From contig CAVQNT010000002.1 in assembly GCA_963714275.1 (NCBI GenBank), positions 928,001 to 992,000 of the forward strand: a DNA stretch of 64,000 bases, given 5' to 3'. The position numbers and the translations under genes are program-made. The DNA comes from Candidatus Bathyarchaeota archaeon (lineage in GTDB: Archaea > Thermoproteota > Bathyarchaeia > Bathyarchaeales > DTEX01). Under the pieces are notes generated by a model, which saw nothing but the letters and a program-made list of their open reading frames with translations, did no database searches and was not told the origin of the DNA. Shown here piece after piece: positions 1 through 64,000 of the stretch; the stretch's first letter is position 1; each line of letters begins with the position of its first letter.

Positions 1-211
1 AACTAGCTAGCCAGTCAGCTAGAAGCAACAAGAATGTCGCAGTATTCAGCCTTTTCGACCAGTTGGGGAATGAGTTCTGGAGGGTTCTCAGGTCAGCGTC
101 AATCGTGACATTGACCGAGTATTTAGCTAGTTTCATAGCCCGTGCGCAACTGTGACAAATGTTTCAATAGAACCTTTGTTCCGTAGGATTTAATAAGTAT
201 GAAGTGTAAAG

Positions 212-466
212 TTGGTAAGGGATGTAAAGATGACCCATGTGAAAGTAAGCTCAAAATATCAGATAACTATTCCAAAAGATTTCAGGGAGGCACTCAGCAT
301 AGAGGCAGGTGACCGGCTTTATGTTGGGCGGGAAGGTGGGAAGATTGTTCTTCACCCTTTCCCTAAGGTTACGAATCCAACAGATAAGCTGTATGGAAGC
401 GTTAGAGGCGAAGAGGATGCTGTTGAAGCTGTCCGAAAGTTCAGGAGAGCTGGGGGCAGATCTTGA
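212..466 (+). CDS. AbrB/MazE-type antitoxin (VapB-like)
   Basis: VKVSSKYQITIPKDFREALSIEAGD is a SpoVT/AbrB motif; overlaps the downstream PIN gene. Confidence 0.85.
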   Translation: MVRDVKMTHVKVSSKYQITIPKDFREALSIEAGDRLYVGREGGKIVLHPFPKVTNPTDKLYGSVRGEEDAVEAVRKFRRAGGRS

Positions 467-882
467 CATACTATATAGACACAAATGTATGGATTTACGC
501 CATGATTGCCCATCCAAAATATGGGGGAAAATGCAGGGAGATCTTGAGTAATATCGAGGCTGAGAAATTGGAGGCTGCCATTTCCACTCAAGTTCTAGGA
601 GAGATCACAGGAGTCTTATACAGCCAGTATAAAGTGAAAGATACGACGTCCCAACTCAACGCGGTGCTCTCCTACCCAATTGATGTCTACATTATTCATC
701 CAGATGTAATCAGAGTGGCAGCTGAGTACGCTCGAGACTATGGGATCACACCTTACGACGGAATCCATGTCGCCTCAGCAGTAGAAAACAATGTTAAAGA
801 AATAGTTTCAGCGGACAGAGAATTTGACAAGGTAGAGACAATAAGAAGAATAGACCCGATAGAATTCAGCTTCTCCTCCTAG
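463..882 (+). CDS. vapC: PIN-domain toxin
   Basis: YIDTNV, E, YDGIHVA and SADREFD acidic PIN motifs. Confidence 0.9.
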   Translation: MTYYIDTNVWIYAMIAHPKYGGKCREILSNIEAEKLEAAISTQVLGEITGVLYSQYKVKDTTSQLNAVLSYPIDVYIIHPDVIRVAAEYARDYGITPYDGIHVASAVENNVKEIVSADREFDKVETIRRIDPIEFSFSS

Positions 883-1115
883 GTAGGGTTCCATTAACTC
901 TTCTCTGGCTTTTCTGATTGTTTTTTCTGCATGTTTCTACGCGAACTCAGTGGTATTCCAACCTATAATGAGGTTCAATGCTTTCTCGCTCGTTCCAGGT
1001 TGTTGTAATTGGTATTTGACATGTCTTATGTCATTGTCGCTGTGACCTACGTACTGTAAGCATTCATTCTCCATCTGGATCGCTTTGAACTTAACGGGCG
1101 CATCTCTATACTTTT

Positions 1116-1370
1116 TTACTCATAAATGGTCTTTCTGTGACCAACATCTAAGAAGACGACAAGTTGAGGCTTTGGTTCGATTATGTATATAATTCTATAT
1201 TTGTCCATTCTCCATCGCCATCGTCCCTCAAGCTCGCCTCGTAATCTAACACCTGAATAAGGGTTATTGAGTATCTCGTCGATAGCCCTTAAGATCCTAT
1301 TCTTTATGTTCTCTGGGAGTTTCTTGAACTCTCTAAGAAAACTTTTGGTTAAGGCAGCTTTGTAAGCCAA
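1116..1370 (-). CDS. relE: RelE/ParE family toxin
   Basis: NPYSG..LRGELEGRWRWR..KYRIIY...GHRKTIY. Confidence 0.85.
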   Translation of the reverse strand: MAYKAALTKSFLREFKKLPENIKNRILRAIDEILNNPYSGVRLRGELEGRWRWRMDKYRIIYIIEPKPQLVVFLDVGHRKTIYE

Positions 1371-1379
1371 AGCCGTTAT

Positions 1380-1598
1380 TCACTCAGTAAATTTCTTAAT
1401 TTCACTGCTATTTTGAACTGTTATGTATTCTCCTTTCACGTATTCTTGTTCAGCCTTACGTATTCTCTCCAAGCCTTCCTTGTCCATTAACTCCTCAAGT
1501 GTTGTGAGAACCTCTTCAACTTTGGCTAGTCCCGTATAGAGGTCTTTTAACAACTCCTTGGGTATAGAAACGGTTTCTGCCACGCTATGCACCAGCAA
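1380..1598 (-). CDS. putative antitoxin partner of RelE
   Basis: small acidic ORF directly upstream of relE; ETLE-like/RKAEQEY..G pattern. Confidence 0.65.
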   Translation of the reverse strand: MLVHSVAETVSIPKELLKDLYTGLAKVEEVLTTLEELMDKEGLERIRKAEQEYVKGEYITVQNSSEIKKFTE

Positions 1599-1654
1599 TA
1601 TTTTTTCTCTAGCCTCTTAATTAACTTTCTCTCAATGTGGGGAGGCTTATTACG

Positions 1655-1707
1655 GTTCTCGTTCATTCCAGGTTGTTGTTACGACGGACACTCCATCCGT
1701 ATTCATG
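1655..1707 (-). pseudogene. N-terminal fragment of a GT2 glycosyltransferase
   Basis: near-identical to the start of 58819..59463 (MN.DGVSVVTTTWNERE). Confidence 0.7.
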
Positions 1708-1779
1708 GTTTAGGCCTCTAGATGAAAAGACAGGAAAACGTTTATTTTCTTGAAAAAGAGATTGCCCAGAAAGGTAAAA

Positions 1780-2301
1780 TTAGTCGTTTTCTGCTGTCAC
1801 TACAATGGTTGCGGTGGTTGGTTGGTCTGAACTCACTGATTTGGCAGTTGCAGTTATTTCAAAGTCGAATCTCCAAGCTCCAGACGCATCTAATGTTACA
1901 GCGGCTGGATCAGGCGCTCCTATTGTCATAGTGCAAGCCGTATCACCTACAATGTTGCTCCCGCCGGGTACAGCTGCAAACTTAACGGTTATAGTGTATG
2001 CGGTGTAGTATGAGGTTAACGTGTCTAAGTTGCTGTTGAAATGAAGATAAACGTTGGCTTTCGTTGTTGTGATGTTTAATATGTTGCCAAGACTCGGAAC
2101 TGTAGCTTTAGTAATGCTTTTTGTTTCTCCTTCTTCTATATTGCCTAAAGCGGAATTTTGCACTGTTAATGTGGTAACCTCTTTAATAGTTTGCGTTACT
2201 TGCAGCTGTGCTTGTTCATAGACATATGCTGAAACTGCTATGGCAGATAAACTTAGCAGTATAAACAGAACATTAACTATTGGTCTTCTTTGAATTCCCA
2301 T
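1780..2301 (-). CDS. secreted/surface protein (VSAYVYEQAQ family), paralog of 39119..39646
   Basis: N-terminal hydrophobic signal; Thr-rich beta-type sequence; full-length similarity to the paralog. Confidence 0.75.
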   Translation of the reverse strand: MGIQRRPIVNVLFILLSLSAIAVSAYVYEQAQLQVTQTIKEVTTLTVQNSALGNIEEGETKSITKATVPSLGNILNITTTKANVYLHFNSNLDTLTSYYTAYTITVKFAAVPGGSNIVGDTACTMTIGAPDPAAVTLDASGAWRFDFEITATAKSVSSDQPTTATIVVTAEND

Positions 2302-2409
2302 GTTTTCTACCTAGTCAGCTAGATTCTTTTATCTTTATCTGGGATATCTAGCTGAAAAATAAAAAGTATTATGAATGCGCAGTATAGATTCCATATTCAC
2401 ATTCTTTAT

Positions 2410-2500
2410 AATTTTTTGTGCGATATACGATACATACGATACAGAGGATGCAAACAGAAGCGGATAAAAGTAAATAAGAGAAAAAAAAGAAAAAAATTTA
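2410..2500 (-). repeat. degenerate element-end/leader-like repeat
   Basis: reverse complement matches 18308-18400 (TTTTTCT...GTATCGTATATCRCACAAAAAA). Confidence 0.7.
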
Positions 2501-2521
2501 ATAGCAGATTGAAGCGAGAAG

Positions 2522-3025
2522 TTGAATATTTCAAGAGTTTTAGGAATATTATTTCTGCTCTTCGTAGTTTTGGGAATATTATTTCTGGTCTGTTCATTTT
2601 TTGTTCCTTTTTACAGTTTTCTACCTGCTTGGAAACATTGGGAGGGTACTTATACAATTGGGGCAGGAACAAGCAATGGGCCTTTAGTAGAACTGTCCTA
2701 CGGGCCAGTGGTTGAAGGAATACTTGTCATAGACGGAGGCAACAATGATATTAATTTCTCAGTAGAAGACTTTCAGGGAGGAACTGTTATTTCGAAAACG
2801 TTGGCGTCAGATAGATACTACTTCGGTCCATTTCAGGCGTTTCAAAATACATATTATTTCATTTTCGACAATAGCATGAGTCTTAACCCCAAGACGGTAT
2901 ATTGGATAGTCCGTGCGTATTGGTATAACCTTGTATTCTTAATATTTGGTGTTTCTTCACTGGCTTTGGGAATAATCGTATTGTTGTATGAAAGAAAAAA
3001 AGGCCTATCCTTTAGTTGGCGTTAA
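2522..3025 (+). CDS. membrane-anchored protein with possible GOLD/emp24-like beta domain
   Basis: N- and C-terminal TM helices; DINFSV...YYFIFDNSMS. Confidence 0.6.
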   Translation: MNISRVLGILFLLFVVLGILFLVCSFFVPFYSFLPAWKHWEGTYTIGAGTSNGPLVELSYGPVVEGILVIDGGNNDINFSVEDFQGGTVISKTLASDRYYFGPFQAFQNTYYFIFDNSMSLNPKTVYWIVRAYWYNLVFLIFGVSSLALGIIVLLYERKKGLSFSWR

Positions 3026-3100
3026 TTAATCTAAATGTCTCCGGGATTCTTATATTTGGGTACCATAGTCAGCTTAGCTCGTAGAATGGTTTGGGTTTGG

Positions 3101-3115
3101 GACTAAATTTTAATC
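3101..3115 (+). repeat. left target-site duplication GACTAAATTTTAATC
   Basis: identical direct copy at 9506-9520. Confidence 0.9.
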
Positions 3116-3230
3116 TTTTTCTTCTTCTTCTTCTGTTATGTTCTGTTACGTTACGTTATATAATCTCGTCTTGTCTTCTTCTCTTATCTACTGACTCTCA
3201 CACTCTCTTCGCTCTGCACTCTGCTCCTCT
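3116..3230 (+). repeat. left terminal inverted repeat (115 bp)
   Basis: reverse complement of 9394-9505 apart from one extra CTT unit. Confidence 0.95.
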
Positions 3231-3264
3231 CTGTAGAAAACAACTAGAACAAAGAAGACAAAGA

Positions 3265-3930
3265 CTAGGAATACTTCTCTAAATAATCATTTATGGCTTT
3301 GAGAATTCTTCCTTTGTAAACTTCATCTTTAACACTTTTCTCTATTATCCAAGAGCTGACAAAATCCGTTATAGGATGAATGCATAATCTTACAGCAATC
3401 TGTTTGTCAAGGCTTTCAGGGTCTAACTCGTATTCGATTCGGTTTTGAATCTCTTTTAGTTTCCTAAGAAAATGAAAAACTAGGGCTTCATCTATTTGTT
3501 CATTCTCAGGTAGAGAAAAAAAAGACTCTTTACTTTTTCGTTCGAATTCTGTCATTCTTTTAAGTTCATCTGAAGCTTCGATTAGTTTACCAAATTTTTC
3601 GTTGTTTAGGCTGTAAGTTACATATTGGCTTCCTTCTTTTGGAGTTCGAATGACATATTTGGCTTCAATTAGATGTTTAAGATGGTTATTCAATGTTGGT
3701 TTAGACATCTCTTCTGTTCGTCCATGCACAAAAAACTTGTATAGTTCATTGAAATGCATCTGTTCTTGGAGAAATAGAGCCACGAATATTTTGGTGCAGT
3801 ATTCGTCTAATCCTGTCAAGTTTTTCGCCTTTGTTAAGTTACCAGTAAATTTACTACTAGTTAATATACTACTACTTAAACCTTTGTGTAAACACCTGTG
3901 AGGTAATAAATATGCCACATGAAGAAACAA
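3265..3930 (-). CDS. winged-helix transcriptional regulator (true start probably downstream of the ORF call)
   Basis: MHFNELY...MSKPTLNNHLKHLIEAKYVIR...YSL (HxlR/ArsR-like wHTH). Confidence 0.75.
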   Translation of the reverse strand: MFLHVAYLLPHRCLHKGLSSSILTSSKFTGNLTKAKNLTGLDEYCTKIFVALFLQEQMHFNELYKFFVHGRTEEMSKPTLNNHLKHLIEAKYVIRTPKEGSQYVTYSLNNEKFGKLIEASDELKRMTEFERKSKESFFSLPENEQIDEALVFHFLRKLKEIQNRIEYELDPESLDKQIAVRLCIHPITDFVSSWIIEKSVKDEVYKGRILKAINDYLEKYS

Positions 3931-4085
3931 GAAAAATAATCAAGGTAGGAGAAACTTCTTTCGCAGTTATCCTTCCAATGCCTTGGCTCAGATACTATAA
4001 ACTCGACAACAAAGATTCAGTTGAAGTCATTTCAGATGGCGCCGTAACAATAAAACCGCTAAAGAAAAAAGAGGCTAAACCATGA
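3912..4085 (+). CDS. AbrB/MazE-like DNA-binding protein (57 aa, not in the ORF track)
   Basis: manual translation MPHEETRKIIKVGETSFAVILPMPWLRYYKL..KDSVEV; GAGGT RBS; ATGA overlap with the next gene. Confidence 0.75.
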   Translation: MPHEETRKIIKVGETSFAVILPMPWLRYYKLDNKDSVEVISDGAVTIKPLKKKEAKP

Positions 4086-4507
4086 CCGAAGACATGAAAC
4101 TGAAAGAACGAGCTGAATGGCAACAGTTCAACGAAGCCATCGAAAAAGAAGGAAAAGAACGCATCAGCCTCAGCGAATACCGCAAACTAGCAGAAAAAGA
4201 CAAGCATCCTGAAGACTTCATTGAAAATATAGGCTCATCTAGACCATTAGCTCACCAAGCCCAAGAAGAAATGAACGCTCAAAGGACAATTCGAGCCTTC
4301 AACATGGAAATAGAACTTTTGAAGAAAAACCCGAATTGCCACGTTGAAATTGGTCTTTCCCGTGGAGCTCCCATAAAAGGCGTTTTCAGAGGATTAGACG
4401 AAAGATACGCTAAAATTGCAGTTGAAGAGGACGGTTCAACGAAAGAATTAACCATAGTCCGCCTCGGCTACGTTGTTGCGATGCGAATTAGAATGACAAG
4501 TGAGTAA
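4082..4507 (+). CDS. protein with C-terminal Sm/LSm(Hfq)-like domain
   Basis: VEIGLSRGAPIKGVFRGLD...TIVRLGYVVAM resembles Sm1/Sm2 motifs. Confidence 0.5.
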   Translation: MTEDMKLKERAEWQQFNEAIEKEGKERISLSEYRKLAEKDKHPEDFIENIGSSRPLAHQAQEEMNAQRTIRAFNMEIELLKKNPNCHVEIGLSRGAPIKGVFRGLDERYAKIAVEEDGSTKELTIVRLGYVVAMRIRMTSE

Positions 4508-4509
4508 CC

Positions 4510-5033
4510 ATGAGGTTTAGTCTTCTTTTGCAGAAAAGACTCAAAATCAGTCGGATTACTCTGTTCTTTAAAGGATATTTTCTGATATCTAACACTCAAA
4601 CGCTTGGAGGCGTAACCTCTAGGGTTGTTGGAGAAAAACGCATTCACTACATTTTTTGGGATTTTGACAAGTGCACTCTCGGAGAAATTGAAACAAAACT
4701 AGGTCAAATTCAGCGAGAATTCGGTCTCGGTAACATCTATGTAACCTCTGACCTTGAAGGTTCGTATCGAGCTTGGTGCTTCTCTAAAAGGTCTTGGATA
4801 GAATACTTGCACATTCTAATCAGCTCTTTTCCATTGTTGGATTACGGATTTTGGGTTTGGACAGTAAGACGTGGAGTGCAACATTGAGAATTAACAAAAA
4901 AGAGGGAAGACAACCTCAGCGTGTTATTTCATTCCTGAAAGGCTACGAAGAAACTAGCATTCCAGAAAAAATGGTTCATGTCATTTATGACACTGGAATA
5001 GAAAAAAGTGGCATGGTGGTCAAAATTGGATAA
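4510..5033 (+). CDS. possible AEP (primase-polymerase)-like protein, frameshifted near 4880
   Basis: IFWDFD (hhhDhD), YVTSDLEGSY, LD, then ATLRINKK in the second frame. Confidence 0.4.
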
Positions 5034-5361
5034 ATTCCCAGAGGCATTCGCAAGGTTCGAGGAAGACGTTGACACTGAAGAAATTGAAGATTTCAGAGAA
5101 TTGAAAGCCAGTTTCAGCCTCTGGGCTGGTGAACACTGGGTAGGTTCCTCGAGGCAGATAAGTGCTTTGAAGGTTGAAGCTCATAGACTTGGAATTTCCG
5201 TTCCAGTTGTGGCTAAGCCAAAACGGATTGCTAAGGGAAGAGCTCGCAGAGGCAAAGTTGAAGCTCGGACTTGGCGTTTCGAAAAGGTAACTGTGAAGGG
5301 TAAATCTCAACCTCGTTACCGAGACTTGGAGACTGGAAGGTTCATCAAAAAACCCGAGTAG
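5008..5361 (+). CDS. basic protein with RDxxxGRF C-terminal motif
   Basis: RYRDLETGRFIKKP; homolog at 19160..19375. Confidence 0.7.
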   Translation: MAWWSKLDKFPEAFARFEEDVDTEEIEDFRELKASFSLWAGEHWVGSSRQISALKVEAHRLGISVPVVAKPKRIAKGRARRGKVEARTWRFEKVTVKGKSQPRYRDLETGRFIKKPE

Positions 5362-5373
5362 GAAGGTGAAACT

Positions 5374-5610
5374 ATGAGGTGGAAGGATTGCGGATATTTA
5401 TGTGTAAGTAAAAGCGGAAAGAAAATTGTCATAGTCATTAAGCATATTCGATATGTTGCAACTTTGGAAGCGTTCATGAAAATCTTGGATGGAAAACAAA
5501 ATTACACTCTGATCTATGAACCGCCACAGAAAGAAGTGAAAAAAGGACTTTTTGATGAGATGAGCAAAGAAGAACAGCTGGAAAGAATGAAACTGCTTAG
5601 AGGTGATTGA
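5374..5610 (+). CDS. hypothetical protein
   Basis: GGTGA RBS; lies within the operon. Confidence 0.6.
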   Translation: MRWKDCGYLCVSKSGKKIVIVIKHIRYVATLEAFMKILDGKQNYTLIYEPPQKEVKKGLFDEMSKEEQLERMKLLRGD

Positions 5611-5871
5611 GGATGGCGAAAAAACAGAGTTTGGTTTTGAACCTCAATGAGAAAAGCGACTATGAAAGACTTGAAGAACTGCTTAACAAAGGATACGAGT
5701 TGAGGCAAGTTTTGAATAATCTTGTAATTTTGGAGCTGAAGGAAACAGAACAAAAAATTGTTAATCTTGGTCAACGTATCACATGACAAGGTAGATGACC
5801 TTCTGAAGGAAGGCTACGAAGTTAAAGAATCGTATAAAGACAGCGTGGTACTCGTCAAGAAGGCTTAAAGT

Positions 5872-6078
5872 GTGAATCCATTGCACAAGTTGATGGTTGA
5901 CGAGTGTTTTAGTGGTGGCGAAACCCTGAGCATCGAGCTTGTTAGTAAGAGAACAGACCTACATTTTTGGGAGGCAGCACACTGGCTCGGTAAATTGGTG
6001 CATGAGGGAAGACTAAAAATCGTGTTTCGAAAAGACGGAAGAAAAGCAATTAAAACACTGTATTATGTGAGAGCTTAG
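5872..6078 (+). CDS. small wHTH-like protein
   Basis: LSIELVSKRTDL..EAAHWLGKLVHEGRL. Confidence 0.5.
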   Translation: MNPLHKLMVDECFSGGETLSIELVSKRTDLHFWEAAHWLGKLVHEGRLKIVFRKDGRKAIKTLYYVRA

Positions 6079-6154
6079 CAGTTAGATCATAGAATTGAAT
6101 TATAGAAACTTGTTTCAGAAACTACAAAACAAGCGATCTGCATAGATTCTAGGC

Positions 6155-7189
6155 ATGGTTAAATCGAAAGTTTTGAAGCTATCTTGGATGGTCAAGGCTC
6201 TTATCTTGGAAGAGCTGAAGGCTGTTTCGAGGTTCGAGACAGAAACAAGAACATAACTCGTTATCCACATTTTGAAAGAGAAATAGGCGAAGCAGTCCTA
6301 AAAAGCGGAAACTACGTTTCAGTTGACGCTTTAATTGACCTTGCATTGTGGAATGTTGACACATACATCATGACCAAAAAGAACCGTGTTGCAGCAGTTT
6401 TAAAGAACCTAGAAGACGATTCTCACGTTAAAACTAGGGTTTGCCAATATAAAGCCCTAGAAGACGGTAAAGGCATTCAAATCGCTAAACAATTGGTTCA
6501 AAGCAAGAATCAGAGGACAATGTTCAGTTCTCAAAAAATATGATATTAAAATTCCAGAGCTAAACATTGAAGGAATGATTGAAAGCGTAAATTCGGAAAG
6601 CCTAGAATTTGCGAGAATAAAACTGACTTCTATTGAAGGCAAATTTTCAGAACTTTACTTCAAGCAGATTTTCAGCTTGTTTCCAGAGAACATTAGACCT
6701 AAGAAGAGAATGACTTTCAAGGCTTACGATGGAATAAACAACGTCTTCAATTTTGGCTATTACGTCTTGAAATGCAAAATTCATAAGGCTTTGATTAAGG
6801 CTAAACTTGAACCTTATTTAGGCTTTTTGCACAGTGTCCAGTTTGGGAAGCCTAGTTTAGTGTGCGATTTTCAAGAACTGTACCGCTACCTCATAGACGA
6901 TTTTCTGATTGAACGTAGAACGAAGTTTCACAAAAACGACTTTGTAATTATAACAGACTTTATGATGCGTCTTCGTATGGGAAAGAAGATTCACTTGTGC
7001 GATTACGAGACTGATAGTCTAGCTAAAGACTTAAATTCACTATTTGAACGAACAATCGAAATCCCACGTATAAAAGTCGGCAAAAAGCAAACACTTGAAA
7101 CGTTGATTAACGAAGAAACCTTACTATTTGCTAAGTATCTAAGAAATGAATGGAAATCTTGGACTCCAAGAATAGCGGTGTTAAAATAA
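6155..7189 (+). CDS. cas1: solo Cas1 integrase (casposase-like), two apparent frameshifts near 6180 and 6507
   Basis: GSYLG..EGCF N-terminus; IEGKFSELYF, DGINNVFNFGYYVL, LEPYLGFLH, SLVCDFQELYR carry the catalytic E/H/D(E). Confidence 0.92.
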
Positions 7190-7205
7190 GCCATTAGCGA
7201 AGAAT

Positions 7206-8241
7206 TTACTCCGAAAAGAAATCTTGGAGTCTTTTCATTTCTCCTTGTATTTCTTGGGGTTTGCTAATTTTTCTAGATTCTTCAGCTTGTAAATTGCATA
7301 GCCTCTTAAAGAAATATTCCAGCCTATTTTTCTCGATGTCCTTTCCGTAATAAATTTTGTATTTTTCATTATCCAATTTATCAGCAAGACCAATTTCACA
7401 GAACTTCTTTAGCGTGTTTTGTACCCACCTTTTCCTAATTTGAGCCATTTCGCCCTTCAAACCAGACCAAGGTATATAGTACTCGTAAGCTTTTTCTAAT
7501 ATTTGGTCAAGATTGACTTCAAAATCCTCACTTCCTTCACTGAAAGTAGGGAAAATTTCTCCCCATATCTCATTCATTAAGTATGATATCGGGGGTTCTT
7601 TTCTTGTGAATTTGCATGAAGAATATTCAACTGCTAGTTTTTGGATATCAAAGCTAATTCCATTTTCAATCCTTTTTTGTAGTTCAGCACAATTCACATT
7701 TCCGCTAACATGTTTAATGATAATTTTGTCTAGAGCTGGGAACTTCATGCCTTGTATTAGTCCCCATTCAGTTATACACAAACTTCTTTTAAGTTCTAGT
7801 TCTCCATCACTTACCATTTTTGATATGATTCTTAGAAACTCGAGCCGAATCTTCAAGATAAACAAGTAAGAGAACATCGTGGTTCTGCACCCATTTAACA
7901 GCTGTATCCCACCCTCCGACTTCTTTCATATACTTCTGTAATTGGGGCAGTAATCCAAGTCTGGCTATCGAATTCAGCTGAGGAATTGAGGTCTTAACCT
8001 CGCAAAGGATACCGCATTTATCATCATCATATTGCATAACAATATCAGGCTTTACCTCTTCTCCATCTTTCGTGCGGAATATGGGTTCTGAATAGACAAA
8101 TTTACAGCCAAACTTATAATTTTCCAAGTAGTTCTTTATTCCAAGCGTGAGAAGAACTGTATCGTAGTATCTTTGAAATTCAAGCTTCTTGCTTCTCAGA
8201 CAATATTCAAATTCTGAGGAAGCCATTCTGAGAACCCTCAC
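7206..8241 (-). CDS. PD-(D/E)xK nuclease-domain cargo protein (two overlapping ORFs, probably one gene)
   Basis: VKPDIV...CEVKTS motif; ORFs 7807..8241 and 7206..7877 overlap. Confidence 0.6.
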
Positions 8242-8265
8242 TCAAAGAAATCGGCTATTTTGCCT

Positions 8266-9286
8266 TCATGAAAGGCTCTCTATAAGGTGCTTTGAGAAAC
8301 GCATTAAAGCTGCCTTTGTGGCTTTGATTTGGGGCATAACTAAAAGTGAATCTGAATCGTATGTTCTGAGTGAAAATGATGAATTATCTATCCTATCAAG
8401 TAAAGTCAAATAGATATGAGGATTACCTTCGTGAACAATTGAATAGGAACAGAAAGGATATTCTTGAATTGTTTTTATAAATCTTTTACGAATTTCTTCT
8501 TCATCGAACATAGTTTCATCAAATTTAATAATAAGAGGATTTACCTTTTTCTGAGGGTCATCCTTTCTGCTTCTTCCTTCAAATCTCTTATACTTTGAAC
8601 GACACATCTCAGACCATTTTTGAAGTAAAACATAATATTCGTCGAAAGCCCCAAGAGAGTATTGCATAATTCCCTTTCTGCTCATACTAAAATCATATTT
8701 CGCTGAAATTACACTTATGCTGTCGATCCAAAGTCGATCTTTGCGAACAATCTCAAAGGTTTTTGTGAATTCTTGGGATTCGAATCGTATATTAGATACC
8801 CTTTGTTCTCCGAACATACGCTTGGCAACATACTTATTAGTGTTGAAGTCAACTTTCTTGTTTTCACTAAAAAATGTCAGAAGTTCAAAAATCTCTTGAG
8901 ATGTTAAATACCCTAATATAGCATTAGGATACATCATTGTAGTTAAGTATAAAAGGCATCTATCTACATAGCGCGAAGACTCACCTGTTATAAGAAAAAT
9001 TTGATTCTCTTTTTGAAGTGCATAAAATCTACCTTTTACATCCTGTTCCCTCATTCGTCTAGTTGCCTCACAAAACCATAGCTGAGTGAGGCTCTTGTTC
9101 GTTATGAGATAGGTTAGAATATTTTATCTCTATGCCCTCCTCTAAAGCCAAATCTTTAAGAATTTGTTCGAATTTCATATCTGAAAGCAAAGAAAGGACC
9201 TTTACAGAGCCATAACTTCGTTTTAGGGCAGAAGCGGAATAATTATTAAGTATAAGCTTCTGGGCGAACGTTATTTCATCAGACAA
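8266..9286 (-). CDS. hypothetical cargo protein (probably frameshifted: 9068..9286 plus 8266..9054)
   Basis: long ORFs co-oriented with the nuclease gene. Confidence 0.55.
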
Positions 9287-9393
9287 ATCTTAATCCCTAT
9301 TATGTCTCAGCTCAATAAGACAATTAAGGCTTTGGGTTTTTCTAAAGGGATTAAAAATCTGTTTTATTGTCAGATTAGTGTAGAGAGTAGAGT

Positions 9394-9505
9394 AGAGGAG
9401 CAGAGTGCAGAGCGAAGAGAGTGTGAGAGTCAGTAGATAAGAGAAGAAGACAAGACGAGATTATATAACGTAACGTAACAGAACATAACAGAAGAAGAAG
9501 AAAAA
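9394..9505 (-). repeat. right terminal inverted repeat (112 bp)
   Basis: reverse complement of 3116-3230. Confidence 0.95.
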
Positions 9506-9520
9506 GACTAAATTTTAATC
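9506..9520 (+). repeat. right target-site duplication GACTAAATTTTAATC
   Basis: identical to 3101-3115 in direct orientation. Confidence 0.9.
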
Positions 9521-9620
9521 CCCACACACACACTTATTTTCTTTTATTCTTTTATTTTTTCTTTTATTCTCTTTCCCTCTGAACGTATATCCCGTGTATC
9601 GTGTATATCTCATACAACTG
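9521..9620 (+). repeat. leader-like/element-end repeat (CCCACACAC...CGTATATCCCGT...TATATC)
   Basis: similar to the reverse complement of 36610-36691. Confidence 0.7.
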
Positions 9621-9795
9621 ATTGACAAAATGTAGCACAAAACACATAAATACAAGTCTGTCATGAGGAAGCTGGAGATGTCTTAGTTAGCTAAAGAAAA
9701 TAATTTTTATTTAGCGCGCGCGCTAAGATTATTCAATTCCGAATTCTTGTAGACTATAGAACTGCTGAAGGTATTCTACGCCTTTTTCAGTGGTT

Positions 9796-9999
9796 TTAAT
9801 TAAGTCTGCCGTTGCCTTCAGAATTTGCGATTAATCCTGCTTTTTTGAGTTTTTCAAGGTACTCTTCCAGCATCTTGAAGTTCATGTTAGCTCCATACAC
9901 TATTCTGGTTTTTTTGGCGCCTTTGCTAGCAATTTTCAGAATCTCAGCAACAATTTCTAGGTTGCTTCTTCTCTGTGACATATACATTTTCGTTAACAT
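9796..9999 (-). CDS. archaeal winged-helix regulator (possibly truncated or frameshifted at the 3' end)
   Basis: RRSNLEIVAEIL...GAKKTRIVYGANMN...YLEKL..GLI. Confidence 0.8.
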   Translation of the reverse strand: MLTKMYMSQRRSNLEIVAEILKIASKGAKKTRIVYGANMNFKMLEEYLEKLKKAGLIANSEGNGRLN

Positions 10000-10334
10000 T
10001 GTTTCTTACCTCGCTTTCGAATTATAGTCCAATGTTTCGAACACAATGCTGGGCTTCCCGAATTGAACCTAATATAAATTCAGTCACTTGCGTAATCATC
10101 GCATTAAATGGCTAGAAGATCCTTTGCCCTTTCAAGGATGTCTTCAGATGGTTTTATCAGGGGAGTTATAGGCTCTTGAGGAGTCTCTATCATAGTGTCT
10201 TGTGTTGCTCGGGCTTGTTTAGAATCTTTAAGTCCATTCAGATAGAGATTAGCTCCAAGTTCTATTTCATCAATTTCTTCTCTTTTGCTGAACATTGTTT
10301 CTTACCTCGCTTTCTAATTATAGTTCTATGTTTA
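9995..10334. repeat. ~43-bp direct repeat of the start/RBS region (9995-10037 and 10291-10334)
   Basis: AACATTGTTTCTTACCTCGCTTTC.AATTATAGT occurs twice. Confidence 0.8.
10104..10295 (-). CDS. hypothetical protein
   Basis: shares the duplicated RBS (GAGGT) with the neighbouring gene. Confidence 0.5.
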   Translation of the reverse strand: MFSKREEIDEIELGANLYLNGLKDSKQARATQDTMIETPQEPITPLIKPSEDILERAKDLLAI

Positions 10335-10653
10335 CCAAAGAAGACTATTTTAAGGTTCTCTAACAAAAAAGGATAGTTTTTACCAATATTAAACAAAAGA
10401 AAACGTTTTTTACCACATAAAGAAAAACGATCATACTATTTCTAGTTAATGGAAAAAATAATCCAATTTGTCCAATTTTGGAAAAAATTTAAAACGATCA
10501 AAATCTAGTTTACCGCTAGCTTAGTTAGTGATGGAGACAGATCTTGTTTAGGCTGTCCTGAGACTGAAACAAAATAATCCAACTAGAATTTCTCCGCAAA
10601 TTAATGAAATGTTCTAAGGCCTATTTTATAAGCGACCGTGCACATAATTATAC

Positions 10654-10872
10654 ATGAAAGTGATTATTTTGAGTTTTGATTTGACTGGAATAGTTTATTC
10701 CATAAGTTATAGAGTTGTTAATAAACTTAGAAAGGCAGGAGCTGTTTCTAGAGATAAGGCGATGACACCTGAGACTGCCAATCTAAACTTGCAGGAAATC
10801 GATTGGCTACAGTATTTAGCTTGTGACGCTTCAACAATTAAAAAGACAAGAGACGGGCTATACTATATTTAG
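10654..10872 (+). CDS. hypothetical protein
   Basis: plausible small ORF (GAVSRDKAMTPE...KTRDGLYY). Confidence 0.5.
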   Translation: MKVIILSFDLTGIVYSISYRVVNKLRKAGAVSRDKAMTPETANLNLQEIDWLQYLACDASTIKKTRDGLYYI

Positions 10873-11336
10873 CTCGCGCTATCAGTTACACAACGGCTAG
10901 CTCAGCTAGTTATTCTAACTGTTAGCATAATTCCCCATTTTATTCTATTTCTCTATTTACCCATTTCTAATTTTAGTTTTTGAACTGAATGCATTGATAT
11001 TGCACACACAGTTCATTGACGTTTTCAATAACGTTCTTTCAATGCAGAACTCAACGAGTAAATCCTTTTACTCGAAGTTAGCTCAGCTAAAAAAGAGACC
11101 CAAGAAGCAAGGAAAAAATAAACGAAAATCCGATGATATCGATTCCGTACAGAAAAAACAAGAAACCTAACTCGCCATATGTATATCCCTTAAAAATAAG
11201 TTGGAAGCTTCTCAATAACCATTCAAATAAACCCACAAAAAATCCTAAACGAAAACGTGTATGCCTAAGCTTATTTCTGTAATAGTATTCAGCAAACCAC
11301 CAAATCCATCCGCATATTTGCCAAGAATTGCTTAAA

Positions 11337-11522
11337 CTATTGTCTCGTCATAACGACGACTTCTTTAAGGGTTTCCCTTTCTTGTTGCCATAGTTCCCTT
11401 TTTAACAGGTCTCGGACAGCGAATCGGATAGCCGCGCTCCTAGATGAGTATATGCCCTGCTCAATCAGCTCGTTCAGCCCCTCCAAGCAGGCTTCGGGCA
11501 GCAAGAACGTCACCAACTCCAA
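11337..11522 (-). CDS. CopG/RHH regulator
   Basis: LVTFLLPE...G.YSSRSAAIRFAVRDLL. Confidence 0.85.
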   Translation of the reverse strand: MELVTFLLPEACLEGLNELIEQGIYSSRSAAIRFAVRDLLKRELWQQERETLKEVVVMTRQ

Positions 11523-12066
11523 TTATAATCGCCTCCGTGTATGGGAAATCGATCGATCGCCATATGAAAACCTTTCAGGCTCCTAAAAAGGATGTTAAGT
11601 GTCAGCGATATCTCAGCATAATAGTATGCTTTCTGCGTAGGTTCGTACTGCTGCTAAAAGCTGGCTAGCTCACTAAAATTTTGGTACGAGAGATAGATCG
11701 ATCAGATAACGCTAGAAGTCATATTAGAAACTTAAAAGGCGAATACGATCCTATTCAAGCATCTTTTATCGACACTTAGGTATCCATATAGGTTGGTACC
11801 TAATCACTTTCAAAATTACCTCTCACCATTAAGGAAATAGCTGAGTACGTGAGTCACCTATCAGATAATAGAAACATTATATGCTTTTTGCCTGTTCGAT
11901 GACGACTACGTTGTGGATTTCCATTTTCGGAAAACATAAACCCGTTCTAGATTTAACTTGAAGATAATAACATCACAAATTGACACAAGGACACCGTTCC
12001 TTTTTCTTATCTAGAATTATATAATACTAATGATAAAAAGATTAATCTAAATTAAAGGTGAAAAAG

Positions 12067-12839
12067 GTGAAACATAGTATGTTGGGGGCTCAGTTGTATA
12101 CTGTAAGGAAATTTACCCAGACAATTCCAGATATAGCTGAAACTTTGAGGAAGATAGCGGATATTGGTTATAAAACAATTCAAATTAGTGCCTTAGGTCC
12201 AGTGGATCTAAAAAAGGTACTAAACTAGTTGAAGATAATAAACTATTAGTGGTAGGTACGCATACAGATTGGGATCGCCTTTTAAATAAACTTGACGATG
12301 TAATCGCTGAATATAAAATGTGGGGATGCTCTCACGCAGTTATAGGCGGACTTTTTGACCCTAAATACTGCAGTCTAAAAGGCCTCAAGCAATTCATGAG
12401 TGAACTGGGTCCTGTTTCTGAGAAACTGGCAAAAGAAGGCATCGATTTCTCTTACCACAATCACAATCACGAGTTGATGCGATACGGCAAAAAGACCTGG
12501 CTAGAAATGCTTTACGAACAGGTATCTCCTGAAGTGCTTAAGGCTGAGATTGACGTTTACTGGATTCAAGCTGGAGGTGGCGATCCAACGGTTTGGGTAA
12601 GGAAATGTGCGGGACGAGAACCTTTGTTGCATTTAAAGGACATGACAGTAGGACCAGGTAGACAGCAACGTTTTGCCGAGATAGGTGAAGGTAATATGAA
12701 TTGGCCAACAATTATACAGGCTGCGAAGGAAAGTGGCGTAGAATGGTATATAGTCGAACAGGATGAATGCTATGAACGAGATCCATTTGAGTCGCTGGCA
12801 ATTAGTTACCATAATCTTCAATCAATGGGCTTAAACTGA
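12067..12839 (+). CDS. sugar phosphate isomerase/epimerase (TIM barrel), frameshift near 12220
   Basis: GAQLYTVR, YHNHNHE, EIDVYW, LHLKD, IVEQD. Confidence 0.85.
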
Positions 12840-13050
12840 AACCATGATGACACTCACAATGCTACTGTAATCCATTTTTCACTGTTCACTCATCAGTTCC
12901 ACGGACAGAAGACGTTTTATAGGACGATTTATGTCTCATGGTTCTAATAGAGAAGTATGCAGAGAACGGCGTTTTATTTTTCCAGTCTAGCTCACTGCTG
13001 AGATTTTTAGGTGAAATCTCTTAAAGGGCAGAAATATAGCTGAACTAGAG

Positions 13051-13623
13051 GTGTTGAACTTGAAGAAAATCATAACTTCCTATCGTGTTATCTTTCCGAC
13101 ACCGGCAGCTCTGATAACTTCTGCTGATATTGATGGTAAACCAAATGTGGCGACAACTGGCGAAGTGTTTATGATCTCTCTTCGTCCATTGATAATTGCT
13201 GTGGGTTTTAGACGTGCTACATATACCAATGAATTGGTACATGCAACAAAAGAGTTTGTGGTCAATCTTCCCAGAAAAGAAATTTTAGGAGCAGTTGACT
13301 ATTGTGGGTGCGTCTCTGGACGAAACGTAGATAAATTTGGGATAACAGGACTCACGGCTTTACCAGCTAAACATGTTAAGCCTCCGCTCATAAAGGAGTG
13401 CCCTGTAAACATTGAATGTAAAGTTCGAGATGTGATAAATCTGGGATGCATGGATCGTGATATTTTTGCTGGCGATACTTTGGCAATTCATGTAGATGAA
13501 GAGATAATAGGTGAAGATGGTTTACCTGATCTGACAAAGTTCAGTGCAATAGCGTTTGCATCATCAAAATATTATCAGGTCGCACAGTTCCTAGAACATG
13601 TTGGATTCAGCATTAAAAAATAG
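13051..13623 (+). CDS. flavin reductase family protein
   Basis: FPTPAALITS..G.PN, EFVVN, SGRNVDKF, PPLIKECPVNIEC. Confidence 0.9.
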   Translation: MLNLKKIITSYRVIFPTPAALITSADIDGKPNVATTGEVFMISLRPLIIAVGFRRATYTNELVHATKEFVVNLPRKEILGAVDYCGCVSGRNVDKFGITGLTALPAKHVKPPLIKECPVNIECKVRDVINLGCMDRDIFAGDTLAIHVDEEIIGEDGLPDLTKFSAIAFASSKYYQVAQFLEHVGFSIKK

Positions 13624-13771
13624 GGGATACGTAGGGCATCCATTTTTATATGAAAGACTTATGTGGTCATTCATTTTACTCATAGAAAAGTATATTTTAT
13701 GTTGATTTTTTGTGAATTGAAATTGGTAACTTTTTAATACTTTTTGTCACTTTTTGTTACTGGTGTTAATT

Positions 13772-13918
13772 ATGGAACAGTTTGTTGTGAGGGTTTTTCA
13801 AGGTGGAAAGGTTACTATTCCTAAGCGTTTGAGGGAGTTGTTTGAAGTTGAGGATGGGGATTATGTTAGGCTTACGTTGGTTGAGGTTATTAAGCCAAGG
13901 GTGAAGGGGAAGGCTTAA
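13772..13918 (+). CDS. AbrB/MazE-like protein (48 aa)
   Basis: manual translation MEQFVVRVFQGGKVTIPKRLRELFEVEDGDYVRL. Confidence 0.8.
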   Translation: MEQFVVRVFQGGKVTIPKRLRELFEVEDGDYVRLTLVEVIKPRVKGKA

Positions 13919-14004
13919 ACATTTTATATGCTGTCCCCCTCCCTTGTTTTTCACATATGTTTTAAAAGGTAATTTGTGTGATTCTGGATTTTTGAGGTTC
14001 CTGA

Positions 14005-14565
14005 TTGAGCGCTTTGAAGCATGGTTTATTCAGAATTGGGTTTATGCTTTGTGATCGTTGCGTTTTAAATGGTGAATGCGAGAAGTTTCAGCCTAAAGCT
14101 CAGTGTTTGTTTGAGAAAGAGCTTTTATAAAGGTTGTTTCTGAGCTGACAGAAGAGTTTGAGCTTGAAAGCATAGACTGACAGAATTCTGTTAGAAAGGG
14201 TTGCGATGTACCTGATTCGCATTGCTAGAGCTGAAGTTTATGAAGCTTCCGTAGGAGTCAGTGAAAAATCTGTTATTTGGGGAGCCTACATTGGTCGCCT
14301 AGATAACACATTAATGAGCATTCTTAACGATTTGGCCTTAACAAGAAGCAAACGCAAACAGCTAGACAAAAATGATGCTTTACTTGTAAGCGTAGATGAA
14401 GTGCTCAAAAAGTTTGCGAAAGCTGAGGGTCAAACGAAAAAGCGTGAGGGGGTTGCTGAAAAAAGGCGGGTTGATTTGGCTTCAAGAAAGGCTTTGCTGT
14501 CAAGCTGGAGAGTGGAGTGTAGGAAGCTTCGGTTAATTGTTCGCAGGGGAGAAAGAGTTGGTTAA
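14005..14565 (+). CDS. Cys-containing protein resembling a terminase small subunit (frameshifted)
   Basis: ALKHGL, CxxC motif and LNDLALTRSKR. Confidence 0.4.
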
Positions 14566-15252
14566 AAAAAGTAGGAGAAAAATTCCTAGAAATGCGTTAG
14601 AGCCGTTGATGCAAACATGCGAATGGATAAGTTGGGAGACGAAAAAGAAGCCTTCCGAGATTTTCAAGTATTTTCTGAGCCTGATGAGTAAATATGAGGA
14701 TTATTTTTACAGTCAGCCTTGGCCAAAAAATTATGACCATGAGAAAGCTACTAGTTTTACTGATGAAGACTTGGACTTTTTAGAAACTGAAAATGACTTC
14801 GACGAGAGACTTACAACTGTTGCCCTCAAAAAAAACATATATTTTCAGGGGTTTATGGGATACTTCGGCATGGTCTGGACGCGGAAGGCTTTTCATAAAC
14901 AGTTTATTAGGCCTCTTTATAAGCCTATTTTGGAAGCTTTCGAAAGCCGTATGCAAGAAAGTAATGATGCCCAGACTGTTGTGAACAAATTAAAAGAGGA
15001 CTATAGTATTCAGTTGATTCACGACAGTCTTAGTTGATCTATTTGATTATGAGTATCCAGACACGCCTAAGAGAAAGTTGATTAACGAAATATGTGAATA
15101 CCTACATACAGTTGAAGGACTACCATCATGCAGAGACGCTACATGCAAATGGTACTATAAACAAAAGTATCCGCAGACAAAAACCAATAATGGATAAACA
15201 AATTGAGGCTATATCTAAGGTCGTGCCCAGGCCTGTCTTCAACGAACGATAA
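14537..15252 (+). CDS. hypothetical protein (frameshift near 15035)
   Basis: homology continues past the stop when compared with the copy at 48300-48540. Confidence 0.55.
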
Positions 15253-16189
15253 TAGATTATCTGGCTTATTTGAGATTCTAAGAATCTTTGACAATCTAGC
15301 TCACTCTTTAGTTTATGAGAGGCTACTTTGAGGTCTGCAATGTTCTATAAGAATATTACATGTTATTTTAATTATTGATCTGAACTTTAATCTGAAGCCA
15401 AATAGGTGTCTCTTTATAATTGGATTTATCTTCGACATCAAAAGAAGAGGAGGAAGACAAAGGGTTCTTTTAGGAAGTTGAGAAAGTGAGACTTTTACCC
15501 AGAATAACTAATTAACTAAAATATGTCTAGTATTTAGTTATATAATTTTGTTTCACAACACTTTTACTAATAAAAAAATATATAAAAAAAGATTTAAAAT
15601 GACTGAAAAGCCAGAAAAACAAGCCAGATACGAGACGGATCATCATAAGCGAGAGCTAATTTCTCTTATTGAAAAGCTTAACAAGAAAGCTGAACTCCAA
15701 CAAATAACAAAGAAAAATGACCTGTCAGAAGAGGAACATATTAGCTCACTAAGTTTTTTATTTCTTTCTCGTGTTCTTCAGCTATTTTGCAAGCTTCCTT
15801 GTATTCAGCACAGAGCTTATCAGTTTTTCCTCTTTCAAGAATAACTTTAGGCTTGTCTTTCCCATTTTTACTACTTATCCTTAATGTCACCATCCCTTCT
15901 TTCATCCGATAAACTCCGTACCGTATACATTCGTATTGACTGAACAGCAACTTTGTTATTGTCTTCCATCTGAGATAACGGTTAAAGCTAACTCACTAAT
16001 TCCCACTGGTAGCATCCAGCACAATTAAGTGGTATATCTTGTGAAGTCAGCTTATCTCTAAGGAACATGTCTCCATAAGCTTTGCCATACAGTTTCCCTG
16101 TCTTCTCGTAATAATCCCATTTCACATCAACTTCCTTAACTAGGAAGTAAGTTGTGAGGTGCCACGAAAACTGCCTAACCTTATGTGTG

Positions 16190-16204
16190 AATTAAAATTT
16201 AATC
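16190..16204. repeat. palindromic site AATTAAAATTTAATC
   Basis: flanked by TGTGTG and CCAAACCC, the same flank types as the Cas1 element target. Confidence 0.75.
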
Positions 16205-16246
16205 CCAAACCCAAAAAATAACTAACTAACGCGCGTTCTGTTTATT

Positions 16247-17128
16247 TCATGGGGGAGTCACGGTTACACTGAATGTCCAGATACCAATAGAATTTCTAAA
16301 CCAATAAGCATCAACGTTGACAACACCAAGTTCAAAAACAAAATATCCATCTTTTGGAATTGTAAACCTCGGCGGATCATCCAAGCTGATTTGTTCACAT
16401 GCGATATCACCTAGTTCGCTACCATTATTCAAAAATACGTAATTGTATCTCAGATACCATCCTTCTGTTACATCAGAAGGATAATCAAGAAGTCTCAAAA
16501 CAACAACATCTCCCTTTCTCAATTGGATACTTTGATTGAGGCTGTCAATTATGTGCATAGCGCTCCCTCGTATGTACCACTCATTTTGAAATTTGGCAAG
16601 CGCGTTTGCTTCAATTGGGGGATTGTATTCAATTTCTATTTTGAAGGTCTGTTTCAGTTTACCAAGTTTCTGAAAGTGGTCAAGAATCCTCGAATCGTTT
16701 CTAGGGTCTACGCCCTTAAAAAAATCTGAGGAAGGATACCCTTTTTCCAGCTTTATTGTACTGTCAGTTGTATTGACAAAAGTTTCTATAACTATTCCAT
16801 GATATGAAACAGATGAAATTGGAGTCCAAAAGGATCCATTATAAATCTCTTGGTTGCCTATTTTCAAAACAAAAGGCTCCCCATGGATTACACTTTCCAC
16901 TTTCAATGCTTGTATTTTCTTGACTCCTTCTTCAGTGAGTTTGATTTCGTGACTGCTTTTGTTATACCACACGATTTCGTCATCGGATATTACTAGTTCA
17001 TTGTTCTTCAGAAGGTAAATCCCAAATCCCTCACTCGAGAATCTGAGTTGATTAGTTAGGTAGAATCCTCCAGCGACTACAAGAACTGCAACTATTAGAA
17101 TGACCAATGAGATTTTGATTGTTTCCAT
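16247..17128 (-). CDS. exported hypothetical protein
   Basis: N-terminal TM helix; 293 aa. Confidence 0.7.
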   Translation of the reverse strand: METIKISLVILIVAVLVVAGGFYLTNQLRFSSEGFGIYLLKNNELVISDDEIVWYNKSSHEIKLTEEGVKKIQALKVESVIHGEPFVLKIGNQEIYNGSFWTPISSVSYHGIVIETFVNTTDSTIKLEKGYPSSDFFKGVDPRNDSRILDHFQKLGKLKQTFKIEIEYNPPIEANALAKFQNEWYIRGSAMHIIDSLNQSIQLRKGDVVVLRLLDYPSDVTEGWYLRYNYVFLNNGSELGDIACEQISLDDPPRFTIPKDGYFVFELGVVNVDAYWFRNSIGIWTFSVTVTPP

Positions 17129-17499
17129 AATAGAGCTGCTCCTAAACCTTCTCTTATCTGTTTGGATTTAATTATTAAATTCAAGATAAAGGTGAAGTAG
17201 TAGAGTTGATTTTCAAGTTATAATTGCGATAGAATATGTCCTGCTGGCGCCATCAAACACCAGTCTAAGAAAAAAAACTCGAAATAATCAGAAATCTGCG
17301 AAAGAAATAGCAGAATGCGCGTTTGATTGACTGTTCGACCATTTGAGTGATTGATTGAGATTGATAGATAGAGATTGATAGAGAAAGAGAGAGAGTATAT
17401 ATAAGTGAGAAAGGTTGGGTTGGGATTAAAATTATCTTCGAATATAGTTTTATACAGTTTGTAGATTCCAATAGATAAAGGAGAAATCAGCTATCAGAA

Positions 17500-18171
17500 G
17501 TGGTTCAGATGAACATTGACGTTTTTCGGGATAAACTTAGCTCTCAATTAGGAGAAAACCTCAAATGTTTAGTTCATATGGGTAGTCGTGTTAGAGGAGA
17601 GGCAAGGGTTGACAGCGACTACGACTTCGCATTGATCGTTCACAACATAAACAGAAAAGTCTTGGATGAAATTAGAAATGTCTTCTCAGATTACCAAAAT
17701 GTTTCAGTCTATATTCTCGAAGAACAGGAATTAAGGCGTCTCCCAAAAGCCTTGTGCGCCACAAATTTGCAGTTTATCTACTCTAGGGTGGTCTATGGTG
17801 AATGCTATTTCCCAAAGCCGAGTACGGAGGACATCGACACCTACATTGGCATCATGAGGAGCGACGAGATTTTCGCTATTCGACATTATCTTACTCTCTC
17901 TCACGATTTGAGTAGATTAGTTGAAATAATTGGAATGCGACTAAAGATGGTGTACTTCTGTCTAACATATCTCATCTACAAGGAGACAGGCGTTCTCTCA
18001 AGAACAAGACTCGAGGCGATGGACTACCTTAAGAAGAAAAGCTCCCAGAGACTCGGGGTTGCTCTTCTTGAGATTTTGGAGAATTGGCAATCTATAGAAA
18101 CTTCGGCAGCTGAGAGAGTACGCGAGTATCTTCACATGTTGGAGGAGTTCTGGCGTACCCTTGAAGCATAG
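17500..18171 (+). CDS. minimal nucleotidyltransferase (MNT)-domain protein
   Basis: MGSRVRGEARVDSDYD (GS...DxD). Confidence 0.8.
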   Translation: MVQMNIDVFRDKLSSQLGENLKCLVHMGSRVRGEARVDSDYDFALIVHNINRKVLDEIRNVFSDYQNVSVYILEEQELRRLPKALCATNLQFIYSRVVYGECYFPKPSTEDIDTYIGIMRSDEIFAIRHYLTLSHDLSRLVEIIGMRLKMVYFCLTYLIYKETGVLSRTRLEAMDYLKKKSSQRLGVALLEILENWQSIETSAAERVREYLHMLEEFWRTLEA

Positions 18172-18292
18172 AATCTGGAGGAAAAAACATAGGGCTAGCT
18201 AGATGTGTTTGTTTATTTGTTTTTGTTTGTTTAGCCTTGTATTGGTAAGTATGAGTATTGGAGTATAGGGGCGTAAGTAAGTTTGGGTTTGG

Positions 18293-18400
18293 GATTAAAA
18301 TTTAATCTTTTTCTCTCTCTCTCTCTTATTTTATTTCTTATCCACGTTACAATGTATCCCATGTATCGTGTGTATCGTATATCACACAAAAAAACTAGAA
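18293..18400 (+). repeat. palindromic site GATTAAAATTTAATC followed by a TIR/leader-like end
   Basis: same TTGGGTTTGG-site-TTTTTCT architecture as 3091-3125. Confidence 0.85.
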
Positions 18401-18423
18401 AAAAATACGAGGGAAGCCTAGGG

Positions 18424-18690
18424 TTACTTCACCAATCCTTCGCCACGCATCTTAACCCAAAATTTATCTGCTTTGTGTCTAATATTCACTGGTCTGCAAA
18501 CAATACCCTTTTCCTTCAAAAACTGAAGGGCTTTTCTCCCAAGACCCTTTCTTTGAGGAGAAGAATGCATACCAAGTATCTTCAATCCGTCTTCATCCTC
18601 CCGAAGTGCAATTCGGACTTTCCCTTCAGTGAACTTGAAGTCAATGGTACAAGAGACTACGGGTTCAACGCGCGCTTTCATGGTAACCAC
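18424..18690 (-). CDS. GNAT-like small protein
   Basis: PQRKGLGRKAL acetyl-CoA-binding motif; A.KFW.K. Confidence 0.55.
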   Translation of the reverse strand: MVTMKARVEPVVSCTIDFKFTEGKVRIALREDEDGLKILGMHSSPQRKGLGRKALQFLKEKGIVCRPVNIRHKADKFWVKMRGEGLVK

Positions 18691-18708
18691 ATTATCAATA
18701 TTGTTAGG

Positions 18709-19050
18709 TTAGGCTATTATCCTTTCCACTTCAAAACATAATAGAATGTCACCAAGAAAACTGACAGAAGCTATTGATGCTGAAAGAATTGATATTATAA
18801 CACCAAATAATTCGAGATGTTGCGGGTCATACTCTTCTATAGCCACAATAATTATTCCTAAAAGAATAAAGATCTCGGCAATCACGCCAAGAGAAATTCC
18901 AACCTTGTATCCTCTGTTACGATCTACCATTTTTTCGCACACCTTACTATCGAATAGAACCAGCGATATAAAAAATTTACGTGAGGGGAAGTACAACTTG
19001 AATATGTCTCTCAAAACTTTTAGAATTTGCGGTGTTTCCAATGCCTTCAA
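18709..19050 (-). CDS. small membrane protein
   Basis: two TM helices. Confidence 0.45.
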   Translation of the reverse strand: MKALETPQILKVLRDIFKLYFPSRKFFISLVLFDSKVCEKMVDRNRGYKVGISLGVIAEIFILLGIIIVAIEEYDPQHLELFGVIISILSASIASVSFLGDILLCFEVERIIA

Positions 19051-19159
19051 TATCTACTATCTATCTGATGACGAGATTTTTCGTTTACACAATGGTCCTT
19101 GATCTATTGAACAAGCACAACCAATAACTATGGAAGCATATTCTTCTCTCTTGCAGAAT

Positions 19160-19375
19160 TCATTGTTCAGGCTTCCGAATGAACCTTCCCGACTTTTTGT
19201 CTCTGTATCTTATCTGAAATTTACCGTGAACCGTAACCCGTTCAATCCGCCACGTCTGAGCTTCTTGCTCAGCAAACTTCAAACGAGCCTGACGTTCAGT
19301 GTATACGCATAAGAACTTTTTCGGGAACAGGAATGCCGATTTTTTCAGCCTTACTTTCAAAGCCAAATTTTCCAT
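19160..19375 (-). pseudogene. homolog of the element gene 5008..5361 (probably partial)
   Basis: AQTWRIERVTVHGKFQIRYRDKKSGRFIRKPE versus ARTWRFEKVTVKGKSQPRYRDLETGRFIKKPE. Confidence 0.75.
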
Positions 19376-19498
19376 AATAGCGTCACTTGCTTTCTTTTAT
19401 TAGTCTTTTACTGGAAGTCCGCGGATTTCATTGAATATTTAGAAGATATCCAAAACGGAGAAAAACAGGTCTGTTAAGTAAATCGTGCGCGCTTCTCT

Positions 19499-20584
19499 TT
19501 AAGGAAACTTTTTTCTCCTCTTTCTTAATATGAACAGAGCAGTCTTTGAGACGTATCCGTAAAGAATTGCTATTATTAGAATAGCGGAGAACGCGACAAA
19601 GGTTGTTGAAGAACTCTGAAGCCATGGGTATCCACTTGCGATACCTATAAAATGGCTAATCTGACCGTGCAGGACGAGGCTCAGCAAGATTAAAATGGCT
19701 CCTTCAATGGGATACTGAAGGATTTCAAGCTTCGGCTTTTCTTCGAGCAGAATTTTCTCGATAACGCTTATAACCGAGAGTAATCCCGCTCCGATCAAGA
19801 GCATAAAGGTTAAGGTCTCCGCAAAGGTCGCTCTGGCTTGAAGCACTGCAGGCACTTGGATAGTAGAGGTGAAGGATATAGCGAACAGAAATAGTGTTAG
19901 GCACACCGTGAGTCGTTGTTCAAGTTTGTCCGGTTTGATCAAGGGCAAACTGCCCAGCAGAAAGAATGAAATGAAGAGCACTGACAAAATTAGTTGGCTT
20001 GAGAACCATCTTTGAAGAAACATTTTTGTGTTAAGTTGAACAGTTTGAAAACCTTCTTTCCAATATGGCGCTATGACATCAAACCTTTCTTCAGGCGTTC
20101 CAGTCCCTTTGTATTCATCCAAGCCGGGTATCAAGCATATTATGCCAACTTTTGTGTTGTTGTAATTGATTAGGTCAAGTGGAAGATTAACAATGAACGT
20201 GAAGTTCAGCATATATCCGTCCATTGGGTAGAATTCAGTGTTTCCCTTCGGGTGGAAAGTCATTGTCTTGATCCCCCTATAGGTGTGACCGATAGGGTCG
20301 ACGACCTGCATTTCGAGTTGGTTATACTCTTCTCCATATTCTTGCGTTTGCAGCACAGACACCCTTAGATTGGGTTCAGTCAAGTTATATGGCATGTTCA
20401 TGAACTCAATTTGGACTTCCGCCGTTATTTCCTGCATCTCCATCCGTCTCAGCAAAACCGTGAACGAGAAAAAGTGTCCTTCTTTCTGCTGAACAGGCTG
20501 GGAAACACAGTTTGAAGTGCCTACGACGAATGTTTCTACTAATATAAGTATTAAGGAAAAAATAACCGCATGTTTGGAATTCAT
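19499..20584 (-). CDS. membrane protein resembling a pentameric ligand-gated ion channel (Pro-loop)
   Basis: signal peptide, beta ectodomain with FYPMD, then TM bundle with EQRLTVCLTL...VP...TFAE. Confidence 0.5.
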   Translation of the reverse strand: MNSKHAVIFSLILILVETFVVGTSNCVSQPVQQKEGHFFSFTVLLRRMEMQEITAEVQIEFMNMPYNLTEPNLRVSVLQTQEYGEEYNQLEMQVVDPIGHTYRGIKTMTFHPKGNTEFYPMDGYMLNFTFIVNLPLDLINYNNTKVGIICLIPGLDEYKGTGTPEERFDVIAPYWKEGFQTVQLNTKMFLQRWFSSQLILSVLFISFFLLGSLPLIKPDKLEQRLTVCLTLFLFAISFTSTIQVPAVLQARATFAETLTFMLLIGAGLLSVISVIEKILLEEKPKLEILQYPIEGAILILLSLVLHGQISHFIGIASGYPWLQSSSTTFVAFSAILIIAILYGYVSKTALFILRKRRKKFP

Positions 20585-20644
20585 GTTAGATAGTTCAACG
20601 ATTAAACTTAAGTATTATTATAACGCGCGTTCTGTGTATGTTTT

Positions 20645-21608
20645 TCATGTTTTTGTGTGTATTAAAAGTTTATGTAACTCTTCCCCGAAACCTTTTATTT
20701 GAACGAGGGTTCCTAGGCAGGTTGCTTCGTTTGAAAGATCTTTGAAGCACTTTGAGCATTGAGATATCTTTTTGAAGTTAAGGTTTCTCAACTTGTTCAT
20801 TAACTTGGATTGGTTGTAGATTGAATATAGCCGTTTTTCTCTCACGTTTCCTATGCAGAACTCTTTGAAGGCAAGTAAATGGCAAGGATAGACTGACCCT
20901 TCAGGATAGACGGTGAGAAACTTTCCTACGCCGCAGTTGAATTTATCCTTTGTCTCGCGCTTTAAATATAGCCCAAATGTTTCATACCAGAACTCCCCTA
21001 CAGTCCTTTCTACCTCTTCTGGGTTACATACAATTTTTTGATCTCTAGCCTTTCCTGCAAGCCTCAAAGGGGAGACATGGATCTTAAGGATCCCATTTCT
21101 GATCATGAAGTGCATAAAGTCTTTCAGATGTGGGAGGTTCAAGGAAGTAACAGTGATGAATGCCACAGGGTCTCCTCCAGCCTTCAGTATGTATCTAAAG
21201 GCATTTATTGCCCCCTCAAATGTTCCTTTGCCTCTTAATTTTTCGTTGACTTCTTCAAAGCCATCGATACTTATCCTTATCTCGTGAAAACTGTGAACCA
21301 GGTCACTTGCATTCTCTTCTTTTATCAAAGTGCCGTTCGTCGTCAAACACAGACTTTATGTCGTTTCCCGCATTCTTAAGTGATTGGGCAAGTTCCAGAA
21401 TGTCATTTCTGAGTAAAGGTTCGCCACCTGTGAAGATGATTCTCCTCGGGTTAAGCAGAGAGGCATCCCTGAGAACTGGAAACATCTCCTCTGTCGAGAG
21501 CTCTTTCTCGAAGGGCTCTCCAGCTGAGAAATAACAATAAACGCAGCGGAGATTGCAAGCCTTCGTGACATGAAGATAAACCGTGTCTAATGACCTGATA
21601 ACTTCCAC
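20645..21608 (-). CDS. radical SAM/SPASM protein (frameshift near 21345)
   Basis: CNLRCVYC, FTGGEP, TTNG, C-G...G.VYPC...IGNV, CxxC. Confidence 0.9.
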
Positions 21609-23261
21609 GCCTCCTCGCTGAGGAATGCGGCGGGATCGTAAGGTGGATTCCCTCTACGTTTCAACTCGTTTGTCGCTATTTCCCTCTGAGACTCAAAACT
21701 TAGGTTGCCTTCGTCAAAAAAACTGCAAGACCAAGAAATTGTCACCTTAATATCTCTTCTCTGTGATATTTTATGCAAAATATTACTTGAGATCTGTGTA
21801 GGAATATTACAGAGTTCAAGAATTGCCTCCTTGTTCTCTTTCAAATCATAGTGGTAAGTTCCAGAGTCTTTACCTGTATCAATACGATCGGGTTTTTTGA
21901 TTCTTGGTACTTTAAGTATTAGAGCAGTATAGTCGCCAAAAAGAGTTCTCATTTTATCATACCAATCGCTAAAGAATCTATCAATGTTAGCCCATAAAGG
22001 ATATGGAAATTCAGAAAACAACCAATCTATAATTGCCTCTGCGCTTCGTAAGTCTCCTATTTTTCCAAGAGCAAATGCTACTGCTTGTCGAGTCCTCCAA
22101 TATTCCTCCCAAAGGTCCTCCTCTCCTTCTCTTGGTTTCCTTAGAACCTCAATGAGCGGTTCTACTGCTCTCGCATCGCCTATGTCTACAAGAATGCTTA
22201 TTGCTTCCAACCTGAGATCTTTATACTTTAAGGCTTGAATAAGTGGTTCAACAGCCGGCTTCCCTGTAATCTTAGTAAGGGCTCTATTCATTGTATCTAT
22301 GAAAATGCCTTTTTCGTAAGGCATAACTTGAATAATAGGTTCTATGGCTCTTGCATCTCCTATCTCCCCAAGGACCTCTGTTGCTTCCCTTCGAAAATTG
22401 CTGTATCTTAGGGCTTGGATGAGGGGTTCAACAGCTGGCTTTCCCAGTTCAGCCAGTAGTTCCCATTGCTTTTTCATAATTAGGTAATACGCTCTCTCCG
22501 TAGCGTCTTGTGGCTTCCAACCTATTTTATCGAGAGCTGCCTCTACATACCCTAAGGTTTCGATGGGTCGTATCGCCGGGTCACCTTCCTTAAATGTTTG
22601 AATAAGAGCTATCGCTGGTTTTCCAATTTTAACTCCTATCTTAACTAGAGCATCTATTACTACAAATCTTATTAATTTAAGGTGCTCAAGAGCCAAAATA
22701 AAATCTTCTTTCTTTAGTGAACGTGTGTCTCCCAAGGTTTTACTAAGGGATTCTACCGCTCTCGGATCACCCATCTCTCCAAGACCCTCAGCAGCCTTTT
22801 TCCGAACCTCCCAATTTTCGTCTTCTAGAGCTTGTATGAGGTAATCTACAGCCCTTTCGTCCCCTATCCTGCTGAGGGCATTCACAGTCAACAATCTGAC
22901 AATAGCAGATTTATTCCCCAAGGCTTGAATTAAAGCCTCAAAAGTCTGGTTTTCCGATTTTAGCAAGAGCTGAGGCTGCCTCTTTTGCAGCGATGTCGTC
23001 CCGCCTTAAAACATCAGCAAGTGGTTCTATGGCTTGCGTGTTGCCTATCTCACCAAGAGCAGTTGCAGCAATTATTCGTAAACGAGGATTTTCACCTTTT
23101 AGGATTTTAATGAGGTGCTCAACTGAGGGCTCTCCTATCCTGACAAGTGCTCTAGTTGCCGCACCTACTATTTCCAGATCCTTATATTCTAAAGCTTTTA
23201 CTAGACCATTAACATCTTTTGCCTTTTCCATCTTTTCAACATTAGGCTTGAATAACCACAT
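21587..23261 (-). CDS. HEAT/PBS-lyase repeat protein (frameshift near 22950)
   Basis: repeated ALGEIGD.RAVEPLI.AL. Confidence 0.9.
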
Positions 23262-23595
23262 TAGCCTGTATCCTTCCTAAAACCATAAGGACAAATTGCA
23301 CTTATTAGTATATTTCGCGCGAGCTATATTGCGTGTTTCTCGGGTGTGTGGATACATTGGTGCGTCTGAAGGGGTCAAGCCCTATTATGGCGAGACAACC
23401 TTTACCGGAGACTATCTTTATGAGAATCGGTTCTATATTACCCAAGGTTAGATGATTAGTACTAAATTCTAGGCTTCCAAGCTTCTCGTTCATCTCTTTG
23501 GAAATTCGCAAAAAGTAAAGCCTCTTTTTTCTTAAAACTTTAGAAAAGTCTTATAAATGCTCGGAAAATAGTTAGAGTAAATATATTTTTAGCTA

Positions 23596-24714
23596 GTGGA
23601 AAGAATGGGTGAAGAAGAGAAGAAGGGGTTCTTTTTCAAGATTCAAGAGAAATATGAGTCGTACAAGAAGGAAGTCGAACAGAAACAGCAGGAGAGGTTA
23701 GAAAAAGAAAAGCAAAAAACTGTTAATGAAGTCAGCAAATGGATGAATGACTCTCTCAAAGACTTGGTCAGTCTGCCTACGGAATTTAAGCCCTTATCTG
23801 TCGGCGGCACTTTCGGCGTCGTTGGCGGATTCACAACTAAAGATAACGTGCCAGTAATCTCCTATATCACAATAAGATCTTATGAGAAACTGGTTTATCC
23901 AATGGATTATATTTTTGGAAGTTACGCAGAACGATCTGTTCCAACATCAATTATTGCAAAGAAGATTTCCACACGTTTTATGCGTTCAGAGAGGGTGTTA
24001 ATACCATTTGAGTCGCAACTTGGGGTAACGTTCGATGCCAAGGCAGTCTGGGAGAGAAAGACAGGCTGGAATCCATTGGTTGAGACAATGAACAATGATA
24101 AAGCCCTTATTTCAGCTCTAACATCATTGCCTAACCAATCTACTGTCTCCATTACTTCTAAGAGATATTTAACGTACAAGATCGATGATGCGAACGAAAA
24201 GAATCTTGAGTGTCAGTGTCAGATTATACCTTACGAGAACTTGGCATTCATCGGTATAAGGGCTATAGGACTTGTACGCAAGGATAATGTAAAGAATATT
24301 GTCAATTTGTTCAGAATCATGAGGGGCCACATATTGAGTTACGGACACACTGTGCCTACAAGTGGTCATGTCGCCCAAGACTGGATAAAGCTTCCCATTT
24401 TCATCATGAATGACTACTTTTTACCCGTGAAGCAGGCATTAACTGCAAAGCCTAAAGATAGAGAGGAAAAATCCGCTCAGGAAGTCTTGGATAGCGAGCG
24501 CACGCGCTTAAAACGGTTCTTGGTGCCAATAGAAGCTTATAAAAAAGCTTTCGTTGGAGAGAAGAAAGGAAGCTTTTCTTATCTTGTTGACGCAGAGAAC
24601 CCTGAAGAAGCGAAGAAGAAAGTAATCGAAATGTTCAATGAGAAGCAGGTTCCTGAAGGGTTCTCCGTTAGAAATATATCAGATCCAACTGACATGACAG
24701 ACTATTGGGGCTGA
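23596..24714 (+). CDS. hypothetical protein
   Basis: 372-aa ORF with N-terminal coiled coil. Confidence 0.7.
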   Translation: MERMGEEEKKGFFFKIQEKYESYKKEVEQKQQERLEKEKQKTVNEVSKWMNDSLKDLVSLPTEFKPLSVGGTFGVVGGFTTKDNVPVISYITIRSYEKLVYPMDYIFGSYAERSVPTSIIAKKISTRFMRSERVLIPFESQLGVTFDAKAVWERKTGWNPLVETMNNDKALISALTSLPNQSTVSITSKRYLTYKIDDANEKNLECQCQIIPYENLAFIGIRAIGLVRKDNVKNIVNLFRIMRGHILSYGHTVPTSGHVAQDWIKLPIFIMNDYFLPVKQALTAKPKDREEKSAQEVLDSERTRLKRFLVPIEAYKKAFVGEKKGSFSYLVDAENPEEAKKKVIEMFNEKQVPEGFSVRNISDPTDMTDYWG

Positions 24715-24993
24715 CGTCAGCAAGCAATATCCCTTAGGAATGTTGCTTCGACCAATATTGATTGAAAAAAGGTAGCTAGCCTAGAGTGCTACACCATTTA
24801 ACAAGCACTATTATAGCGCGCGTCATCTCAATTTTAGATTCGATTCTTTAAGAGTTAAAATAAAAAAAAGGAAAAAAAAGACAATGTTATTCGGTGTATA
24901 GTTTGGAGGAAATAGATGAGGCTTTTAACTGGCTTGTGCTGATTCTTGGCACGCTGGCTGCGACTTTGATTGAATCTATACATACCTATTTAG

Positions 24994-25602
24994 ATGAAAG
25001 GAGGTGTAAAAATGGGTCTATTTAAAAGGTTTACAAAGCCATCTAAAAAAGAGGCAGAAGAACATGATTTCAACCATTTAATTGATATTCTTTTGCATGA
25101 TGAGAGCGTTGAGAAAAGGTACGATGCTGCCGTAAGACTTGGCAGCCTACATGATGCCCGAGCTGTTCCAGCTCTAATTCAAGCATTCGGAGATGGCGGA
25201 TCAATACATATCAAAGGTGTCGCTGTTGTATATGTTAGTGTAGCAGCGGTAGAAGCGTTAGGCGAAATCGGAGGTCCAGAAGCAACTCAAGTACTGAGTA
25301 AGGTGCTTCGAGTAAGCTCTAGTGGTATGTCATTCGCAGCAAAGAAAGCACTCAAAAAGCTCGGTGCCACAGACATACTCAGAAAATATGCTCCATTTTC
25401 TAATCAGTCTTGGGAGGCCATAACATTAGATGAAAGCGGAAATACTTATCGTGGATATGGTGTTCAAGGGCGGCAAGAGAGTCTTCAAAAGCTCACTGGA
25501 CCTGGGGATTATGTCCTCCTAGAGTGCTCCATCGCCGATATCTACGAGGAGAAAGGTGAAAGGAAGGCTTTACCCGATGGTGCTCCCCGTCCGTATAAAT
25601 AG
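24994..25602 (+). CDS. HEAT-repeat protein (probably extends to ~25842 via a frameshift)
   Basis: RYDAAVRLG..DARAVPALIQA; AVEALGEIG. Confidence 0.75.
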   Translation: MKGGVKMGLFKRFTKPSKKEAEEHDFNHLIDILLHDESVEKRYDAAVRLGSLHDARAVPALIQAFGDGGSIHIKGVAVVYVSVAAVEALGEIGGPEATQVLSKVLRVSSSGMSFAAKKALKKLGATDILRKYAPFSNQSWEAITLDESGNTYRGYGVQGRQESLQKLTGPGDYVLLECSIADIYEEKGERKALPDGAPRPYK

Positions 25603-25909
25603 GTTGGGAAGGTACTTATTGAGGCTGAAACGCCTTATCCGAAATCATCTCTAACCAATGGGTTAGTTAGTTTAGAAGCACGCAGACTACATCTCGACCA
25701 TGCCTTTAATGAGGAGATTTCAGTGATAGACTTGGCTGGCGACCCCGTAGAGTTGCTTTCAGTTCAGAAGAAAGCCTTTGTGGACTTTTCAAGAGTAGAT
25801 ACCTCTGGTTTAGAACAACTAAAGAACTTGATGATTTTCTGAGTCGCGATCTAGCTCAGCTAAACTTTCAGACTCTTTCTTAACCAGCACTGTCTCATGT
25901 TCAATCTAG

Positions 25910-26596
25910 CTAGGCTTTTTTTCGAGAATATTCAGCTTCTGCTTTTCCTTTTCGGAAAATGTGGTTTCCTATAAGCACTATTAGTGCACATGTTAGGGAA
26001 ATAACAGTGTAAGCAGGAATTCCCTGCGTAACCATTCCCCAAAAGTAAAATATGAAAAGAAGGAGCCCAGCAAGCATAATATATACCCCAAAGATTCTTA
26101 GAGCCATGGGAAAAACTCTTTCAAAAAATGGAAAGGTCTTTCCAAGTAACATTTGAAATCCAATGATAAACAGCATCAAGCTTGGTATACAGAAAACAGC
26201 AGTACTTATAGAATATAGTATGAAAGGTGGTAAAAAAGAGTTTTTTATCATCGAGTAAAAAACAATAAGTAGGATAATGCCAATCAGTAAAGCAATTAAT
26301 CCATAAAATTTTTCTTTTCCTGTAGACTCATCGTAGGACTGGGTTCCAGGATGTAAAGGAGCAACCTTGGATTTCCTCAGGCTTCTATAGCCAAAATATA
26401 TTATTGCGATTGAAGGGATTAGCCCAAACGCAATTACCAGAGCTATCACTAAGGCTGGATCAACGCCTTGAGGTACAGTTGCCATCATGGGGTATAAACC
26501 AGCAAGAACACTTACCAACCAATATATTCCAATGATGAACAGAAGGATGGCAATCGCCTTCCCTTTATTCATGATTAATCCAATCCTCCTTCTCAA
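25910..26596 (-). CDS. multi-pass membrane protein
   Basis: about 6 TM helices. Confidence 0.7.
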   Translation of the reverse strand: MRRRIGLIMNKGKAIAILLFIIGIYWLVSVLAGLYPMMATVPQGVDPALVIALVIAFGLIPSIAIIYFGYRSLRKSKVAPLHPGTQSYDESTGKEKFYGLIALLIGIILLIVFYSMIKNSFLPPFILYSISTAVFCIPSLMLFIIGFQMLLGKTFPFFERVFPMALRIFGVYIMLAGLLLFIFYFWGMVTQGIPAYTVISLTCALIVLIGNHIFRKGKAEAEYSRKKA

Positions 26597-26742
26597 AACA
26601 CAATTATAATCGATTTAATTTAAGGATCTGCCATTTTTATCGTTTCTGGTATAGCTAGCTGACTTAATAGCACAGATTATTTTCTGATGCTTGTGGCCCA
26701 AGCTGCAATTTCATGTTTCATTTGAAATCTGATATTGCGCAG

Positions 26743-27051
26743 TTATCCTCTCCACTCACCAATTCCATCCCAAGCGTGGTCGAGATAACGGCCTGTGAGA
26801 TGCCCCTTCTTATAGACTCGGTCATATACCTTCCGCATCAGGTTCATGCCGCCCTTTTCGTTTAGTTCTTCGCCGAACTTGAATAATTGGTTGTCAATTG
26901 CTTTCCACTCATTGTTCAGCGGGGTTCCCACCTTCGTGGCATTCAAATAGTCCTCTGCACAAATCTGGTCTATCCTATTAAGCAGTCGGATAATCTCGTC
27001 TACCATCCTCTCATTAACGGGAGGACCGAACAAACGACCTAGAAAACCCAT
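26743..27051 (-). CDS. hypothetical protein
   Basis: GEELNEKGG..LM...LDHAWDGIGEW. Confidence 0.7.
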   Translation of the reverse strand: MGFLGRLFGPPVNERMVDEIIRLLNRIDQICAEDYLNATKVGTPLNNEWKAIDNQLFKFGEELNEKGGMNLMRKVYDRVYKKGHLTGRYLDHAWDGIGEWRG

Positions 27052-27280
27052 TTCTTAAACACCAAGATTGATCAATATCAATCTTATTACTTAAGACTAT
27101 TTTGTGATTATCGCGCGCAAAGAAGAGCCCTCATAATTTCGATCAACGTTAAAAACATTTAAAGAAGTATGAATACTAGGCAATAGGAGAAATAGGTGGA
27201 TTGTTTTTGGAAAAAAGAAAATGTCTGCTTCAAGGAAACCATCTTAGGAATAGCTCACTCGCTTTAACGTAGAAGGTTGA

Positions 27281-29594
27281 GTGTGTTTACTAATGGGCAA
27301 GATAGTTTTAAAGCTAGTTTCCGCAATCATATTCTTACTTGCTTTATCGCCTTTCTTTTTGATGTTGGCTTCAGCTTCTCCTGATGTTGTAGTTATTAAT
27401 CCAACGGTTGTGACGGTTGAGCTGATAGCAGACTCCTATGTTAACAGTACCGATCCTGACGTGAATTATGGAGAAAATACACGCTTGAGTGTAGGGTCCG
27501 AAAAAATCACGTATTTAATGTTTGGACTGCCTGATCTTCCATTGAACGTTTCTATTGGGGAGGCAAGGCTAGAGCTGTATGCATCGAGTGGATCAACGTC
27601 AGGGTATATTGATGTTTATCATTGCCCTGATAATTCTTGGATTGAGAGCGGCATTACGTGGAACAACAGACCCAGCTACGATCCTGAAAGGATAGACAGG
27701 ATTGACCCAAGTGCCTGGACAGGGTGGGAAAATCCGTGGCATGTAACTGAAGTTGTACAAACGTGTTACTGGGAGGGCGACATGAAACTTACGCTGGTAA
27801 TCGTCTCCTCAAATGCTTGGGCTTATTATAACTCGCGAGAATCATATAATAAACCGCGTTTAATAATCAGTTACTTAACGCCTCCGACCTATACAGTTCA
27901 TGTCGAGTCAACTGATGAAACTGGCAGGACCTCTAATGAAGGCTCTATAACTATTTCAGGTCAATATTGCTCCCTTCCGAATGAAGTACTTGTAAAGCCT
28001 GGAAGTCTATCCGCTAGAGTTTTTTGGCGATTATGAATTTGTTAGGTGGGAAACAGACGGGGCAATCAGCGTTGCAAGCGCAACAGCGGAGGTAACTGAT
28101 GTCGAGATTCAAGGCGCAGGCTTGATTAGAGCTGTCGGAAGAAGCGCAGAACTCGCCCTTGAATCGGTCCAAAATACGGGCACCACGTCGAACATGGGCT
28201 ACATAATTATTGAAGATGAAATCTATGCAGAACGTTACTTCCTGCCGCAAAACATTCCGTTGATCAAGCCTGGAACATATAATGTTTCTTATGAGGGCGG
28301 ATACTCATTCATTAGATGGGAGACTGTCGGCAACATATCCGTCTCAAATCCGACTCAGCCAACAACAACCGTAATGATTTCCGCTGGCAGCAGCACCCTT
28401 AGAGCGGTAGGAAGCGTGGAGATCATGGAGTATGCTTATGACGATGGCCAAACTGGAACATATAACTATGAAAGTGGAGATGCAGGATCGATGTATGCGG
28501 TAAGGTTCACTCCCCTCTTTTCAGGAAAGCTGCTAAATGCTCGTTTCTACATTGTTACGGAACCAAACATCTTCAAGATTCATATAATGGACGAGAATAG
28601 AAACCAAATAATTGCTCCCTTCACATGCAATCCTGCCGCCGACGGTTGGTTCGTTGTTGATCTTTCCACCTTCAACATTCATGTAGAGGCAAGAAAAGAT
28701 TTCTACGTCGGTGTTGAGTGGGTTCAGGAAGGAAAACCCAGCATAGGCTATGATGATGATGATTTGCCACGTGATGATAGAAGTTGGTTTTGGAACGGCA
28801 CAAGCTGGGACCAATATCCTGTATACCACGACCTTATGATACGAGCTCAAATTGAAACAACCATGTATCCCAGTCAGATCACATGTTCCCTTAATCTAGT
28901 TTCAATGGCCTACAAGGAAGAGACTGAAATCTCCGGTTCAATATATCCTTTAAACCTAGAAACAGCAGAAGGCCTTGTGACGCTTCAATACGGTTCTTTT
29001 TCTCAATACGGTTCTGACGGCGTTTCATGGTTCAACATTACAACCGTCTCTTGTGCTTCATCAAGCTATTCTTATTCTTGGAGACCAACATTGCCAGTCG
29101 GAAGCTGATCTTATAGAGCTGCTTGGCAAGGATCTGAAACATATTTCGGATCTAAAAGTGAAACTCAGGAACTAGCCATAGTAAAGGCATACTCAACTTT
29201 GACCTGTTCGTTCGACGTCGAAAAAAAAGAGATTAACGAGGATGTAACCGTATCTGGGCAGATCAATCCCGTGATTAGGAACACAGAAATAATCTTGATG
29301 TTTACCAATCCGGAAGGGGTTCAATCTAACCAAACGGTTTGGACATCATCAGACGGTCGCTTCGACACCACTATGGCACCTAACAAGGAGGGAACATGGA
29401 ATGTGAAGGCCTACTGGGCTGGAGACGAAAACTATCATAGTGCCGAAAGCTCGATTTCTGAACTGGACGTTGCACTTCCTTTCCCTTATTGGATTATAGG
29501 TCTAGCCTTCATGGTTGTCATGGCAGGACTAATAATATTCTTCATATACAGAAGAAAGAGAAAAAGATCAATTCCAATGCCCCTCATTCGTTAA
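27281..29594 (+). CDS. surface protein with DNRLRE-type domain, Ig-like repeats and C-terminal TM (split into 3 ORFs)
   Basis: ADSYV...PD.NYG, W.E.GITWNNRP, SRE..KPRL; C-terminal TM plus RRKRK. Confidence 0.8.
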
Positions 29595-29701
29595 CATCCT
29601 ACAAAATGGCAAGGTTTTAGTAGTTCGACTTGCACCTGCATAAAAACGTTTAGCGCGCGTGCTATTAGTCGACTCATCTTTTATTCAAGTAACTTTATGC
29701 T

Positions 29702-30130
29702 TTAGAAGTCTTTAGGATGCACTCTTTGGATTAAGTCTACTTTGTCGTATTCTTTGTCCTCGCTGACTATTTTTGCTAAGTCGTGTTCAAGCATTGTTGC
29801 CACATTTATTGCGTCTTTAGGTCGTTTCAGCGGTGTGATCTCCATGATCTCAAGTGCGTGTTCAAAAGTGGCTGGTTTAATTTCATATTTCATAATTTTA
29901 GTCATTTTTAGATAGTCATAAGTGACACGGATGGCTGTTGATGGGGAGGTAAGCTTGGATAGAATGAAAAGGGTCTCTTCCAAGGTTTCTAGGCTGATAG
30001 CAGCGTTTACCTCTCCCTTTGCGGCTTTACTTATGATATTTAGGCATTCTTTGTGGTATTCTGCACTCTTGTCTATAGCGTGTATGAGTGTTGTAGAATC
30101 TAGGAAATAGGTGGGTTCATTTCGGTTCAA
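29702..30130 (-). CDS. vapC: PIN-domain toxin
   Basis: FLDST, E, DAINVAT, SEDKEYD. Confidence 0.85.
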   Translation of the reverse strand: MNRNEPTYFLDSTTLIHAIDKSAEYHKECLNIISKAAKGEVNAAISLETLEETLFILSKLTSPSTAIRVTYDYLKMTKIMKYEIKPATFEHALEIMEITPLKRPKDAINVATMLEHDLAKIVSEDKEYDKVDLIQRVHPKDF

Positions 30131-30146
30131 GGAGTGCGACCCAGTC

Positions 30147-30419
30147 TTATTTTATAAGAAACTCTTTTAATCTTTCCTCATCTGCCTTCTTTTTTAACTC
30201 TTCTGCGGATAGTCCTATTGATATTGTTTTTGATAGCTCGGTTAAGTCCTGTAGGGGGTCCTCGGAAACTTTGCGAAGGCGTATGCTTATTTCCTTGCCT
30301 CTTGCGATTATGATGGCTTCGTCTCCTGTGCGAACGTCGTGGGCTTCACGCAGTTGTTTAGGCAATACGATTCTTCCTTGCCTCCCAACCCTTACCTTAT
30401 ATATTGATGTCATAATCAA
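30147..30419 (-). CDS. AbrB-type antitoxin
   Basis: RVGRQGRIVLPKQLRE...GD. Confidence 0.85.
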   Translation of the reverse strand: MIMTSIYKVRVGRQGRIVLPKQLREAHDVRTGDEAIIIARGKEISIRLRKVSEDPLQDLTELSKTISIGLSAEELKKKADEERLKEFLIK

Positions 30420-30628
30420 TCCTCTGTGTCCATAATAAATCTAGTGGCATTATTTAAGGTTAGTGGTAATAAACTTTATAACTAGCTAGCAAAGACGCAA
30501 GCCATAAAGGGCCAACTGAAAATATTCCAAGTCTAGCTGGCTAATGGCCCTATGTAAGGGCGCGCTAAAATGTAGTTATTTTTTTATTCTAAGGAGATGA
30601 TAATGATAAAGATATAGGAGTTGATTAA

Positions 30629-31045
30629 ATGTCTGAGAAAAAACCTGACATTAGAGTTGGCTTTAAAAAAGAAATTATAGTTGTGGATAAGCTTCCGAAG
30701 CCGACCTTGCCATATTCTAATTGTGTAAAAGCTGGAAATCTCTTATTCGTTGCAGGACAGGTTGGAATAGACCCAGCAAACAATCAGTTAAAAGGCAGTT
30801 CAATTAGAGAGCAGGTAGATCAGGCTCTAAAAAACATGTCCAACATCCTTAAAGTTGCTGGAAGTTCCATGGAACATGTTGTCAAGACAACAGTATTCAT
30901 ATCAGACTTTGGAGATTTTGATGAAATGAACAAGATTTACTCGAAATATTTCCAAACCAATCAACCTGCACGCAGCACGGTTCAGGTCATCCTTTATAAC
31001 GGATTCAAAGTCGAAATCGAAGCTATAGCAATAATCCCTTCATAA
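30629..31045 (+). CDS. ridA: RidA/YjgF family deaminase
   Basis: PYS...GNLLFVAGQ, VVKTTVF, PARS, VEIEAIA. Confidence 0.92.
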   Translation: MSEKKPDIRVGFKKEIIVVDKLPKPTLPYSNCVKAGNLLFVAGQVGIDPANNQLKGSSIREQVDQALKNMSNILKVAGSSMEHVVKTTVFISDFGDFDEMNKIYSKYFQTNQPARSTVQVILYNGFKVEIEAIAIIPS

Positions 31046-31569
31046 AACATGTGTTGTTCAAATCTATAAAAAAAGATGCCCAAATGAGTAAACCCTAGGT
31101 CATTTATTAGAGATAATAGGGGTGAAATTTACTTTATTAGTCTTTTAACCATCAAATTGATTGATAAAATGAAGAAAACGAACGTAACAGCCACCAGCTA
31201 TAAGAATCTAAGAAGCATTGAAAGATCAGGCATGGTTGTGCCCAACAAATGATTAATTCATATGATTTCTCTTCCTTCAATTGTAGGACAGCGGTGAATG
31301 CTATTTTATGATAAGTCTGTTTCAGTCTGTTTTTTTTAAACAGGGTTTGAATTTGGCTTATCTCACGTATACAGAAGGTTGCAGAAGGCTACAAAAGGTG
31401 TTAGAAGTACAGGGAAGGCTGGTTGAAACATGCCCTTAACTGAAACTGTAGCTAGCTCAGCTGGTTTATTTTTGAGTCTTTAGTATTGAGTGGTGGCGAA
31501 ATGTGATAGTTTTTCCGACATATTTATTAATGTAAGATGCTTTATACTTTGTAAGGCGGAATTGGCTTT

Positions 31570-31828
31570 GGTGGAAACTGTAACAGTCAGTTCGAAGGGT
31601 CAAGTAACGATTCCCTCAAGGTTGAGAAGGGAACTGAGGATAGTGAAAGGTGAGAAATTCTTAATTGTTCGCGAGGGCGACGTGATTAAAATGATTCCAA
31701 TGCCCAAATTGTCGAATTTAGCGGGTGTAGATAAAGAAGTGTTCAAGGGTAGAAAGCCTTCTGAGGAAATTGAAACCATGAGAAAGGAGTGGACTATGGA
31801 ATTTGAAAAACGAATCCATCAAGCCTAA
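31570..31828 (+). CDS. AbrB-type antitoxin
   Basis: VTVSSKGQVTIPSRLRRELRI..G. Confidence 0.85.
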
Positions 31829-32246
31829 GATTGTTTTGGACACGAAGCCTTTGATTAAGCTCTTTGCACAGGAGGAAGGTTGGGACGCGGTTCAGAAAAT
31901 CTTGTCTCGGGTTGAAGCTGGAGATTTAGAGGCAGCGATAAGCGTGGTTACGCTAACCGAAATCTATTACAAGTATATGAAGGAAAAAAGGGCAGATCTG
32001 GCTGAAGCCAGAATGAACCAACTAAGGTACGCTTTGTATCTTAGGAAAGTTGGGATAAATGAGGATGTTGCAGTTAAGGCTGGCGATTTCAAAGGTAGAT
32101 ATGATATTTCGATAGCTGATGCTTTCATAGCAGCCACTGCGTATTTTGAGGAGTCAACCATAATTAGCGATGACCCTGATTTTGAAAAAATGCTAGAAGT
32201 CAAAACACTAACTGAAAAGCACTTTGCGCACATGTTAAAACAATGA
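31803..32246 (+). CDS. vapC: PIN-domain toxin
   Basis: VLDT, TLTEIYY, IADAFIAATA, SDDPDF. Confidence 0.9.
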   Translation: MKNESIKPKIVLDTKPLIKLFAQEEGWDAVQKILSRVEAGDLEAAISVVTLTEIYYKYMKEKRADLAEARMNQLRYALYLRKVGINEDVAVKAGDFKGRYDISIADAFIAATAYFEESTIISDDPDFEKMLEVKTLTEKHFAHMLKQ

Positions 32247-32330
32247 AACTATAGTGCAATTCGAAAATTATGGTTTTTTGTTCAGAAGAAAAGTGAAGGT
32301 TATCCATGATTGTCTATGTTGGCTAGCTAG

Positions 32331-32444
32331 ATTCTTATATTTAGGAGCCATCCTATGTCTTGGCTCCACCATATTAGGTAGATCTCTTTGAATCCATTTC
32401 GCAGGATAACTTCAACGGCTTTCGTTAGGTTCATAGTGTAATAG
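32331..32444. repeat. gene fragment duplicated at 47609-47722 (its first ~24 bp also at 3043-3066)
   Basis: ATTCTTATATTT..G..CCATCCTATGTCTTGGCTCCACCATATT shared. Confidence 0.85.
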
Positions 32445-32743
32445 TGAGCTAGCTATCCTAAACCAACTTTAACGCGTTCAACGTGGTATAAAATTCTGAT
32501 TTTTTAAGAAGAATGTTTCTGAATTTTCAAAATAGAAAAAATTGTTATCAGAAAAATATGTTCTGTAATTTAGTTACTTATTATTCTAAATATTAAATAT
32601 AAATATGTTGTATGTTTAGGTGAATGACTTGCGAAAGCATTCATTACCATATTTATTAATTTTAGCTAGATAGCTGTTCTAAGCCCTTTTTCATGCGGAC
32701 TGTGTGCTAAAGCAATGATCCTATATTATTCAACTTTACCTTT

Positions 32744-33989
32744 CTAGGTAACATTTTTTGTGTGTCTTCCAGTCTTTTCTGTTTTAATCCATCTTCTTGG
32801 CAGTCTAAGGATCATCTGCAGAAAAGCTGTGGCTGTTAGGATGCTTTGCAGGTTCCAGTAAGCGTAAATAAATGGCAGCCAGATAACGTTTTTTATTTTC
32901 ACTGGCTTCGTAACGTATATTAAGGCTACGCCTAAGGTCAGAATAGTGGCAATTGCAGAAACCAATGTACCCTCTGCCATTACATTAAGTATTGGGTCGT
33001 GAATGGGGAACAAGGAGAGGTATAGCGACATTATGTAGCTTAGGAAGAAGAAGGATAGCACGTATGGTCCCATCATTGTAACTTCGGCGTCGAATGTTTT
33101 TCTCTCTAACCTTTTTAAGAATCGTCCGTACTTTACAGCTACTTCCATGTAGCCTCGGTACCATCTTAGCCGTTGCTTAATCAGTTGAGAAAGATTTGAG
33201 GTTGCTTCTTGCCATGAGATAAGTTCAGGAGCTAATTTTATGCCGTAACCTTTCTCCGTAATTCTTAGTGACATCTCCAAGTCCTCAGCCAAGCAGTTTT
33301 CGTTCCATAATCCAACCTCTTCAATGACTTCTCTACGGATAAATTGGCAACTTCCAGCTTAGGGATACAAAAAGGTTGAGGGCGTCCTTTCCCTGTAAAA
33401 AGGTTTTAAGCCAAACTACCTCCTCATAGGATACTATCTTGGTCAACATGTTCTCATCAGCATTTATTGTACAGGTGGTTCCCTGAACTGCTGCAATAGA
33501 CGGATCTGTAAAGTATTCGGCTGCGTTTAGTAAGGTGTCAGGTTCAGGAACATTGTCTGCGTCGAAAACGGCGACAATCTCTCCTTTTGCCTGTTTGAAT
33601 CCGAAGTTTATGGCTGAAGGTTTTCCTGTTGAAACGTCACGGTGAAAGTACTTTATGGTCTCGGGGCAGCGTGTAGCATAATCTTTACATATTTCTGGCG
33701 TTCTGTCGGATGAGCCGTCTTCAACTAATACTATTTCCTTTTTTTCAGGTGGGTAGTTAAGCCGTATGAGGGCGTTCAATAGCCTTTCAGCAACTTTTTC
33801 TTCGTCCTTAAGAGGTACAACAATACTCATTGCGGGAAGATTGACGCTTGGCATTGCCTTGTTTTTTCTGTTTTTTGAATTCGATTGATGGAAGTGCCTT
33901 ATTCCCATGGCTAGGATGGGGATGTTGTAGGCTGCCCAGACGTATATTAGAATCGTTAGAATGTAAGCAATCGCTAATATTAGGTTCAT
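32744..33989 (-). CDS. processive GT2 (cellulose synthase-like) glycosyltransferase, frameshift near 33350
   Basis: EDGSSD, GKPSAIN, FDAD, AEDLE, QRLRWYRG. Confidence 0.9.
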
Positions 33990-34223
33990 CCAGTCTTCCT
34001 TTATTCGTTTTTTTTGAATATTCTGCGAGAAGCGAAAGGTTCTTCTTCCCCTTTCATTCTCTCTCAGTGGGCAATTACCATTATTCTTCTAATATATATA
34101 TGAAATTAATGTTACCAATCCTTTTACGTCGTGGTGACAAGATTCGGGGTGTTGGAGCTTAGTTGGCTAGCTTCAGAAGATATGAAATGTTTTTTTGGAG
34201 TCGAGTTGGGTCTTTGTGAATAA

Positions 34224-34437
34224 AAATTGGTAACTTTTAAATGTTTTTTGTCACTTTTTGTTACTGGTGTTATATTTGGAGCAGTTTGTTGCGAGGGTTT
34301 TTCAATTCAATTTTTTATTGGATAGTTCGTGCGTATTGGTATAATCTTGTATTCTTAATATTTGGTGTTTCGTCACTGGCTTTGGGAATAATCGTTACGT
34401 TGTATGAAAGAAAAAAAGGCCTATTCCTTCGTTTGCG
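34224..34437 (+). pseudogene. chimera of fragments from 13721-13802 and 2899-3021
   Basis: direct sequence similarity to both donors. Confidence 0.8.
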
Positions 34438-34477
34438 TCGACTAATAGTGAGTTATGAATTATGTATGCTAGAAGTG

Positions 34478-36514
34478 CTACCCTTGTTTTACATTGAATG
34501 AGACGTGAGCATTCCCCGTATACTCATAGTATTCGAGGCGGAGCGTATGGTCAGCGGTGTTTGAAAAGCTCGTTTTAAAGGAATAAGTGGTGTACGCTTG
34601 ATTCTTCCAGCCGTTAATTACCAGCTTGTTATCGATGTATAAGCGGACGCCATCATCTCCGCCAATCGTGAACGTCCATGAACCTGCTGCAAGGTTCACT
34701 TTTCTTGTTGACACGAACCCGATTTTGTCTGACCGGCTGTAAGCTATCGTCTTGGAGCCCCAGTTGTTATCAAAGTTCAAGTTGTTTTCATTTGGGCCTG
34801 AACCGAGTAGCTGCCCCCATGGACTATATCGGTTTCCCGAGTACACATACCATGTACGCGCCCATGACTGTACGCTGTTCCAGTTAAATGTAATAGTCTT
34901 GGGACCGTTCATAACTATTGAGCCGCTTGTTCCAGAGCTTGATGCGTCTCCCGAATAGCCGGTGCAAGTATACTGTGTTCCTGTGCTATCGCTGGCAGGT
35001 GAGGTTACTGAGAATGATGCAGTAGAGTCTGAATTGTACCAGCCTGCTCCGACTGGGGAATCGTAGGCTGAGTTGACTGTTAAGTAATATTGGGTTTGAT
35101 AGTTCGCTGTAACTGTTTGAGGTGACGAGGGAACTGTGTAAATTATGTTACTTCGAGTTCCACCATCACTCCAATCAACCCAAACATATTTTGTTCCACT
35201 TTCACTGCTGACCAGCGATATAGCTTCCAAAGTATGCTCAGAACCTGTATTCCATGAGTAGGTTTGTGGAGTTGTTACTGCGTTGCCATCAACCTTGACA
35301 AAGCCTAAGCCTGTTGGGTTTGATGTTATCGTAATTGTTACAGGTTGCGATTCTTCAGTATGTAATGGATGCTCGCTGAGCCAGTCAAAAATCTCCATTT
35401 CTCTGCTGCTGATCAGAATTGAAGCGTCATGAGCAACACCTGGTACTTCAATATACTTCACTGTGTATCCGAGTGCACTCAGGCTCTGGTATAAATTACG
35501 TGATTGACTTACACTTACTACGTTATCAGCGGTTCCATGCAGTATCAATACCGGTGTTTGGCTAAAACGTTGTTCATTTCCTAGGGCGCTTTCGTCTGCG
35601 TATATGTCAGGAACGTCGCCTGGAGTTCCTCTATATGCCGCCATCAGCGAGTCTTTGTAGGTTGATGTTTCGAAGTAGAATTGGGTGAAATCGGTAATTC
35701 CGTGTATGTCCACCAGGCTTGCTATTACATGGTTGCTAAACATGGCGTATTTGAGTGCTCCGCCTCCGCCCATGCTGTTTCCCATGATGTGTATGTGGTT
35801 GGTGTCGATGTTGTAGTCGCTTCTTATTGTGTTCATAACATCGGTTATGTCACGTCTTGATGGTTCAGTGTACCAGTTCTGGTAACCGCTGACTGTACGG
35901 CAGTCTACTGATGCAACTATCCAAATGTTGCTTTGGAATGTTTGCCTCAAAGACGAGTACTTTTGTGGGTAGCTGAGTCTGCTGCCTCCGTAGCCGTGTA
36001 AGAATATTACGAGGGGAGTGGGTGCTGAATTGTCAAAATTGTCAGGTAAATCCAGCCAGTAGTATCTTGTGCTGCCATCGTAGCTGGCTGTGAACGTCAT
36101 GTCTCCTCGGAAGAGGTTTATTGTTATTGTTCGTTTCTGACTACTGATTGTGGTTGTTCCATCAAAGCAGGTTATCCACCACCGATACTGTCCATTTAGT
36201 ATGGGAGAGGAAGGTGTAATTGTGGTAGATACACTACTTACCACATTATTGTTAGTTCCATAAGACTTTGGAGTCCTGGATGAGGTTTTTTGAAGCCAAA
36301 GGGTACAGCTTACCGTTGAAACACTAGAATCTAATGTAAAACTGAAATCAGGCTCATTATCCATCGTTACGGTGTAATCTAGCGGGGAATCAAGGGTGAT
36401 TGACATTGCCGCCGCCGTGTTCGACGGCACCAACATTGGTATTAGAAAAAGAATTAATACGAATGAGACTGCAATCTTCTTGGTCTTGGGATCAACGATA
36501 AAATTTTTTATCAT
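34478..36514 (-). CDS. secreted alpha/beta hydrolase with repeat domains and C-terminal PA14-like domain
   Basis: FLHGYGG, GNSMGG, HGTADNVV, H; GGDDGVRLYID...LEYYEYTGNA. Confidence 0.85.
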   Translation of the reverse strand: MIKNFIVDPKTKKIAVSFVLILFLIPMLVPSNTAAAMSITLDSPLDYTVTMDNEPDFSFTLDSSVSTVSCTLWLQKTSSRTPKSYGTNNNVVSSVSTTITPSSPILNGQYRWWITCFDGTTTISSQKRTITINLFRGDMTFTASYDGSTRYYWLDLPDNFDNSAPTPLVIFLHGYGGSRLSYPQKYSSLRQTFQSNIWIVASVDCRTVSGYQNWYTEPSRRDITDVMNTIRSDYNIDTNHIHIMGNSMGGGGALKYAMFSNHVIASLVDIHGITDFTQFYFETSTYKDSLMAAYRGTPGDVPDIYADESALGNEQRFSQTPVLILHGTADNVVSVSQSRNLYQSLSALGYTVKYIEVPGVAHDASILISSREMEIFDWLSEHPLHTEESQPVTITITSNPTGLGFVKVDGNAVTTPQTYSWNTGSEHTLEAISLVSSESGTKYVWVDWSDGGTRSNIIYTVPSSPQTVTANYQTQYYLTVNSAYDSPVGAGWYNSDSTASFSVTSPASDSTGTQYTCTGYSGDASSSGTSGSIVMNGPKTITFNWNSVQSWARTWYVYSGNRYSPWGQLLGSGPNENNLNFDNNWGSKTIAYSRSDKIGFVSTRKVNLAAGSWTFTIGGDDGVRLYIDNKLVINGWKNQAYTTYSFKTSFSNTADHTLRLEYYEYTGNAHVSFNVKQG

Positions 36515-36609
36515 TTACCTTACCACTAATATAAAGAAAGGGGGTATTTTTCCTATTATTACTTGTGAAAAAAGTAATTGAGTGTTCTAGAAATTAATGC
36601 GTGTTTGAA

Positions 36610-36706
36610 TGTGTTGTTGTGTGATATACGGGATATACGTGATACGGAGTAAGGTAGAGAGAGATAGAATAAGAATAAAAGTGTGTGTGGTGACTAAATT
36701 TTAATC
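36610..36706. repeat. leader-like end plus site GACTAAATTTTAATC (36692-36706)
   Basis: site identical to the Cas1 element TSD; followed by TTTTTCTTCTT. Confidence 0.85.
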
Positions 36707-37200
36707 TTTTTCTTCTTATTTGTTCTCATGCGTTCGTGTATGTTTGTGCTTAGTGTATAGGTGAAGGTGTAAGTGTGTTTCACTAGCTCTATTTGCGAAG
36801 TTCGTAGCTTGTGATCTTGACAAATCTAATTCATTCGTTTTTGTTTCCTTCCCAACTACATAACCTAAACCCAAAAAGCCTAGAATCGTTCGCATTATAG
36901 TGTAAAAGTAAGCGTTCCACCAGCCCATCTTGAAAAACGGGGAAAACTCCCAGTAACTTACGCTATAGTACCAACTGTTAAATCTGGGAGCTACAATCAT
37001 CCAGTCTAAGTCAACAAGTCCAGAAGTTAACAAAACGACGGAGCCGAGAAGCAATAACACGGTTTTATCATTCAATGTTTTTCCCTCAACGTTTCTTCTA
37101 GACTTAGACTATGATTTTCATTCAGACTTCAATTCTCCAAAAAAAATTAAGGAAGCCAATAATAAATGTATGAGAATGAAAATTATGAATTTTACCTTCC
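36692..37200. repeat. segment duplicated at 49081-49590
   Basis: near-identical; both copies start at the palindromic site. Confidence 0.9.
36716..37075 (-). CDS. small membrane protein (copy 1)
   Basis: nearly identical to 49179..49481. Confidence 0.6.
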   Translation of the reverse strand: MNDKTVLLLLGSVVLLTSGLVDLDWMIVAPRFNSWYYSVSYWEFSPFFKMGWWNAYFYTIMRTILGFLGLGYVVGKETKTNELDLSRSQATNFANRASETHLHLHLYTKHKHTRTHENK

Positions 37201-37544
37201 TCTAATAACCAAACCAAAATCAAAACCTTTTCCTATTTTATATTTATTTTACACAAATAGCTAGCTAAGTGTTTGGAATCATGGAAAAGGGGGAATCAGT
37301 TTCAAGGCATATTATGCCCCCTTAACCAGACGGGATTCACGATGTTTCCACTCAAAATCGCATGATAAAAAGTCTTATAAAAATTAGAGAACCATTAATA
37401 GCCATAAAACCGTTAGCTGCAGGTAATAGCGCGCGCTAGCTAGAATGCAAGTCACGGAATCTACAGGAAAATGTGCATATAGCTCAAGTCCAGTTTTTAT
37501 CTATTCAAAGACTTCTTTCTTAACCATGAATTTGTTCACTAAAC

Positions 37545-38399
37545 AAAGGAAAACTTCACTGTATCATTTTGCCCACTACACCTTTGGAGATTATGTGACC
37601 ATGAGCTCTCCAGAGCTTGAACAAACTGCTCATTATCCCATCTATCGAAATCGTAGAGGCACAACCCGACAATATCCATGTTGAATTGCCTACCCAGAAG
37701 CTCTTCGTATCTTAGTAGCTCAGTAGTCTTTGCATAGTCAACGAAAACCTCAGGTTCTCCAGCAACACGTAGTCCCGTAAATCCAGCTTCTTCTTCTCTT
37801 CAACAAGTGCCGTCCAATTGGATATAATTGTTTCAGATTTAACCTTTCCCCTTTTCAATGAACCATTCATAAGCTGACTTCAATGTAAAAGCTTCTTTTT
37901 CTAAGTTGTCAAGGTCAATGCCATATCTCTTGGCTTCTCGAACCTTCGAATCCAACTTGTTTTCCGATACTAGGTATACAACCGCTTCATTTTTGAGTAG
38001 TCCCGCTTTTAGGTATGGAAATGTTATCCTGTTTTTGAAGTCTTCATCAGTATATAATGCTAAGGCATGGTCTCCTAACCTAAGATTTTGGGCATATCTC
38101 GCGCATTCTGAGCAAAACAAAATAATTGAACGAAAATCCTTAATCACTCCAGTCAATAACCTTCCTTTGTAAGTTAAACGGTATTTCTTACTTGAAGGCT
38201 CAAGTTCAACGAACTCCTTCAGAATTCTTAAATGATAACCAAAATCGCCATGATTACTCTTACCAATCATGTTAAGGAGTTCTATAAATGACAAATTTCT
38301 ATCCAGCAAACATTCTACAATCTCTCTCCTAGCGGGATGCGAGATGACTTTAAAGAATCCATTATTAAACTCGTTCTGAAGATTCATAACTTCAAGCAT
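37545..38399 (-). CDS. ArsR-type wHTH plus MEDS sensory-domain protein (frameshifted)
   Basis: HPARREI...GYHLR.L; GDHALALY...YLKAGL..NE.VVY; downstream TGLRVAGE and LCLYD. Confidence 0.8.
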
Positions 38400-38780
38400 G
38401 AAAGAATATTATCAATTATTTATCTGTTTGGTGAAATAAATTTCACTTGTTGTAACTGATTAGCTACGGCATTTTTACTTAGCTTTGGCTATATCTAAGG
38501 CTGGTGTAACCACAAGTGATGATGGCAGCGACAGCTTCTTCAAGTAGTGAGCTATTTCACCTATTGGAACAGATTTCCAGATAACAGGACCTTAATTGAA
38601 CAGCCTAATCCAATAAAAATTAAAGTTAAGATTCCAGTTCCTAGCTTTTGGCTTATAATACCCTTAACAATTGCAGTCTTTTTAAAAAACTATCATAGTC
38701 TGATCATTCTACGTGTGATGTGGAGAAAAGTGTAGATATGGAAGAAAGAAGGTGGGAGTGCGTAGAAATGTGTGTATGGA

Positions 38781-38795
38781 GATTAAATTTTAATC
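38781..38795. repeat. palindromic site GATTAAATTTTAATC
   Basis: preceded by GTGTGTATGGA. Confidence 0.75.
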
Positions 38796-38867
38796 CTTGT
38801 TATTAGCCAAGTATTTGAGAGACGGAAAAGAACCGTGGATGCCAAGGATTGCAGTTACATCAGGTAT

Positions 38868-39107
38868 CTAATGTTTTGATCTTACATTTGGAAGTTTTCC
38901 CAGTTCATCTAAGCCTATCAGGAAGGTAGAGATTGAAGATAAGGCAGTAGACACTAGGAAGATTGTTAATAATTGGTTGTTTTGGGTTAAGGGGAAAGTG
39001 GGTGTTACCAAATTGGTTATGGGAAGGTAAATTGCCAGAAGCGAAACTATCCATATATTTAGAATAATAAAAAGAAAAATGTATAGTAGCTTCTTTTTCG
39101 GGTTCAA
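38868..39107 (-). CDS. small membrane protein
   Basis: two TM helices; follows 39119..39646. Confidence 0.55.
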   Translation of the reverse strand: MNPKKKLLYIFLFIILNIWIVSLLAIYLPITNLVTPTFPLTQNNQLLTIFLVSTALSSISTFLIGLDELGKLPNVRSKH

Positions 39108-39118
39108 GTTCTGTTTGC

Positions 39119-39646
39119 CTAAGTGCTTTCAGCTGTCACTGTGATAGTTACAATAGTTGACTGATTTGAGGTAACTGATTTAGCTGTGGTGGTTACTTCG
39201 AAGTCGAAGGTCCAAGTTCCTAGCACGTCTAGAGTGATTGCGCCAGAGTTTGGCGAAGCTAATGATAACGTGCATACTATTTCATTTATGCTATGGGCTC
39301 CTCCGGAGGGTTTTGTGATAATTTTTACGGCAACGTTGAATGTTGAGTAATAGGTGCTTTGGCTTGCTAGGTTACTGCTCAAGTGCATGTAAACGTTGGT
39401 TTTTGTTGTTGTAAGCGTAATGGCTGCTCCAAGATTCGTAACATTTGATTTCGTATAAAATAGAGTCTGTCCCTCTTCCAGATTATCTAAAGTAGAATTT
39501 TTCAAAGTTATAGTTGCAATCTCTTTAATGGTCTGCGTTACTTGTTGCTGTGCTTGTTCATAGACATATGCTGAAACCGAAACTGCAGCAATGCTCAGTA
39601 TTAGAAAAAGAACACTGAGTAAATTCTTTCTTTCCAATATAGACAC
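39119..39646 (-). CDS. secreted/surface protein (VSAYVYEQAQ family)
   Basis: paralog of 1780..2301. Confidence 0.75.
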   Translation of the reverse strand: MSILERKNLLSVLFLILSIAAVSVSAYVYEQAQQQVTQTIKEIATITLKNSTLDNLEEGQTLFYTKSNVTNLGAAITLTTTKTNVYMHLSSNLASQSTYYSTFNVAVKIITKPSGGAHSINEIVCTLSLASPNSGAITLDVLGTWTFDFEVTTTAKSVTSNQSTIVTITVTAEST

Positions 39647-39760
39647 TCCTGTATTTTTTTTAATTTAACTTGAATTCAGTAATTTAAAAAACGTTATGAA
39701 CATACTGTATGAACCCTTAATTCATTATTTTGAAATACTGATTATACAACTGTTTTTTTA

Positions 39761-40831
39761 ATGACTAAAAAATCGGTTCAGTTGGTTTTCCTATTAATCA
39801 TAATAAATTTTATGATACCTAGCTTTGCATATGCTTTCATTTATGAGCAGCAATCACTTAACTTCACTCAAACAATAATGAAAAAGTGGTTTAATAATAA
39901 TTGGAATTATCGAAAAAGTCATATTATTAGTGGGATTGGAACAAACGCAGGAACTAACTACCAGATTAGGATTGTTGTAGTAAATGGTACTGGAACTGAC
40001 AACGGAGAGACGGTATATATTAATAATAAGGTTAGAAGCGATTTCGGTGATATCCGATTCACTACTGTAAACGGAATTCTATTGGATTATTGGCGGGAAT
40101 CTTTGAATGTTGATAAGAATGCAACTTTTTGGGTAGAGATAGCAGGCAACTTAACTGGACAAATACAAACAATCTATCTTTATTATGGCAATCCCATAGT
40201 AACTACAACAAGCAGTGGAGATAATACCTTCATATTCTTTGACGATTTTAGCGGAGACTTGAGCAAATGGAATATTCACATAGATACGGATGTAGTCATT
40301 ACATCTAGTTATGGTAATCCGGCTCCAAGTTTGGAAATAGGTGGGGGTTTTACAGATTGGCCTTATGGATTTGCCGTTATTGGTTCAGACGCAATTTATA
40401 CTGGGTTCCAAAATGGCATAATAGAGGCTGATGTTTACCCGGCAACAGACGCACTTCCCGAAATTATATTCAGAGGAAATTATTCAGCAAATACTGGCTA
40501 TAAAGGAAGATGGGATTGCCGTTCTGACGAGGAATCACCATGGATGACACCTCCATATAGCGATTGGGAAGCTTTCGGCGACGATGTAACGAGATTTGGC
40601 ATTGCAAATCAGTGGCAAAAAGTAAAACTAGCCATAAATGATTCCACATTCGAGATATACAGCAATAACAACCTTAAGTCCACTGTAACAGAAACACAGT
40701 ATTCAGGACCAGGTGAAATTGGATTAGCAAATCATTATGGGGCATACGCCAGGTTTGATAATGTCAGAGTAAGAAAATATGTAGAGCCTGAACCTTCACA
40801 TGGCATTTGGGGCAACGAACAAACCCGTTAA
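39761..40831 (+). CDS. DUF2341-domain secreted protein
   Basis: WNYRK, DFGDIRFT, LDYWRE, FWVEI, IYLYYGNP, FIFFDDF, VRKYV.PEP. Confidence 0.85.
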   Translation: MTKKSVQLVFLLIIINFMIPSFAYAFIYEQQSLNFTQTIMKKWFNNNWNYRKSHIISGIGTNAGTNYQIRIVVVNGTGTDNGETVYINNKVRSDFGDIRFTTVNGILLDYWRESLNVDKNATFWVEIAGNLTGQIQTIYLYYGNPIVTTTSSGDNTFIFFDDFSGDLSKWNIHIDTDVVITSSYGNPAPSLEIGGGFTDWPYGFAVIGSDAIYTGFQNGIIEADVYPATDALPEIIFRGNYSANTGYKGRWDCRSDEESPWMTPPYSDWEAFGDDVTRFGIANQWQKVKLAINDSTFEIYSNNNLKSTVTETQYSGPGEIGLANHYGAYARFDNVRVRKYVEPEPSHGIWGNEQTR

Positions 40832-40847
40832 TGTATTGTAAATAGAG

Positions 40848-41039
40848 TCAGCGAGCTCTCATGCAACGATGTAAATGTTGTGTCTTGATTTCTCGTTCAC
40901 ATCTTTCCATTTCACGATATTTTCCGCAGTAGCCTACCTCGCCAAGGTTACGGCATGTGAACGTACTCGGCTGATAATATTTGCATTTATATGAGTATTT
41001 ACATGCGAAGAAATTCTTTAGAATCGTGGTAATCTGCAC
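40848..41039 (-). CDS. small Cys-rich protein; the region 40860-41250 is duplicated at 52471-52865
   Basis: C..C..C..C pattern; conserved in both copies. Confidence 0.55.
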   Translation of the reverse strand: MQITTILKNFFACKYSYKCKYYQPSTFTCRNLGEVGYCGKYREMERCEREIKTQHLHRCMRAR

Positions 41040-41641
41040 ATAGGGTCACTCGAGTATTATAATGCCTAGTATCTTTCTGCAGAGAGAACTAATGATTTGT
41101 GAAACGCACATTCAGAGTTCAGTTTAGAAGGACTGACTCATAGGAAAAGAAAAAGTGAAAAAACAAGAATGAAAGAACGAGAAAACGGATAAAAGGTTTG
41201 GGTTAAGGGATTGAAATTTATTAGATGACTGCTAGAAGATATCTGGAAGACTTAATATTATATAGTCTTTTATCAACCGATTTTACGGACAATTATCTTT
41301 GCCCACTAATGTTAGTTAACCGAACGAACCTTCCCGTCTTCAAATCTCTTCTCTCTCCAATGTAATATAATGACCAACCAATGAACCATAAGAAACCAGA
41401 TTGCTGGAAGAGCTGCAAAAACAAACAGTCTACTTTTGCCATGCCTACCTTCAATTGACATAATAGCAAAACATAATCTCACTAGAAAAAGCGTTAAGCA
41501 GAACACCTGATCCCAAGGAGTACAATATCGGCATAATATGATCATGATGCCCAGCATAATGAGAAAATAAAAATACCCCTAAAAGATTCACCTAGCATTG
41601 TGATGATACATCGTCAAAGTTTGTCAAAGAGTGTGAAATAG

Positions 41642-41854
41642 ATGGAACAAAAATCAAAAATGCTTGGAGCGATCGTTATTATTGGGTTTGTCGGATTTCT
41701 ATTAGGCATAGCGGTTAACTTCGTCTACTTTAAAGCATTGCCAATCCTTCTTGAGGTCTTTCCTCAAATCTTGGAGATGGATTGGATAATGTGGGGACTT
41801 GTCGGAGCTTTTCTAGCAATAATATGTTGCCTAATCTACGCATATCTACCATAA
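41642..41854 (+). CDS. small membrane protein
   Basis: two TM helices. Confidence 0.65.
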   Translation: MEQKSKMLGAIVIIGFVGFLLGIAVNFVYFKALPILLEVFPQILEMDWIMWGLVGAFLAIICCLIYAYLP

Positions 41855-41893
41855 AGGATGAGGTAGTGTTCTCCCGAACCTAAAGCCTTTGAG

Positions 41894-42586
41894 GTGAGAT
41901 GTTTGATAAATGAATCTACTCTTCAATATATTTCGTCAAGGTGGACGGATTCTGAAGGACAGATGATTTCAACATGTTCAGTTTATGATCCAGTTCAAAT
42001 TGAAATACAAGTTGAGAATCCAATGCGAAAAAAAACAATTTCAAGCCTAGTAGAGGTGGAGATCTACAGAGATACTGTCACCTTACTTGCCGAGAAGGTA
42101 ATGAAAGAATTCTTCGCGTTGGCACTTTCTCCGCTTTCAACTGAAAAAACGCTTGTCAATTTCACACCTTCGCAGGAATCAAGATATCACTACAAGATTC
42201 GAATCGAAAAAAAGGAAATCTACTGCCAACCGAAAAGTAATCCTCCAAGGCTATATGCTTCTAAGAAAGAAAGTACTCTCACTTTAGACGAACCCTTAAG
42301 TATCGTTCAGGCAAATTCAACTATACATTTCACTGGAAAAATGGTCAGCACTAATGAAGGAGAAAGCATAGATGGAGCCAGAATCCATATTTTTGACGTA
42401 AGACGTACGAGGAGGGATAACCTTATGGCTTCTGGGACTACTAGAAGCGATGGGACTTTCAACATAGAATGTATAGTCAAAAGAATGGGTTGGTGGCGCA
42501 ACACCATTGATATCTATTCAAAGTTTGATGGAGACGACGTATATAAGCCATCGGTAGGCAATCGATACACTATTAGGTTGACATAA
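41894..42586 (+). CDS. Ig-like domain protein
   Basis: FTGKM...IDGA.I...TRSDGTF...FDGDD.YKPS. Confidence 0.65.
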   Translation: MRCLINESTLQYISSRWTDSEGQMISTCSVYDPVQIEIQVENPMRKKTISSLVEVEIYRDTVTLLAEKVMKEFFALALSPLSTEKTLVNFTPSQESRYHYKIRIEKKEIYCQPKSNPPRLYASKKESTLTLDEPLSIVQANSTIHFTGKMVSTNEGESIDGARIHIFDVRRTRRDNLMASGTTRSDGTFNIECIVKRMGWWRNTIDIYSKFDGDDVYKPSVGNRYTIRLT

Positions 42587-42737
42587 AACTCGAATAGTCA
42601 GCTAAGTAACGGCAATGTACTTTTAACATCTAGCTGGTTAACGATGAGTCCAGAAAAAGAATTTAGGTATAGCTCTTGGATTTGGTGGTTTGCCTGTTAC
42701 TACCACAGAAACAAGCTTAGACATACATGTTTTCGTC

Positions 42738-42844
42738 TAGAGTTTTTTGTGCGATATATGTCTGTCTGTCCGTCTCTCCGTCTGACTGATCGTCACGGAA
42801 GGTAGAGAGAGCGTGTGTTTGGGTTTGGGGATATAAATTTAATT
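42738..42844 (-). repeat. leader-like end plus degenerate site GATATAAATTTAATT (42830-42844)
   Basis: CTAGAGTTTTTTGTGCGATATA...GTGTGTTTGGGTTTGGG then the site. Confidence 0.7.
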
Positions 42845-42950
42845 ACTTAGATGCTGTTAATACGAGATGAATATTCAGAATACTTTTTTTACCATTGGAA
42901 TCTGAAAAAGTAGAATTCTTAACGGTTCAATTAGCTGTTTTCAATTTACT

Positions 42951-44150
42951 TTACATTGCTGTTGATGGTGCCAATTTGTTGCCGCACTTGTTACAGTATG
43001 TTGAGTCGCCCGCGTTTTCTGTTCCGCAGTTTGAACAAATCAACATCGTGTTGTTAGGTGTAATCTTCCTTGTCGTGTTCACGTTGTCCAGAGAGAATGG
43101 AGGTGCCCACTGGAAGCCTTTTTTGTACGAGTAAATGTAGGGTATGGCGAGGTCTACGTTTTTGCTTGCTTGTATTGCTTTGTAGACCTTTTTCGAAATT
43201 TCGTGTATTACTATAGGTCTGTCCGTGGCTAAGGTCATAAACCTGAGCCTCATAAAGACGCCGTACCAGTCAGTCATATCCGCTCGGATGTATGGCTCTT
43301 GGCCCGTTTTTTTGATAACATCTGCAGTCACTTCTTTTGCTGCGTCGAGGAGAATTTTTTCTGCTTCATCCCAGTCTGAGTCGAAGCTCAGCCGCAATAC
43401 GAACTCGTCAAGCATGAAGGCGGATTGAGGCGACCCAGCCATTGCTTTACGTTTGTTCGACAGCTCAATGAGTTCGCCCTGATCCTTCGGAGTGTAATTT
43501 ATTACAAGCGCACTGAACAGCATGGCGTTTGGGATCAAAATGGTTCTGTTCGCAGGCTCCTCGCTTCCTACGCTTCCTCCTACCTGATTCAATATCGTGT
43601 ACAAGGGCGTAATGTGGACGACATCGCCCACAAGCGCATAAGAGGGAAGCTGGACCCTGTCTCCGACGCTGAACGGTCTGATTACAGAAACGAGAAACCA
43701 AGCTGCGAGACCGCTTATGGGTCCCTGTAGAGACCATCCTAGGAACATTCCGCCGAAGGATGCGAAGATAACTCCAAGAGTTCCTAACGAAAACCAACTT
43801 GACAATAACGTGAGTATTCCAACCGTTATTATGATGAACTTGTAGACTCCCTGAAGCATGCCGACCTCGCCTTCTTTTCCTCCCATTTTCAGCATCAGCG
43901 ACTTGAGGAAAAACGAGCCTATTCTGTAAAGAACTATAAGGCTGGCAATGACAAGGACCAAAACAATGAGTTGATTCGTGTATTCGAAGGGAGCAACAAG
44001 CGATTCTCCGCCGAGCTTAAAGTACCAGAAAAGAAAAATGCCTGTGATGACAATTGTTAAAGGCAGAACCAATTGCTCTTTTTTCATTTCGAGCACGACT
44101 CCGAGTGATAAAACTATTAAAAGAAGCAACCATTCATTTAAGTGTTCCAT
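42951..44150 (-). CDS. mscS: MscS-family mechanosensitive channel with C-terminal zinc ribbon
   Basis: LGWSLQ..ISGL, RPFSVGDRV, GDV..I, IPNA, NYT; CxxC...CxxC. Confidence 0.85.
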   Translation of the reverse strand: MEHLNEWLLLLIVLSLGVVLEMKKEQLVLPLTIVITGIFLFWYFKLGGESLVAPFEYTNQLIVLVLVIASLIVLYRIGSFFLKSLMLKMGGKEGEVGMLQGVYKFIIITVGILTLLSSWFSLGTLGVIFASFGGMFLGWSLQGPISGLAAWFLVSVIRPFSVGDRVQLPSYALVGDVVHITPLYTILNQVGGSVGSEEPANRTILIPNAMLFSALVINYTPKDQGELIELSNKRKAMAGSPQSAFMLDEFVLRLSFDSDWDEAEKILLDAAKEVTADVIKKTGQEPYIRADMTDWYGVFMRLRFMTLATDRPIVIHEISKKVYKAIQASKNVDLAIPYIYSYKKGFQWAPPFSLDNVNTTRKITPNNTMLICSNCGTENAGDSTYCNKCGNKLAPSTAM

Positions 44151-44280
44151 TACATATGAGTGACAAAGCTAGCTAGCAAGCATATCAAGAACAGAAAAGA
44201 CAGTAACAGCAATTATTGATTCTTGGTGCAATCGTAGTAATAGTGGTTGTAGTCGTCGTAGCAGTGATGATGCGAAGAAA

Positions 44281-44397
44281 AAGATAAAAACGGCGTCTTT
44301 TCTGCTGTTAATTTTCGATAGACTCGATTCTCACTCCTTTGTCCGCAACTTTCGTGATGTAAGCTTCTCCGCCTTCCTTGTTTATGGCTTGTGCAAC
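44281..44397 (-). pseudogene. 3' fragment of the GHMP kinase gene (copy of 59529-59645)
   Basis: near-identical; identity ends at TAGTCAGCTAG. Confidence 0.85.
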
Positions 44398-44449
44398 TAG
44401 TCAGCTAGCGTTCTCGCACTCTCTGAGATTTCTTTCGTGTTCATTTGAG

Positions 44450-44854
44450 TTAAATGGTTTCTGGCTTTATTCGTGTTAGTCCGGGGACTCTGTCATAGGC
44501 TTGGTCGAATGAGATGATCTTTCGGTCCAGGTTCAGTGAGGCTGCTGCATAGTGTGAATCGAAGAATGTTAGGTTCAGGGTTTGTCTCAGATAAACGCTT
44601 GCAACAGCTGTGTCGGGTTTCAGTGCGACGTATTCTACGTTGGGCAGGGCTGCTATTGCGGCTAGGTCTCTCAACAGTTTATTTTCCATTTTTTCGGCTC
44701 GGTAAATCAGCTCCATTTCAATTAGGCTGACGCTTGAAACTTCTACCGTGATTTCTCCATTCTTAAGTTTTTGGAAGATTGTTTCAGCGGTTTCGTGGTT
44801 GGGGTCATACTCGTTTAAGTAGGCGAAGATGACGTCGTTTTCTAAGAGGGGCAT
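44450..44854 (-). CDS. vapC: PIN-domain toxin
   Basis: LLEND, E, FFDSHYAA, SFDQAYD. Confidence 0.85.
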   Translation of the reverse strand: MPLLENDVIFAYLNEYDPNHETAETIFQKLKNGEITVEVSSVSLIEMELIYRAEKMENKLLRDLAAIAALPNVEYVALKPDTAVASVYLRQTLNLTFFDSHYAAASLNLDRKIISFDQAYDRVPGLTRIKPETI

Positions 44855-45102
44855 CTGTTTCTACTCCGTTCTTTCTTTGCCTCGTCTTCAGCGATTAATT
44901 CTGCCTCTTTTCTCAGATTTTTGAATGGTTTTTTGATGTTGAATGCGCCGTGTAGGATTCGTAGCGGATCGGATGGCAGCGGGATTATCTTAATGTGGTC
45001 TCCAGCATTCACTATTAGCACTTTTTTCTTGATGTCTAGAGACTCCCGGATTTCCTTTGGCAGTGTGAGTCTTCCTTTGCTGTCCATATTTAAAATGCTC
45101 AA
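44842..45102 (-). CDS. AbrB-type antitoxin
   Basis: MDSKGRLTLPKEIRESL. Confidence 0.85.
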   Translation of the reverse strand: MSILNMDSKGRLTLPKEIRESLDIKKKVLIVNAGDHIKIIPLPSDPLRILHGAFNIKKPFKNLRKEAELIAEDEAKKERSRNRCPS

Positions 45103-45368
45103 ATTTCCACCTGAGCGGAAATTTAGCGTTAGGTGGGATTTAAACTTTATTGCCTTTAAAGTGGGACATTATTCAGATTGCGCGTGATGTTTCAGTTATC
45201 TGGCATTTTAGAATTTGCCTCTGAGCCTTCTTTATTAGGAAGGCTTTATTCATTAACAGGAAATTGGTTTCGGCGGATTTTTAATGTTCATGCGTTTTTT
45301 CTGTTTAAAGCCATTTTATGGTTTTTGTTAAGCCTTCTTTCAAGTTCACCTTGGGCATCCATAGCTGA

Positions 45369-45602
45369 CTAAAGCGCTTTATCAAGTTTTGAGGAGTTTG
45401 TCTTCACTCCGGTGTTGTCGGGTTCTATGTTAAACAAGGGGTCCTCATCAATAGCGATTTGTGTACTGATCCAGTGCTGAACGGCTTCCCGTACGCCTTC
45501 CTTTATAGTCAGCTTCCTCTTCTTCGCAGCCTTCACGAGGAACTCGTATTCTTTCTCATCGAGCTCGGTCTGGACCGCTTTTCCATTAGCCAAATCATTC
45601 AC
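45369..45602 (-). CDS. orphan RHH-type antitoxin-like protein
   Basis: VQTELDEKEY..L...AKK..LTIKE.VREAV; S..LD..L end; no toxin gene follows. Confidence 0.65.
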   Translation of the reverse strand: MNDLANGKAVQTELDEKEYEFLVKAAKKRKLTIKEGVREAVQHWISTQIAIDEDPLFNIEPDNTGVKTNSSKLDKAL

Positions 45603-45691
45603 CGTTTAAATGAGAAAATCACATTTTTATTAAACATTTTTGTTTTTCAACGGCTGAAACCATTGTTTCCATACGGCTGTTGCTCAAGCGC

Positions 45692-45916
45692 TCATCGGTT
45701 TTCAGGACATTTAACATTTTGGTTTTGGAGTTTCTCGGCATCCTCGTCTTCCAAGTAGAGTTCCAGTGCTTCTTCGAGGTTTCTTAAGGCTTCCTCCATG
45801 CTTTTGCCTTGGTTAGCTGCATCTAGCTTTGGGCATGATGCTACGTAGATGTTTCCTTCTTTCCAGACGACAGCTGAGAATCCTAAGGTTTTGGCGACTT
45901 CCATGAGCGTCTTCAC
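45692..45916 (-). CDS. hicB: HicB family antitoxin
   Basis: YVASCP.L..ANQGKS.EEAL.NL.EAL.LYLE. Confidence 0.8.
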   Translation of the reverse strand: MKTLMEVAKTLGFSAVVWKEGNIYVASCPKLDAANQGKSMEEALRNLEEALELYLEDEDAEKLQNQNVKCPENR

Positions 45917-46036
45917 CTATAACCATACGAGAGTAAAGGCCTTGAGATAAGCATCTCTTTCCTATTTGTCTTGTTTGTTCTTTTTGAGGTTCTGGTAAGA
46001 GAGGTTGAAGGCTTCCCAGCAGCTTTCGGGGTTTCT

Positions 46037-46450
46037 CTACTCCCGTATCTTCTGCATCTGGATGTCTAGTTCCTTGAATTCCTTGTCGCTACCTGTTATC
46101 AGCTTGGCTTTTAGGATCTTTGCTGTTGCGGCTGCGTACGCGTCTGCGAGCGAGAGTGTGTGGGCGCTCTTGATTTTGGCGGCTTCACGCCACAATTTGT
46201 CGTCTCTTACCGGTACAACCTTTAGGCCGTAGAGGCGGAGGTTCCTAACTTTTTCTTCGGCGAGTTTGGGGTCTACTCTGTGCAGAATGTAGTAGATTTC
46301 GGTTAGGTTGATTATGTTTATGTATCCTTCGGCTTTTCCGTTTTGTATTTTTTCGAGGCTGTCTCTTACGAGTTCCCCGCCTTCTTCGCCGAGGTAAAAG
46401 GCTAGAATAGCTTCAGAGTCAAACACCAGCTGCTCTGACACGTTTCTCAA
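46037..46450 (-). CDS. vapC: PIN-domain toxin
   Basis: VFDS, NLTEIYY, LSLADAYAAATA, TG.D.EF. Confidence 0.9.
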   Translation of the reverse strand: MRNVSEQLVFDSEAILAFYLGEEGGELVRDSLEKIQNGKAEGYINIINLTEIYYILHRVDPKLAEEKVRNLRLYGLKVVPVRDDKLWREAAKIKSAHTLSLADAYAAATAKILKAKLITGSDKEFKELDIQMQKIRE

Positions 46451-46704
46451 TCTTCCTGTCTTTCGTCTGTTCTTCTTTTCTGGCCTCTTCCAGTAATTCT
46501 TTTGAGCTTTTGTCTCTGAAGAGGGTTTTTAGTGAGGCTGAAGTCTTGGCTGGGCGTGGGAACGGGTTTCAGAACAATCTTTCCTTCTTCCTCTTCTATG
46601 AGCACCTTGTCTTTTATGCCGTATTTTCCTCTCAGTTCTTTGGGTATGGTTGCTTGCCCCTTCTTCGTGACGCTGACAACTGTAACCAATCTAGACACCG
46701 TCAT
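46447..46704 (-). CDS. AbrB-type antitoxin
   Basis: SVTKKGQATIPKELRGKYGI. Confidence 0.85.
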   Translation of the reverse strand: MTVSRLVTVVSVTKKGQATIPKELRGKYGIKDKVLIEEEEGKIVLKPVPTPSQDFSLTKNPLQRQKLKRITGRGQKRRTDERQED

Positions 46705-46960
46705 TACTTAGTAGGAAAGTAATACTTAAGTCTTTTATCCTTACCAGCTGGTTCAGTATTAAGCGAAGCATGAATATTCATGAATACGTTTTCGGACTTC
46801 CATGTTTCGGGCATTTCCTTTGTTCGCGGTTCCTGTAACGTGAGCTTCTTTTGGTTCATAGTACCATCTCTGTTTTTAGATTTGCTATCCGGTTTGCGTT
46901 TTTCGAAGTCCTGCATTCTGAAGAGAAGTAGTAGTCTCCATAATATTTAGGTCAGTTAGC

Positions 46961-47137
46961 TTAGCTTTTGGAAAGTAAGCCTCGTCCTATCTGTTCGCCT
47001 TTGTGGACTGGAACAACTGTTACTCGCCCATCAGCGTGTTTCAATATCACGTGACTGCCTCGTTGTCTCACAGGCTTAAAGCCGATCTTTTCAAGTACTT
47101 TTATGATCTTCCTAGCTGGAAGCGGTCTTAAGCTCAC
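46961..47137 (-). pseudogene. hicA: HicA toxin, C-terminally truncated (58 aa; not in the ORF track)
   Basis: manual translation MSLRPLPARKIIKVLEKIGF..VRQRGSHVIL.H.DGRVTVVPVH.GE.IGRGLLSKS*. Confidence 0.8.
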
Positions 47138-47357
47138 TGGTTGGAACCTCTATGAACTGGATGCCTATGAGTTCTTTCTTCTCTTCAATTGCGGAGCCTT
47201 CAACCTCTAGGTAAAGCGACACCGCCTCGTTAATCCTCTTCATTAGTTCGTCTATTGTTTTAGCTTGGGTGTGGCAGCCTGCGAGCTCAGGAACAGACGC
47301 AACGTAATAGCTGTCCTCGTCCTTCTCAATAATGACGCTGAACTTCAAGAAAACCAC
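47112..47357 (-). CDS. hicB: HicB family antitoxin
   Basis: YYVASVPELAGCHTQAKTIDEL..RI.EA..LYLE. Confidence 0.9.
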   Translation of the reverse strand: MVFLKFSVIIEKDEDSYYVASVPELAGCHTQAKTIDELMKRINEAVSLYLEVEGSAIEEKKELIGIQFIEVPTSELKTASS

Positions 47358-47947
47358 TGTCTTACTGGTATTCCGTGGCTCTTATATTCTTTTTCTCAGA
47401 CATTGTTATCCCGCGTGCTTTTTATAATATCTTTAATGTCTGGAATAACCGCACGATAGAGTGAAGCTCTCGCTTTTCCGTGTTTTTCGTTTTGTCCGTC
47501 CTTTGTTTTAGAGGTCGGCGCGAAGCCTTAAGATATATGGGTTGTTTGGGACTTAATTAACGCCCAGAGAATTCTCAGGTTGGCTTTAAGGGTGCCTCCG
47601 GTTCTGGGATTCTTATATTTGGGTACCATCCTATGTCTTGGCTCCACCATATTAAGTAGACATCTTTGAACCCGTTTTGTTGGGCTACTTCAACAGCTTT
47701 CGTTAGGTTCATAGCGTAATAGATCATTATGCTGGCTTAGCTTCATGCTGTATTCAAATGATATTTTTAAAAAAAAAGTTTTATTTTTCCAAAAATAAAA
47801 AAAGTCAGCTAGCTACTATTTTTATATAAAAGACTTATGTGGTCATTCATTTTACTCATAGAAAAGTATATTTTATGTTGATTTTTTGTGAATTGAAATT
47901 GGTAACTTTTTAATACTTTTTGTCACTTTTTGTTACTGGTGTTAATT

Positions 47948-48094
47948 ATGGAACAGTTTGTTGTGAGGGTTTTTCAAGGTGGAAAGGTTACTATTCCTAA
48001 GCGTTTGAGGGAGTTGTTTGAAGTTAAGGATGGGGATTATGTTAGGCTTACGTTGGTTGAGGTTATTAATCTTAAAGTAAAGAAGAAATCTTAA
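47948..48094 (+). CDS. AbrB/MazE-like protein (copy 2)
   Basis: near-identical to 13772..13918. Confidence 0.8.
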   Translation: MEQFVVRVFQGGKVTIPKRLRELFEVKDGDYVRLTLVEVINLKVKKKS

Positions 48095-48185
48095 GCACAT
48101 CATTGCTGGTTGTTTCCCCCTCCCTTGTTTTTCACATATGTTTTAAAAGGTAATTTATATGATTCTGGATTTTTGAGGTTCCTGA

Positions 48186-48560
48186 TTGAGCGCTTTGAAG
48201 CATGGTTTATTCAGAATTGGGTTTATGCTTTGTGATCGTTGCGTTTTAAATGGTGAATGCGAGAAATTTCAGCCTAAAGCTCAGTGTTTGTTGGAGAAGG
48301 AGGCTTTTGAAAGCTTTGCGCAAGGAAGTAATGATGCCCATAATGTGGTGAATAAATTGAAGGAGCAGTTTAGTGTTAAGTTGATTCATGACAGCTTAAC
48401 TGATTTGCTTGAGCATGAGTATCCAGACGACTCTAAGAGAAAGTTGATTGATGAAATGTGCGAATTACTACATAGGATGAAGGGTTACCATCATGCAGAG
48501 AAACTAGATGTAAATGGTACTATAGGCATAAGTATCCGTCATAACCGAGAACACAGTTAG
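48186..48560 (+). pseudogene. deletion-fusion of the 14005 and 14537 genes
   Basis: N-terminus matches the 14005 gene and C-terminus matches the 14537 gene. Confidence 0.8.
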
Positions 48561-48612
48561 CTAAGCTAAAAATAGAGTCGATGTGTATAAGCAAACCCCA
48601 AACATTAGTGAG

Positions 48613-48855
48613 CTATTCTAACTCTTCTTTCATCTTCAGGTATTGCTCTGTTGCTATCTCTCCCCTTGCATATCGTTCTTTGAGTATCTCAAGAGGTCTT
48701 TCGCTGGTAGATGGTGTTCTAGTGAATTCAGTGACGAAGCAGTATGCTCCAATCGCCACCAGTACGAGGAACACTATCGATATTAGGGGTGCGAGCCCCC
48801 AGCCATATCCCATCATACTCATCATCCCGTGTGTGAATCCTGTTAATGGTCTCAA
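48613..48855 (-). CDS. SHOCT-domain membrane protein
   Basis: MMGYGWG, TM helix, LEILKERYARGEI..EQY..MK. Confidence 0.85.
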   Translation of the reverse strand: MRPLTGFTHGMMSMMGYGWGLAPLISIVFLVLVAIGAYCFVTEFTRTPSTSERPLEILKERYARGEIATEQYLKMKEELE

Positions 48856-49080
48856 CCATAGTAGGGGTGAGATGACGACACTCCAATTAGAACGAACAGC
48901 AAAATCAGGCTGTTCCTATTTCCAGTCACTTCAGTCCCTCAGTTATAACGACGTTATAGAGGCATATAAACGTGCCGCCAGAAGACATGTGCTGAAGCGA
49001 TCAATCTATCCTCTCACATTACACTTATCCTATCACGATCGTTGGTGTTGCTCTATCTGAATCTTTGGGTTTGGGATTGG

Positions 49081-49095
49081 GATAAAAATTTAATC
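49081..49095. repeat. palindromic site GATAAAAATTTAATC
   Basis: TGGGTTTGGGATTGG-site-TTTTTCTTCTTC. Confidence 0.8.
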
Positions 49096-49178
49096 TTTTT
49101 CTTCTTCTTTGTTCTCATGCGTCCGTGTATGTTTGTGCTTAGTGTATAGGTGAAGATGTAAGTGTGTTTCACTAGCCT

Positions 49179-49481
49179 CTACCTGCGAAGCTTCGTAGCT
49201 TGTGATCTTGACAAATCTAATTCATTCGTTTTTGTTTCCTTCCCAACTACATAACCTAAACCTAAAACGCCAAGAATCGTTCGCATTATAGTGTAAAAGT
49301 AAGCGTCCCACCAGCCCATCTTGAAAAACGGGGAAAACTCCCAGTAACTTACGCTATAGTACCAACCGTTAAATCTGGGAGCTACAATCATCCAGTCTAA
49401 GTCAACAAGTCCAGAAGCTAACAAAACGACGGAGCCGAGAAGCAATAACACGGTTTTATCATTCATTGTTTTTTTCCTCAA
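49179..49481 (-). CDS. small membrane protein (copy 2)
   Basis: duplicate of 36716..37075. Confidence 0.6.
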   Translation of the reverse strand: MRKKTMNDKTVLLLLGSVVLLASGLVDLDWMIVAPRFNGWYYSVSYWEFSPFFKMGWWDAYFYTIMRTILGVLGLGYVVGKETKTNELDLSRSQATKLRR

Positions 49482-49743
49482 CGTTTCTTCTAGACTTAGA
49501 CTATGGTTTTCATTCAGACTTCAATTCTCCAAAAAAAATTAAGGCAGCCAATAATAAATGTGTGAGAAAGAAAATTAAGAATTCAACCTTCTTATCATAT
49601 AACCAAACTAAAATAAAAATGCGTAACCGTCAAATATTTTCCAGCGAATATAGCTGAGTTAGCTATACACACGCAAAGGTTTCAGGTTAGAAATTAGCCA
49701 TGCTAAAAGTGGTTGAATAGGACAAAGGAGAGCGCGCGTAATT

Positions 49744-51870
49744 CTAGTTTATCACTTCTACCACTTCTTTTATTCTTATGCATAATGTTCCGTCCATCCT
49801 ATAAAGGTCGGCAGCTGCCTTGAACCTTGAGTTCTTCTTTATCAATGCTTTAGGTCCGTTGTATTCTTCAGGTGTAAGCCGAGCCCTCCATTTGTCGTTC
49901 ACTATGACCACTGCTATGTTTGGATATATCTTTTCAACGGCTACCTCGTACATTTTTTCGCCGACCGCCTTTACAGCTGATGCGACGGCATAGCGATCTT
50001 GTCCTATCTCCGTAACAAGGCCTTCTCTAACCATCTTTCCAACTGTTGCTTTCAGAACTTGAGGCGAACTCCTTCATACTCCATGTCTGAAGCTATTTGA
50101 CCTATATCTGCGCCGGAACCTCCTCTTTCCAAAAGTTTCATATACAGTATTCGTGAGGTACATTCAACCTTCCTGTTAAACTCTCTTAATAATTTCAGCT
50201 TCAGGTTTCACTGCTTCAGGTTCAGCCTTAACCTGCCTAGCTTCCTCCTCCAGCGTTCTTATCTCCATCTGTGTCAGCGGGTTTGAAGTCGGCTTAGAAT
50301 GTTTTCTGACAAGAGGCTGAAGCTTCAGGTTCATGTTCTCAGCTATAGTCTTCATCTTCTCAGTTCTTCTTCTGCTGGCGTAGAGGTAGATCATGTCGAG
50401 GCTTTCGTTCGCCGCTAAGATTGTGACTTTGCCAGGGGCTTTTCTCCCTGTTCTGCCGCGTCGCTGGATATATCTTATTTCGCTTGGTATAGGCTCATAA
50501 AATATGACGTGGTCCACTGCTGGAATGTCCAAGCCTTCCTCAGCGATTGAGGTTGCCACTAAAACATTCAGTTCGCCTTCTTCAAGCATTCTTATCCTTT
50601 CAGCCTGCTCTTCCTGAGTCAAACCTTTATCCATCAGTCTTTGAGGCTTGACCGACAAACCTATCAGCCTTCACGCCTGGAACCGCGTTTAGCTCTTCAA
50701 CCAGATGGCTTGCTGTATCCCTATACTGTGTGAAGACAAGCATCCTTGATGACGGCTTTTTCTCAATTTGTTCCTTCACTATTTGTTTCAGAAGTTCAGC
50801 CTTCGGATGTTCCGTGGAGCTGTTTTTAACAGAGGTCTCTAATTTCCCATATTCCGAGTCACTTACAAGTATGGCATAGCTGCGCTTCTCCCGTTTCTCC
50901 AGTTCAACCTTTTTTAGGAAAGCTCTCAGCGTATGGAGTCCTTGAGTCTCCAATAATTCAAGCATATGAAACAATGTTAAGGCCAGTGACTGGTTTATTA
51001 TGGCTGTGAAAATGTTGCCTCTTTCCTCCTCTATGCTTTCTTCAAGCATGAACCTGAGTTCATTTCCAGCCTCAATCAGGCTTCTTCTGGTAACGTATTC
51101 TAGTCTGCGTTTGATTATGCCCCTGCCAATCAGCCAGTTCACCCTTCTATCCAGCATAGTCCTGATTTGAAACCTATATCCAAGTATTCTTTTGGCAGGT
51201 TTACTCGTTTCCATTCAACCTCTATCGGCTGGATGTAAGGCTTGACATCTGAGTCTTCTTCGCTTCTGTACTCAACCCCTTCAATGTACAGGTTTCTGCA
51301 GACCGCTAACACTCTGTCTAGGTCTGAGCCTGGAGAAGCCGTCATACCCAATATAAGCGGATAACGGGCTTGAGAAACGTAGAGCTGAGCAATGTCAGTG
51401 TACGCATATTCTTTCACGGCTTTGTGACACTCGTCAAAGACAACTAAGCCATAGTTTTCGAGCGATAACCTATGTTCATGGAGGTCGTTTCTTACCACTT
51501 GAGGCGTAGAGAAAACTATTCTAGCCTCGCCTTCCCAAACTAGATGTCTATAATCTGGAGACGTCTCCCCCGTTAAGAGCACCGTATCCTTTTCCCGAAG
51601 CTTGAGCAGCCTTAAGAAACTGTTCCTATGCTGCAAAACCAAAGGCCGCGTAGGCGCCATAACCAAGACCTTAAAGTCCTTGTAGTTGTAAAGCACATTT
51701 GCTGCTACAATTACTGAGATAACAGTTTTGCCTAACGCGGTTGGCAGGATAACCAGCGTGTTTCTTTCTGAGGCTACATCCGCTATATGTTTCTGGTAGA
51801 GCCTGAACTCTACAGTCTCAGGCCAGATCAAGGGATGCTCGAAGTATTTTGGGCCGTATGCTTCCAGCAT
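49744..51870 (-). CDS. Hef/FANCM-like DEAH helicase, split into 4 ORFs; no ERCC4 nuclease domain evident
   Basis: EFRLYQ, LPTALGKT, DECH, GMTASPG, FTQYRDT, ATSIAEEGLDIP, QRRGRTGR. Confidence 0.88.
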
Positions 51871-51875
51871 AACTG

Positions 51876-52202
51876 CTACAGCTCTATAACCTCTTCTCCC
51901 TTCCTACCCTTCCCTGCCTTAACTTTAGGGTTAACCGAGTCGATCATGCTCAACAGCTTAGGCAGCTTCTCGTTTTGGAACATCTCCTTGAACTCTTCAA
52001 GTTCAGCGCTTGATCTCAAGACCAGCCCCCGTCGCTTCTTGGGGGTGCCAGTCTCGTCAACAGGGTTAAGTTCCGCGACTAAGCGTGCTGGAGAGGTCTT
52101 GTAAGGTGGAAGCTTCAGCACAAAGACGCCTGGAACACTTGTTCTCGTTCTGGACCAGTCTTTCCCAGTCTTAAGGAAATCCGCAAGTTTCTCTTCAGAC
52201 AA
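51876..52202 (-). CDS. conserved archaeal hypothetical protein
   Basis: TSVPGVFVLKLP...ELNPVD.GTPKKRRGL; coupled to the helicase gene. Confidence 0.7.
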   Translation of the reverse strand: MSEEKLADFLKTGKDWSRTRTSVPGVFVLKLPPYKTSPARLVAELNPVDETGTPKKRRGLVLRSSAELEEFKEMFQNEKLPKLLSMIDSVNPKVKAGKGRKGEEVIEL

Positions 52203-53118
52203 AACGTAACACCAAAATCATTATCAACTTGTAGAGAGTTAAAACTTTCCGTAATACTACCACTTCATTTTCCTTATTTAACAGCAACCAGATAAGCTCG
52301 CGCGCGCCAAACTTACTTTCCTTCTTTTTTCAGACTAGCTAGTACCAGCTTTCAAAAAGTACAGTATATTTCCACGGTGGTTTTTTTGGACTAAGTGGAT
52401 GACTGATGAAGAGCATGAGTTGTTTAGGTCTTTTTGGAAGAACATCAAGAAACTTAAACAGTGAGCTTGTCATGCAACGATGTTAATATTGTGTCTTGAT
52501 TTCTCGTTCACATCTTTCCATTTCACGATATTTTCCGCAGTAGCCTACCTCGCCAAGATTACGGCATGTGAACACACTCGGCTGATAATATTTGCATTTA
52601 TATGAGTATTTACAGGCGAAGAAATTCTTTAGAATCGTGGCAATCTGCACATAGGGTCACTCGAGTATTATAATGCCTAGTATCTTTCTGCAGAGAGAAC
52701 TAATGATTTGTGAAATACACATTCAGAGTTCAGTTTAGAAGGACTGACTCATAAGAAAAGAAAAAGTGAAAAAACAAGAATGAAAGAACGAAAAAAAACG
52801 GATAAAAGGTTTGGGTTAAGGAATTGAAATTTATTAGATGACTGCTAGAAGATATCTGGAAGACAATAAATAATTATAAAGCAATATTTTATTAGAAAAA
52901 ATCTATATAATTTTACGTTTTCTTCACTTTATTCCGAATATGATGAAAGTGCACTATTTAGCCAGTATACAGCGGTTAAAATGGTATATTCTTCAATTTT
53001 GAATGGTAGCCCGGATTACGTGACTTATCTCGTTTAAATTTCTCAAAACTGGGAAATTCTTTCAGGTTAAACAGATTGTCTTTTTTGTTGGTTTCCTATA
53101 CAGTCTCTCGACATATGT

Positions 53119-53702
53119 TTACCGTTGTTTTGTGGATACCAACGCCCATCTATCCGCCATCATGGGATTACCCCTCCACTCGACTCTGAACCCCTCAAGT
53201 ATTTTCTCCCACTCCGCTTGGTCCACATAACTAAAGAAACCTCCGGTCACGCTAAGGTACGCCAGTCCTTTTGGCTTGAGGATACGCCTTATTTCGTTCA
53301 CAGCTGATTCATGGTGTTGTGGTGCCATAGAACACAACAGTCCATTGGCGAGAACGAAGTCAATTGACCCGTCTTTTATGAAGCTCAGGTCGGAGGCAGA
53401 TGAAGCGTGCGCTTCGACGTTGTTGTAACCACGTTTATCCGCTTTTTTTTCCAGCGTTCGATGGCCTTTTCATCCGAATCAACTGCGTAGACTCTTCCTT
53501 CAGGACCAACGCATCCAGCCAAAGCGAGTGTATAATAACCTGGATCACAGCCAAGGTCAGCAGCCACCTGACCTTTTGTGACGTATGGACAATATTTGTT
53601 TGGGTTACTGAACAGCCTTCTGAGCGGGTTATCATGCGCAAAGAGGGGGAAGTGCTTGTCTCGTTTCTCTTCGCTCGTGGTCACTTCCTGAACCTGCCTC
53701 AT
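53119..53702 (-). CDS. class I SAM methyltransferase (frameshifted)
   Basis: ADLGC.PGYY, VYAVD, EIRRILKPKG. Confidence 0.8.
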
Positions 53703-53762
53703 GCCCTGATTCGTATGTGCTCGGTAAAATACTTTCTCGAGTTGGGTTCAAACATTGCGCAA

Positions 53763-55118
53763 TCAACGCCCGTTTCTCAGCTCAGCTGACTCGTATGGAC
53801 TCAGGATAACAGGCTCTTGGCATTCCCTGAATTTGAGGGCTACTCGATTATGTCGATTCTGGAGATTATTGGTATTGTAAGCATCGCTATGATTGAGGCA
53901 AGAACAAATCCTACTGTATAACCATAGGACGGTTATCACCAGACCTCCAAGAGCTGAGCCAATTGCGTTGGCTACTCCAATTGATGACTGGAGTTCTCCT
54001 TGGACGCTTCCTTTACGATCTGCGGGAGCCTGTGAGATAGCGAAAGTCGTGATTGGAAGCCAGATCATGGCGTAGAAGATGCTCCAAATGATGGAGATTA
54101 TGAGAGGAAATATGAAGACAAAGGATACTGGATAGAAAAAGAATATTGGAAGCGCGGCCCAGCATAGTATTAGACCGCCTCTGACGAGAACGACGCGATT
54201 GAGTAACTGTTTGTGATCCGAATTTATGCGCGGAGCGATCCTGACAAAGGCGATGGCTTGCGCCACGCCTGCTGCACTGCTAACTGCCAGTATGAGACTA
54301 TCTGAGAGCCCAAGAACTCTCATCAGCGGTATCTGGCCTACGCCGAAGAAATTTATGCCTATCCAATGCACAAAGGCGGCCAAGAAGAGCAGTTGGAGCG
54401 GCTTCAGCTGTTTCAGGTTTTTGGGAATCTTGAATCTCCTTATGTCCAAGTAATGCAAGACAGGCTTAGGTGAAAAGAATCTTTCTACGTCATGGAAGCT
54501 TCTCACTTGGAAAGGATGCCTTTCAAGTGTTATTTCAGGTTCTTGTCCCGTCCTCCAGAGCAGGAGAGCCGCAAGAAAGCACATGGCAGCTGAGATGTAA
54601 AAGAGCCAGCGGGTCTCATAGAATTGCGCTGCAACCGTGTATGTTAAGAGTCCCAATATGTTGCCCACACTAGTGACAGAATTATATCTTGCAACTCCGC
54701 CTTGCCAATTCTTACCCTTACAACATTCCACAGTGTACATTACGGCAATAGGGGCTACGCCACTAGTAATACTAACAAGTACAGTATAGAGGAGAATCAA
54801 CTGTGGAACAGAGTTTGCCATACTTAATGCTAGGAATATTGGACCTAGGATTATGAAGAAGAAGAGGAGATACTTCTTCCTCCTTCCAGAAAAGTCAGAA
54901 AGTCTTCCCCATACCGCAGAAAGTACGATTGTTGCCACAGCTCCAGCAGCGGTCATAACTCCAATATCGGCTACATTTGCACCCAAGGATAGAGCGACCA
55001 AAGTTGCGAGAAGCCCAGGGGAGCCGATCGCCATGTAAAGAGGGATTAGGGAAAGATGCCAACGCGTTTCCGGCTTTTCATTCGGTTTCACAGGATCGAC
55101 AGCACCCGTCTGACTCAC
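53763..55118 (-). CDS. MFS transporter
   Basis: WGRLSDFSGRRK (motif A); ~12 TM helices. Confidence 0.9.
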   Translation of the reverse strand: MSQTGAVDPVKPNEKPETRWHLSLIPLYMAIGSPGLLATLVALSLGANVADIGVMTAAGAVATIVLSAVWGRLSDFSGRRKKYLLFFFIILGPIFLALSMANSVPQLILLYTVLVSITSGVAPIAVMYTVECCKGKNWQGGVARYNSVTSVGNILGLLTYTVAAQFYETRWLFYISAAMCFLAALLLWRTGQEPEITLERHPFQVRSFHDVERFFSPKPVLHYLDIRRFKIPKNLKQLKPLQLLFLAAFVHWIGINFFGVGQIPLMRVLGLSDSLILAVSSAAGVAQAIAFVRIAPRINSDHKQLLNRVVLVRGGLILCWAALPIFFFYPVSFVFIFPLIISIIWSIFYAMIWLPITTFAISQAPADRKGSVQGELQSSIGVANAIGSALGGLVITVLWLYSRICSCLNHSDAYNTNNLQNRHNRVALKFRECQEPVILSPYESAELRNGR

Positions 55119-55320
55119 CTCTTTTGTCTATCAACGTAGATAAAGTCGCGTCTTCAGCGCTCCAAGAGTGACGATACCGATGAGAAGAAGTCTCATTTAT
55201 CTTTTTATTTTTTTGAGGTCTCCATCTTTGGTTTTTAGGAATTCTAGCGCTTGCGTCTTTTTATTAAAGAACAGTACAAAACGATGGTGATATCTTCCCA
55301 ACTAGCAGAAGAGAGAGAAA

Positions 55321-55335
55321 GATTAAAATTTAATT
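55321..55335. repeat. palindromic site GATTAAAATTTAATT
   Basis: preceded by GAAGAGAGAGAAA (right-TIR-like). Confidence 0.7.
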
Positions 55336-55626
55336 CCTTCCTTCCTTCCTTCCTTACAAGAATGCTAGCTCAGCTAGATTCTTTAGATTTCAACCGATAA
55401 CATGGGAGGATACTCTTCAGCCATTCTGAAAATAAGTTCCTCTTCCCAGTAGACCTTAAGGTAGAATCCATGTCCTAGCTAAGCTCACTAACTATCCATA
55501 ATGCTATACTTCACTCTCTAACAGAGAGATAGATAACAAACACGCAACACAAAAAAATAACTTTGAAGAATTTATAAGACATAAAAGTATATATATTTAT
55601 ATTATCGGAAAAAGGGTTAGGTTGAT

Positions 55627-56637
55627 ATGAAAAAAATTTTAAATGAGCCTTCGGGATTTGTCGACGATATGCTTCAGGGCATCTTAAAAGCCTATCCAAA
55701 CCACCTGCGTCTTGTTGAAGGTAGTAGACGAGCTTCAGCTCGGGTTGAAGCTCCCGTTAAAGAAAAAGTAGGTATTGTTACAGGCGGAGGTTCAGGTCAC
55801 CTTCCAGTATTTCTGGGATATGTCGGAAAAGGACTCGTTGACTCGGTTGCAGTTGGAGATGTCTTCAACTCTCCCACTATGGATGATGTGCTGGCGGCTA
55901 CTAAGGCAGTAAACGCTGGTGAAGGAGTTCTGTACCTTTATGGGAATTATATGGGGGATGTTCTTAACTTCGACATGACTGCTGAAATGGCCGAAATTGA
56001 GGGCATAAAAGTTGAAACGGTCTTAGTTAGCGACGACGTGGCTTCAGCTCCTAAAAACCAATGGAAAAGAAGAAGAGGAATCGCTGGCTTATTTTTTGCC
56101 TATAAAATTGCAGGCGCAAAGGCTGAAGAGCGTGGTAAACTAGATGAAGTTAAAGCAGTAGCCGAGAAAACTGTATTTAACACCCGTTCGATGGGTGTAG
56201 CCTTATCTCCATGCACAATCCCCGCTGTCGGTAAACCAACATTTAGTATTAGCGAAGATGAGATGGAGTTAGGCATGGGCATTCACGGTGAACCTGGTAT
56301 TGAACGAACCAAAATGATGACTGCTAATGAAATTGCGAATATATTAACTAATAAGATTCTGGAAGATTTACCTTTCAAGAAGGAAGATGAAATAGCCATT
56401 TTAGTTAATGGCTTAGGCGCTACCCCTCTTGAAGAATTATTCATCGTCTATAGCAAAGTAAACGAAATTCTGAATGAAAAAGCGATTATCGTGCATAAAG
56501 CCTACATAGGAGAGTATGCTACCTCTATGGAAATGTCAGGCTGCTCATTAAGTCTTCTTCGACTTGATGAAGAACTGAAAATACTTCTTGACACGCAAGC
56601 TTTCTCACCATTCCTTATGCAATGGGGATGCTATTGA
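55627..56637 (+). CDS. dhaK: dihydroxyacetone kinase subunit K
   Basis: GGGSGHLP, NYMGD.LNF, RRGIAG, GMGIHGEPG, NGLGATP. Confidence 0.95.
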   Translation: MKKILNEPSGFVDDMLQGILKAYPNHLRLVEGSRRASARVEAPVKEKVGIVTGGGSGHLPVFLGYVGKGLVDSVAVGDVFNSPTMDDVLAATKAVNAGEGVLYLYGNYMGDVLNFDMTAEMAEIEGIKVETVLVSDDVASAPKNQWKRRRGIAGLFFAYKIAGAKAEERGKLDEVKAVAEKTVFNTRSMGVALSPCTIPAVGKPTFSISEDEMELGMGIHGEPGIERTKMMTANEIANILTNKILEDLPFKKEDEIAILVNGLGATPLEELFIVYSKVNEILNEKAIIVHKAYIGEYATSMEMSGCSLSLLRLDEELKILLDTQAFSPFLMQWGCY

Positions 56638-57282
56638 AAGATAAGATAACGTCTGCTTACTTAATCAAAATATTCGAAAAAATAGCTAATGATGTTACAG
56701 AATCTAAAGATTTCATCCGTGAACTTGATGCAGCCGTAGGAGATGGCGATCTCGGGGTAACCACATCCGACTGGATTAAAGAGTTTAAGAAACGGTCTTG
56801 TTGAACTTTCAGACAGTGATATAGGAACCATCCTGATTAAATGCGGTATAAACTATAACAAGTCTGGGGCATCTACCTTTGGAACGCTATTAGCCATAGC
56901 ATTAATGAAAGCAGGAAACGAGGTAAAGGGTAAAAATGATGTTGATCTACTCGACCTTGTAAAAATGGCTAATGCAGCTGTTCAAGAAATCAAAGATCGT
57001 GGAAAGGCGCAAATAGGCGACAAGACGATACTCGACGTTTTAGTGCCCGCTACTGAAGCGTTGCAAAGTGCATATAACCACAAAAAGAATATGGCAGAGG
57101 CTTTGGATGAAGCTTTAAATGCTGGTGAAGAAGGCTTAAAGTCAACCATACAAATGAGGTCGAAGGTTGGTCGTTCCAGCTGGCTGGGAGAAAAAACAAT
57201 AGGAAAACAAGATCCAGGCGCTACTGTAATTTATCTAATGCTTAAATCATTCACCGAATTTGTGAAATCACTAGCTGACTAG
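56622..57282 (+). CDS. dhaL: dihydroxyacetone kinase subunit L (frameshift near 56770)
   Basis: ELDAAVGDGDLG, GKAQIGDKT.LD, GRSSWLGE...DPGA. Confidence 0.9.
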
Positions 57283-57292
57283 AAAAGCAATA

Positions 57293-57482
57293 GTGGTTTA
57301 TGATTCTAAATTCGGTAATACCGAGAAGATCGCAAAAGCACTTAGTTGGGGAATGAGAAAGAATGGTTTCTCGGTCGACTGCGTTAAAATAGATACTGTT
57401 GACCCAACAAAACTCGCAGACTACGATCTGCTGGCTATAGGGGCTCCCACACAAGCTTTAGGTATATCTGGACCGCGCGCGC
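57293..57482 (+). pseudogene. truncated flavodoxin
   Basis: VYDSKFGNTEKIAKAL...YDLLAIGAPT; homology ends at CGCGCGCGC. Confidence 0.8.
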
Positions 57483-57547
57483 TGTCTCTTCTTTTTTGGG
57501 GTTTCTTGATTATTGCTTCTTTCAGGCTATTGAATTCTTTTTACCTC

Positions 57548-58542
57548 TTATTTGAAGACTTTGACAACCTTGTCGTAGTATGTTTCCACTTCTTCGTCTG
57601 TTCCTTTTCTAGGATAGGTGAGAAAGGTGGTCACGCCTATATCGATGCGCTTCTGTATCTGATCGATGATTTCGTCAGTAGTGCCAATTAGGTTCCAATC
57701 AACATACTCTTGCGTCAAAGGCATTAGGCCTCGAGTGAATTTCAGACCCGGAGTCCTCTCAACTATGTCGACCAGCTCCTCTTTGCGACGATAAATTATT
57801 AACTCAGAACTCCACTGTTTCTTTATCTCATCATAGTTTCTACCCACTACCTCACAATGCTTCTTCAAAACATTCAACTTATGCTTATACGATTCCACAC
57901 TTCCAAAAAAGTTCCATTCGTCAGCCTCCCGAGCGACTACCCTGAGGGTCAGTGCTCTCCTCCGCCGCCAATCATTATTGGTGGTCGGGGTTTCTGAACG
58001 GGTTTAGGCTCACAAATCGGATTGTCAATTTGGAAGTATTTTCCCTTCCATTTTGGACTCTTCTCAGTCCACATCATCTTGCATATTTTCACGGCTTCCC
58101 TCAACTGTGCGATTCTAATCGCTGGCTTGGGGAATAGCATACCATAGCCTCTATACTCTTGTTCGGCCCATCCTGCTCCGATGCCCAATATGACTCTTCC
58201 ATGTGAAATAAAGTCTATGTTAGCCACCATTCTCGCTAGGACGGCGGGATTGCGGTAGCCGACGGCGACGACCGTCTCTCCCAGTTGGGCTCTCTTCGTT
58301 ACGGCTGCGATGGCTGCTTTGGTTGTCCCCCATTCAAGCATTGCTCCTCCTTCCCAGGATAGGTGGTCGCAGCCATAAATGGCATCGTAGCCCAGTTCAT
58401 CACATTTTATGGCCATGCTTGCGACTTTATCCCAGTTGACTTCCGATTTTGTCTGACCTGCCACATCTCTATACCAGTGACATCGATCGAGGATAATTCC
58501 AAATTTTATTTTAGCCAATTTAGTCACCACATCGAATGTCAA
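57548..58542 (-). CDS. LLM-class flavin/F420-dependent oxidoreductase (frameshift near 57950)
   Basis: DH, YRNPAVLA, GRVILGIGAGW...EY, PKPVQKPRPPIMIGGGGE. Confidence 0.9.
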
Positions 58543-58615
58543 CTTTTAAAATAAAAGATTTTATGGTTGAATTGATTCGCGCGTGCTTTGAATTGGTTTG
58601 GGATTTGGGTTTGGG

Positions 58616-58630
58616 GATTAAAAATTAATG
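58616..58630. repeat. degenerate palindromic site GATTAAAAATTAATG
   Basis: preceded by TTTGGGATTTGGGTTTGGG. Confidence 0.65.
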
Positions 58631-58818
58631 ATGATTATTGGCATCAAAACAAGCCAGTTTCGATGGACATAGTGCACTATACTATTCTACTTTGAGTGTA
58701 AGTCAGTTTGAAGGCATCTGGGATTCTTTTTAGCTAGCTTAGCTAATTTTTAAATCTCAACAGGGCAATGACTTGAATAAAGTAGAGGGACACGTTATTC
58801 CTGTACCAATATCTTTTT

Positions 58819-59463
58819 TTAAATGAGGTCGATTTCCAGGCACTCGGCCAGTGCCCAGAGAATTCTTAAGTTGGCTTTTAAGGTTCCTCCGATTCTGGGA
58901 TTCTTCCTCCTGACTGATTCATAGAGTGTTTCGCCTATCTTGAATCCTTTCTTTTTGGCGATTACTAGGAGTTCTCCGCCGAAGGTTTCGTCGCATTTCA
59001 AGTTAAAGTTTGAGACGGTCTCCTTCTTGTAGACTCGGAAGTTTGAGAAAACATCCTTCACACCGAGTAGTTTGCCCAAGGTTCCGGACGCTAGTTTCTC
59101 GGATATTCTGGGCAGCTTTGTGCGTGAAGCAACGAGAATGTCGCATTGTTCAGCTTTTTCGACAAGCTCGGGTATGAGTTCTGGAGGGTTCTCGAAGTCA
59201 GCGTCGATTGTGACTATGACTGGGTATTTTGCCAGCTTCATCCCGTGGAGTAGGCCTTTCGTTTGTCCTTCTCTGGCCTTTCTGATTGTTTTGTCTGCAA
59301 GTTTCTCAGCGATCTCTGCAGTCCCGTCTGTTGAGCTGTCGTCGACGACTATGATCTCGTGTGGCATGTTCTTGAGTGTGTTCTGTATGGTCTGGATTAG
59401 AAGTTTAATGTTTTCTCGTTCATTCCATGTTGTTGTTACGACGGATACTCCATCCGCATTCAT
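58819..59463 (-). CDS. GT2 glycosyltransferase (DPM synthase-like)
   Basis: WNERENI, VVDDSSTDGT, IDAD..NPPE. Confidence 0.9.
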   Translation of the reverse strand: MNADGVSVVTTTWNERENIKLLIQTIQNTLKNMPHEIIVVDDSSTDGTAEIAEKLADKTIRKAREGQTKGLLHGMKLAKYPVIVTIDADFENPPELIPELVEKAEQCDILVASRTKLPRISEKLASGTLGKLLGVKDVFSNFRVYKKETVSNFNLKCDETFGGELLVIAKKKGFKIGETLYESVRRKNPRIGGTLKANLRILWALAECLEIDLI

Positions 59464-59555
59464 GGTTTAAGTCTCTAAATGAAAGGGTAGATAAACGGTT
59501 GGTTCCTGAATAACCAAGGTTGCCTAAAAAGATAAAAACGGCGTCTTTTCTATTG

Positions 59556-60692
59556 TTAATTTTCGATAGACTCGATTCTCACTCCTTTGTCGGCAACTTT
59601 CGTGACGTAAGCTTCTCCGCCTTCTTTGTTTATGGCTTGTGCAACCTTTACTTCGTCTCCGGGTTCACATAGGGCGATCATGCATCCGCCGCCTCCTGAT
59701 CCTGAAAGCTTCGCTCCTAATGCACCAGCCTTAAGAGCTGCTTCTATTAGTTCGTCGAGTCTTGACGGTGACACTGGGCAGTCTCCTGAAACTTGGAGAA
59801 ATTTTTTTAAGTAATGCTGGTTTTCGTTCATCAACTCACCTATTCTACTACAGTTTGGTGAAGGTTTCTCGAGTTCTTCTTTGGCTTTTCCAACAATTTT
59901 GTTTATGTTTTCCATGCCTTCAATGAACTTTTGTTCTCTACTTTGAATCGTTCACCGAGCCAACCTAGTACTTTCGGCGTATCCTTTGGTTGCATTGTGT
60001 CTCCTATCACTAACGGAAGATCTGTTTTGGGTTTTAACCGGTGAATTTTCGCAGGTTCTTCGGTGCAGTCGATGTGCAGGATTCCTCCAAAAGCTGAGGC
60101 ATACTGATCCATCTGGCCGCAATTAATGCCTAATTCCTTCCTTTCACCGGTGTATGCCATGTTTGCATAGAGGGTTAACGTCTCTGGTTTTGATGTATAC
60201 TCTAGAATAGTAGTGGAGTCCTGTTGCTCGATTTCTGGAAAACGGTGGGTCAAGTCAACCGCGGCTGAGATGACTACACACATCGCAGCTGATGATGACA
60301 AGCCCTTACTTACTGGCAGATCCTTTAAAGCCTCTTTCTTGCCTTCTTGTCTTAACCGTTCCTGAACTTCCTCAGACTCTTAGGAACCGCATCTTCATCC
60401 CTCCCAAGATATATGGCAGATCCTTTTTTTTCTGGAAAGCTCTTAGCACCCCTCCAACATATTTAAGATCGGAATTCCAGTTCAGAATTGCATTGTTCAC
60501 CTCGAACTTGTCATATACTGTGAATGGGCTGTAGGAAAACACTTCAGCAACCTTGCTGCTGGTAACCTCAGCTTCAACGAACGACCTCATATCTACGGCG
60601 CAAGCAAGTACTTTATGCCTGCACCAATCCATGTGTTCACCGAAAAGGCATATTCTTCCTGGAGCGGATACAATAATTTTACTAATTATCAA
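59556..60692 (-). CDS. GHMP kinase (galactokinase/mevalonate kinase-like), split into 3 ORFs
   Basis: SAPGRICLFGEH, GLSSSAA, CGQMDQ, GAKLSGSGGGGC. Confidence 0.9.
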
Positions 60693-60754
60693 TCACCTTT
60701 TTATGAAATGGATACTTGTTAGTTTGAACATGCATTCTTCTTTGTTGCTTTGCT

Positions 60755-61630
60755 TTAGTTTTGGCTATGCTTTCTGTTTTTCAGGTTTTGGTAGGAGATG
60801 TTAAACGATTGCCAACAACTTTCTGGGTTTCCTATGTCGATTAGTATCCCGTCAGGTGGTAATTTGACAGCGTAGACTTTCAGGCCTTGGTCAATCATCT
60901 CTTGAATTCCGTCTGTTATCTGCACTTCGCCCCCTTTTTTTTGTTGTGCGGTATCTTCAAGGGCTTTGAAAATTTTCGGATTGAAGATGTATACAGGTAT
61001 TATTGCAAGATTGGTTTGAGGTTTCTCGGGTTTCTCGACGGCTTTTTCTACGTTGTATATTCCGTTTTCGATTTCTTTTCCTTCAATCACCCCATAGATT
61101 TCGGGGTTCTCAACTTCTTTAATCAGCATGGTTGCGTCAGCCTTATACTTTTCGTGGCTTGATATCAAACGGCGGATATGATTGCAGTCTTTATCTAATA
61201 TAGTCATATCTCCTGCATGTACTAGGAAGGTTTCATTTATGAAGTATTCAGCTCTTAAGACGGCGTCTCCGAAGCCTTTAGGTTCTGGTTGGTTTATGAA
61301 GACGATGGTGGAGTTGTTGACTCGCCAATAGAATCTTCTAAGTTCTTCAGCGAGCTCAGCCTTGTTCATTTTTTCGAGTTCTCTTACAAATTCTTCATCA
61401 GGTGTGAAATGGTCTTCTATAGATCTTTTCCCCCTACCCACTATGAAGCCGAACTCTCTGAACCCAGTGTCGTAAAGCTGCTCATAAATGGCTTGAACAA
61501 TCGGCTTCAAACAAGGTCCACCATTCACACTGTCCAGAAAGATGGGCAGCATCTCCTTAGGCATCTCCTTCGTCATCGGAAGAAGCCTAGTCCCCAAACC
61601 AGCCACAGGCAAAACAGCCTTCCTAATCAT
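60755..61630 (-). CDS. UTP-glucose-1-phosphate uridylyltransferase-like nucleotidyltransferase
   Basis: KAVLPVAGLGTRLLP.TK..PKEMLP, Q.EPKGFGDAV, VEKP, GEVQITD. Confidence 0.9.
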   Translation of the reverse strand: MIRKAVLPVAGLGTRLLPMTKEMPKEMLPIFLDSVNGGPCLKPIVQAIYEQLYDTGFREFGFIVGRGKRSIEDHFTPDEEFVRELEKMNKAELAEELRRFYWRVNNSTIVFINQPEPKGFGDAVLRAEYFINETFLVHAGDMTILDKDCNHIRRLISSHEKYKADATMLIKEVENPEIYGVIEGKEIENGIYNVEKAVEKPEKPQTNLAIIPVYIFNPKIFKALEDTAQQKKGGEVQITDGIQEMIDQGLKVYAVKLPPDGILIDIGNPESCWQSFNISYQNLKNRKHSQN

Positions 61631-61778
61631 AAAAACAACCTTTACAAAATTCTTTCATTATGTGTTTATATGTTTTTTAGGCACATAGGAGTAAGGTTGT
61701 TATTGATATTGCTGAGCCAGCGTAGAATAGGTTTTGGGGCTAAAATTCTAGCAAAATGGTGCTCAGGAAGTAACTATT

Positions 61779-62030
61779 TTGGAGCCTGCAAAGAAAATTA
61801 AAGAATTAACAAAAAGTGAGCCTGGGTTGAGTTTTCATCCTGTATCTAAGGATGATCCGAAAAGACGATGCCCAGACACAGGCAAACTGGAAAAGCTATT
61901 AGGATGGAATCCAAATATAGACTCCAAAGAAGGACTTAAAAGAACAATCATATTGTTCCCACAAAAAAGGTCGATCGATACTAAAAATGTAAAGGAAATG
62001 CGTTGGTGTCATGAAATTAAGATGGTTTGA
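61779..62030 (+). pseudogene. C-terminal fragment of an NAD-dependent epimerase/UDP-glucuronate decarboxylase
   Basis: DDPKRRCPD..K..KLLGW.P....EGLKRTI; no Rossmann N-terminus. Confidence 0.75.
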
Positions 62031-62730
62031 GTCTATAATTACCAAATGGGGAATCAATATTGATAGAGGTCTAGTGTTAGACATCGGCTGCGGCAACGGT
62101 AGGATTTCGCTTGTCGTGAAGAAGACTTTACCTCAAGCGGAATTAGTATCATTGGATCTCTCGAAAACCTGTGTAAAACATGTAAAGGAGAATATTAGTG
62201 ACGAAGCCATTGTTGTGGACGGCACACGATTGCCCATTCGAGACGAAAGCGCCAACCTGATAGTGTGCGACCAAATGATCGAACACATAGAGCGGCAGGA
62301 TGATTTGGTCAGAGAGATGAGTCGTGTTCTTAAAACTAGAGGCAATATTCTCGTAGGTTCAGTGCTACGAAGAAAGTTTGCTCTGAGTCCATATCGGAAT
62401 AGAGAAGGAAAAATGACCTTAAGTCCAGACCATCTCAGAGAATTTGAGAGCAATGAGCAATATACAAGCCTGTTCCGAGATCGCTTCGAAATTCTGGAAA
62501 TCTCGACAATACCAATTACTCATCCTCTCCTCATTACCCTGTACAACGTTCTGTTTTCTTTGGGTTTAGTTAAGTCTGACTTGTATGTTCGCCTTCAAAG
62601 ACACAACCCGGAATTGATCTACAAGGACTCGCTGCTGACTCTGATTACGATACCACGTCCGCGATTCTCATATATATACATTTTAGCTGAGAAGAAGAGA
62701 TGCCGTGATATCGCTGTAGCCAAGCGGTGA
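62011..62730 (+). CDS. class I SAM methyltransferase
   Basis: VLDIGCGNG, LP..D.S, IEH, EMSRVLK. Confidence 0.9.
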   Translation: MKLRWFESIITKWGINIDRGLVLDIGCGNGRISLVVKKTLPQAELVSLDLSKTCVKHVKENISDEAIVVDGTRLPIRDESANLIVCDQMIEHIERQDDLVREMSRVLKTRGNILVGSVLRRKFALSPYRNREGKMTLSPDHLREFESNEQYTSLFRDRFEILEISTIPITHPLLITLYNVLFSLGLVKSDLYVRLQRHNPELIYKDSLLTLITIPRPRFSYIYILAEKKRCRDIAVAKR

Positions 62731-62900
62731 TACACCGTATGCTGGTAATTGGTCAAAAAGTACTATTATTTGGCTAAATTTTAAGGCAAGGAAACTAATG
62801 TGAAACCCGCCCGACGAAAGAGGCTCCTCTTTGAAATACTAAAAAAAAGCTCAAACCTATTCGAAAGAATTTGCTATATTCATCTTAGGGAGTATTTGCG

Positions 62901-64000
62901 CTAGATGCTTGGTTTGTTCTTGGCGTACTTTTGGAGTATGATTTTGATTTTATCTTTGTTTATGTATACTGTACATAGTATTAGCGTAGTTATCGATATT
63001 GCGGAGCCTGCGTAGAATAGGTTTTGGGGCCAAAATTCCAGCGTGATGGTGAATGTGCCTGTTTTGTTGATGTACCAGCCGTTGGCGAAACCGTTGGCGG
63101 TGAAATGGTATTCGTTTGACACTTGTTGGTCCGTCGATGTACGCAATCCAATTGTTATCATAGGATTCGCTGAAGACGAGGTAGAATGGGGTTTGAGGCG
63201 TTAACGTGGACGGCGTATTTGGTGGGGTTGATTTTTTCGTAGGTGATTGATGGGTTGTCTGTTTGGCTGGAGGAGAGCAGGTTATTGGCGTCTGCAAAGT
63301 TCTCGCCGTTTTTCAGTGAGTAGAGTAGCATGTTCTCCATTTTTGGTGGATTGGTTTTTAGGGTAACAGTGTCTGCTTTGTGGTTTATTTGCATGATGGC
63401 TTTTTGGTGAGTGGGAATTATTATTGGGAAAGTAACAGGTTTTGTGCTCATTCCCATCCAGCCTGTTTCCCACCATACTCCATTGATGTCTGACGTTGTG
63501 TTTCCATCGGTCAATATTTCGTCTATACGGAGTGGGTTGTCACCTGCGACTAAATATACTAAAGTTGAGTTGTAGGCGTTCCAGCTTGTGAAGTCTAGTG
63601 GGAAGGTGTATGGGCATTGGTCTATTGTGGGGAAGCTTAGTGTGTCCCATGGTTCTGACCCGTCGGTTCTTACGACTGCTTTCCATTCAGGGTAGTATCT
63701 GGCAGCGTAGTTTTGGTTTGTGAATGCTGGAGGTCCAGTTTATTGGGTTTGTCAGTCCGTCATAGACGGGTATTGAAGTGTTTTGTCCGGATGTTGATAT
63801 TGTGTGGTAGCCAGCTGTTAGGGTGATTGGCCCGATGTATTTGTAGATGAAAACTGGTCCTTGTTCTTGAGAATGGGTATTAATGCTGAAGGTTTGGTCG
63901 TCAATTTTTGTTAAGAGGTTTCCGTAGCCGTATCCTGTTGCGACTTTTATTGCTAATAGATAGTTTCCTGCTTTGGGGGTGAATATGGTGGTTGAGGTGT
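62901..64000 (-). CDS. C-terminal part of a large membrane protein (multiple frameshifts; runs off the window)
   Basis: YEKINPTKY, LVFSESYD.NW, ANGFANGWYI, FWPQ, terminal TM helix. Confidence 0.7.

Follow-up and report, generated by a model that had tools for sequence, protein, structure and literature searches.

A dispersed CTAG/AGCT palindrome found near the ends of duplicated segments in a Bathyarchaeota genome

The window, a stretch of 64,000 nucleotides from a Candidatus Bathyarchaeota archaeon, contains many short intergenic clusters of stop codons and their complements, some of them lying exactly where one copy of an internal duplicate ends. What are these clusters, and what have they to do with rearrangement of the genome? 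The original prediction described them as variable mixtures of TAG, TGA and TAA, left as scars at junctions. All of the strings it quoted are present (3-22, 2311-2322, 3067-3078, 10897, 45362, 48557 and 58730), the breakpoint pairs are real (44397 vs 59645, 3066 vs 47629, and both ends of 32331-32444), and the clusters at 47805-47818 and 48557 do flank 47818-48540. The clusters themselves are simpler than was described: they are copies of a single short palindrome, dispersed as a repeat (Table 1). The motif behind them, a tandem CTAG/AGCT palindrome, has the core TAGCTAGCTA and the repeat form (C/T)TAG(CTAG)nCTA(A/G), also written (C/T)TAG-CTAG-CTA(A/G), where n is mostly 1-3; all six frames hit stop codons within it, as can be read directly from the 12-mer. 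Intergenic DNA of the source genome holds 38 copies of the core (0.4 expected), 132 of AGCTAGCT (10.2 expected) and 89 of CTAGCTAG (7.8 expected). Stop/AGCT clusters, by our own definition of these, number 568 genome-wide vs 305 in a Markov-3 simulation.

Much of the apparent variety of the clusters is due to sequencing errors in this assembly. AGCT is systematically miscalled, giving rise to TCAG, CTGA or CTCAG ('TGA') units and to a false 13-mer, YTAGCTSAGCTAR. The units with TGA or TCA, present in 22 of the 31 window clusters, read CTAG wherever other data exist, so that the supposedly variable make-up does not hold. Contigs of other studies have CTAG in place of such units in 5/5 listed differences, at four clusters (among them 42598-9 in contigs X1, X2 and X4, 45367-8 in X1, X2 and X3, and 46953 in X1), and at 44399 and 45361 their lengths differ in steps of 4 nt. 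The clusters of a sister species (G002) are clean, with the sequence YTAGCTAGCTAR. At C2:860652, TTAGCTCAGCTAC frameshifts a conserved TrmI-like gene in this assembly only, and the equivalent site of the sister species has TTAGCTAGCTAC, in frame. Between near-identical paralogues, 58 of 385 AGCT columns differ, vs 1.66% of columns outside AGCT and 2.2–3.8% for four control palindromes; isolated AGCT sites differ in 41 of 134 cases. The two indels that split the GHMP-kinase gene (TACT for TAGCT at 59940, CAGACT for CAGCT at 60376) are probably consensus errors. Base modification on AGCT, combined with an assembly built from long reads, may be the cause of the miscalls.

Table 1. Clusters, duplicates and an interrupted gene in the window (C2 to C7 precede coordinates outside it)
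Feature	Position	Strand	Remarks
Cluster CTAGCTAGCCAGTCAGCTAG	3..22		abuts truncated GT2 gene copy 22-144; intact GT2 at 59126-59247
Cluster CTACCTAGTCAGCTAG	2307..2322		6 bp from start codon of minus-strand ORF 1780-2301
Cluster AGTCAGCTTAGC	3067..3078		at end of 24-bp match to 47606-47629
Cluster TTAGTTAGCTAA	9683..9694		seen in sequence
Second palindrome type TTAGCGCGCGCGCTAAG	9711..9727		paralogue C7:217783 has TTAGCTAGCTAGCT there; a real TAGC(GC)nGCTA motif or else a miscall
Cluster CTAGCTTAGTTAGTGA	10516..10531		left end of 98.9% copy (10515-11055) of C5:168259-168800
Cluster CTAGCTCAGCTAGTTA	10897..10912		seen in sequence; central C probably a miscall
Cluster TTAGCTCAGCTAA	11078..11090		seen in sequence
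Cluster CTAGCTCACTAA	11665..11676		9 bp past end of 92% copy (11235-11656) of C6:470088-470510, which likewise ends in a cluster
Cluster GCTAGCTAG	18194..18202		start of short multicopy segment
Cluster CTAGCTCAGCTAA	25851..25863		seen in sequence
Cluster TAGCTAGCTCA	31449..31459		exact right end of 90.7% copy (31234-31449) of C3:55971-56185; source has no cluster at the matching end
Cluster GCTAGCTAG	32322..32330		left flank of 115-bp captured fragment 32330-32444; neither end of source copy 47608-47722 has a cluster
Cluster TAATAGTGAGCTAGCTA	32439..32455		right flank of captured fragment 32330-32444
Segmental duplicate, 9.1 kb, 98.1%	34456..43573		of C2:80457-89565; differences mostly within AGCT/cluster words
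Cluster TAGCTAGCTAA	37258..37268		identical in 98% paralogue C2:80457-89565
Cluster TAGTCAGCTAAGTAA	42595..42609		paralogue TCACTCACTAAG; contigs of three other studies TAGCTAGCTAAG
Cluster AGCTAGCTAGC	44167..44177		12 bp past end of 88.6% copy (42973-44155) of C6:438984-440168
Cluster CTAGTCAGCTAG	44397..44408		end of 120-bp copy (44278-44397) of 59526-59645; 4 nt missing in two other runs
Cluster TAGCTGACTAA	45362..45372		bridged by contigs of three studies
Cluster TTAGGTCAGTTAGCTTAG	46947..46964		C of TCAG missing in one other run
Cluster TCAGCTAGCTACTA	47805..47818		left end of 94% copy (47818-48308) of 13642-14126
Cluster TTAGCTAAGCTAA	48557..48569		provides stop codon of ORF 48186-48560
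Cluster CTAGCTCAGCTAG	55365..55377		seen in sequence
Cluster TCACTAGCTGACTAG	57268..57282		separates partial Dak2 ORF from partial flavodoxin ORF
Cluster TTAGCTAGCTTAGCTAA	58730..58746		left end of 2.9-kb, 93.7% duplicate (58736-61634) of C2:789838-792738; in each copy homology stops within the cluster
GHMP-kinase gene	59940..60376	-	split into three ORFs by two single-base AGCT indels relative to paralogue

The clusters mark the boundaries of duplicated or shuffled segments above chance. Taking as a duplication end the end of any self-BLAST HSP of at least 100 bp and at least 80% identity, 9 of the 28 intergenic AGCT clusters in the window lie no more than 20 bp from one, where random intergenic positions average 4.27 (SD 1.89) and 35 of 2000 sets of them reach 9. 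Genome-wide, 85 of 408 AGCT clusters are near a duplication end vs 5.55% of random intergenic positions, and stop clusters free of AGCT are so placed in 92 of 1377 cases. Seen from the other side, a core word lies 12 bp or less from 142 of the 1065 unique HSP ends, vs 2.6–5% at shifted positions. That a cluster "usually" lies at a breakpoint was nevertheless too strong a statement: one is present in at least one partner of 154 of the 608 breakpoint end pairs. In 20 pairs both partners carry clusters, and there the homology typically enters the cluster and stops.

Comparison with the sister species points the same way. When 15 clusters were compared between G002/G004 and the source genome, 6 fell no more than about 35 bp from a break in synteny, 7 occupied non-homologous gaps and 2 were inside homology, which supports the view that clusters tend to sit in species-specific DNA or at the edges of it. 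In this genus they are not, by these 15 cases, equally common in conserved syntenic intergenic DNA, the finding that would have spoken against the original prediction; their frequency there looks nearer to equal in motif-rich lineages. Some copies are kept at syntenic positions without rearrangement, and one forms an in-frame part of a conserved gene. Counts of the 10-mer across 301 genomes of the class are 0–2 in most, with 209, 111, 105, 81 and 60 in scattered families, and the same defined palindrome recurs in distant families of the class.

In the distant genus of genome G145 the motif is part of a larger unit, a MITE-like, non-coding family of about 475 bp with at least 30 matches in G145, both ends of which bear the motif and a 7-nt inverted repeat (TTTGAAT). 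The ends were scored on 13 distinct matches of at least 250 bp, at loci fetched from G145, G094 and G138. At one end a clean cluster directly precedes GTTTTGAAT in 7 of the 13 and a degenerate form does so in one more; at the other, ATTCAAA is followed by a cluster in 6 of the 13, one of them degenerate. This is a multicopy non-coding element with the motif as both of its ends.

We tentatively favour the reading that the palindrome serves as the end, or as the target, of a module-mobilising or recombination process carried out by a putative enzyme. Segments bounded by the palindrome would be copied, moved, inverted or deleted, and any copy could serve as a left or right end and pair with any other, since the sequence is its own reverse complement. 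Growth in 4-nt steps might come from a staggered cut with fill-in, from target duplication or from slippage. We infer both a dedicated enzyme acting on the motif and the order of events. The patchy motif counts and the multicopy element with motif ends resemble a mobile element, the modules between clusters in G002 map to different places in the source genome, and G145 has ATTAGCTAGCTAGCTCTTG in place of about 540 bp of G138. Several observations pull the other way: about 79% of clusters genome-wide have no detectable duplication end nearby; 134 of the 154 breakpoint clusters are one-sided; copies flanked at both ends in the source genome (14, with 11.3 expected from independent ends) are not above chance; and module edges vary in their distance from the clusters, which argues against precise site-specific recombination.

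Searches also failed to find a responsible enzyme. The source genome has no match to DDE_Tnp_1, Y1_Tnp or RVT_1 and one weak match to DDE_Tnp_4, below the family cut-off; Ku was not found in it or in 6 other genomes of the genus. DDE_3 is absent from the 301 class genomes except for 16 motif-poor ones. Across 10 genomes of the motif-rich family f31, Y1_Tnp is lacking, rve gave one sub-threshold match, in motif-poor G127, and the TnpB zinc ribbon matched twice, in the motif-poor G120 and G123. Tyrosine-recombinase counts do not follow motif counts (6 in G145, 1 in G094 and 3 in G112, with 8–11 in many motif-poor genomes), and the one N4/N6 methyltransferase of the source genome that was tested does not track them either.

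Such results would be expected if no dedicated enzyme exists, and the first alternative, an unlikely one, is that the motif is a passive microsatellite and fragile palindrome. On this account (CTAG)n arises and grows by replication slippage wherever stops are tolerated, in non-coding, decaying accessory DNA, and short-homology recombination or breakage makes copies into rearrangement end points because every copy is identical and self-complementary. Populations do differ in length by 4-nt steps, tandem arrays reach five units, and G138 has the near-seed ATTAGCCAG where G145 has its full cluster. The non-coding location and the concentration of clusters in gene-poor, duplicate-rich islands fit as well, the former being expected because coding DNA cannot accommodate the motif in most frames, and the chance level of both-end flanking is also in its favour. 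Slippage, though, usually matters only in arrays longer than two or three units. No other palindromic tetranucleotide behaves alike in the source genome, where doubled AGCT occurs 152 times and doubled CTAG 108 times vs 3–77 for the other 14. Nor does slippage readily account for copy numbers that jump from 0–2 to 60–209 between related lineages of similar base composition, or for a multicopy element whose ends are exactly the motif.

Junction scars made by end joining are improbable. Here a polymerase would add a self-complementary repeat to broken ends, allowing any pair of them to anneal and then be ligated. This would suit the prevailing one-sidedness, the clusters that abut truncated fragments whose intact source has none (22, 31449, 32330/32444 and 44397), the overlap of fragment ends with the cluster by 0–3 nt, and the G145 cluster at the junction of the segment replaced, or deleted, relative to G138. 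Against it stand the lack of Ku and of an RVT_1 reverse transcriptase, in the genomes named above, and the many copies at conserved positions or, in other lineages, between ordinary and intact housekeeping genes, where nothing points to a break. Above all the sequence is fixed across distant families, which means that it is neither non-templated nor copied from local flanks, and snap-back copying of arbitrary ends would not produce it. Of the two options raised by the original prediction, then, a recombination signal remains viable, while non-templated or snap-back filler is less likely than the mobilisation of modules.

It is harder still to credit selection alone, with the palindrome kept as a six-frame stop, bidirectional terminator or protein-binding site and carried as a border by gene modules. 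The six-frame stops lend themselves to such a role: passages of PMC5399434 and PMC3082526 describe CTAGCTAGCTAG as a sequence chosen by people as a six-frame stop spacer for joining contigs. In a hot region of genome G112, almost every gene has a cluster after, or overlapping, its stop codon, and convergent genes flank 17 of the 56 classifiable sites in G145/G150. Most members of the class manage without the motif, however, its distance from gene ends is not fixed in the source genome, copies are also found upstream of genes and in divergent spacers, and selection offers no route to an identical 12-mer at hundreds of sites. That the clusters are man-made spacers from contig concatenation, or assembly or library junk, is largely refuted and highly improbable in spite of that documented spacer and the systematic AGCT errors, because the cluster at 45362 is spanned by contigs from three independent studies, all assembled from raw reads, which have TAGCTAGCTAA there, with an extra TAGC in two of the three, and given also that end bases (TTAG..CTAA, CTAG..CTAG) and unit number vary, that clusters may be only 50–400 bp apart, and that the in-frame copy in a conserved gene is found in two species.

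Among known sequences, the man-made spacer shares the identical 12-mer and its stops in all six frames, but the archaeal motif is natural DNA in independent read sets, with variable ends and unit number. End-joining filler DNA is likewise a short palindromic insertion exactly at junctions of unrelated fragments. Known fillers are either random or copied from nearby sequence, examples of filler being the templated insertions of polymerase theta and the P nucleotides of V(D)J joints, whereas the archaeal motif keeps one sequence across distant lineages, and Ku was not found in the seven genomes of the genus that were searched. Integron gene cassettes are also small modules, with many toxin-antitoxin pairs, bounded by a recombination-prone palindrome. 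Their attC sites are imperfect palindromes of 60–140 bp, in one-directional arrays beside an integron integrase; the archaeal sites are 8–16 bp long and dispersed round the chromosome, with genes pointing both ways, imprecise module edges, and integrase counts that do not track motif counts. The REP/BIME sequences of bacteria, which RAYT Y1 transposases mobilise, are short, palindromic, non-coding and lineage-specific, occur in tens to hundreds of copies, and often lie at rearrangement and insertion boundaries, as the archaeal motif does. REPs are imperfect palindromes of 20–40 nt, unlike the perfect 8–16-nt tandem tetranucleotide seen here, and searches found no Y1 transposase either in the source genome or in the 10 genomes of the motif-rich family. 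Among cut-and-paste transposons, IS630/Tc1 elements are said to target CTAG and IS5 elements YTAR. The archaeal motif differs from MITEs, and from the excision footprints, terminal repeats and target duplications of such transposons, in that the motif-rich genomes searched have no DDE_3, DDE_Tnp_1, rve or TnpB match, in that no target duplication can be seen apart from the motif, and in that its TTAG...CTAA arrangement is inverted rather than direct; it resembles them in the ends of the G145-genus element, in its patchy distribution and in its 4-nt length steps.

Clusters were defined as runs of stop or anti-stop triplets no more than 1 nt apart, at least 10 nt long, with four or more triplets and AGCT present. 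By this definition there are 31 clusters in the window, 28 of them outside crude ORF calls, and the strings quoted in the original prediction are all present where it placed them. The whole genome (G000; 2.64 Mb in 10 contigs, G+C 0.43) carries 568 clusters, compared with 305 in a Markov-3 simulation. It has cluster-dense islands, including C2:280-420 kb and C2:920-1000 kb, and the window (C2:928001-992000) falls in the second of these. The gene content is typical of the islands (five MazE/AbrB-PIN pairs, ParE, HicB, Cas1 fragments and many partial or split ORFs), and self-BLAST reveals a mosaic of copies, 80-98% identical, of other parts of the genome. Individual features are collected in the table below. 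The relatives of the Dak1 gene suggest that it was acquired from bacteria, and the sequence that recurs ahead of low-complexity DNA resembles a common promoter or leader, or a further boundary element. The insertion on contig C1 is of the classic integrase type, and has no relation to the clusters.

Features of the window and of related parts of the same genome (bare positions are window positions; C numbers are contigs of G000; L104 is a locus of the relative G145)
Feature	Position	Description
Diverged GT2 copy	22-1779	Broken up by two toxin-antitoxin modules, each standing in for 20-97 bp of gene; insertion edges without clean cluster
AbrB/MazE-PIN module in GT2 copy	145-899	
ParE pair in GT2 copy	949-1655	
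Intact GT2	58819-59463	
Recurring sequence GGGTTTGGGA(C/T)TAAAATTTTAATC	3088-3132, 18278-18335, 36696-36713, 49068-49109; several other contigs	Low-complexity CT/GA-rich DNA comes after each copy
Low-complexity DNA	3099-3230	Inverted copy of 9394-9522 (95.5%)
Cas1 copy in window	6184-7189	Split in two
Intact Cas1 genes	C7:144376-145197, C4:100381-101202	Five fragments in addition
TAGC(GC)nGCTA in window	9711-9727	Also at 37427-37443
Segmental duplication	34456-43573	9.1 kb, 98.1%, inverted relative to C2:80457-89565 on the same contig; alpha/beta hydrolase with PA14 domain, MEDS regulator, DUF2341 protein, mechanosensitive channel
Dak1 (dihydroxyacetone kinase)	55627-56634	Nearest relatives bacterial (64-66% in Actinomycetes and Chloroflexia MAGs); one archaeal match (57%) in the best 80 kept
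GHMP kinase	59556-60692	Read as three ORFs; compared with a 93.7% paralogue, one-base indels at TAGCT (59940) and CAGCT (60376)
TrmI-like gene	C2:860652	TTAGCTCAGCTAC within conserved gene; frameshift exactly at that point
166-bp element	C6:470519-470684	Cluster at each end
1.8-kb insertion relative to G002	C1:77972-79801	Duplicated tRNA 3' end (..CCCGYCCGGGGCTCCA) at flanks
Non-coding repeat of G145	L104:13166-13850	About 475-680 bp; no long ORF

The core of the clusters is TAGCTAGCTA, mostly lengthened to (C/T)TAG(CTAG)nCTA(A/G). This motif is a perfect palindrome that forms tandem arrays of 2-5 units, and its 12-mer stops all six frames. In intergenic DNA of G000, AGCTAGCT occurs 132 times (10.2 expected) and TAGCTAGCTA 38 times (0.4 expected). 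Among doubled palindromic tetranucleotides, AGCT has 152 and CTAG 108 occurrences, and the other 14 have 3-77. The bases around AGCTAGCT follow a periodic pattern that fades outward, with T at -1 in 84 and A at +1 in 82 of 152 cases. No conserved sequence flanking the clusters was found, nor any fixed distance from clusters to gene starts or stops in G000. The possibility that the ends are direct repeats, as left by target duplication, was rejected: TTAG...CTAA (5) and CTAG...CTAA (12) predominate, CTAA...CTAA ends occur twice and TTAG...TTAG never, and the TTAG...CTAA arrangement is inverted, not direct. A suspected CRISPR-like repeat beside two clusters is present as a single copy in the genome. 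A second palindrome, TAGC(GC)nGCTA, accompanies clusters in the motif-rich genome G145 (loci L101-L110), where 30 occurrences of CGCGCGC lie no more than 100 bp from a cluster, 2.2 being expected. In G000, GCGCGCGC occurs 70 times, about five times the expectation from base composition, and TAGC(GC)nGCTA could there be partly a miscall.

The variable TAG/TGA/TAA make-up originally ascribed to the clusters is largely an artefact of the assembly, by five agreeing lines of evidence. Read-derived contigs from four runs of four studies were placed on 42500-49700, with 48766-49006 and other parts uncovered, and at each cluster with a listed difference they show CTAG for the TCAG/CTGA of G000 (42598-9 TC>CT and 45367-8 GA>AG, three runs each; C at 46953 absent, one run). 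Whole units also differ, the contigs being 4 nt shorter at 44399 and carrying one more TAGC at 45361, and part of this length polymorphism relative to G000 could be miscalling. The existence of the clusters is another matter, as the one at 45362 is bridged by contigs of three studies, in answer to the concern that reads might not span them. The organism itself occurs in many sediment and wetland samples, with at least 20 sequencing runs of 17 studies listed and no RNA data among these. The members of the 9-kb duplicate pair (98.1%) differ mainly within clusters, by multi-base swaps such as TAGTCAGCTAAG vs TCACTCACTAAG. Over 12 paralogue pairs, each of at least 96.5% identity and 19.4 kb in total, 58 of 385 AGCT columns differ (15.1%), compared with 1.66% outside AGCT and 2.2-3.8% for the control palindromes GATC, TCGA, TGCA and CATG. 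Isolated AGCT sites differ between paralogues in 41 of 134 cases, in the forms AACT, CACT, AGACT, AG-T and AGTT. Clusters of the sister species G002 are clean YTAGCTAGCTAR, and the 13-mers YTAGCTNAGCTAR, of which there are 36 in G000 (centre base C or G in 32), are absent from it. The G002 orthologue of the TrmI-like gene has TTAGCTAGCTAC in frame, coding for Leu-Ala-Ser-Tyr. The GHMP kinase gene is split by the same kind of AGCT error.

These differences point to a putative base modification of AGCT, and to an assembly probably built on reads that miscall this tetranucleotide. Several N4/N6 methyltransferase genes are present in G000, and no C5 methyltransferase was found in it. GGCC is strongly avoided in this genome (observed/expected 0.34) and GATC (0.66) and CCGG (0.65) moderately so, a hint of restriction systems that recognise these sequences; neither CTAG (0.91) nor AGCT (0.95) shows such avoidance. 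The miscalls make false frameshifts and "pseudogenes" in a species-representative assembly, the TrmI-like and GHMP kinase genes being examples, so that annotations or pseudogene counts drawn from it need correction.

At the ends of duplicated DNA the motif is in excess. A core word lies within 12 bp of 142 of the 1065 unique HSP ends in G000; the proportion falls to 2.6-5% when the ends are displaced by 50-300 bp, and to 1.6% for randomly chosen positions. When ends are taken as pairs, a cluster stands just beyond the homology in at least one partner in 154 of 608, and in both partners in only 20, where the homology typically enters the cluster and ends there. Within the window, 9 of 28 clusters are near duplication ends (4.27 ± 1.89 expected; 9 reached by 35 of 2000 random sets). 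Genome-wide the figure is 85 of 408 AGCT clusters against 5.55% of random intergenic positions, and for AT-rich stop clusters without AGCT it is 92 of 1377. The original prediction that clusters usually sit at breakpoints is borne out as a real association, with an excess of about twofold in the window and close to fourfold over the genome, but "usually" says too much, whether one starts from the clusters or from the breakpoints. Fourteen copies have clusters at both ends, where independent ends would give 11.3, and the source copies that match the fragments at 22, 31449, 32330/32444 and 44397 carry no cluster at the junction. Between species, 15 copies of TAGCTAGCTA in loci of the sister species G002 and G004 were compared against G000: six lie some 35 bp or less from a break in synteny, seven are in species-specific gaps, and two are inside homology, one of these being a coding copy. 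Modules between adjacent G002 clusters map to different contigs of G000. In a more distant genus, where G138 has about 540 bp, its congener G145 has ATTAGCTAGCTAGCTCTTG in their place, and that insertion is absent from G138.

The motif is distributed patchily across the class. The core 10-mer is present 45 times in G000, 17 times in G002, 4 times in G004 and 0-3 times in the other 38 close relatives. Most of the 301 genomes of the class that were searched have 0-2, and the highest counts are in G145 (209), G150 (111), G094 (105), G112 (81), G138 (60) and G176 (20), with several others at 8-11. Motif-rich genomes are spread over at least four families, and counts of a reversed control pattern show no relation to those of the 10-mer. 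Since the sequence is fixed across such distant lineages, truly non-templated or snap-back filler, one origin proposed for the clusters at the outset, is excluded. None of 62 copies in G145 and G150 is within an ORF, as the stops of the motif nearly force this. They lie between convergent genes in 17 cases, between tandem genes in 27 and between divergent genes in 12, the remaining 6 being at the edges of contigs, and their neighbours are ordinary genes (TFIIB, QueT, diphthamide synthase, Hsp20, ribosomal proteins). In the single-contig genome G112 the clusters are dispersed, with hot spots, and along one hot spot of 20 kb almost every gene has a cluster overlapping its end or following it.

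In G145 the motif also terminates a repeated element. The non-coding repeat at locus L104, which gave no match in an Rfam scan, has at least 30 matches in G145; G094 and G138 contain many too. Its ends were analysed in 13 distinct matches of at least 250 bp, within loci fetched from these three genomes. At the left end, a clean cluster directly precedes GTTTTGAAT in 7 of 13, and a degenerate form does so in one more; at the right end, ATTCAAA is followed by a cluster in 6 of 13, one of the six being degenerate, and the flanks beyond are unrelated. Seventeen left ends match with at most two mismatches. In the genus of G145 there is a multicopy non-coding element with terminal inverted repeats, and the element of about 475 bp has the anatomy of a MITE, the terminal inverted repeat starting with the motif. 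The L104 repeat itself could be a MITE or an RNA gene family. Outside the cluster these copies show no direct repeat, and a 4-nt duplication of CTAG or AGCT would be hidden within it. In G000 only low-copy analogues were seen, such as the 166-bp element on contig C6.

Profile searches for a partner enzyme gave little, in genomes 65-100% complete (65-91% in f31, the motif-rich family that holds G145, G094, G138 and G112). Y1_Tnp (PF01797, RAYT) has no match in G000 or 10 f31 genomes, and PF01609 (DDE_Tnp_1, IS4/IS5) and PF13358 (DDE_3, IS630) have none in the motif-rich genomes searched. PF13359 (DDE_Tnp_4) has one weak match below threshold, in G000. Within f31, PF00665 (rve) has one sub-threshold match, in the motif-poor G127, and PF07282 (TnpB zinc ribbon) matches only in the motif-poor G120 and G123. 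With these profiles, no autonomous element or transposase partnering the MITE-like family was found, and such an enzyme may be of a novel family; a reverse transcriptase profile gave no match in G000, and an NCBIfam scan of 21 unannotated window proteins gave nothing transposase-like. Tyrosine-recombinase counts show no relation to motif counts, nor does the presence of one N4/N6 methyltransferase of G000. Cas1 was dropped as an integrase candidate, with nothing linking it to the motif. A 441-aa protein between two G145 clusters was also set aside, as it does not look like a transposase; it has no Pfam match, and contains an SGGxDS motif, a PP-loop ATPase signature.

The reading tentatively favoured is that the motif serves some process as an end or as a target. 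It draws on the high copy numbers in a patchwork of lineages, on the existence of a MITE-like family, and on the surplus of clusters bordering DNA that has been moved or duplicated. A passive tetranucleotide microsatellite, doubling as a site of short homology or fragility, is the less probable but still serious rival. It explains much and requires no enzyme, and tandem units with whole-unit length polymorphism are indeed seen (the 4-nt gain at 45361 and loss at 44399), but it leaves unexplained the uniqueness of this unit and the ends of the element. The one-sided clusters beside truncated fragments are as expected of end-joining with self-complementary tails; this is nevertheless unlikely, as Ku (PF02735) was found in 1 of 41 genomes (G040) and not in G000 or its genus, leaving the tailing without machinery, and conserved, undisturbed copies are unexplained by it. 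For G112, a stop in six frames or a terminator kept by selection has its appeal, yet the idea offers no origin for the motif and is more doubtful still. A man-made contig spacer is very improbable: CTAGCTAGCTAG is published as such a spacer (PMC5399434, PMC3082526), but the cluster at 45362 is spanned in read-derived contigs, the sequence and unit number vary, and one copy is coding.

A process acting on the motif as end or target may also be imagined in a stronger and rather unlikely form, in which the 12-bp palindrome would serve several lineages of an uncultivated class as a universal end of transposons, or border of cassettes, usable in either orientation, and an enzyme of an undescribed family would move any cargo between copies. 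The enzyme would cut at the motif, so that DNA between two copies could be moved, inverted, deleted or captured, and CTAG units would be gained by staggered cutting and fill-in. Such a mobile system, minimal and open to any cargo, would also silence read-through at every new joint.

If the motif is an active site of recombination or transposition, this would explain why G000 exceeds its congeners by about 0.5-1.4 Mb in size and is a patchwork of diverged duplicates, and why whole lineages of a globally common class of sediment archaea carry 60-209 core 10-mers. It would also point to an undescribed DNA-processing enzyme with a very short palindromic site.

In the portion of the literature covered by a search, no natural repeat like the (CTAG)n clusters is described at archaeal breakpoints. 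REPs are imperfect, hairpin-forming palindromes of 20-40 nt, whereas the motif, 8-16 nt long, is tandem and perfectly palindromic, without conserved flanks, and the Y1_Tnp gene of REP/RAYT systems was found neither in G000 nor in f31. In integrons, attC sites of 60-140 bp belong to one-directional arrays beside a tyrosine recombinase of the integron type; in contrast, the clusters are dispersed in G112, stand in both gene orientations, and have counts unrelated to those of recombinases. The motif resembles REPs and the termini or footprints of MITEs, yet departs from both in defining features tested; that it represents a new kind of minimal mobile-DNA border is the less probable view.

Follow-up and report, generated by a model that had tools for sequence, protein, structure and literature searches.

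Casposons are defined in the literature by the joint presence of Cas1 and a family-B DNA polymerase (PolB) and have been proposed as ancestors of the CRISPR adaptation machinery; linkage of a Cas1 gene with a protein of primase-polymerase fold is known from CAPP (CRISPR-associated Prim-Pol). In the parts of the casposon papers used here, families 1–4 are described as carrying a Cas1-family integrase, terminal inverted repeats (TIRs) and a target-site duplication (TSD) of ~14–15 bp (PMC4046053, PMC4779613, PMC9939771), and integration is described as sequence-specific, giving tandem arrays in which neighbours have one duplication in common (PMC4779613, PMC6563490). In 2022 a casposase 'family 5' was put forward from hot-spring metagenomes, and according to the sections of that paper drawn on here PolB is absent from most members, which have a solo Cas1 with the catalytic residues kept, no HTH domain and, on some contigs, TIRs (PMC9755687). 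Their Cas1 proteins, >50% identical to each other, adjoin archaeal subtype I-A Cas1 in the tree of the same sections, where the neighbouring genes are said to encode poorly conserved hypothetical proteins; these sections report no target, core genes or arrays, and the word TSD is absent from the main text (PMC9755687).

A window of 64,000 nucleotides from a Bathyarchaeota genome (assembly GCA_963714275.1, contig CAVQNT010000002.1, positions 928,001–992,000) was analysed, and its positions 3101–9520 probably represent a small DNA transposon that encodes Cas1, present here as a defective copy and belonging to a casposon-like family that is common in Bathyarchaeia and has no family-B DNA polymerase (Table 1). 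A repeat search revealed a single long inverted repeat within positions 2500–10200, with arms of 112 nt (3119–3230 and 9394–9505) that are 99% complementary. An additional CTT unit in the left arm relative to the right one, seen by eye, puts the beginning of the left repeat at 3116, and a 20-nt motif recurs inside this repeat 48 nt apart (3126–3145 and 3174–3193). The sequence GACTAAATTTTAATC abuts the outer ends of both TIRs in direct orientation with 100% identity. Both features had been pointed out in an earlier sequence-only reading, which the repeat search and the reading by eye bear out, including the TIRs differing by one CTT unit. No tRNA or Rfam features were detected in the window, and the 15-mers starting at 3101 and 9506 are its only pair with TIRs.

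Table 1. Features of the Cas1-encoding element (positions in the window)
Feature	Position	Strand	Basis or remark
Left TSD copy, 15 bp, GACTAAATTTTAATC	3101–3115	+	Repeat search; covariation across elements; sister empty site
Left TIR, CT-rich start TTTTTCTTCTT	3116–3230	+	Repeat search
221-aa ORF, possible winged-helix regulator	3265–3930	-	ArsR/MarR matches sub-threshold (E 0.026–0.032, under curated cut-offs)
57-aa ORF, AbrB/MazE-type DNA-binding domain	3912–4085	+	PF04014, 25.2 bits (cut-off 24.7)
141-aa ORF, without family match	4082–4507	+	
Core gene 2, small protein with predicted AEP-like fold	4510–5033	+	In 11 of 12 elements; frameshift near 4875
Core gene 3, small protein, all-helical in the model	5008–5361	+	In 11 of 12 elements
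Three small ORFs, without family match	5374–5610, 5607–5786, 5872–6078 (within 5374–6078)	+	
cas1 pseudogene, ATG at 6155	6155–7189	+	Two frameshifts, close to 6182 and to 6505; catalytic E, H and D/E motifs can be read
Four cargo ORFs	7206–7877, 7807–8241, 8266–9054, 9068–9286 (within 7206–9286)	-	No family match; absent from other elements
Right TIR	9394–9505	-	112 nt, 99%
Right TSD copy, 15 bp	9506–9520	+	Identical to left copy

The same architecture was found in 12 delimited elements of 3.9–7.6 kb, three in the source genome and nine in Bathyarchaeia MAGs, with TIRs of 75–190 nt across the family and 75–188 nt in the sister elements. The closest Cas1 relatives, at 15 genome loci, are 51–73% identical and 13 of these records are titled Bathyarchaeota or Bathyarchaeia, while more than 2,000 Cas1 relatives of the family were found in metagenomes, where many of the contigs carrying it are about the size of an element. 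An inverted repeat spans cas1 at 9 of the 15 relative loci and in both intact copies of the source genome, and a k-mer scan gave CRISPR arrays at none of five family loci from relatives. Clustering of ORFs from the 12 elements showed Cas1 in all of them and genes 2 and 3 in 11 each. Profile searches covered the 97 ORFs of at least 90 aa, the largest being 460 aa; 13 matched Cas1, and none matched a DNA polymerase, a tyrosine or serine recombinase or a DDE catalytic domain at E ≤ 0.001. Cas2 was likewise without a match among these ORFs and in the source genome (91% complete), so that, among ORFs of this size, the lack of cas2, PolB, DDE transposase and tyrosine recombinase first noticed in the window copy holds for all 12 elements. 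The source genome has three PolB loci, all outside the elements, and no protein-primed PolB was found in it (PF00136 and PF03175 searches). Gene 3 gave no Pfam, Atlas or Foldseek match. The proposal of a compact Cas1-associated element of a different architecture generalises to 12 elements and one pair of occupied and empty sites; the architecture is not wholly unprecedented since the mostly PolB-less 'family 5' had, in the parts of that paper used, already been proposed (PMC9755687).

The assignment to Cas1 rests on Pfam, NCBIfam and PADLOC matches, and all 17 family members compared have E162, H227 and D239. Their layout is that of an ordinary Cas1 (TIGR00287, residues 10–335 on model positions 2–324 of 327), and a profile search revealed no extra HTH domain. 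In the Cas1 phylogeny that had been suggested as a check, in which the casposases were those of family 1, the family forms a clade apart from both the family-1 casposases and the Bathyarchaeial CRISPR Cas1, with eight family-1 casposases on a separate stem (length 2.05, support 100). When compared with PDB entries, the family Cas1 scored higher against the CRISPR Cas1 4n06 than against the Methanosarcina mazei casposase 6opm (76.7 and 52.6 bits; 138.7 and 107.4 bits with the family profile), whereas a family-1 casposase showed the reverse order (6opm 106.3 bits, 4n06 91.9 bits). All seven Cas1 matches in the source genome belong to this transposon family, and a k-mer scan of that genome found no CRISPR array. 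Among distant Cas1 loci (23–33% identical) arrays are present in 6 of 13, these also having Cas2-sized neighbours. For the nearest outgroup Cas1 sequences, one 7.9-kb metagenome contig was inspected, which lacks TIRs as well as genes 2 and 3 and shows no obvious CRISPR.

In the window copy Pfam Cas_Cas1 was matched in two adjacent frames, at 6184–6543 (E 2.1e-9, profile 5–114) and 6575–7189 (E 9.6e-25, profile 150–269), with the motifs IEGK, GFLH and CDFQELY readable and 70–78% identity to an intact 344-aa copy on contig C4. The sequence-only reading was thus correct in placing a cas1 with catalytic motifs inside the element and understated the damage, which amounts to three frameshifts in two core genes. 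An alternative genetic code was ruled out as the cause of the broken cas1, since the breaks are frame changes and not in-frame stops. Judging by its reading frames, the window copy is no longer able to make Cas1 or the primase-like protein encoded by gene 2 and, if mobile at all, would need both supplied in trans. The near-identical TIRs, earlier taken to suggest recent activity, are no proof of present activity of this defective copy.

Across the family the 15-mer follows the near-palindromic consensus GATTAAA(T/A)TTTAATC. It is in direct orientation in all ten elements with a readable central asymmetry, and cas1 points in the same direction as this asymmetry in five and in the opposite direction in five. 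Variants that match within an element and differ between elements were found at three loci (L020, L022 and L026), with a 13-nt variant at a fourth (L042). Because positions 1–2 and 14–15 vary between elements and match within each, all 15 bp belong to the duplicated unit; of the 11–15 bp allowed in the sequence-only reading, the upper value is borne out and the lower is not. The covariation argues that the 15-mer is derived from the target, as a TSD. In the 2.64-Mb source genome the 15-mer with Y at position 3 has 23 exact occurrences, and allowing ≤1 mismatch gives 34 in forward and 42 in reverse orientation, which reduce to 56 distinct sites; this is not due to chance since the pattern read backwards gave 0 and 1 matches only. 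None of 17 loci scanned adjoins a tRNA.

An empty site was sought, as had been suggested, and is available for a sister element of 3.9 kb (L021), located between two 15-mers. On contig C2 of another genome (G442), syntenic with the flanks of this element at 84–89% identity, the left flank is followed by one 15-mer-like sequence (11 of 15 positions identical) and then by CCCAAACCCAA. The check thus succeeded for the sister element, with a single 15-mer at the syntenic site, and not for the window copy, the flanks of which, like those of the copy on contig C4, gave scattered pieces only when compared with genomes of the same genus (~70–75% identity). Further copies of the sequences flanking the window copy on its outer sides occur in the source genome; no partner inverted repeat for them was found. 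Insertions are shown to re-use the 15-mer duplicated at resident elements, with the consequence that arrays of whole and decayed elements have a common 15-mer, and re-use of a conserved near-palindromic target would make the flanks of the window copy older element ends and not ordinary host DNA. Such re-use explains the presence of the 15-mer at 56 genome sites only partly. The idea that every neighbouring 15-mer pair bounds an element was rejected, clear TIRs being present in three genome pairs only; one further pair in the source genome, 15.7 kb apart, has a weak TIR score. The source genome is larger than those of the 60 relatives sampled (0.9–2.2 Mb).

Gene 2 encodes ~165 aa with no helicase or other domain. 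Comparison of the predicted structure with VIA gave mostly domains of the archaeo-eukaryotic primase (AEP) superfamily in the top rows (Z 5.4–7.0), including the LigD polymerase (7.0), AsfvPrimPol (6.5), archaeal PriS (6.0 and 5.8) and RepB' (5.7), all <8. The best Foldseek match in PDB was again the LigD polymerase (E 0.025), the best match in BFVD had E 4.7e-4, and the Atlas gave a cluster carrying PF24387, AEP-like, with a score of 0.96. Pfam gave no significant match (best E 0.057, in one of ten members) and PHROGs none. In the alignment D61, D91 and D120 are invariant and E63 nearly so, and S95-x-R97, with an invariant arginine, is found where the AEP motif II SxH would be expected; we infer that these residues could represent AEP motifs I (DxD/E), II (SxH) and III (hD). 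Together, the structural matches weakly suggest an AEP-like fold for the protein, which may stand in for PolB. The gene content around cas1 is accordingly not poor, in that the family keeps a conserved partner gene of predicted AEP-like fold.

Cas1 is regarded as the transposase by analogy with casposases and from the absence of any other recombinase. A Cas1 multimer would bind the TIR ends and join their 3' OH groups to both target strands 15 bp apart, and gap filling would then duplicate the 15-mer; in vitro work on other casposase families has demonstrated such integration and gap-fill duplication. As the target is nearly palindromic, elements could enter in either orientation. The small primase-polymerase-like protein together with host polymerases would take the role in replication or gap repair that PolB has in classical casposons. 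It is possible, if rather doubtful, that the family is a distinct Cas1-transposon lineage with a Cas1 nearer the CRISPR type than that of classical casposases, a small primase-polymerase replacing PolB and repeated integration at the 15-mer building repeat-separated arrays, that is, a living analogue of the proposed step from casposon to CRISPR array.

Alternatively the element could be a small plasmid or virus-like replicon in integrated form: the primase-like protein would be its replicase, insertion and excision would be due to a recombinase of the host or one that escaped recognition, and cas1 would travel as passenger cargo. The resemblance of gene 2 to plasmid and virus replication proteins of archaea would agree with this, as would a 47%-identical Cas1 on an IMG/VR contig without TIRs, gene 2 or gene 3 and the element-like size of many family-bearing metagenome contigs. 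We nevertheless regard it as unlikely, since Cas1 is the sole gene found in 12 of 12 elements, integrase and transposase families match 0 of 97 ORFs, and TIRs with a 15-bp duplication fit integration of the Cas1 type and not by a tyrosine recombinase. If the 15-mer were the element's own sequence, be it an att-like core or a direct repeat at the termini, its near constancy in most elements and across species would be accounted for; against this stand the even split of its orientation relative to cas1, the variants matching within and differing between elements, and the one copy at the syntenic site without an element, which make this very improbable.

The view of cas1 as a decaying remnant of CRISPR adaptation lying between unrelated inverted repeats draws on its frameshifts in the window and on the ordinary length and layout of the protein, yet 12 elements have this gene set and these ends in common, the source genome has no Cas2 match and, by k-mer scan, no array, and the family is a clade of its own apart from the CRISPR-linked Cas1 of related genomes, leaving this reading with hardly any probability. 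An assembly chimera as the source of the inverted repeat has even less to commend it and can practically be dismissed, the same architecture being present in independent assemblies from different studies and twice more in the source genome.

As a transposon family this is thus an abundant one that keeps Cas1, TIRs and a 15-bp duplication without a polymerase, and in which a primase-like gene is conserved instead. It provides an example from nature of Cas1 apparently building arrays, with repeats between the units, where no CRISPR is involved, and because the target, one short palindrome re-used into arrays, is unusually well defined, recognition of the target by Cas1 without Cas2 becomes directly testable with oligonucleotides. 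The family also illustrates how such elements can enlarge an archaeal genome (2.64 Mb against 0.9–2.2 Mb in 60 relatives).

When compared with known systems, literature searches turned up no account of the family, of its 15-mer target or of a transposon combining Cas1 and a primase, save the 'family 5' proposal, whose verbal description, in the parts of the paper used, fits the family (PMC9755687). The family is like casposons of families 1–4, as far as these are covered by the parts of the papers cited above, in its Cas1, TIRs, TSD of ~14–15 bp, sequence-specific integration and tandem arrays. It differs in having a conserved primase-polymerase-like gene in place of the family-B polymerase, in its size (3.9–7.6 kb against ~8–20 kb in the sections used of PMC9939771), in a Cas1 that lies outside the family-1 casposase clade and has no extra HTH domain, and in a target other than the tRNA genes and ef-2 used by casposons. 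The similarity between gene 2 and the Prim-Pol domain of CAPP (Z 4.9) is at the level of the fold only, and compared with CAPP and other small plasmid and virus AEPs the protein is short (~165 aa), has no helicase domain and carries arginine in place of the motif II histidine. With CRISPR Cas1-Cas2 the family shares a Cas1 integrase, insertion at a short, partly palindromic repeat, duplication of that repeat and an array separated by repeats, whereas, in contrast to CRISPR adaptation, it does so without Cas2 or a CRISPR array, the duplicated unit being 15 bp and the inserts kilobase-sized with TIRs of their own.

When analysing positions 2500–10200 of the window a single long inverted repeat was found, with two arms of 112 nt that are 99% complementary, and each arm adjoins at its outer end a direct copy of the same 15-mer, so that the terminal inverted repeats (TIRs) and flanking 15-mers described in the sequence-only reading are confirmed (coordinates are collected in the table below). 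A 20-nt motif is present twice per arm, 48 nt apart. The cas1 gene reported inside the element is there, matching Pfam Cas_Cas1 and with catalytic motifs that are still legible, but it is broken by two frame changes, located by three-frame reading and by tblastn with an intact paralogue. Gene 2, the second core gene of the family, has one frame change. As no long homopolymer is present at any of the three sites, we take the changes as real lesions; with lesions in both cas1 and gene 2 the window copy is thus judged to be defective. The arms differ by one mismatch and one 3-nt indel over 2 × 112 nt, which would be compatible with several lesions gained in 6.2 kb since the insertion, and the similarity of the arms would therefore be no demonstration of present activity, although the near-identical TIRs had previously been taken to suggest recent activity. 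On either side of the element (window 1–3000 and 9521–12000) ORFs are scarce and short, and many segments recur elsewhere in the genome with 85–99% identity.

Coordinates of the features (window positions unless a contig or locus is named; contigs C2, C3 and C5 belong to the genome of the window, G000)
Feature	Location	Remark
Left 15-mer	3101–3115	GACTAAATTTTAATC, direct
Left inverted arm	3119–3230	start 3116, read by eye, with an extra CTT unit
Right inverted arm	9394–9505	
Right 15-mer	9506–9520	GACTAAATTTTAATC, direct
cas1 start codon (ATG)	6155	MVKSKVLKL, against MVRGTKILRL in the intact copy
Pfam Cas_Cas1	6184–6543 and 6575–7189	two adjacent frames
cas1 frame changes	near 6182 and near 6505	frame shifts at the first, returns at the second
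Gene 2 frame change	near 4875	
Seven further 15-mers	16190, 18293, 36692, 38781, 49081, 55321, 58616	0–2 mismatches
Segment of 2.1 kb	36692–38795	15-mer at each end
Inverted duplicate of this segment	G000:C2:85231–87332	
Repeat in the element's flank (example)	10515–11055	recurs at C5:168259–168800
cas1 3' remnants (examples)	C2:483599–483703, C3:5368–5475	
Repeat of ~55–60 bp	L021 15759–15824	
Stretch missing from L076	L021 3482–11213	7.7 kb

The window occupies positions 928001–992000 of contig C2 of G000, a genome of 2.64 Mb in 10 contigs, within which paralogues were found only for the cas1 part of the window element. Two copies of Cas1, on contigs C4 and C7, are intact (344 aa), each located between inverted repeats and direct copies of a nearly identical 15-mer. 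A word-indexed search of ~5.8 billion proteins gave 6,746 candidates, 2,076 of which are Cas1 relatives at E ≤ 0.001; the best 120 are 67–100% identical and the majority of these are on contigs of 1–12 kb. In species-representative genomes Cas1 relatives occur at 15 loci, whose records are titled Bathyarchaeota/Bathyarchaeia in 13 cases, a Thermoproteota single-cell genome in one and Levybacteria in one, and at nine of them cas1 is spanned by an inverted repeat. The delimited elements, 12 in number (the window copy, the C4 and C7 copies and nine from MAGs), range from 3.9 to 7.6 kb. Clustering of their ORFs of at least 50 aa revealed three shared genes: cas1 in all 12, gene 2 (163–210 aa) in 11 and, directly downstream of gene 2, gene 3 (90–183 aa), also in 11. 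The remaining genes are element-specific cargo, e.g. a ThaI-type restriction enzyme with methylase, a Fic/DOC protein, an SDH-type protease, zinc ribbons and HTH proteins. The locus titled Candidatus Levybacteria bacterium (L017) is a 5.6-kb contig in a bacterial CPR bin; it has a 15-mer with a C/T-rich end, encodes a Cas1 sharing 69% identity with the archaeal family, and is probably mis-binned. Two contigs in IMG/VR, 22 and 26 kb long and classed as viral (L073 and L074), encode a 344-aa Cas1 47% identical to the family; L073, the one inspected, lacks inverted repeats, gene 2 and gene 3.

Four lines of evidence indicate that the 15-mer is the duplicated target, as had been claimed from the window alone. 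The pair is direct, and the arms inverted, in all ten elements with a readable central asymmetry (AAATTTT versus AAAATTT). The sequence varies between elements and is matched within each, being GACTAAATTTTAATC in the window copy, G-rich in L020, and another variant in L022, whereas L026 has a clearly different 15-mer and L042 an A/T-rich repeat of 13 nt (all loci from other records). Relative to this asymmetry cas1 points the same way in five elements and the opposite way in five, so the 15-mer does not behave as part of the element. Lastly, the flanks of the sister element L021 are 84–89% identical to contig C2 of the related MAG G442: the occupied site reads left flank, 15-mer, 3.9-kb element, 15-mer, CCGAACCCAAAC, and the empty site left flank, a single 15-mer-like sequence (11/15 identical), CCCAAACCCAA. 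The empty site looked for on the earlier suggestion is thus that of a sister element and not that of the window copy itself. To the right of the 15-mer the correspondence between L021 and G442 ends after ~12 nt; stretches of 0.7 and 1.7 kb then differ, and past these synteny returns. In a third related genome (G443, locus L076) a whole stretch consisting of two flanking genes, the L021 element and an old remnant is missing, with only ~78 bp between the flanks shared with L021. No tRNA gene adjoins any of the 17 loci scanned.

The 15-mer is present in G000 in 23 exact copies and at 56 distinct sites when up to one mismatch is allowed, compared with 0–1 matches for a reversed control. Among 60 relatives, most of them fragmented assemblies from which repeats may be lost, the exact sequence is found in just three, in 1–3 copies each. 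The sites are clustered, e.g. nine in 67 kb around the window. The 12-nt sequences bordering the sites (112 flanks) were sorted by composition: 30 are C/T-rich like the start of the window repeat, 50 C/A-rich and 32 neither, either rich class making up ~1% at random positions. The C/A-rich flanks are ends of sister lineages, the terminal repeats of the C7 and L042 elements beginning CCCAAACCC. The window copy accordingly lies between two element ends, GGTTTGGGTTTGG to the left and CCCACACACAC to the right, which suggests that it was inserted into a 15-mer common to two older elements; partner repeats for these two ends were looked for and none were found. Tandem casposons with a shared duplication are described for Methanosarcina and Nitrosopumilus (in passages of PMC4779613 and PMC6563490). 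Most of the seven further 15-mers of the window are bordered on one side by an element end, either C/T-rich or C/A-rich, and no neighbouring pair of them has clear inverted repeats; the 18293/36692 pair reached a score of 26, the null maximum being 16. The window has the look of a graveyard of these elements. Re-use of duplications explains the abundance of target sites only in part. One 2.1-kb segment with a 15-mer at each end has an inverted duplicate on the same contig at a distance of ~880 kb, the 45-nt flanks of the two copies being identical at either end, and G000 is larger than all 60 relatives sampled (0.9–2.2 Mb, mostly fragmented).

Approximately 17 loci on contigs C1–C7 of G000 contain just the last 70–200 bp of cas1 (codons ~275–342). 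The sequence to either side of them is unrelated, and stop codons are found immediately upstream. These remnants are 70–83% identical among themselves at the DNA level, and their amino-acid identity is higher than expected from neutral decay. Similar remnants occur in G442 and G443, one of them bordering the variable segment beside the empty site. A short repeat of ~55–60 bp that has no relation to the Cas1 elements occurs in L021 and in many places in G442 and G443, spread over at least eight contigs of G442.

PolB, DDE transposase, tyrosine recombinase and cas2 had been noted as missing from the window element, and a search with all 97 ORFs of at least 90 aa extends this to the 12 elements: 13 ORFs matched Cas1, and at E ≤ 0.001 there was no match to Cas2, to any DNA polymerase or DDE catalytic domain, or to recombinases of the tyrosine or serine type. 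The longest ORF is 460 aa. G000 has three PolB loci, every one outside the Cas1 elements, and the genome search gave no protein-primed PolB. All seven Cas1 matches in the genome (91% complete) belong to this family, no match to Cas2 was obtained, and a k-mer scan found no CRISPR array, in agreement with what had been noted for the window element. In related genomes, Cas1 genes 23–33% identical to the family adjoin Cas2-sized ORFs, and arrays lie beside six of the 13 loci with such distant Cas1, compared with none of five family loci from relatives. A 2.7-kb contig from a genome of the same order (L048, G183:C92) encodes a 596-aa protein-primed PolB (PF03175, E 9.8e-49), so that this order, too, has polymerases of the viral or classical casposon kind.

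Gene 2 has 325 relatives, and the 120 listed are all unnamed, without a Pfam domain and 148–188 aa long. Its structural model (mean pLDDT 71.7, core >90) was compared by VIA-align with 48,161 chains, and archaeo-eukaryotic primase (AEP) domains came out near the top: LigD polymerase (Z 7.0), AsfvPrimPol (6.5), archaeal PriS (6.0 and 5.8), RepB' (5.7), S-2L PrimPol (5.6) and human PrimPol (5.4); a non-AEP chain also reached 7.0, and all values fall short of 8, the limit under which the tool advises caution. Foldseek's best matches in the PDB were again LigD polymerase (E 0.025), and the best in BFVD was an uncharacterised archaeal filamentous virus protein (E 4.7e-4), followed by primase-helicase proteins. 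The Atlas cluster score was 0.96, with PF24387 (AEP-like) in 54% of the cluster members. D61, D91, S95, R97, C100 and D120 are invariant in the alignment and E63 nearly so; D61/E63 may represent motif I, S95-x-R97 an altered motif II and D120 motif III. The model of gene 3 is all-helical, and searches of Pfam, Atlas and Foldseek gave no match.

To place Cas1, a tree of 51 sequences (IQ-TREE quick search, SH-aLRT support) was made from 13 members of the family, 17 representatives of unlabelled clusters, 13 Cas1 linked to CRISPR in related genomes and eight PolB-linked Cas1, the latter located 4–7 kb from a protein-primed PolB of 592–605 aa in genomes of the same phylum. Since seven of these eight loci have spanning inverted repeats, we take them as family-1 casposons. 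The family forms a clade with six of the cluster representatives (support 99), the CRISPR-linked Cas1 another (95) and the family-1 set a third (100, stem length 2.05). The phylogeny called for by the sequence-only reading thus sets the family apart from family-1 casposases and Bathyarchaeial CRISPR-linked Cas1, in a tree whose casposases were those of the family-1 set and whose long branches were flagged by the tool. As a proxy for family 2, scores against PDB entries were compared: a family-1 casposase scores higher with the M. mazei casposase 6opm than with CRISPR Cas1 4n06 (106.3 versus 91.9 bits), and the family Cas1 higher with 4n06 than with 6opm (76.7 versus 52.6 bits; profile 138.7 versus 107.4). 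The family Cas1 covers the full length of the general model for Cas1 and has no extra domain.

Comparison of the elements establishes for the family its ends, the duplication and the absence of PolB, and shows that a preferred target is entered in either orientation and is used again. By analogy with casposase biochemistry (as presented in parts of PMC9939771 and PMC4779613), Cas1 would join the element by its 3' ends to the target strands at points separated by 15 bp, and the gaps would be filled by repair synthesis. With less confidence, the primase-like protein may prime or fill in, host polymerases doing the bulk of the synthesis. The literature searched, which included few subscription journals, gave no account of the 15-mer as a target, of this set of core genes or of a transposon combining Cas1 with a primase. 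Casposons are defined as Cas1 plus PolB in the relevant passages of reviews and primary papers (PMC9939771, PMC6563490). "Family 5" casposases have been proposed from hot springs (PMC9755687), a main text in which the word TSD is absent. According to the sections of that paper concerned, their Cas1 neighbours subtype I-A Cas1 in the tree and retains the catalytic residues, the HTH domain is absent, TIRs are present on some contigs and PolB occurs in one divergent member only; the comparison between "family 5" and the Bathyarchaeial family is thus one of descriptions and not of sequences.
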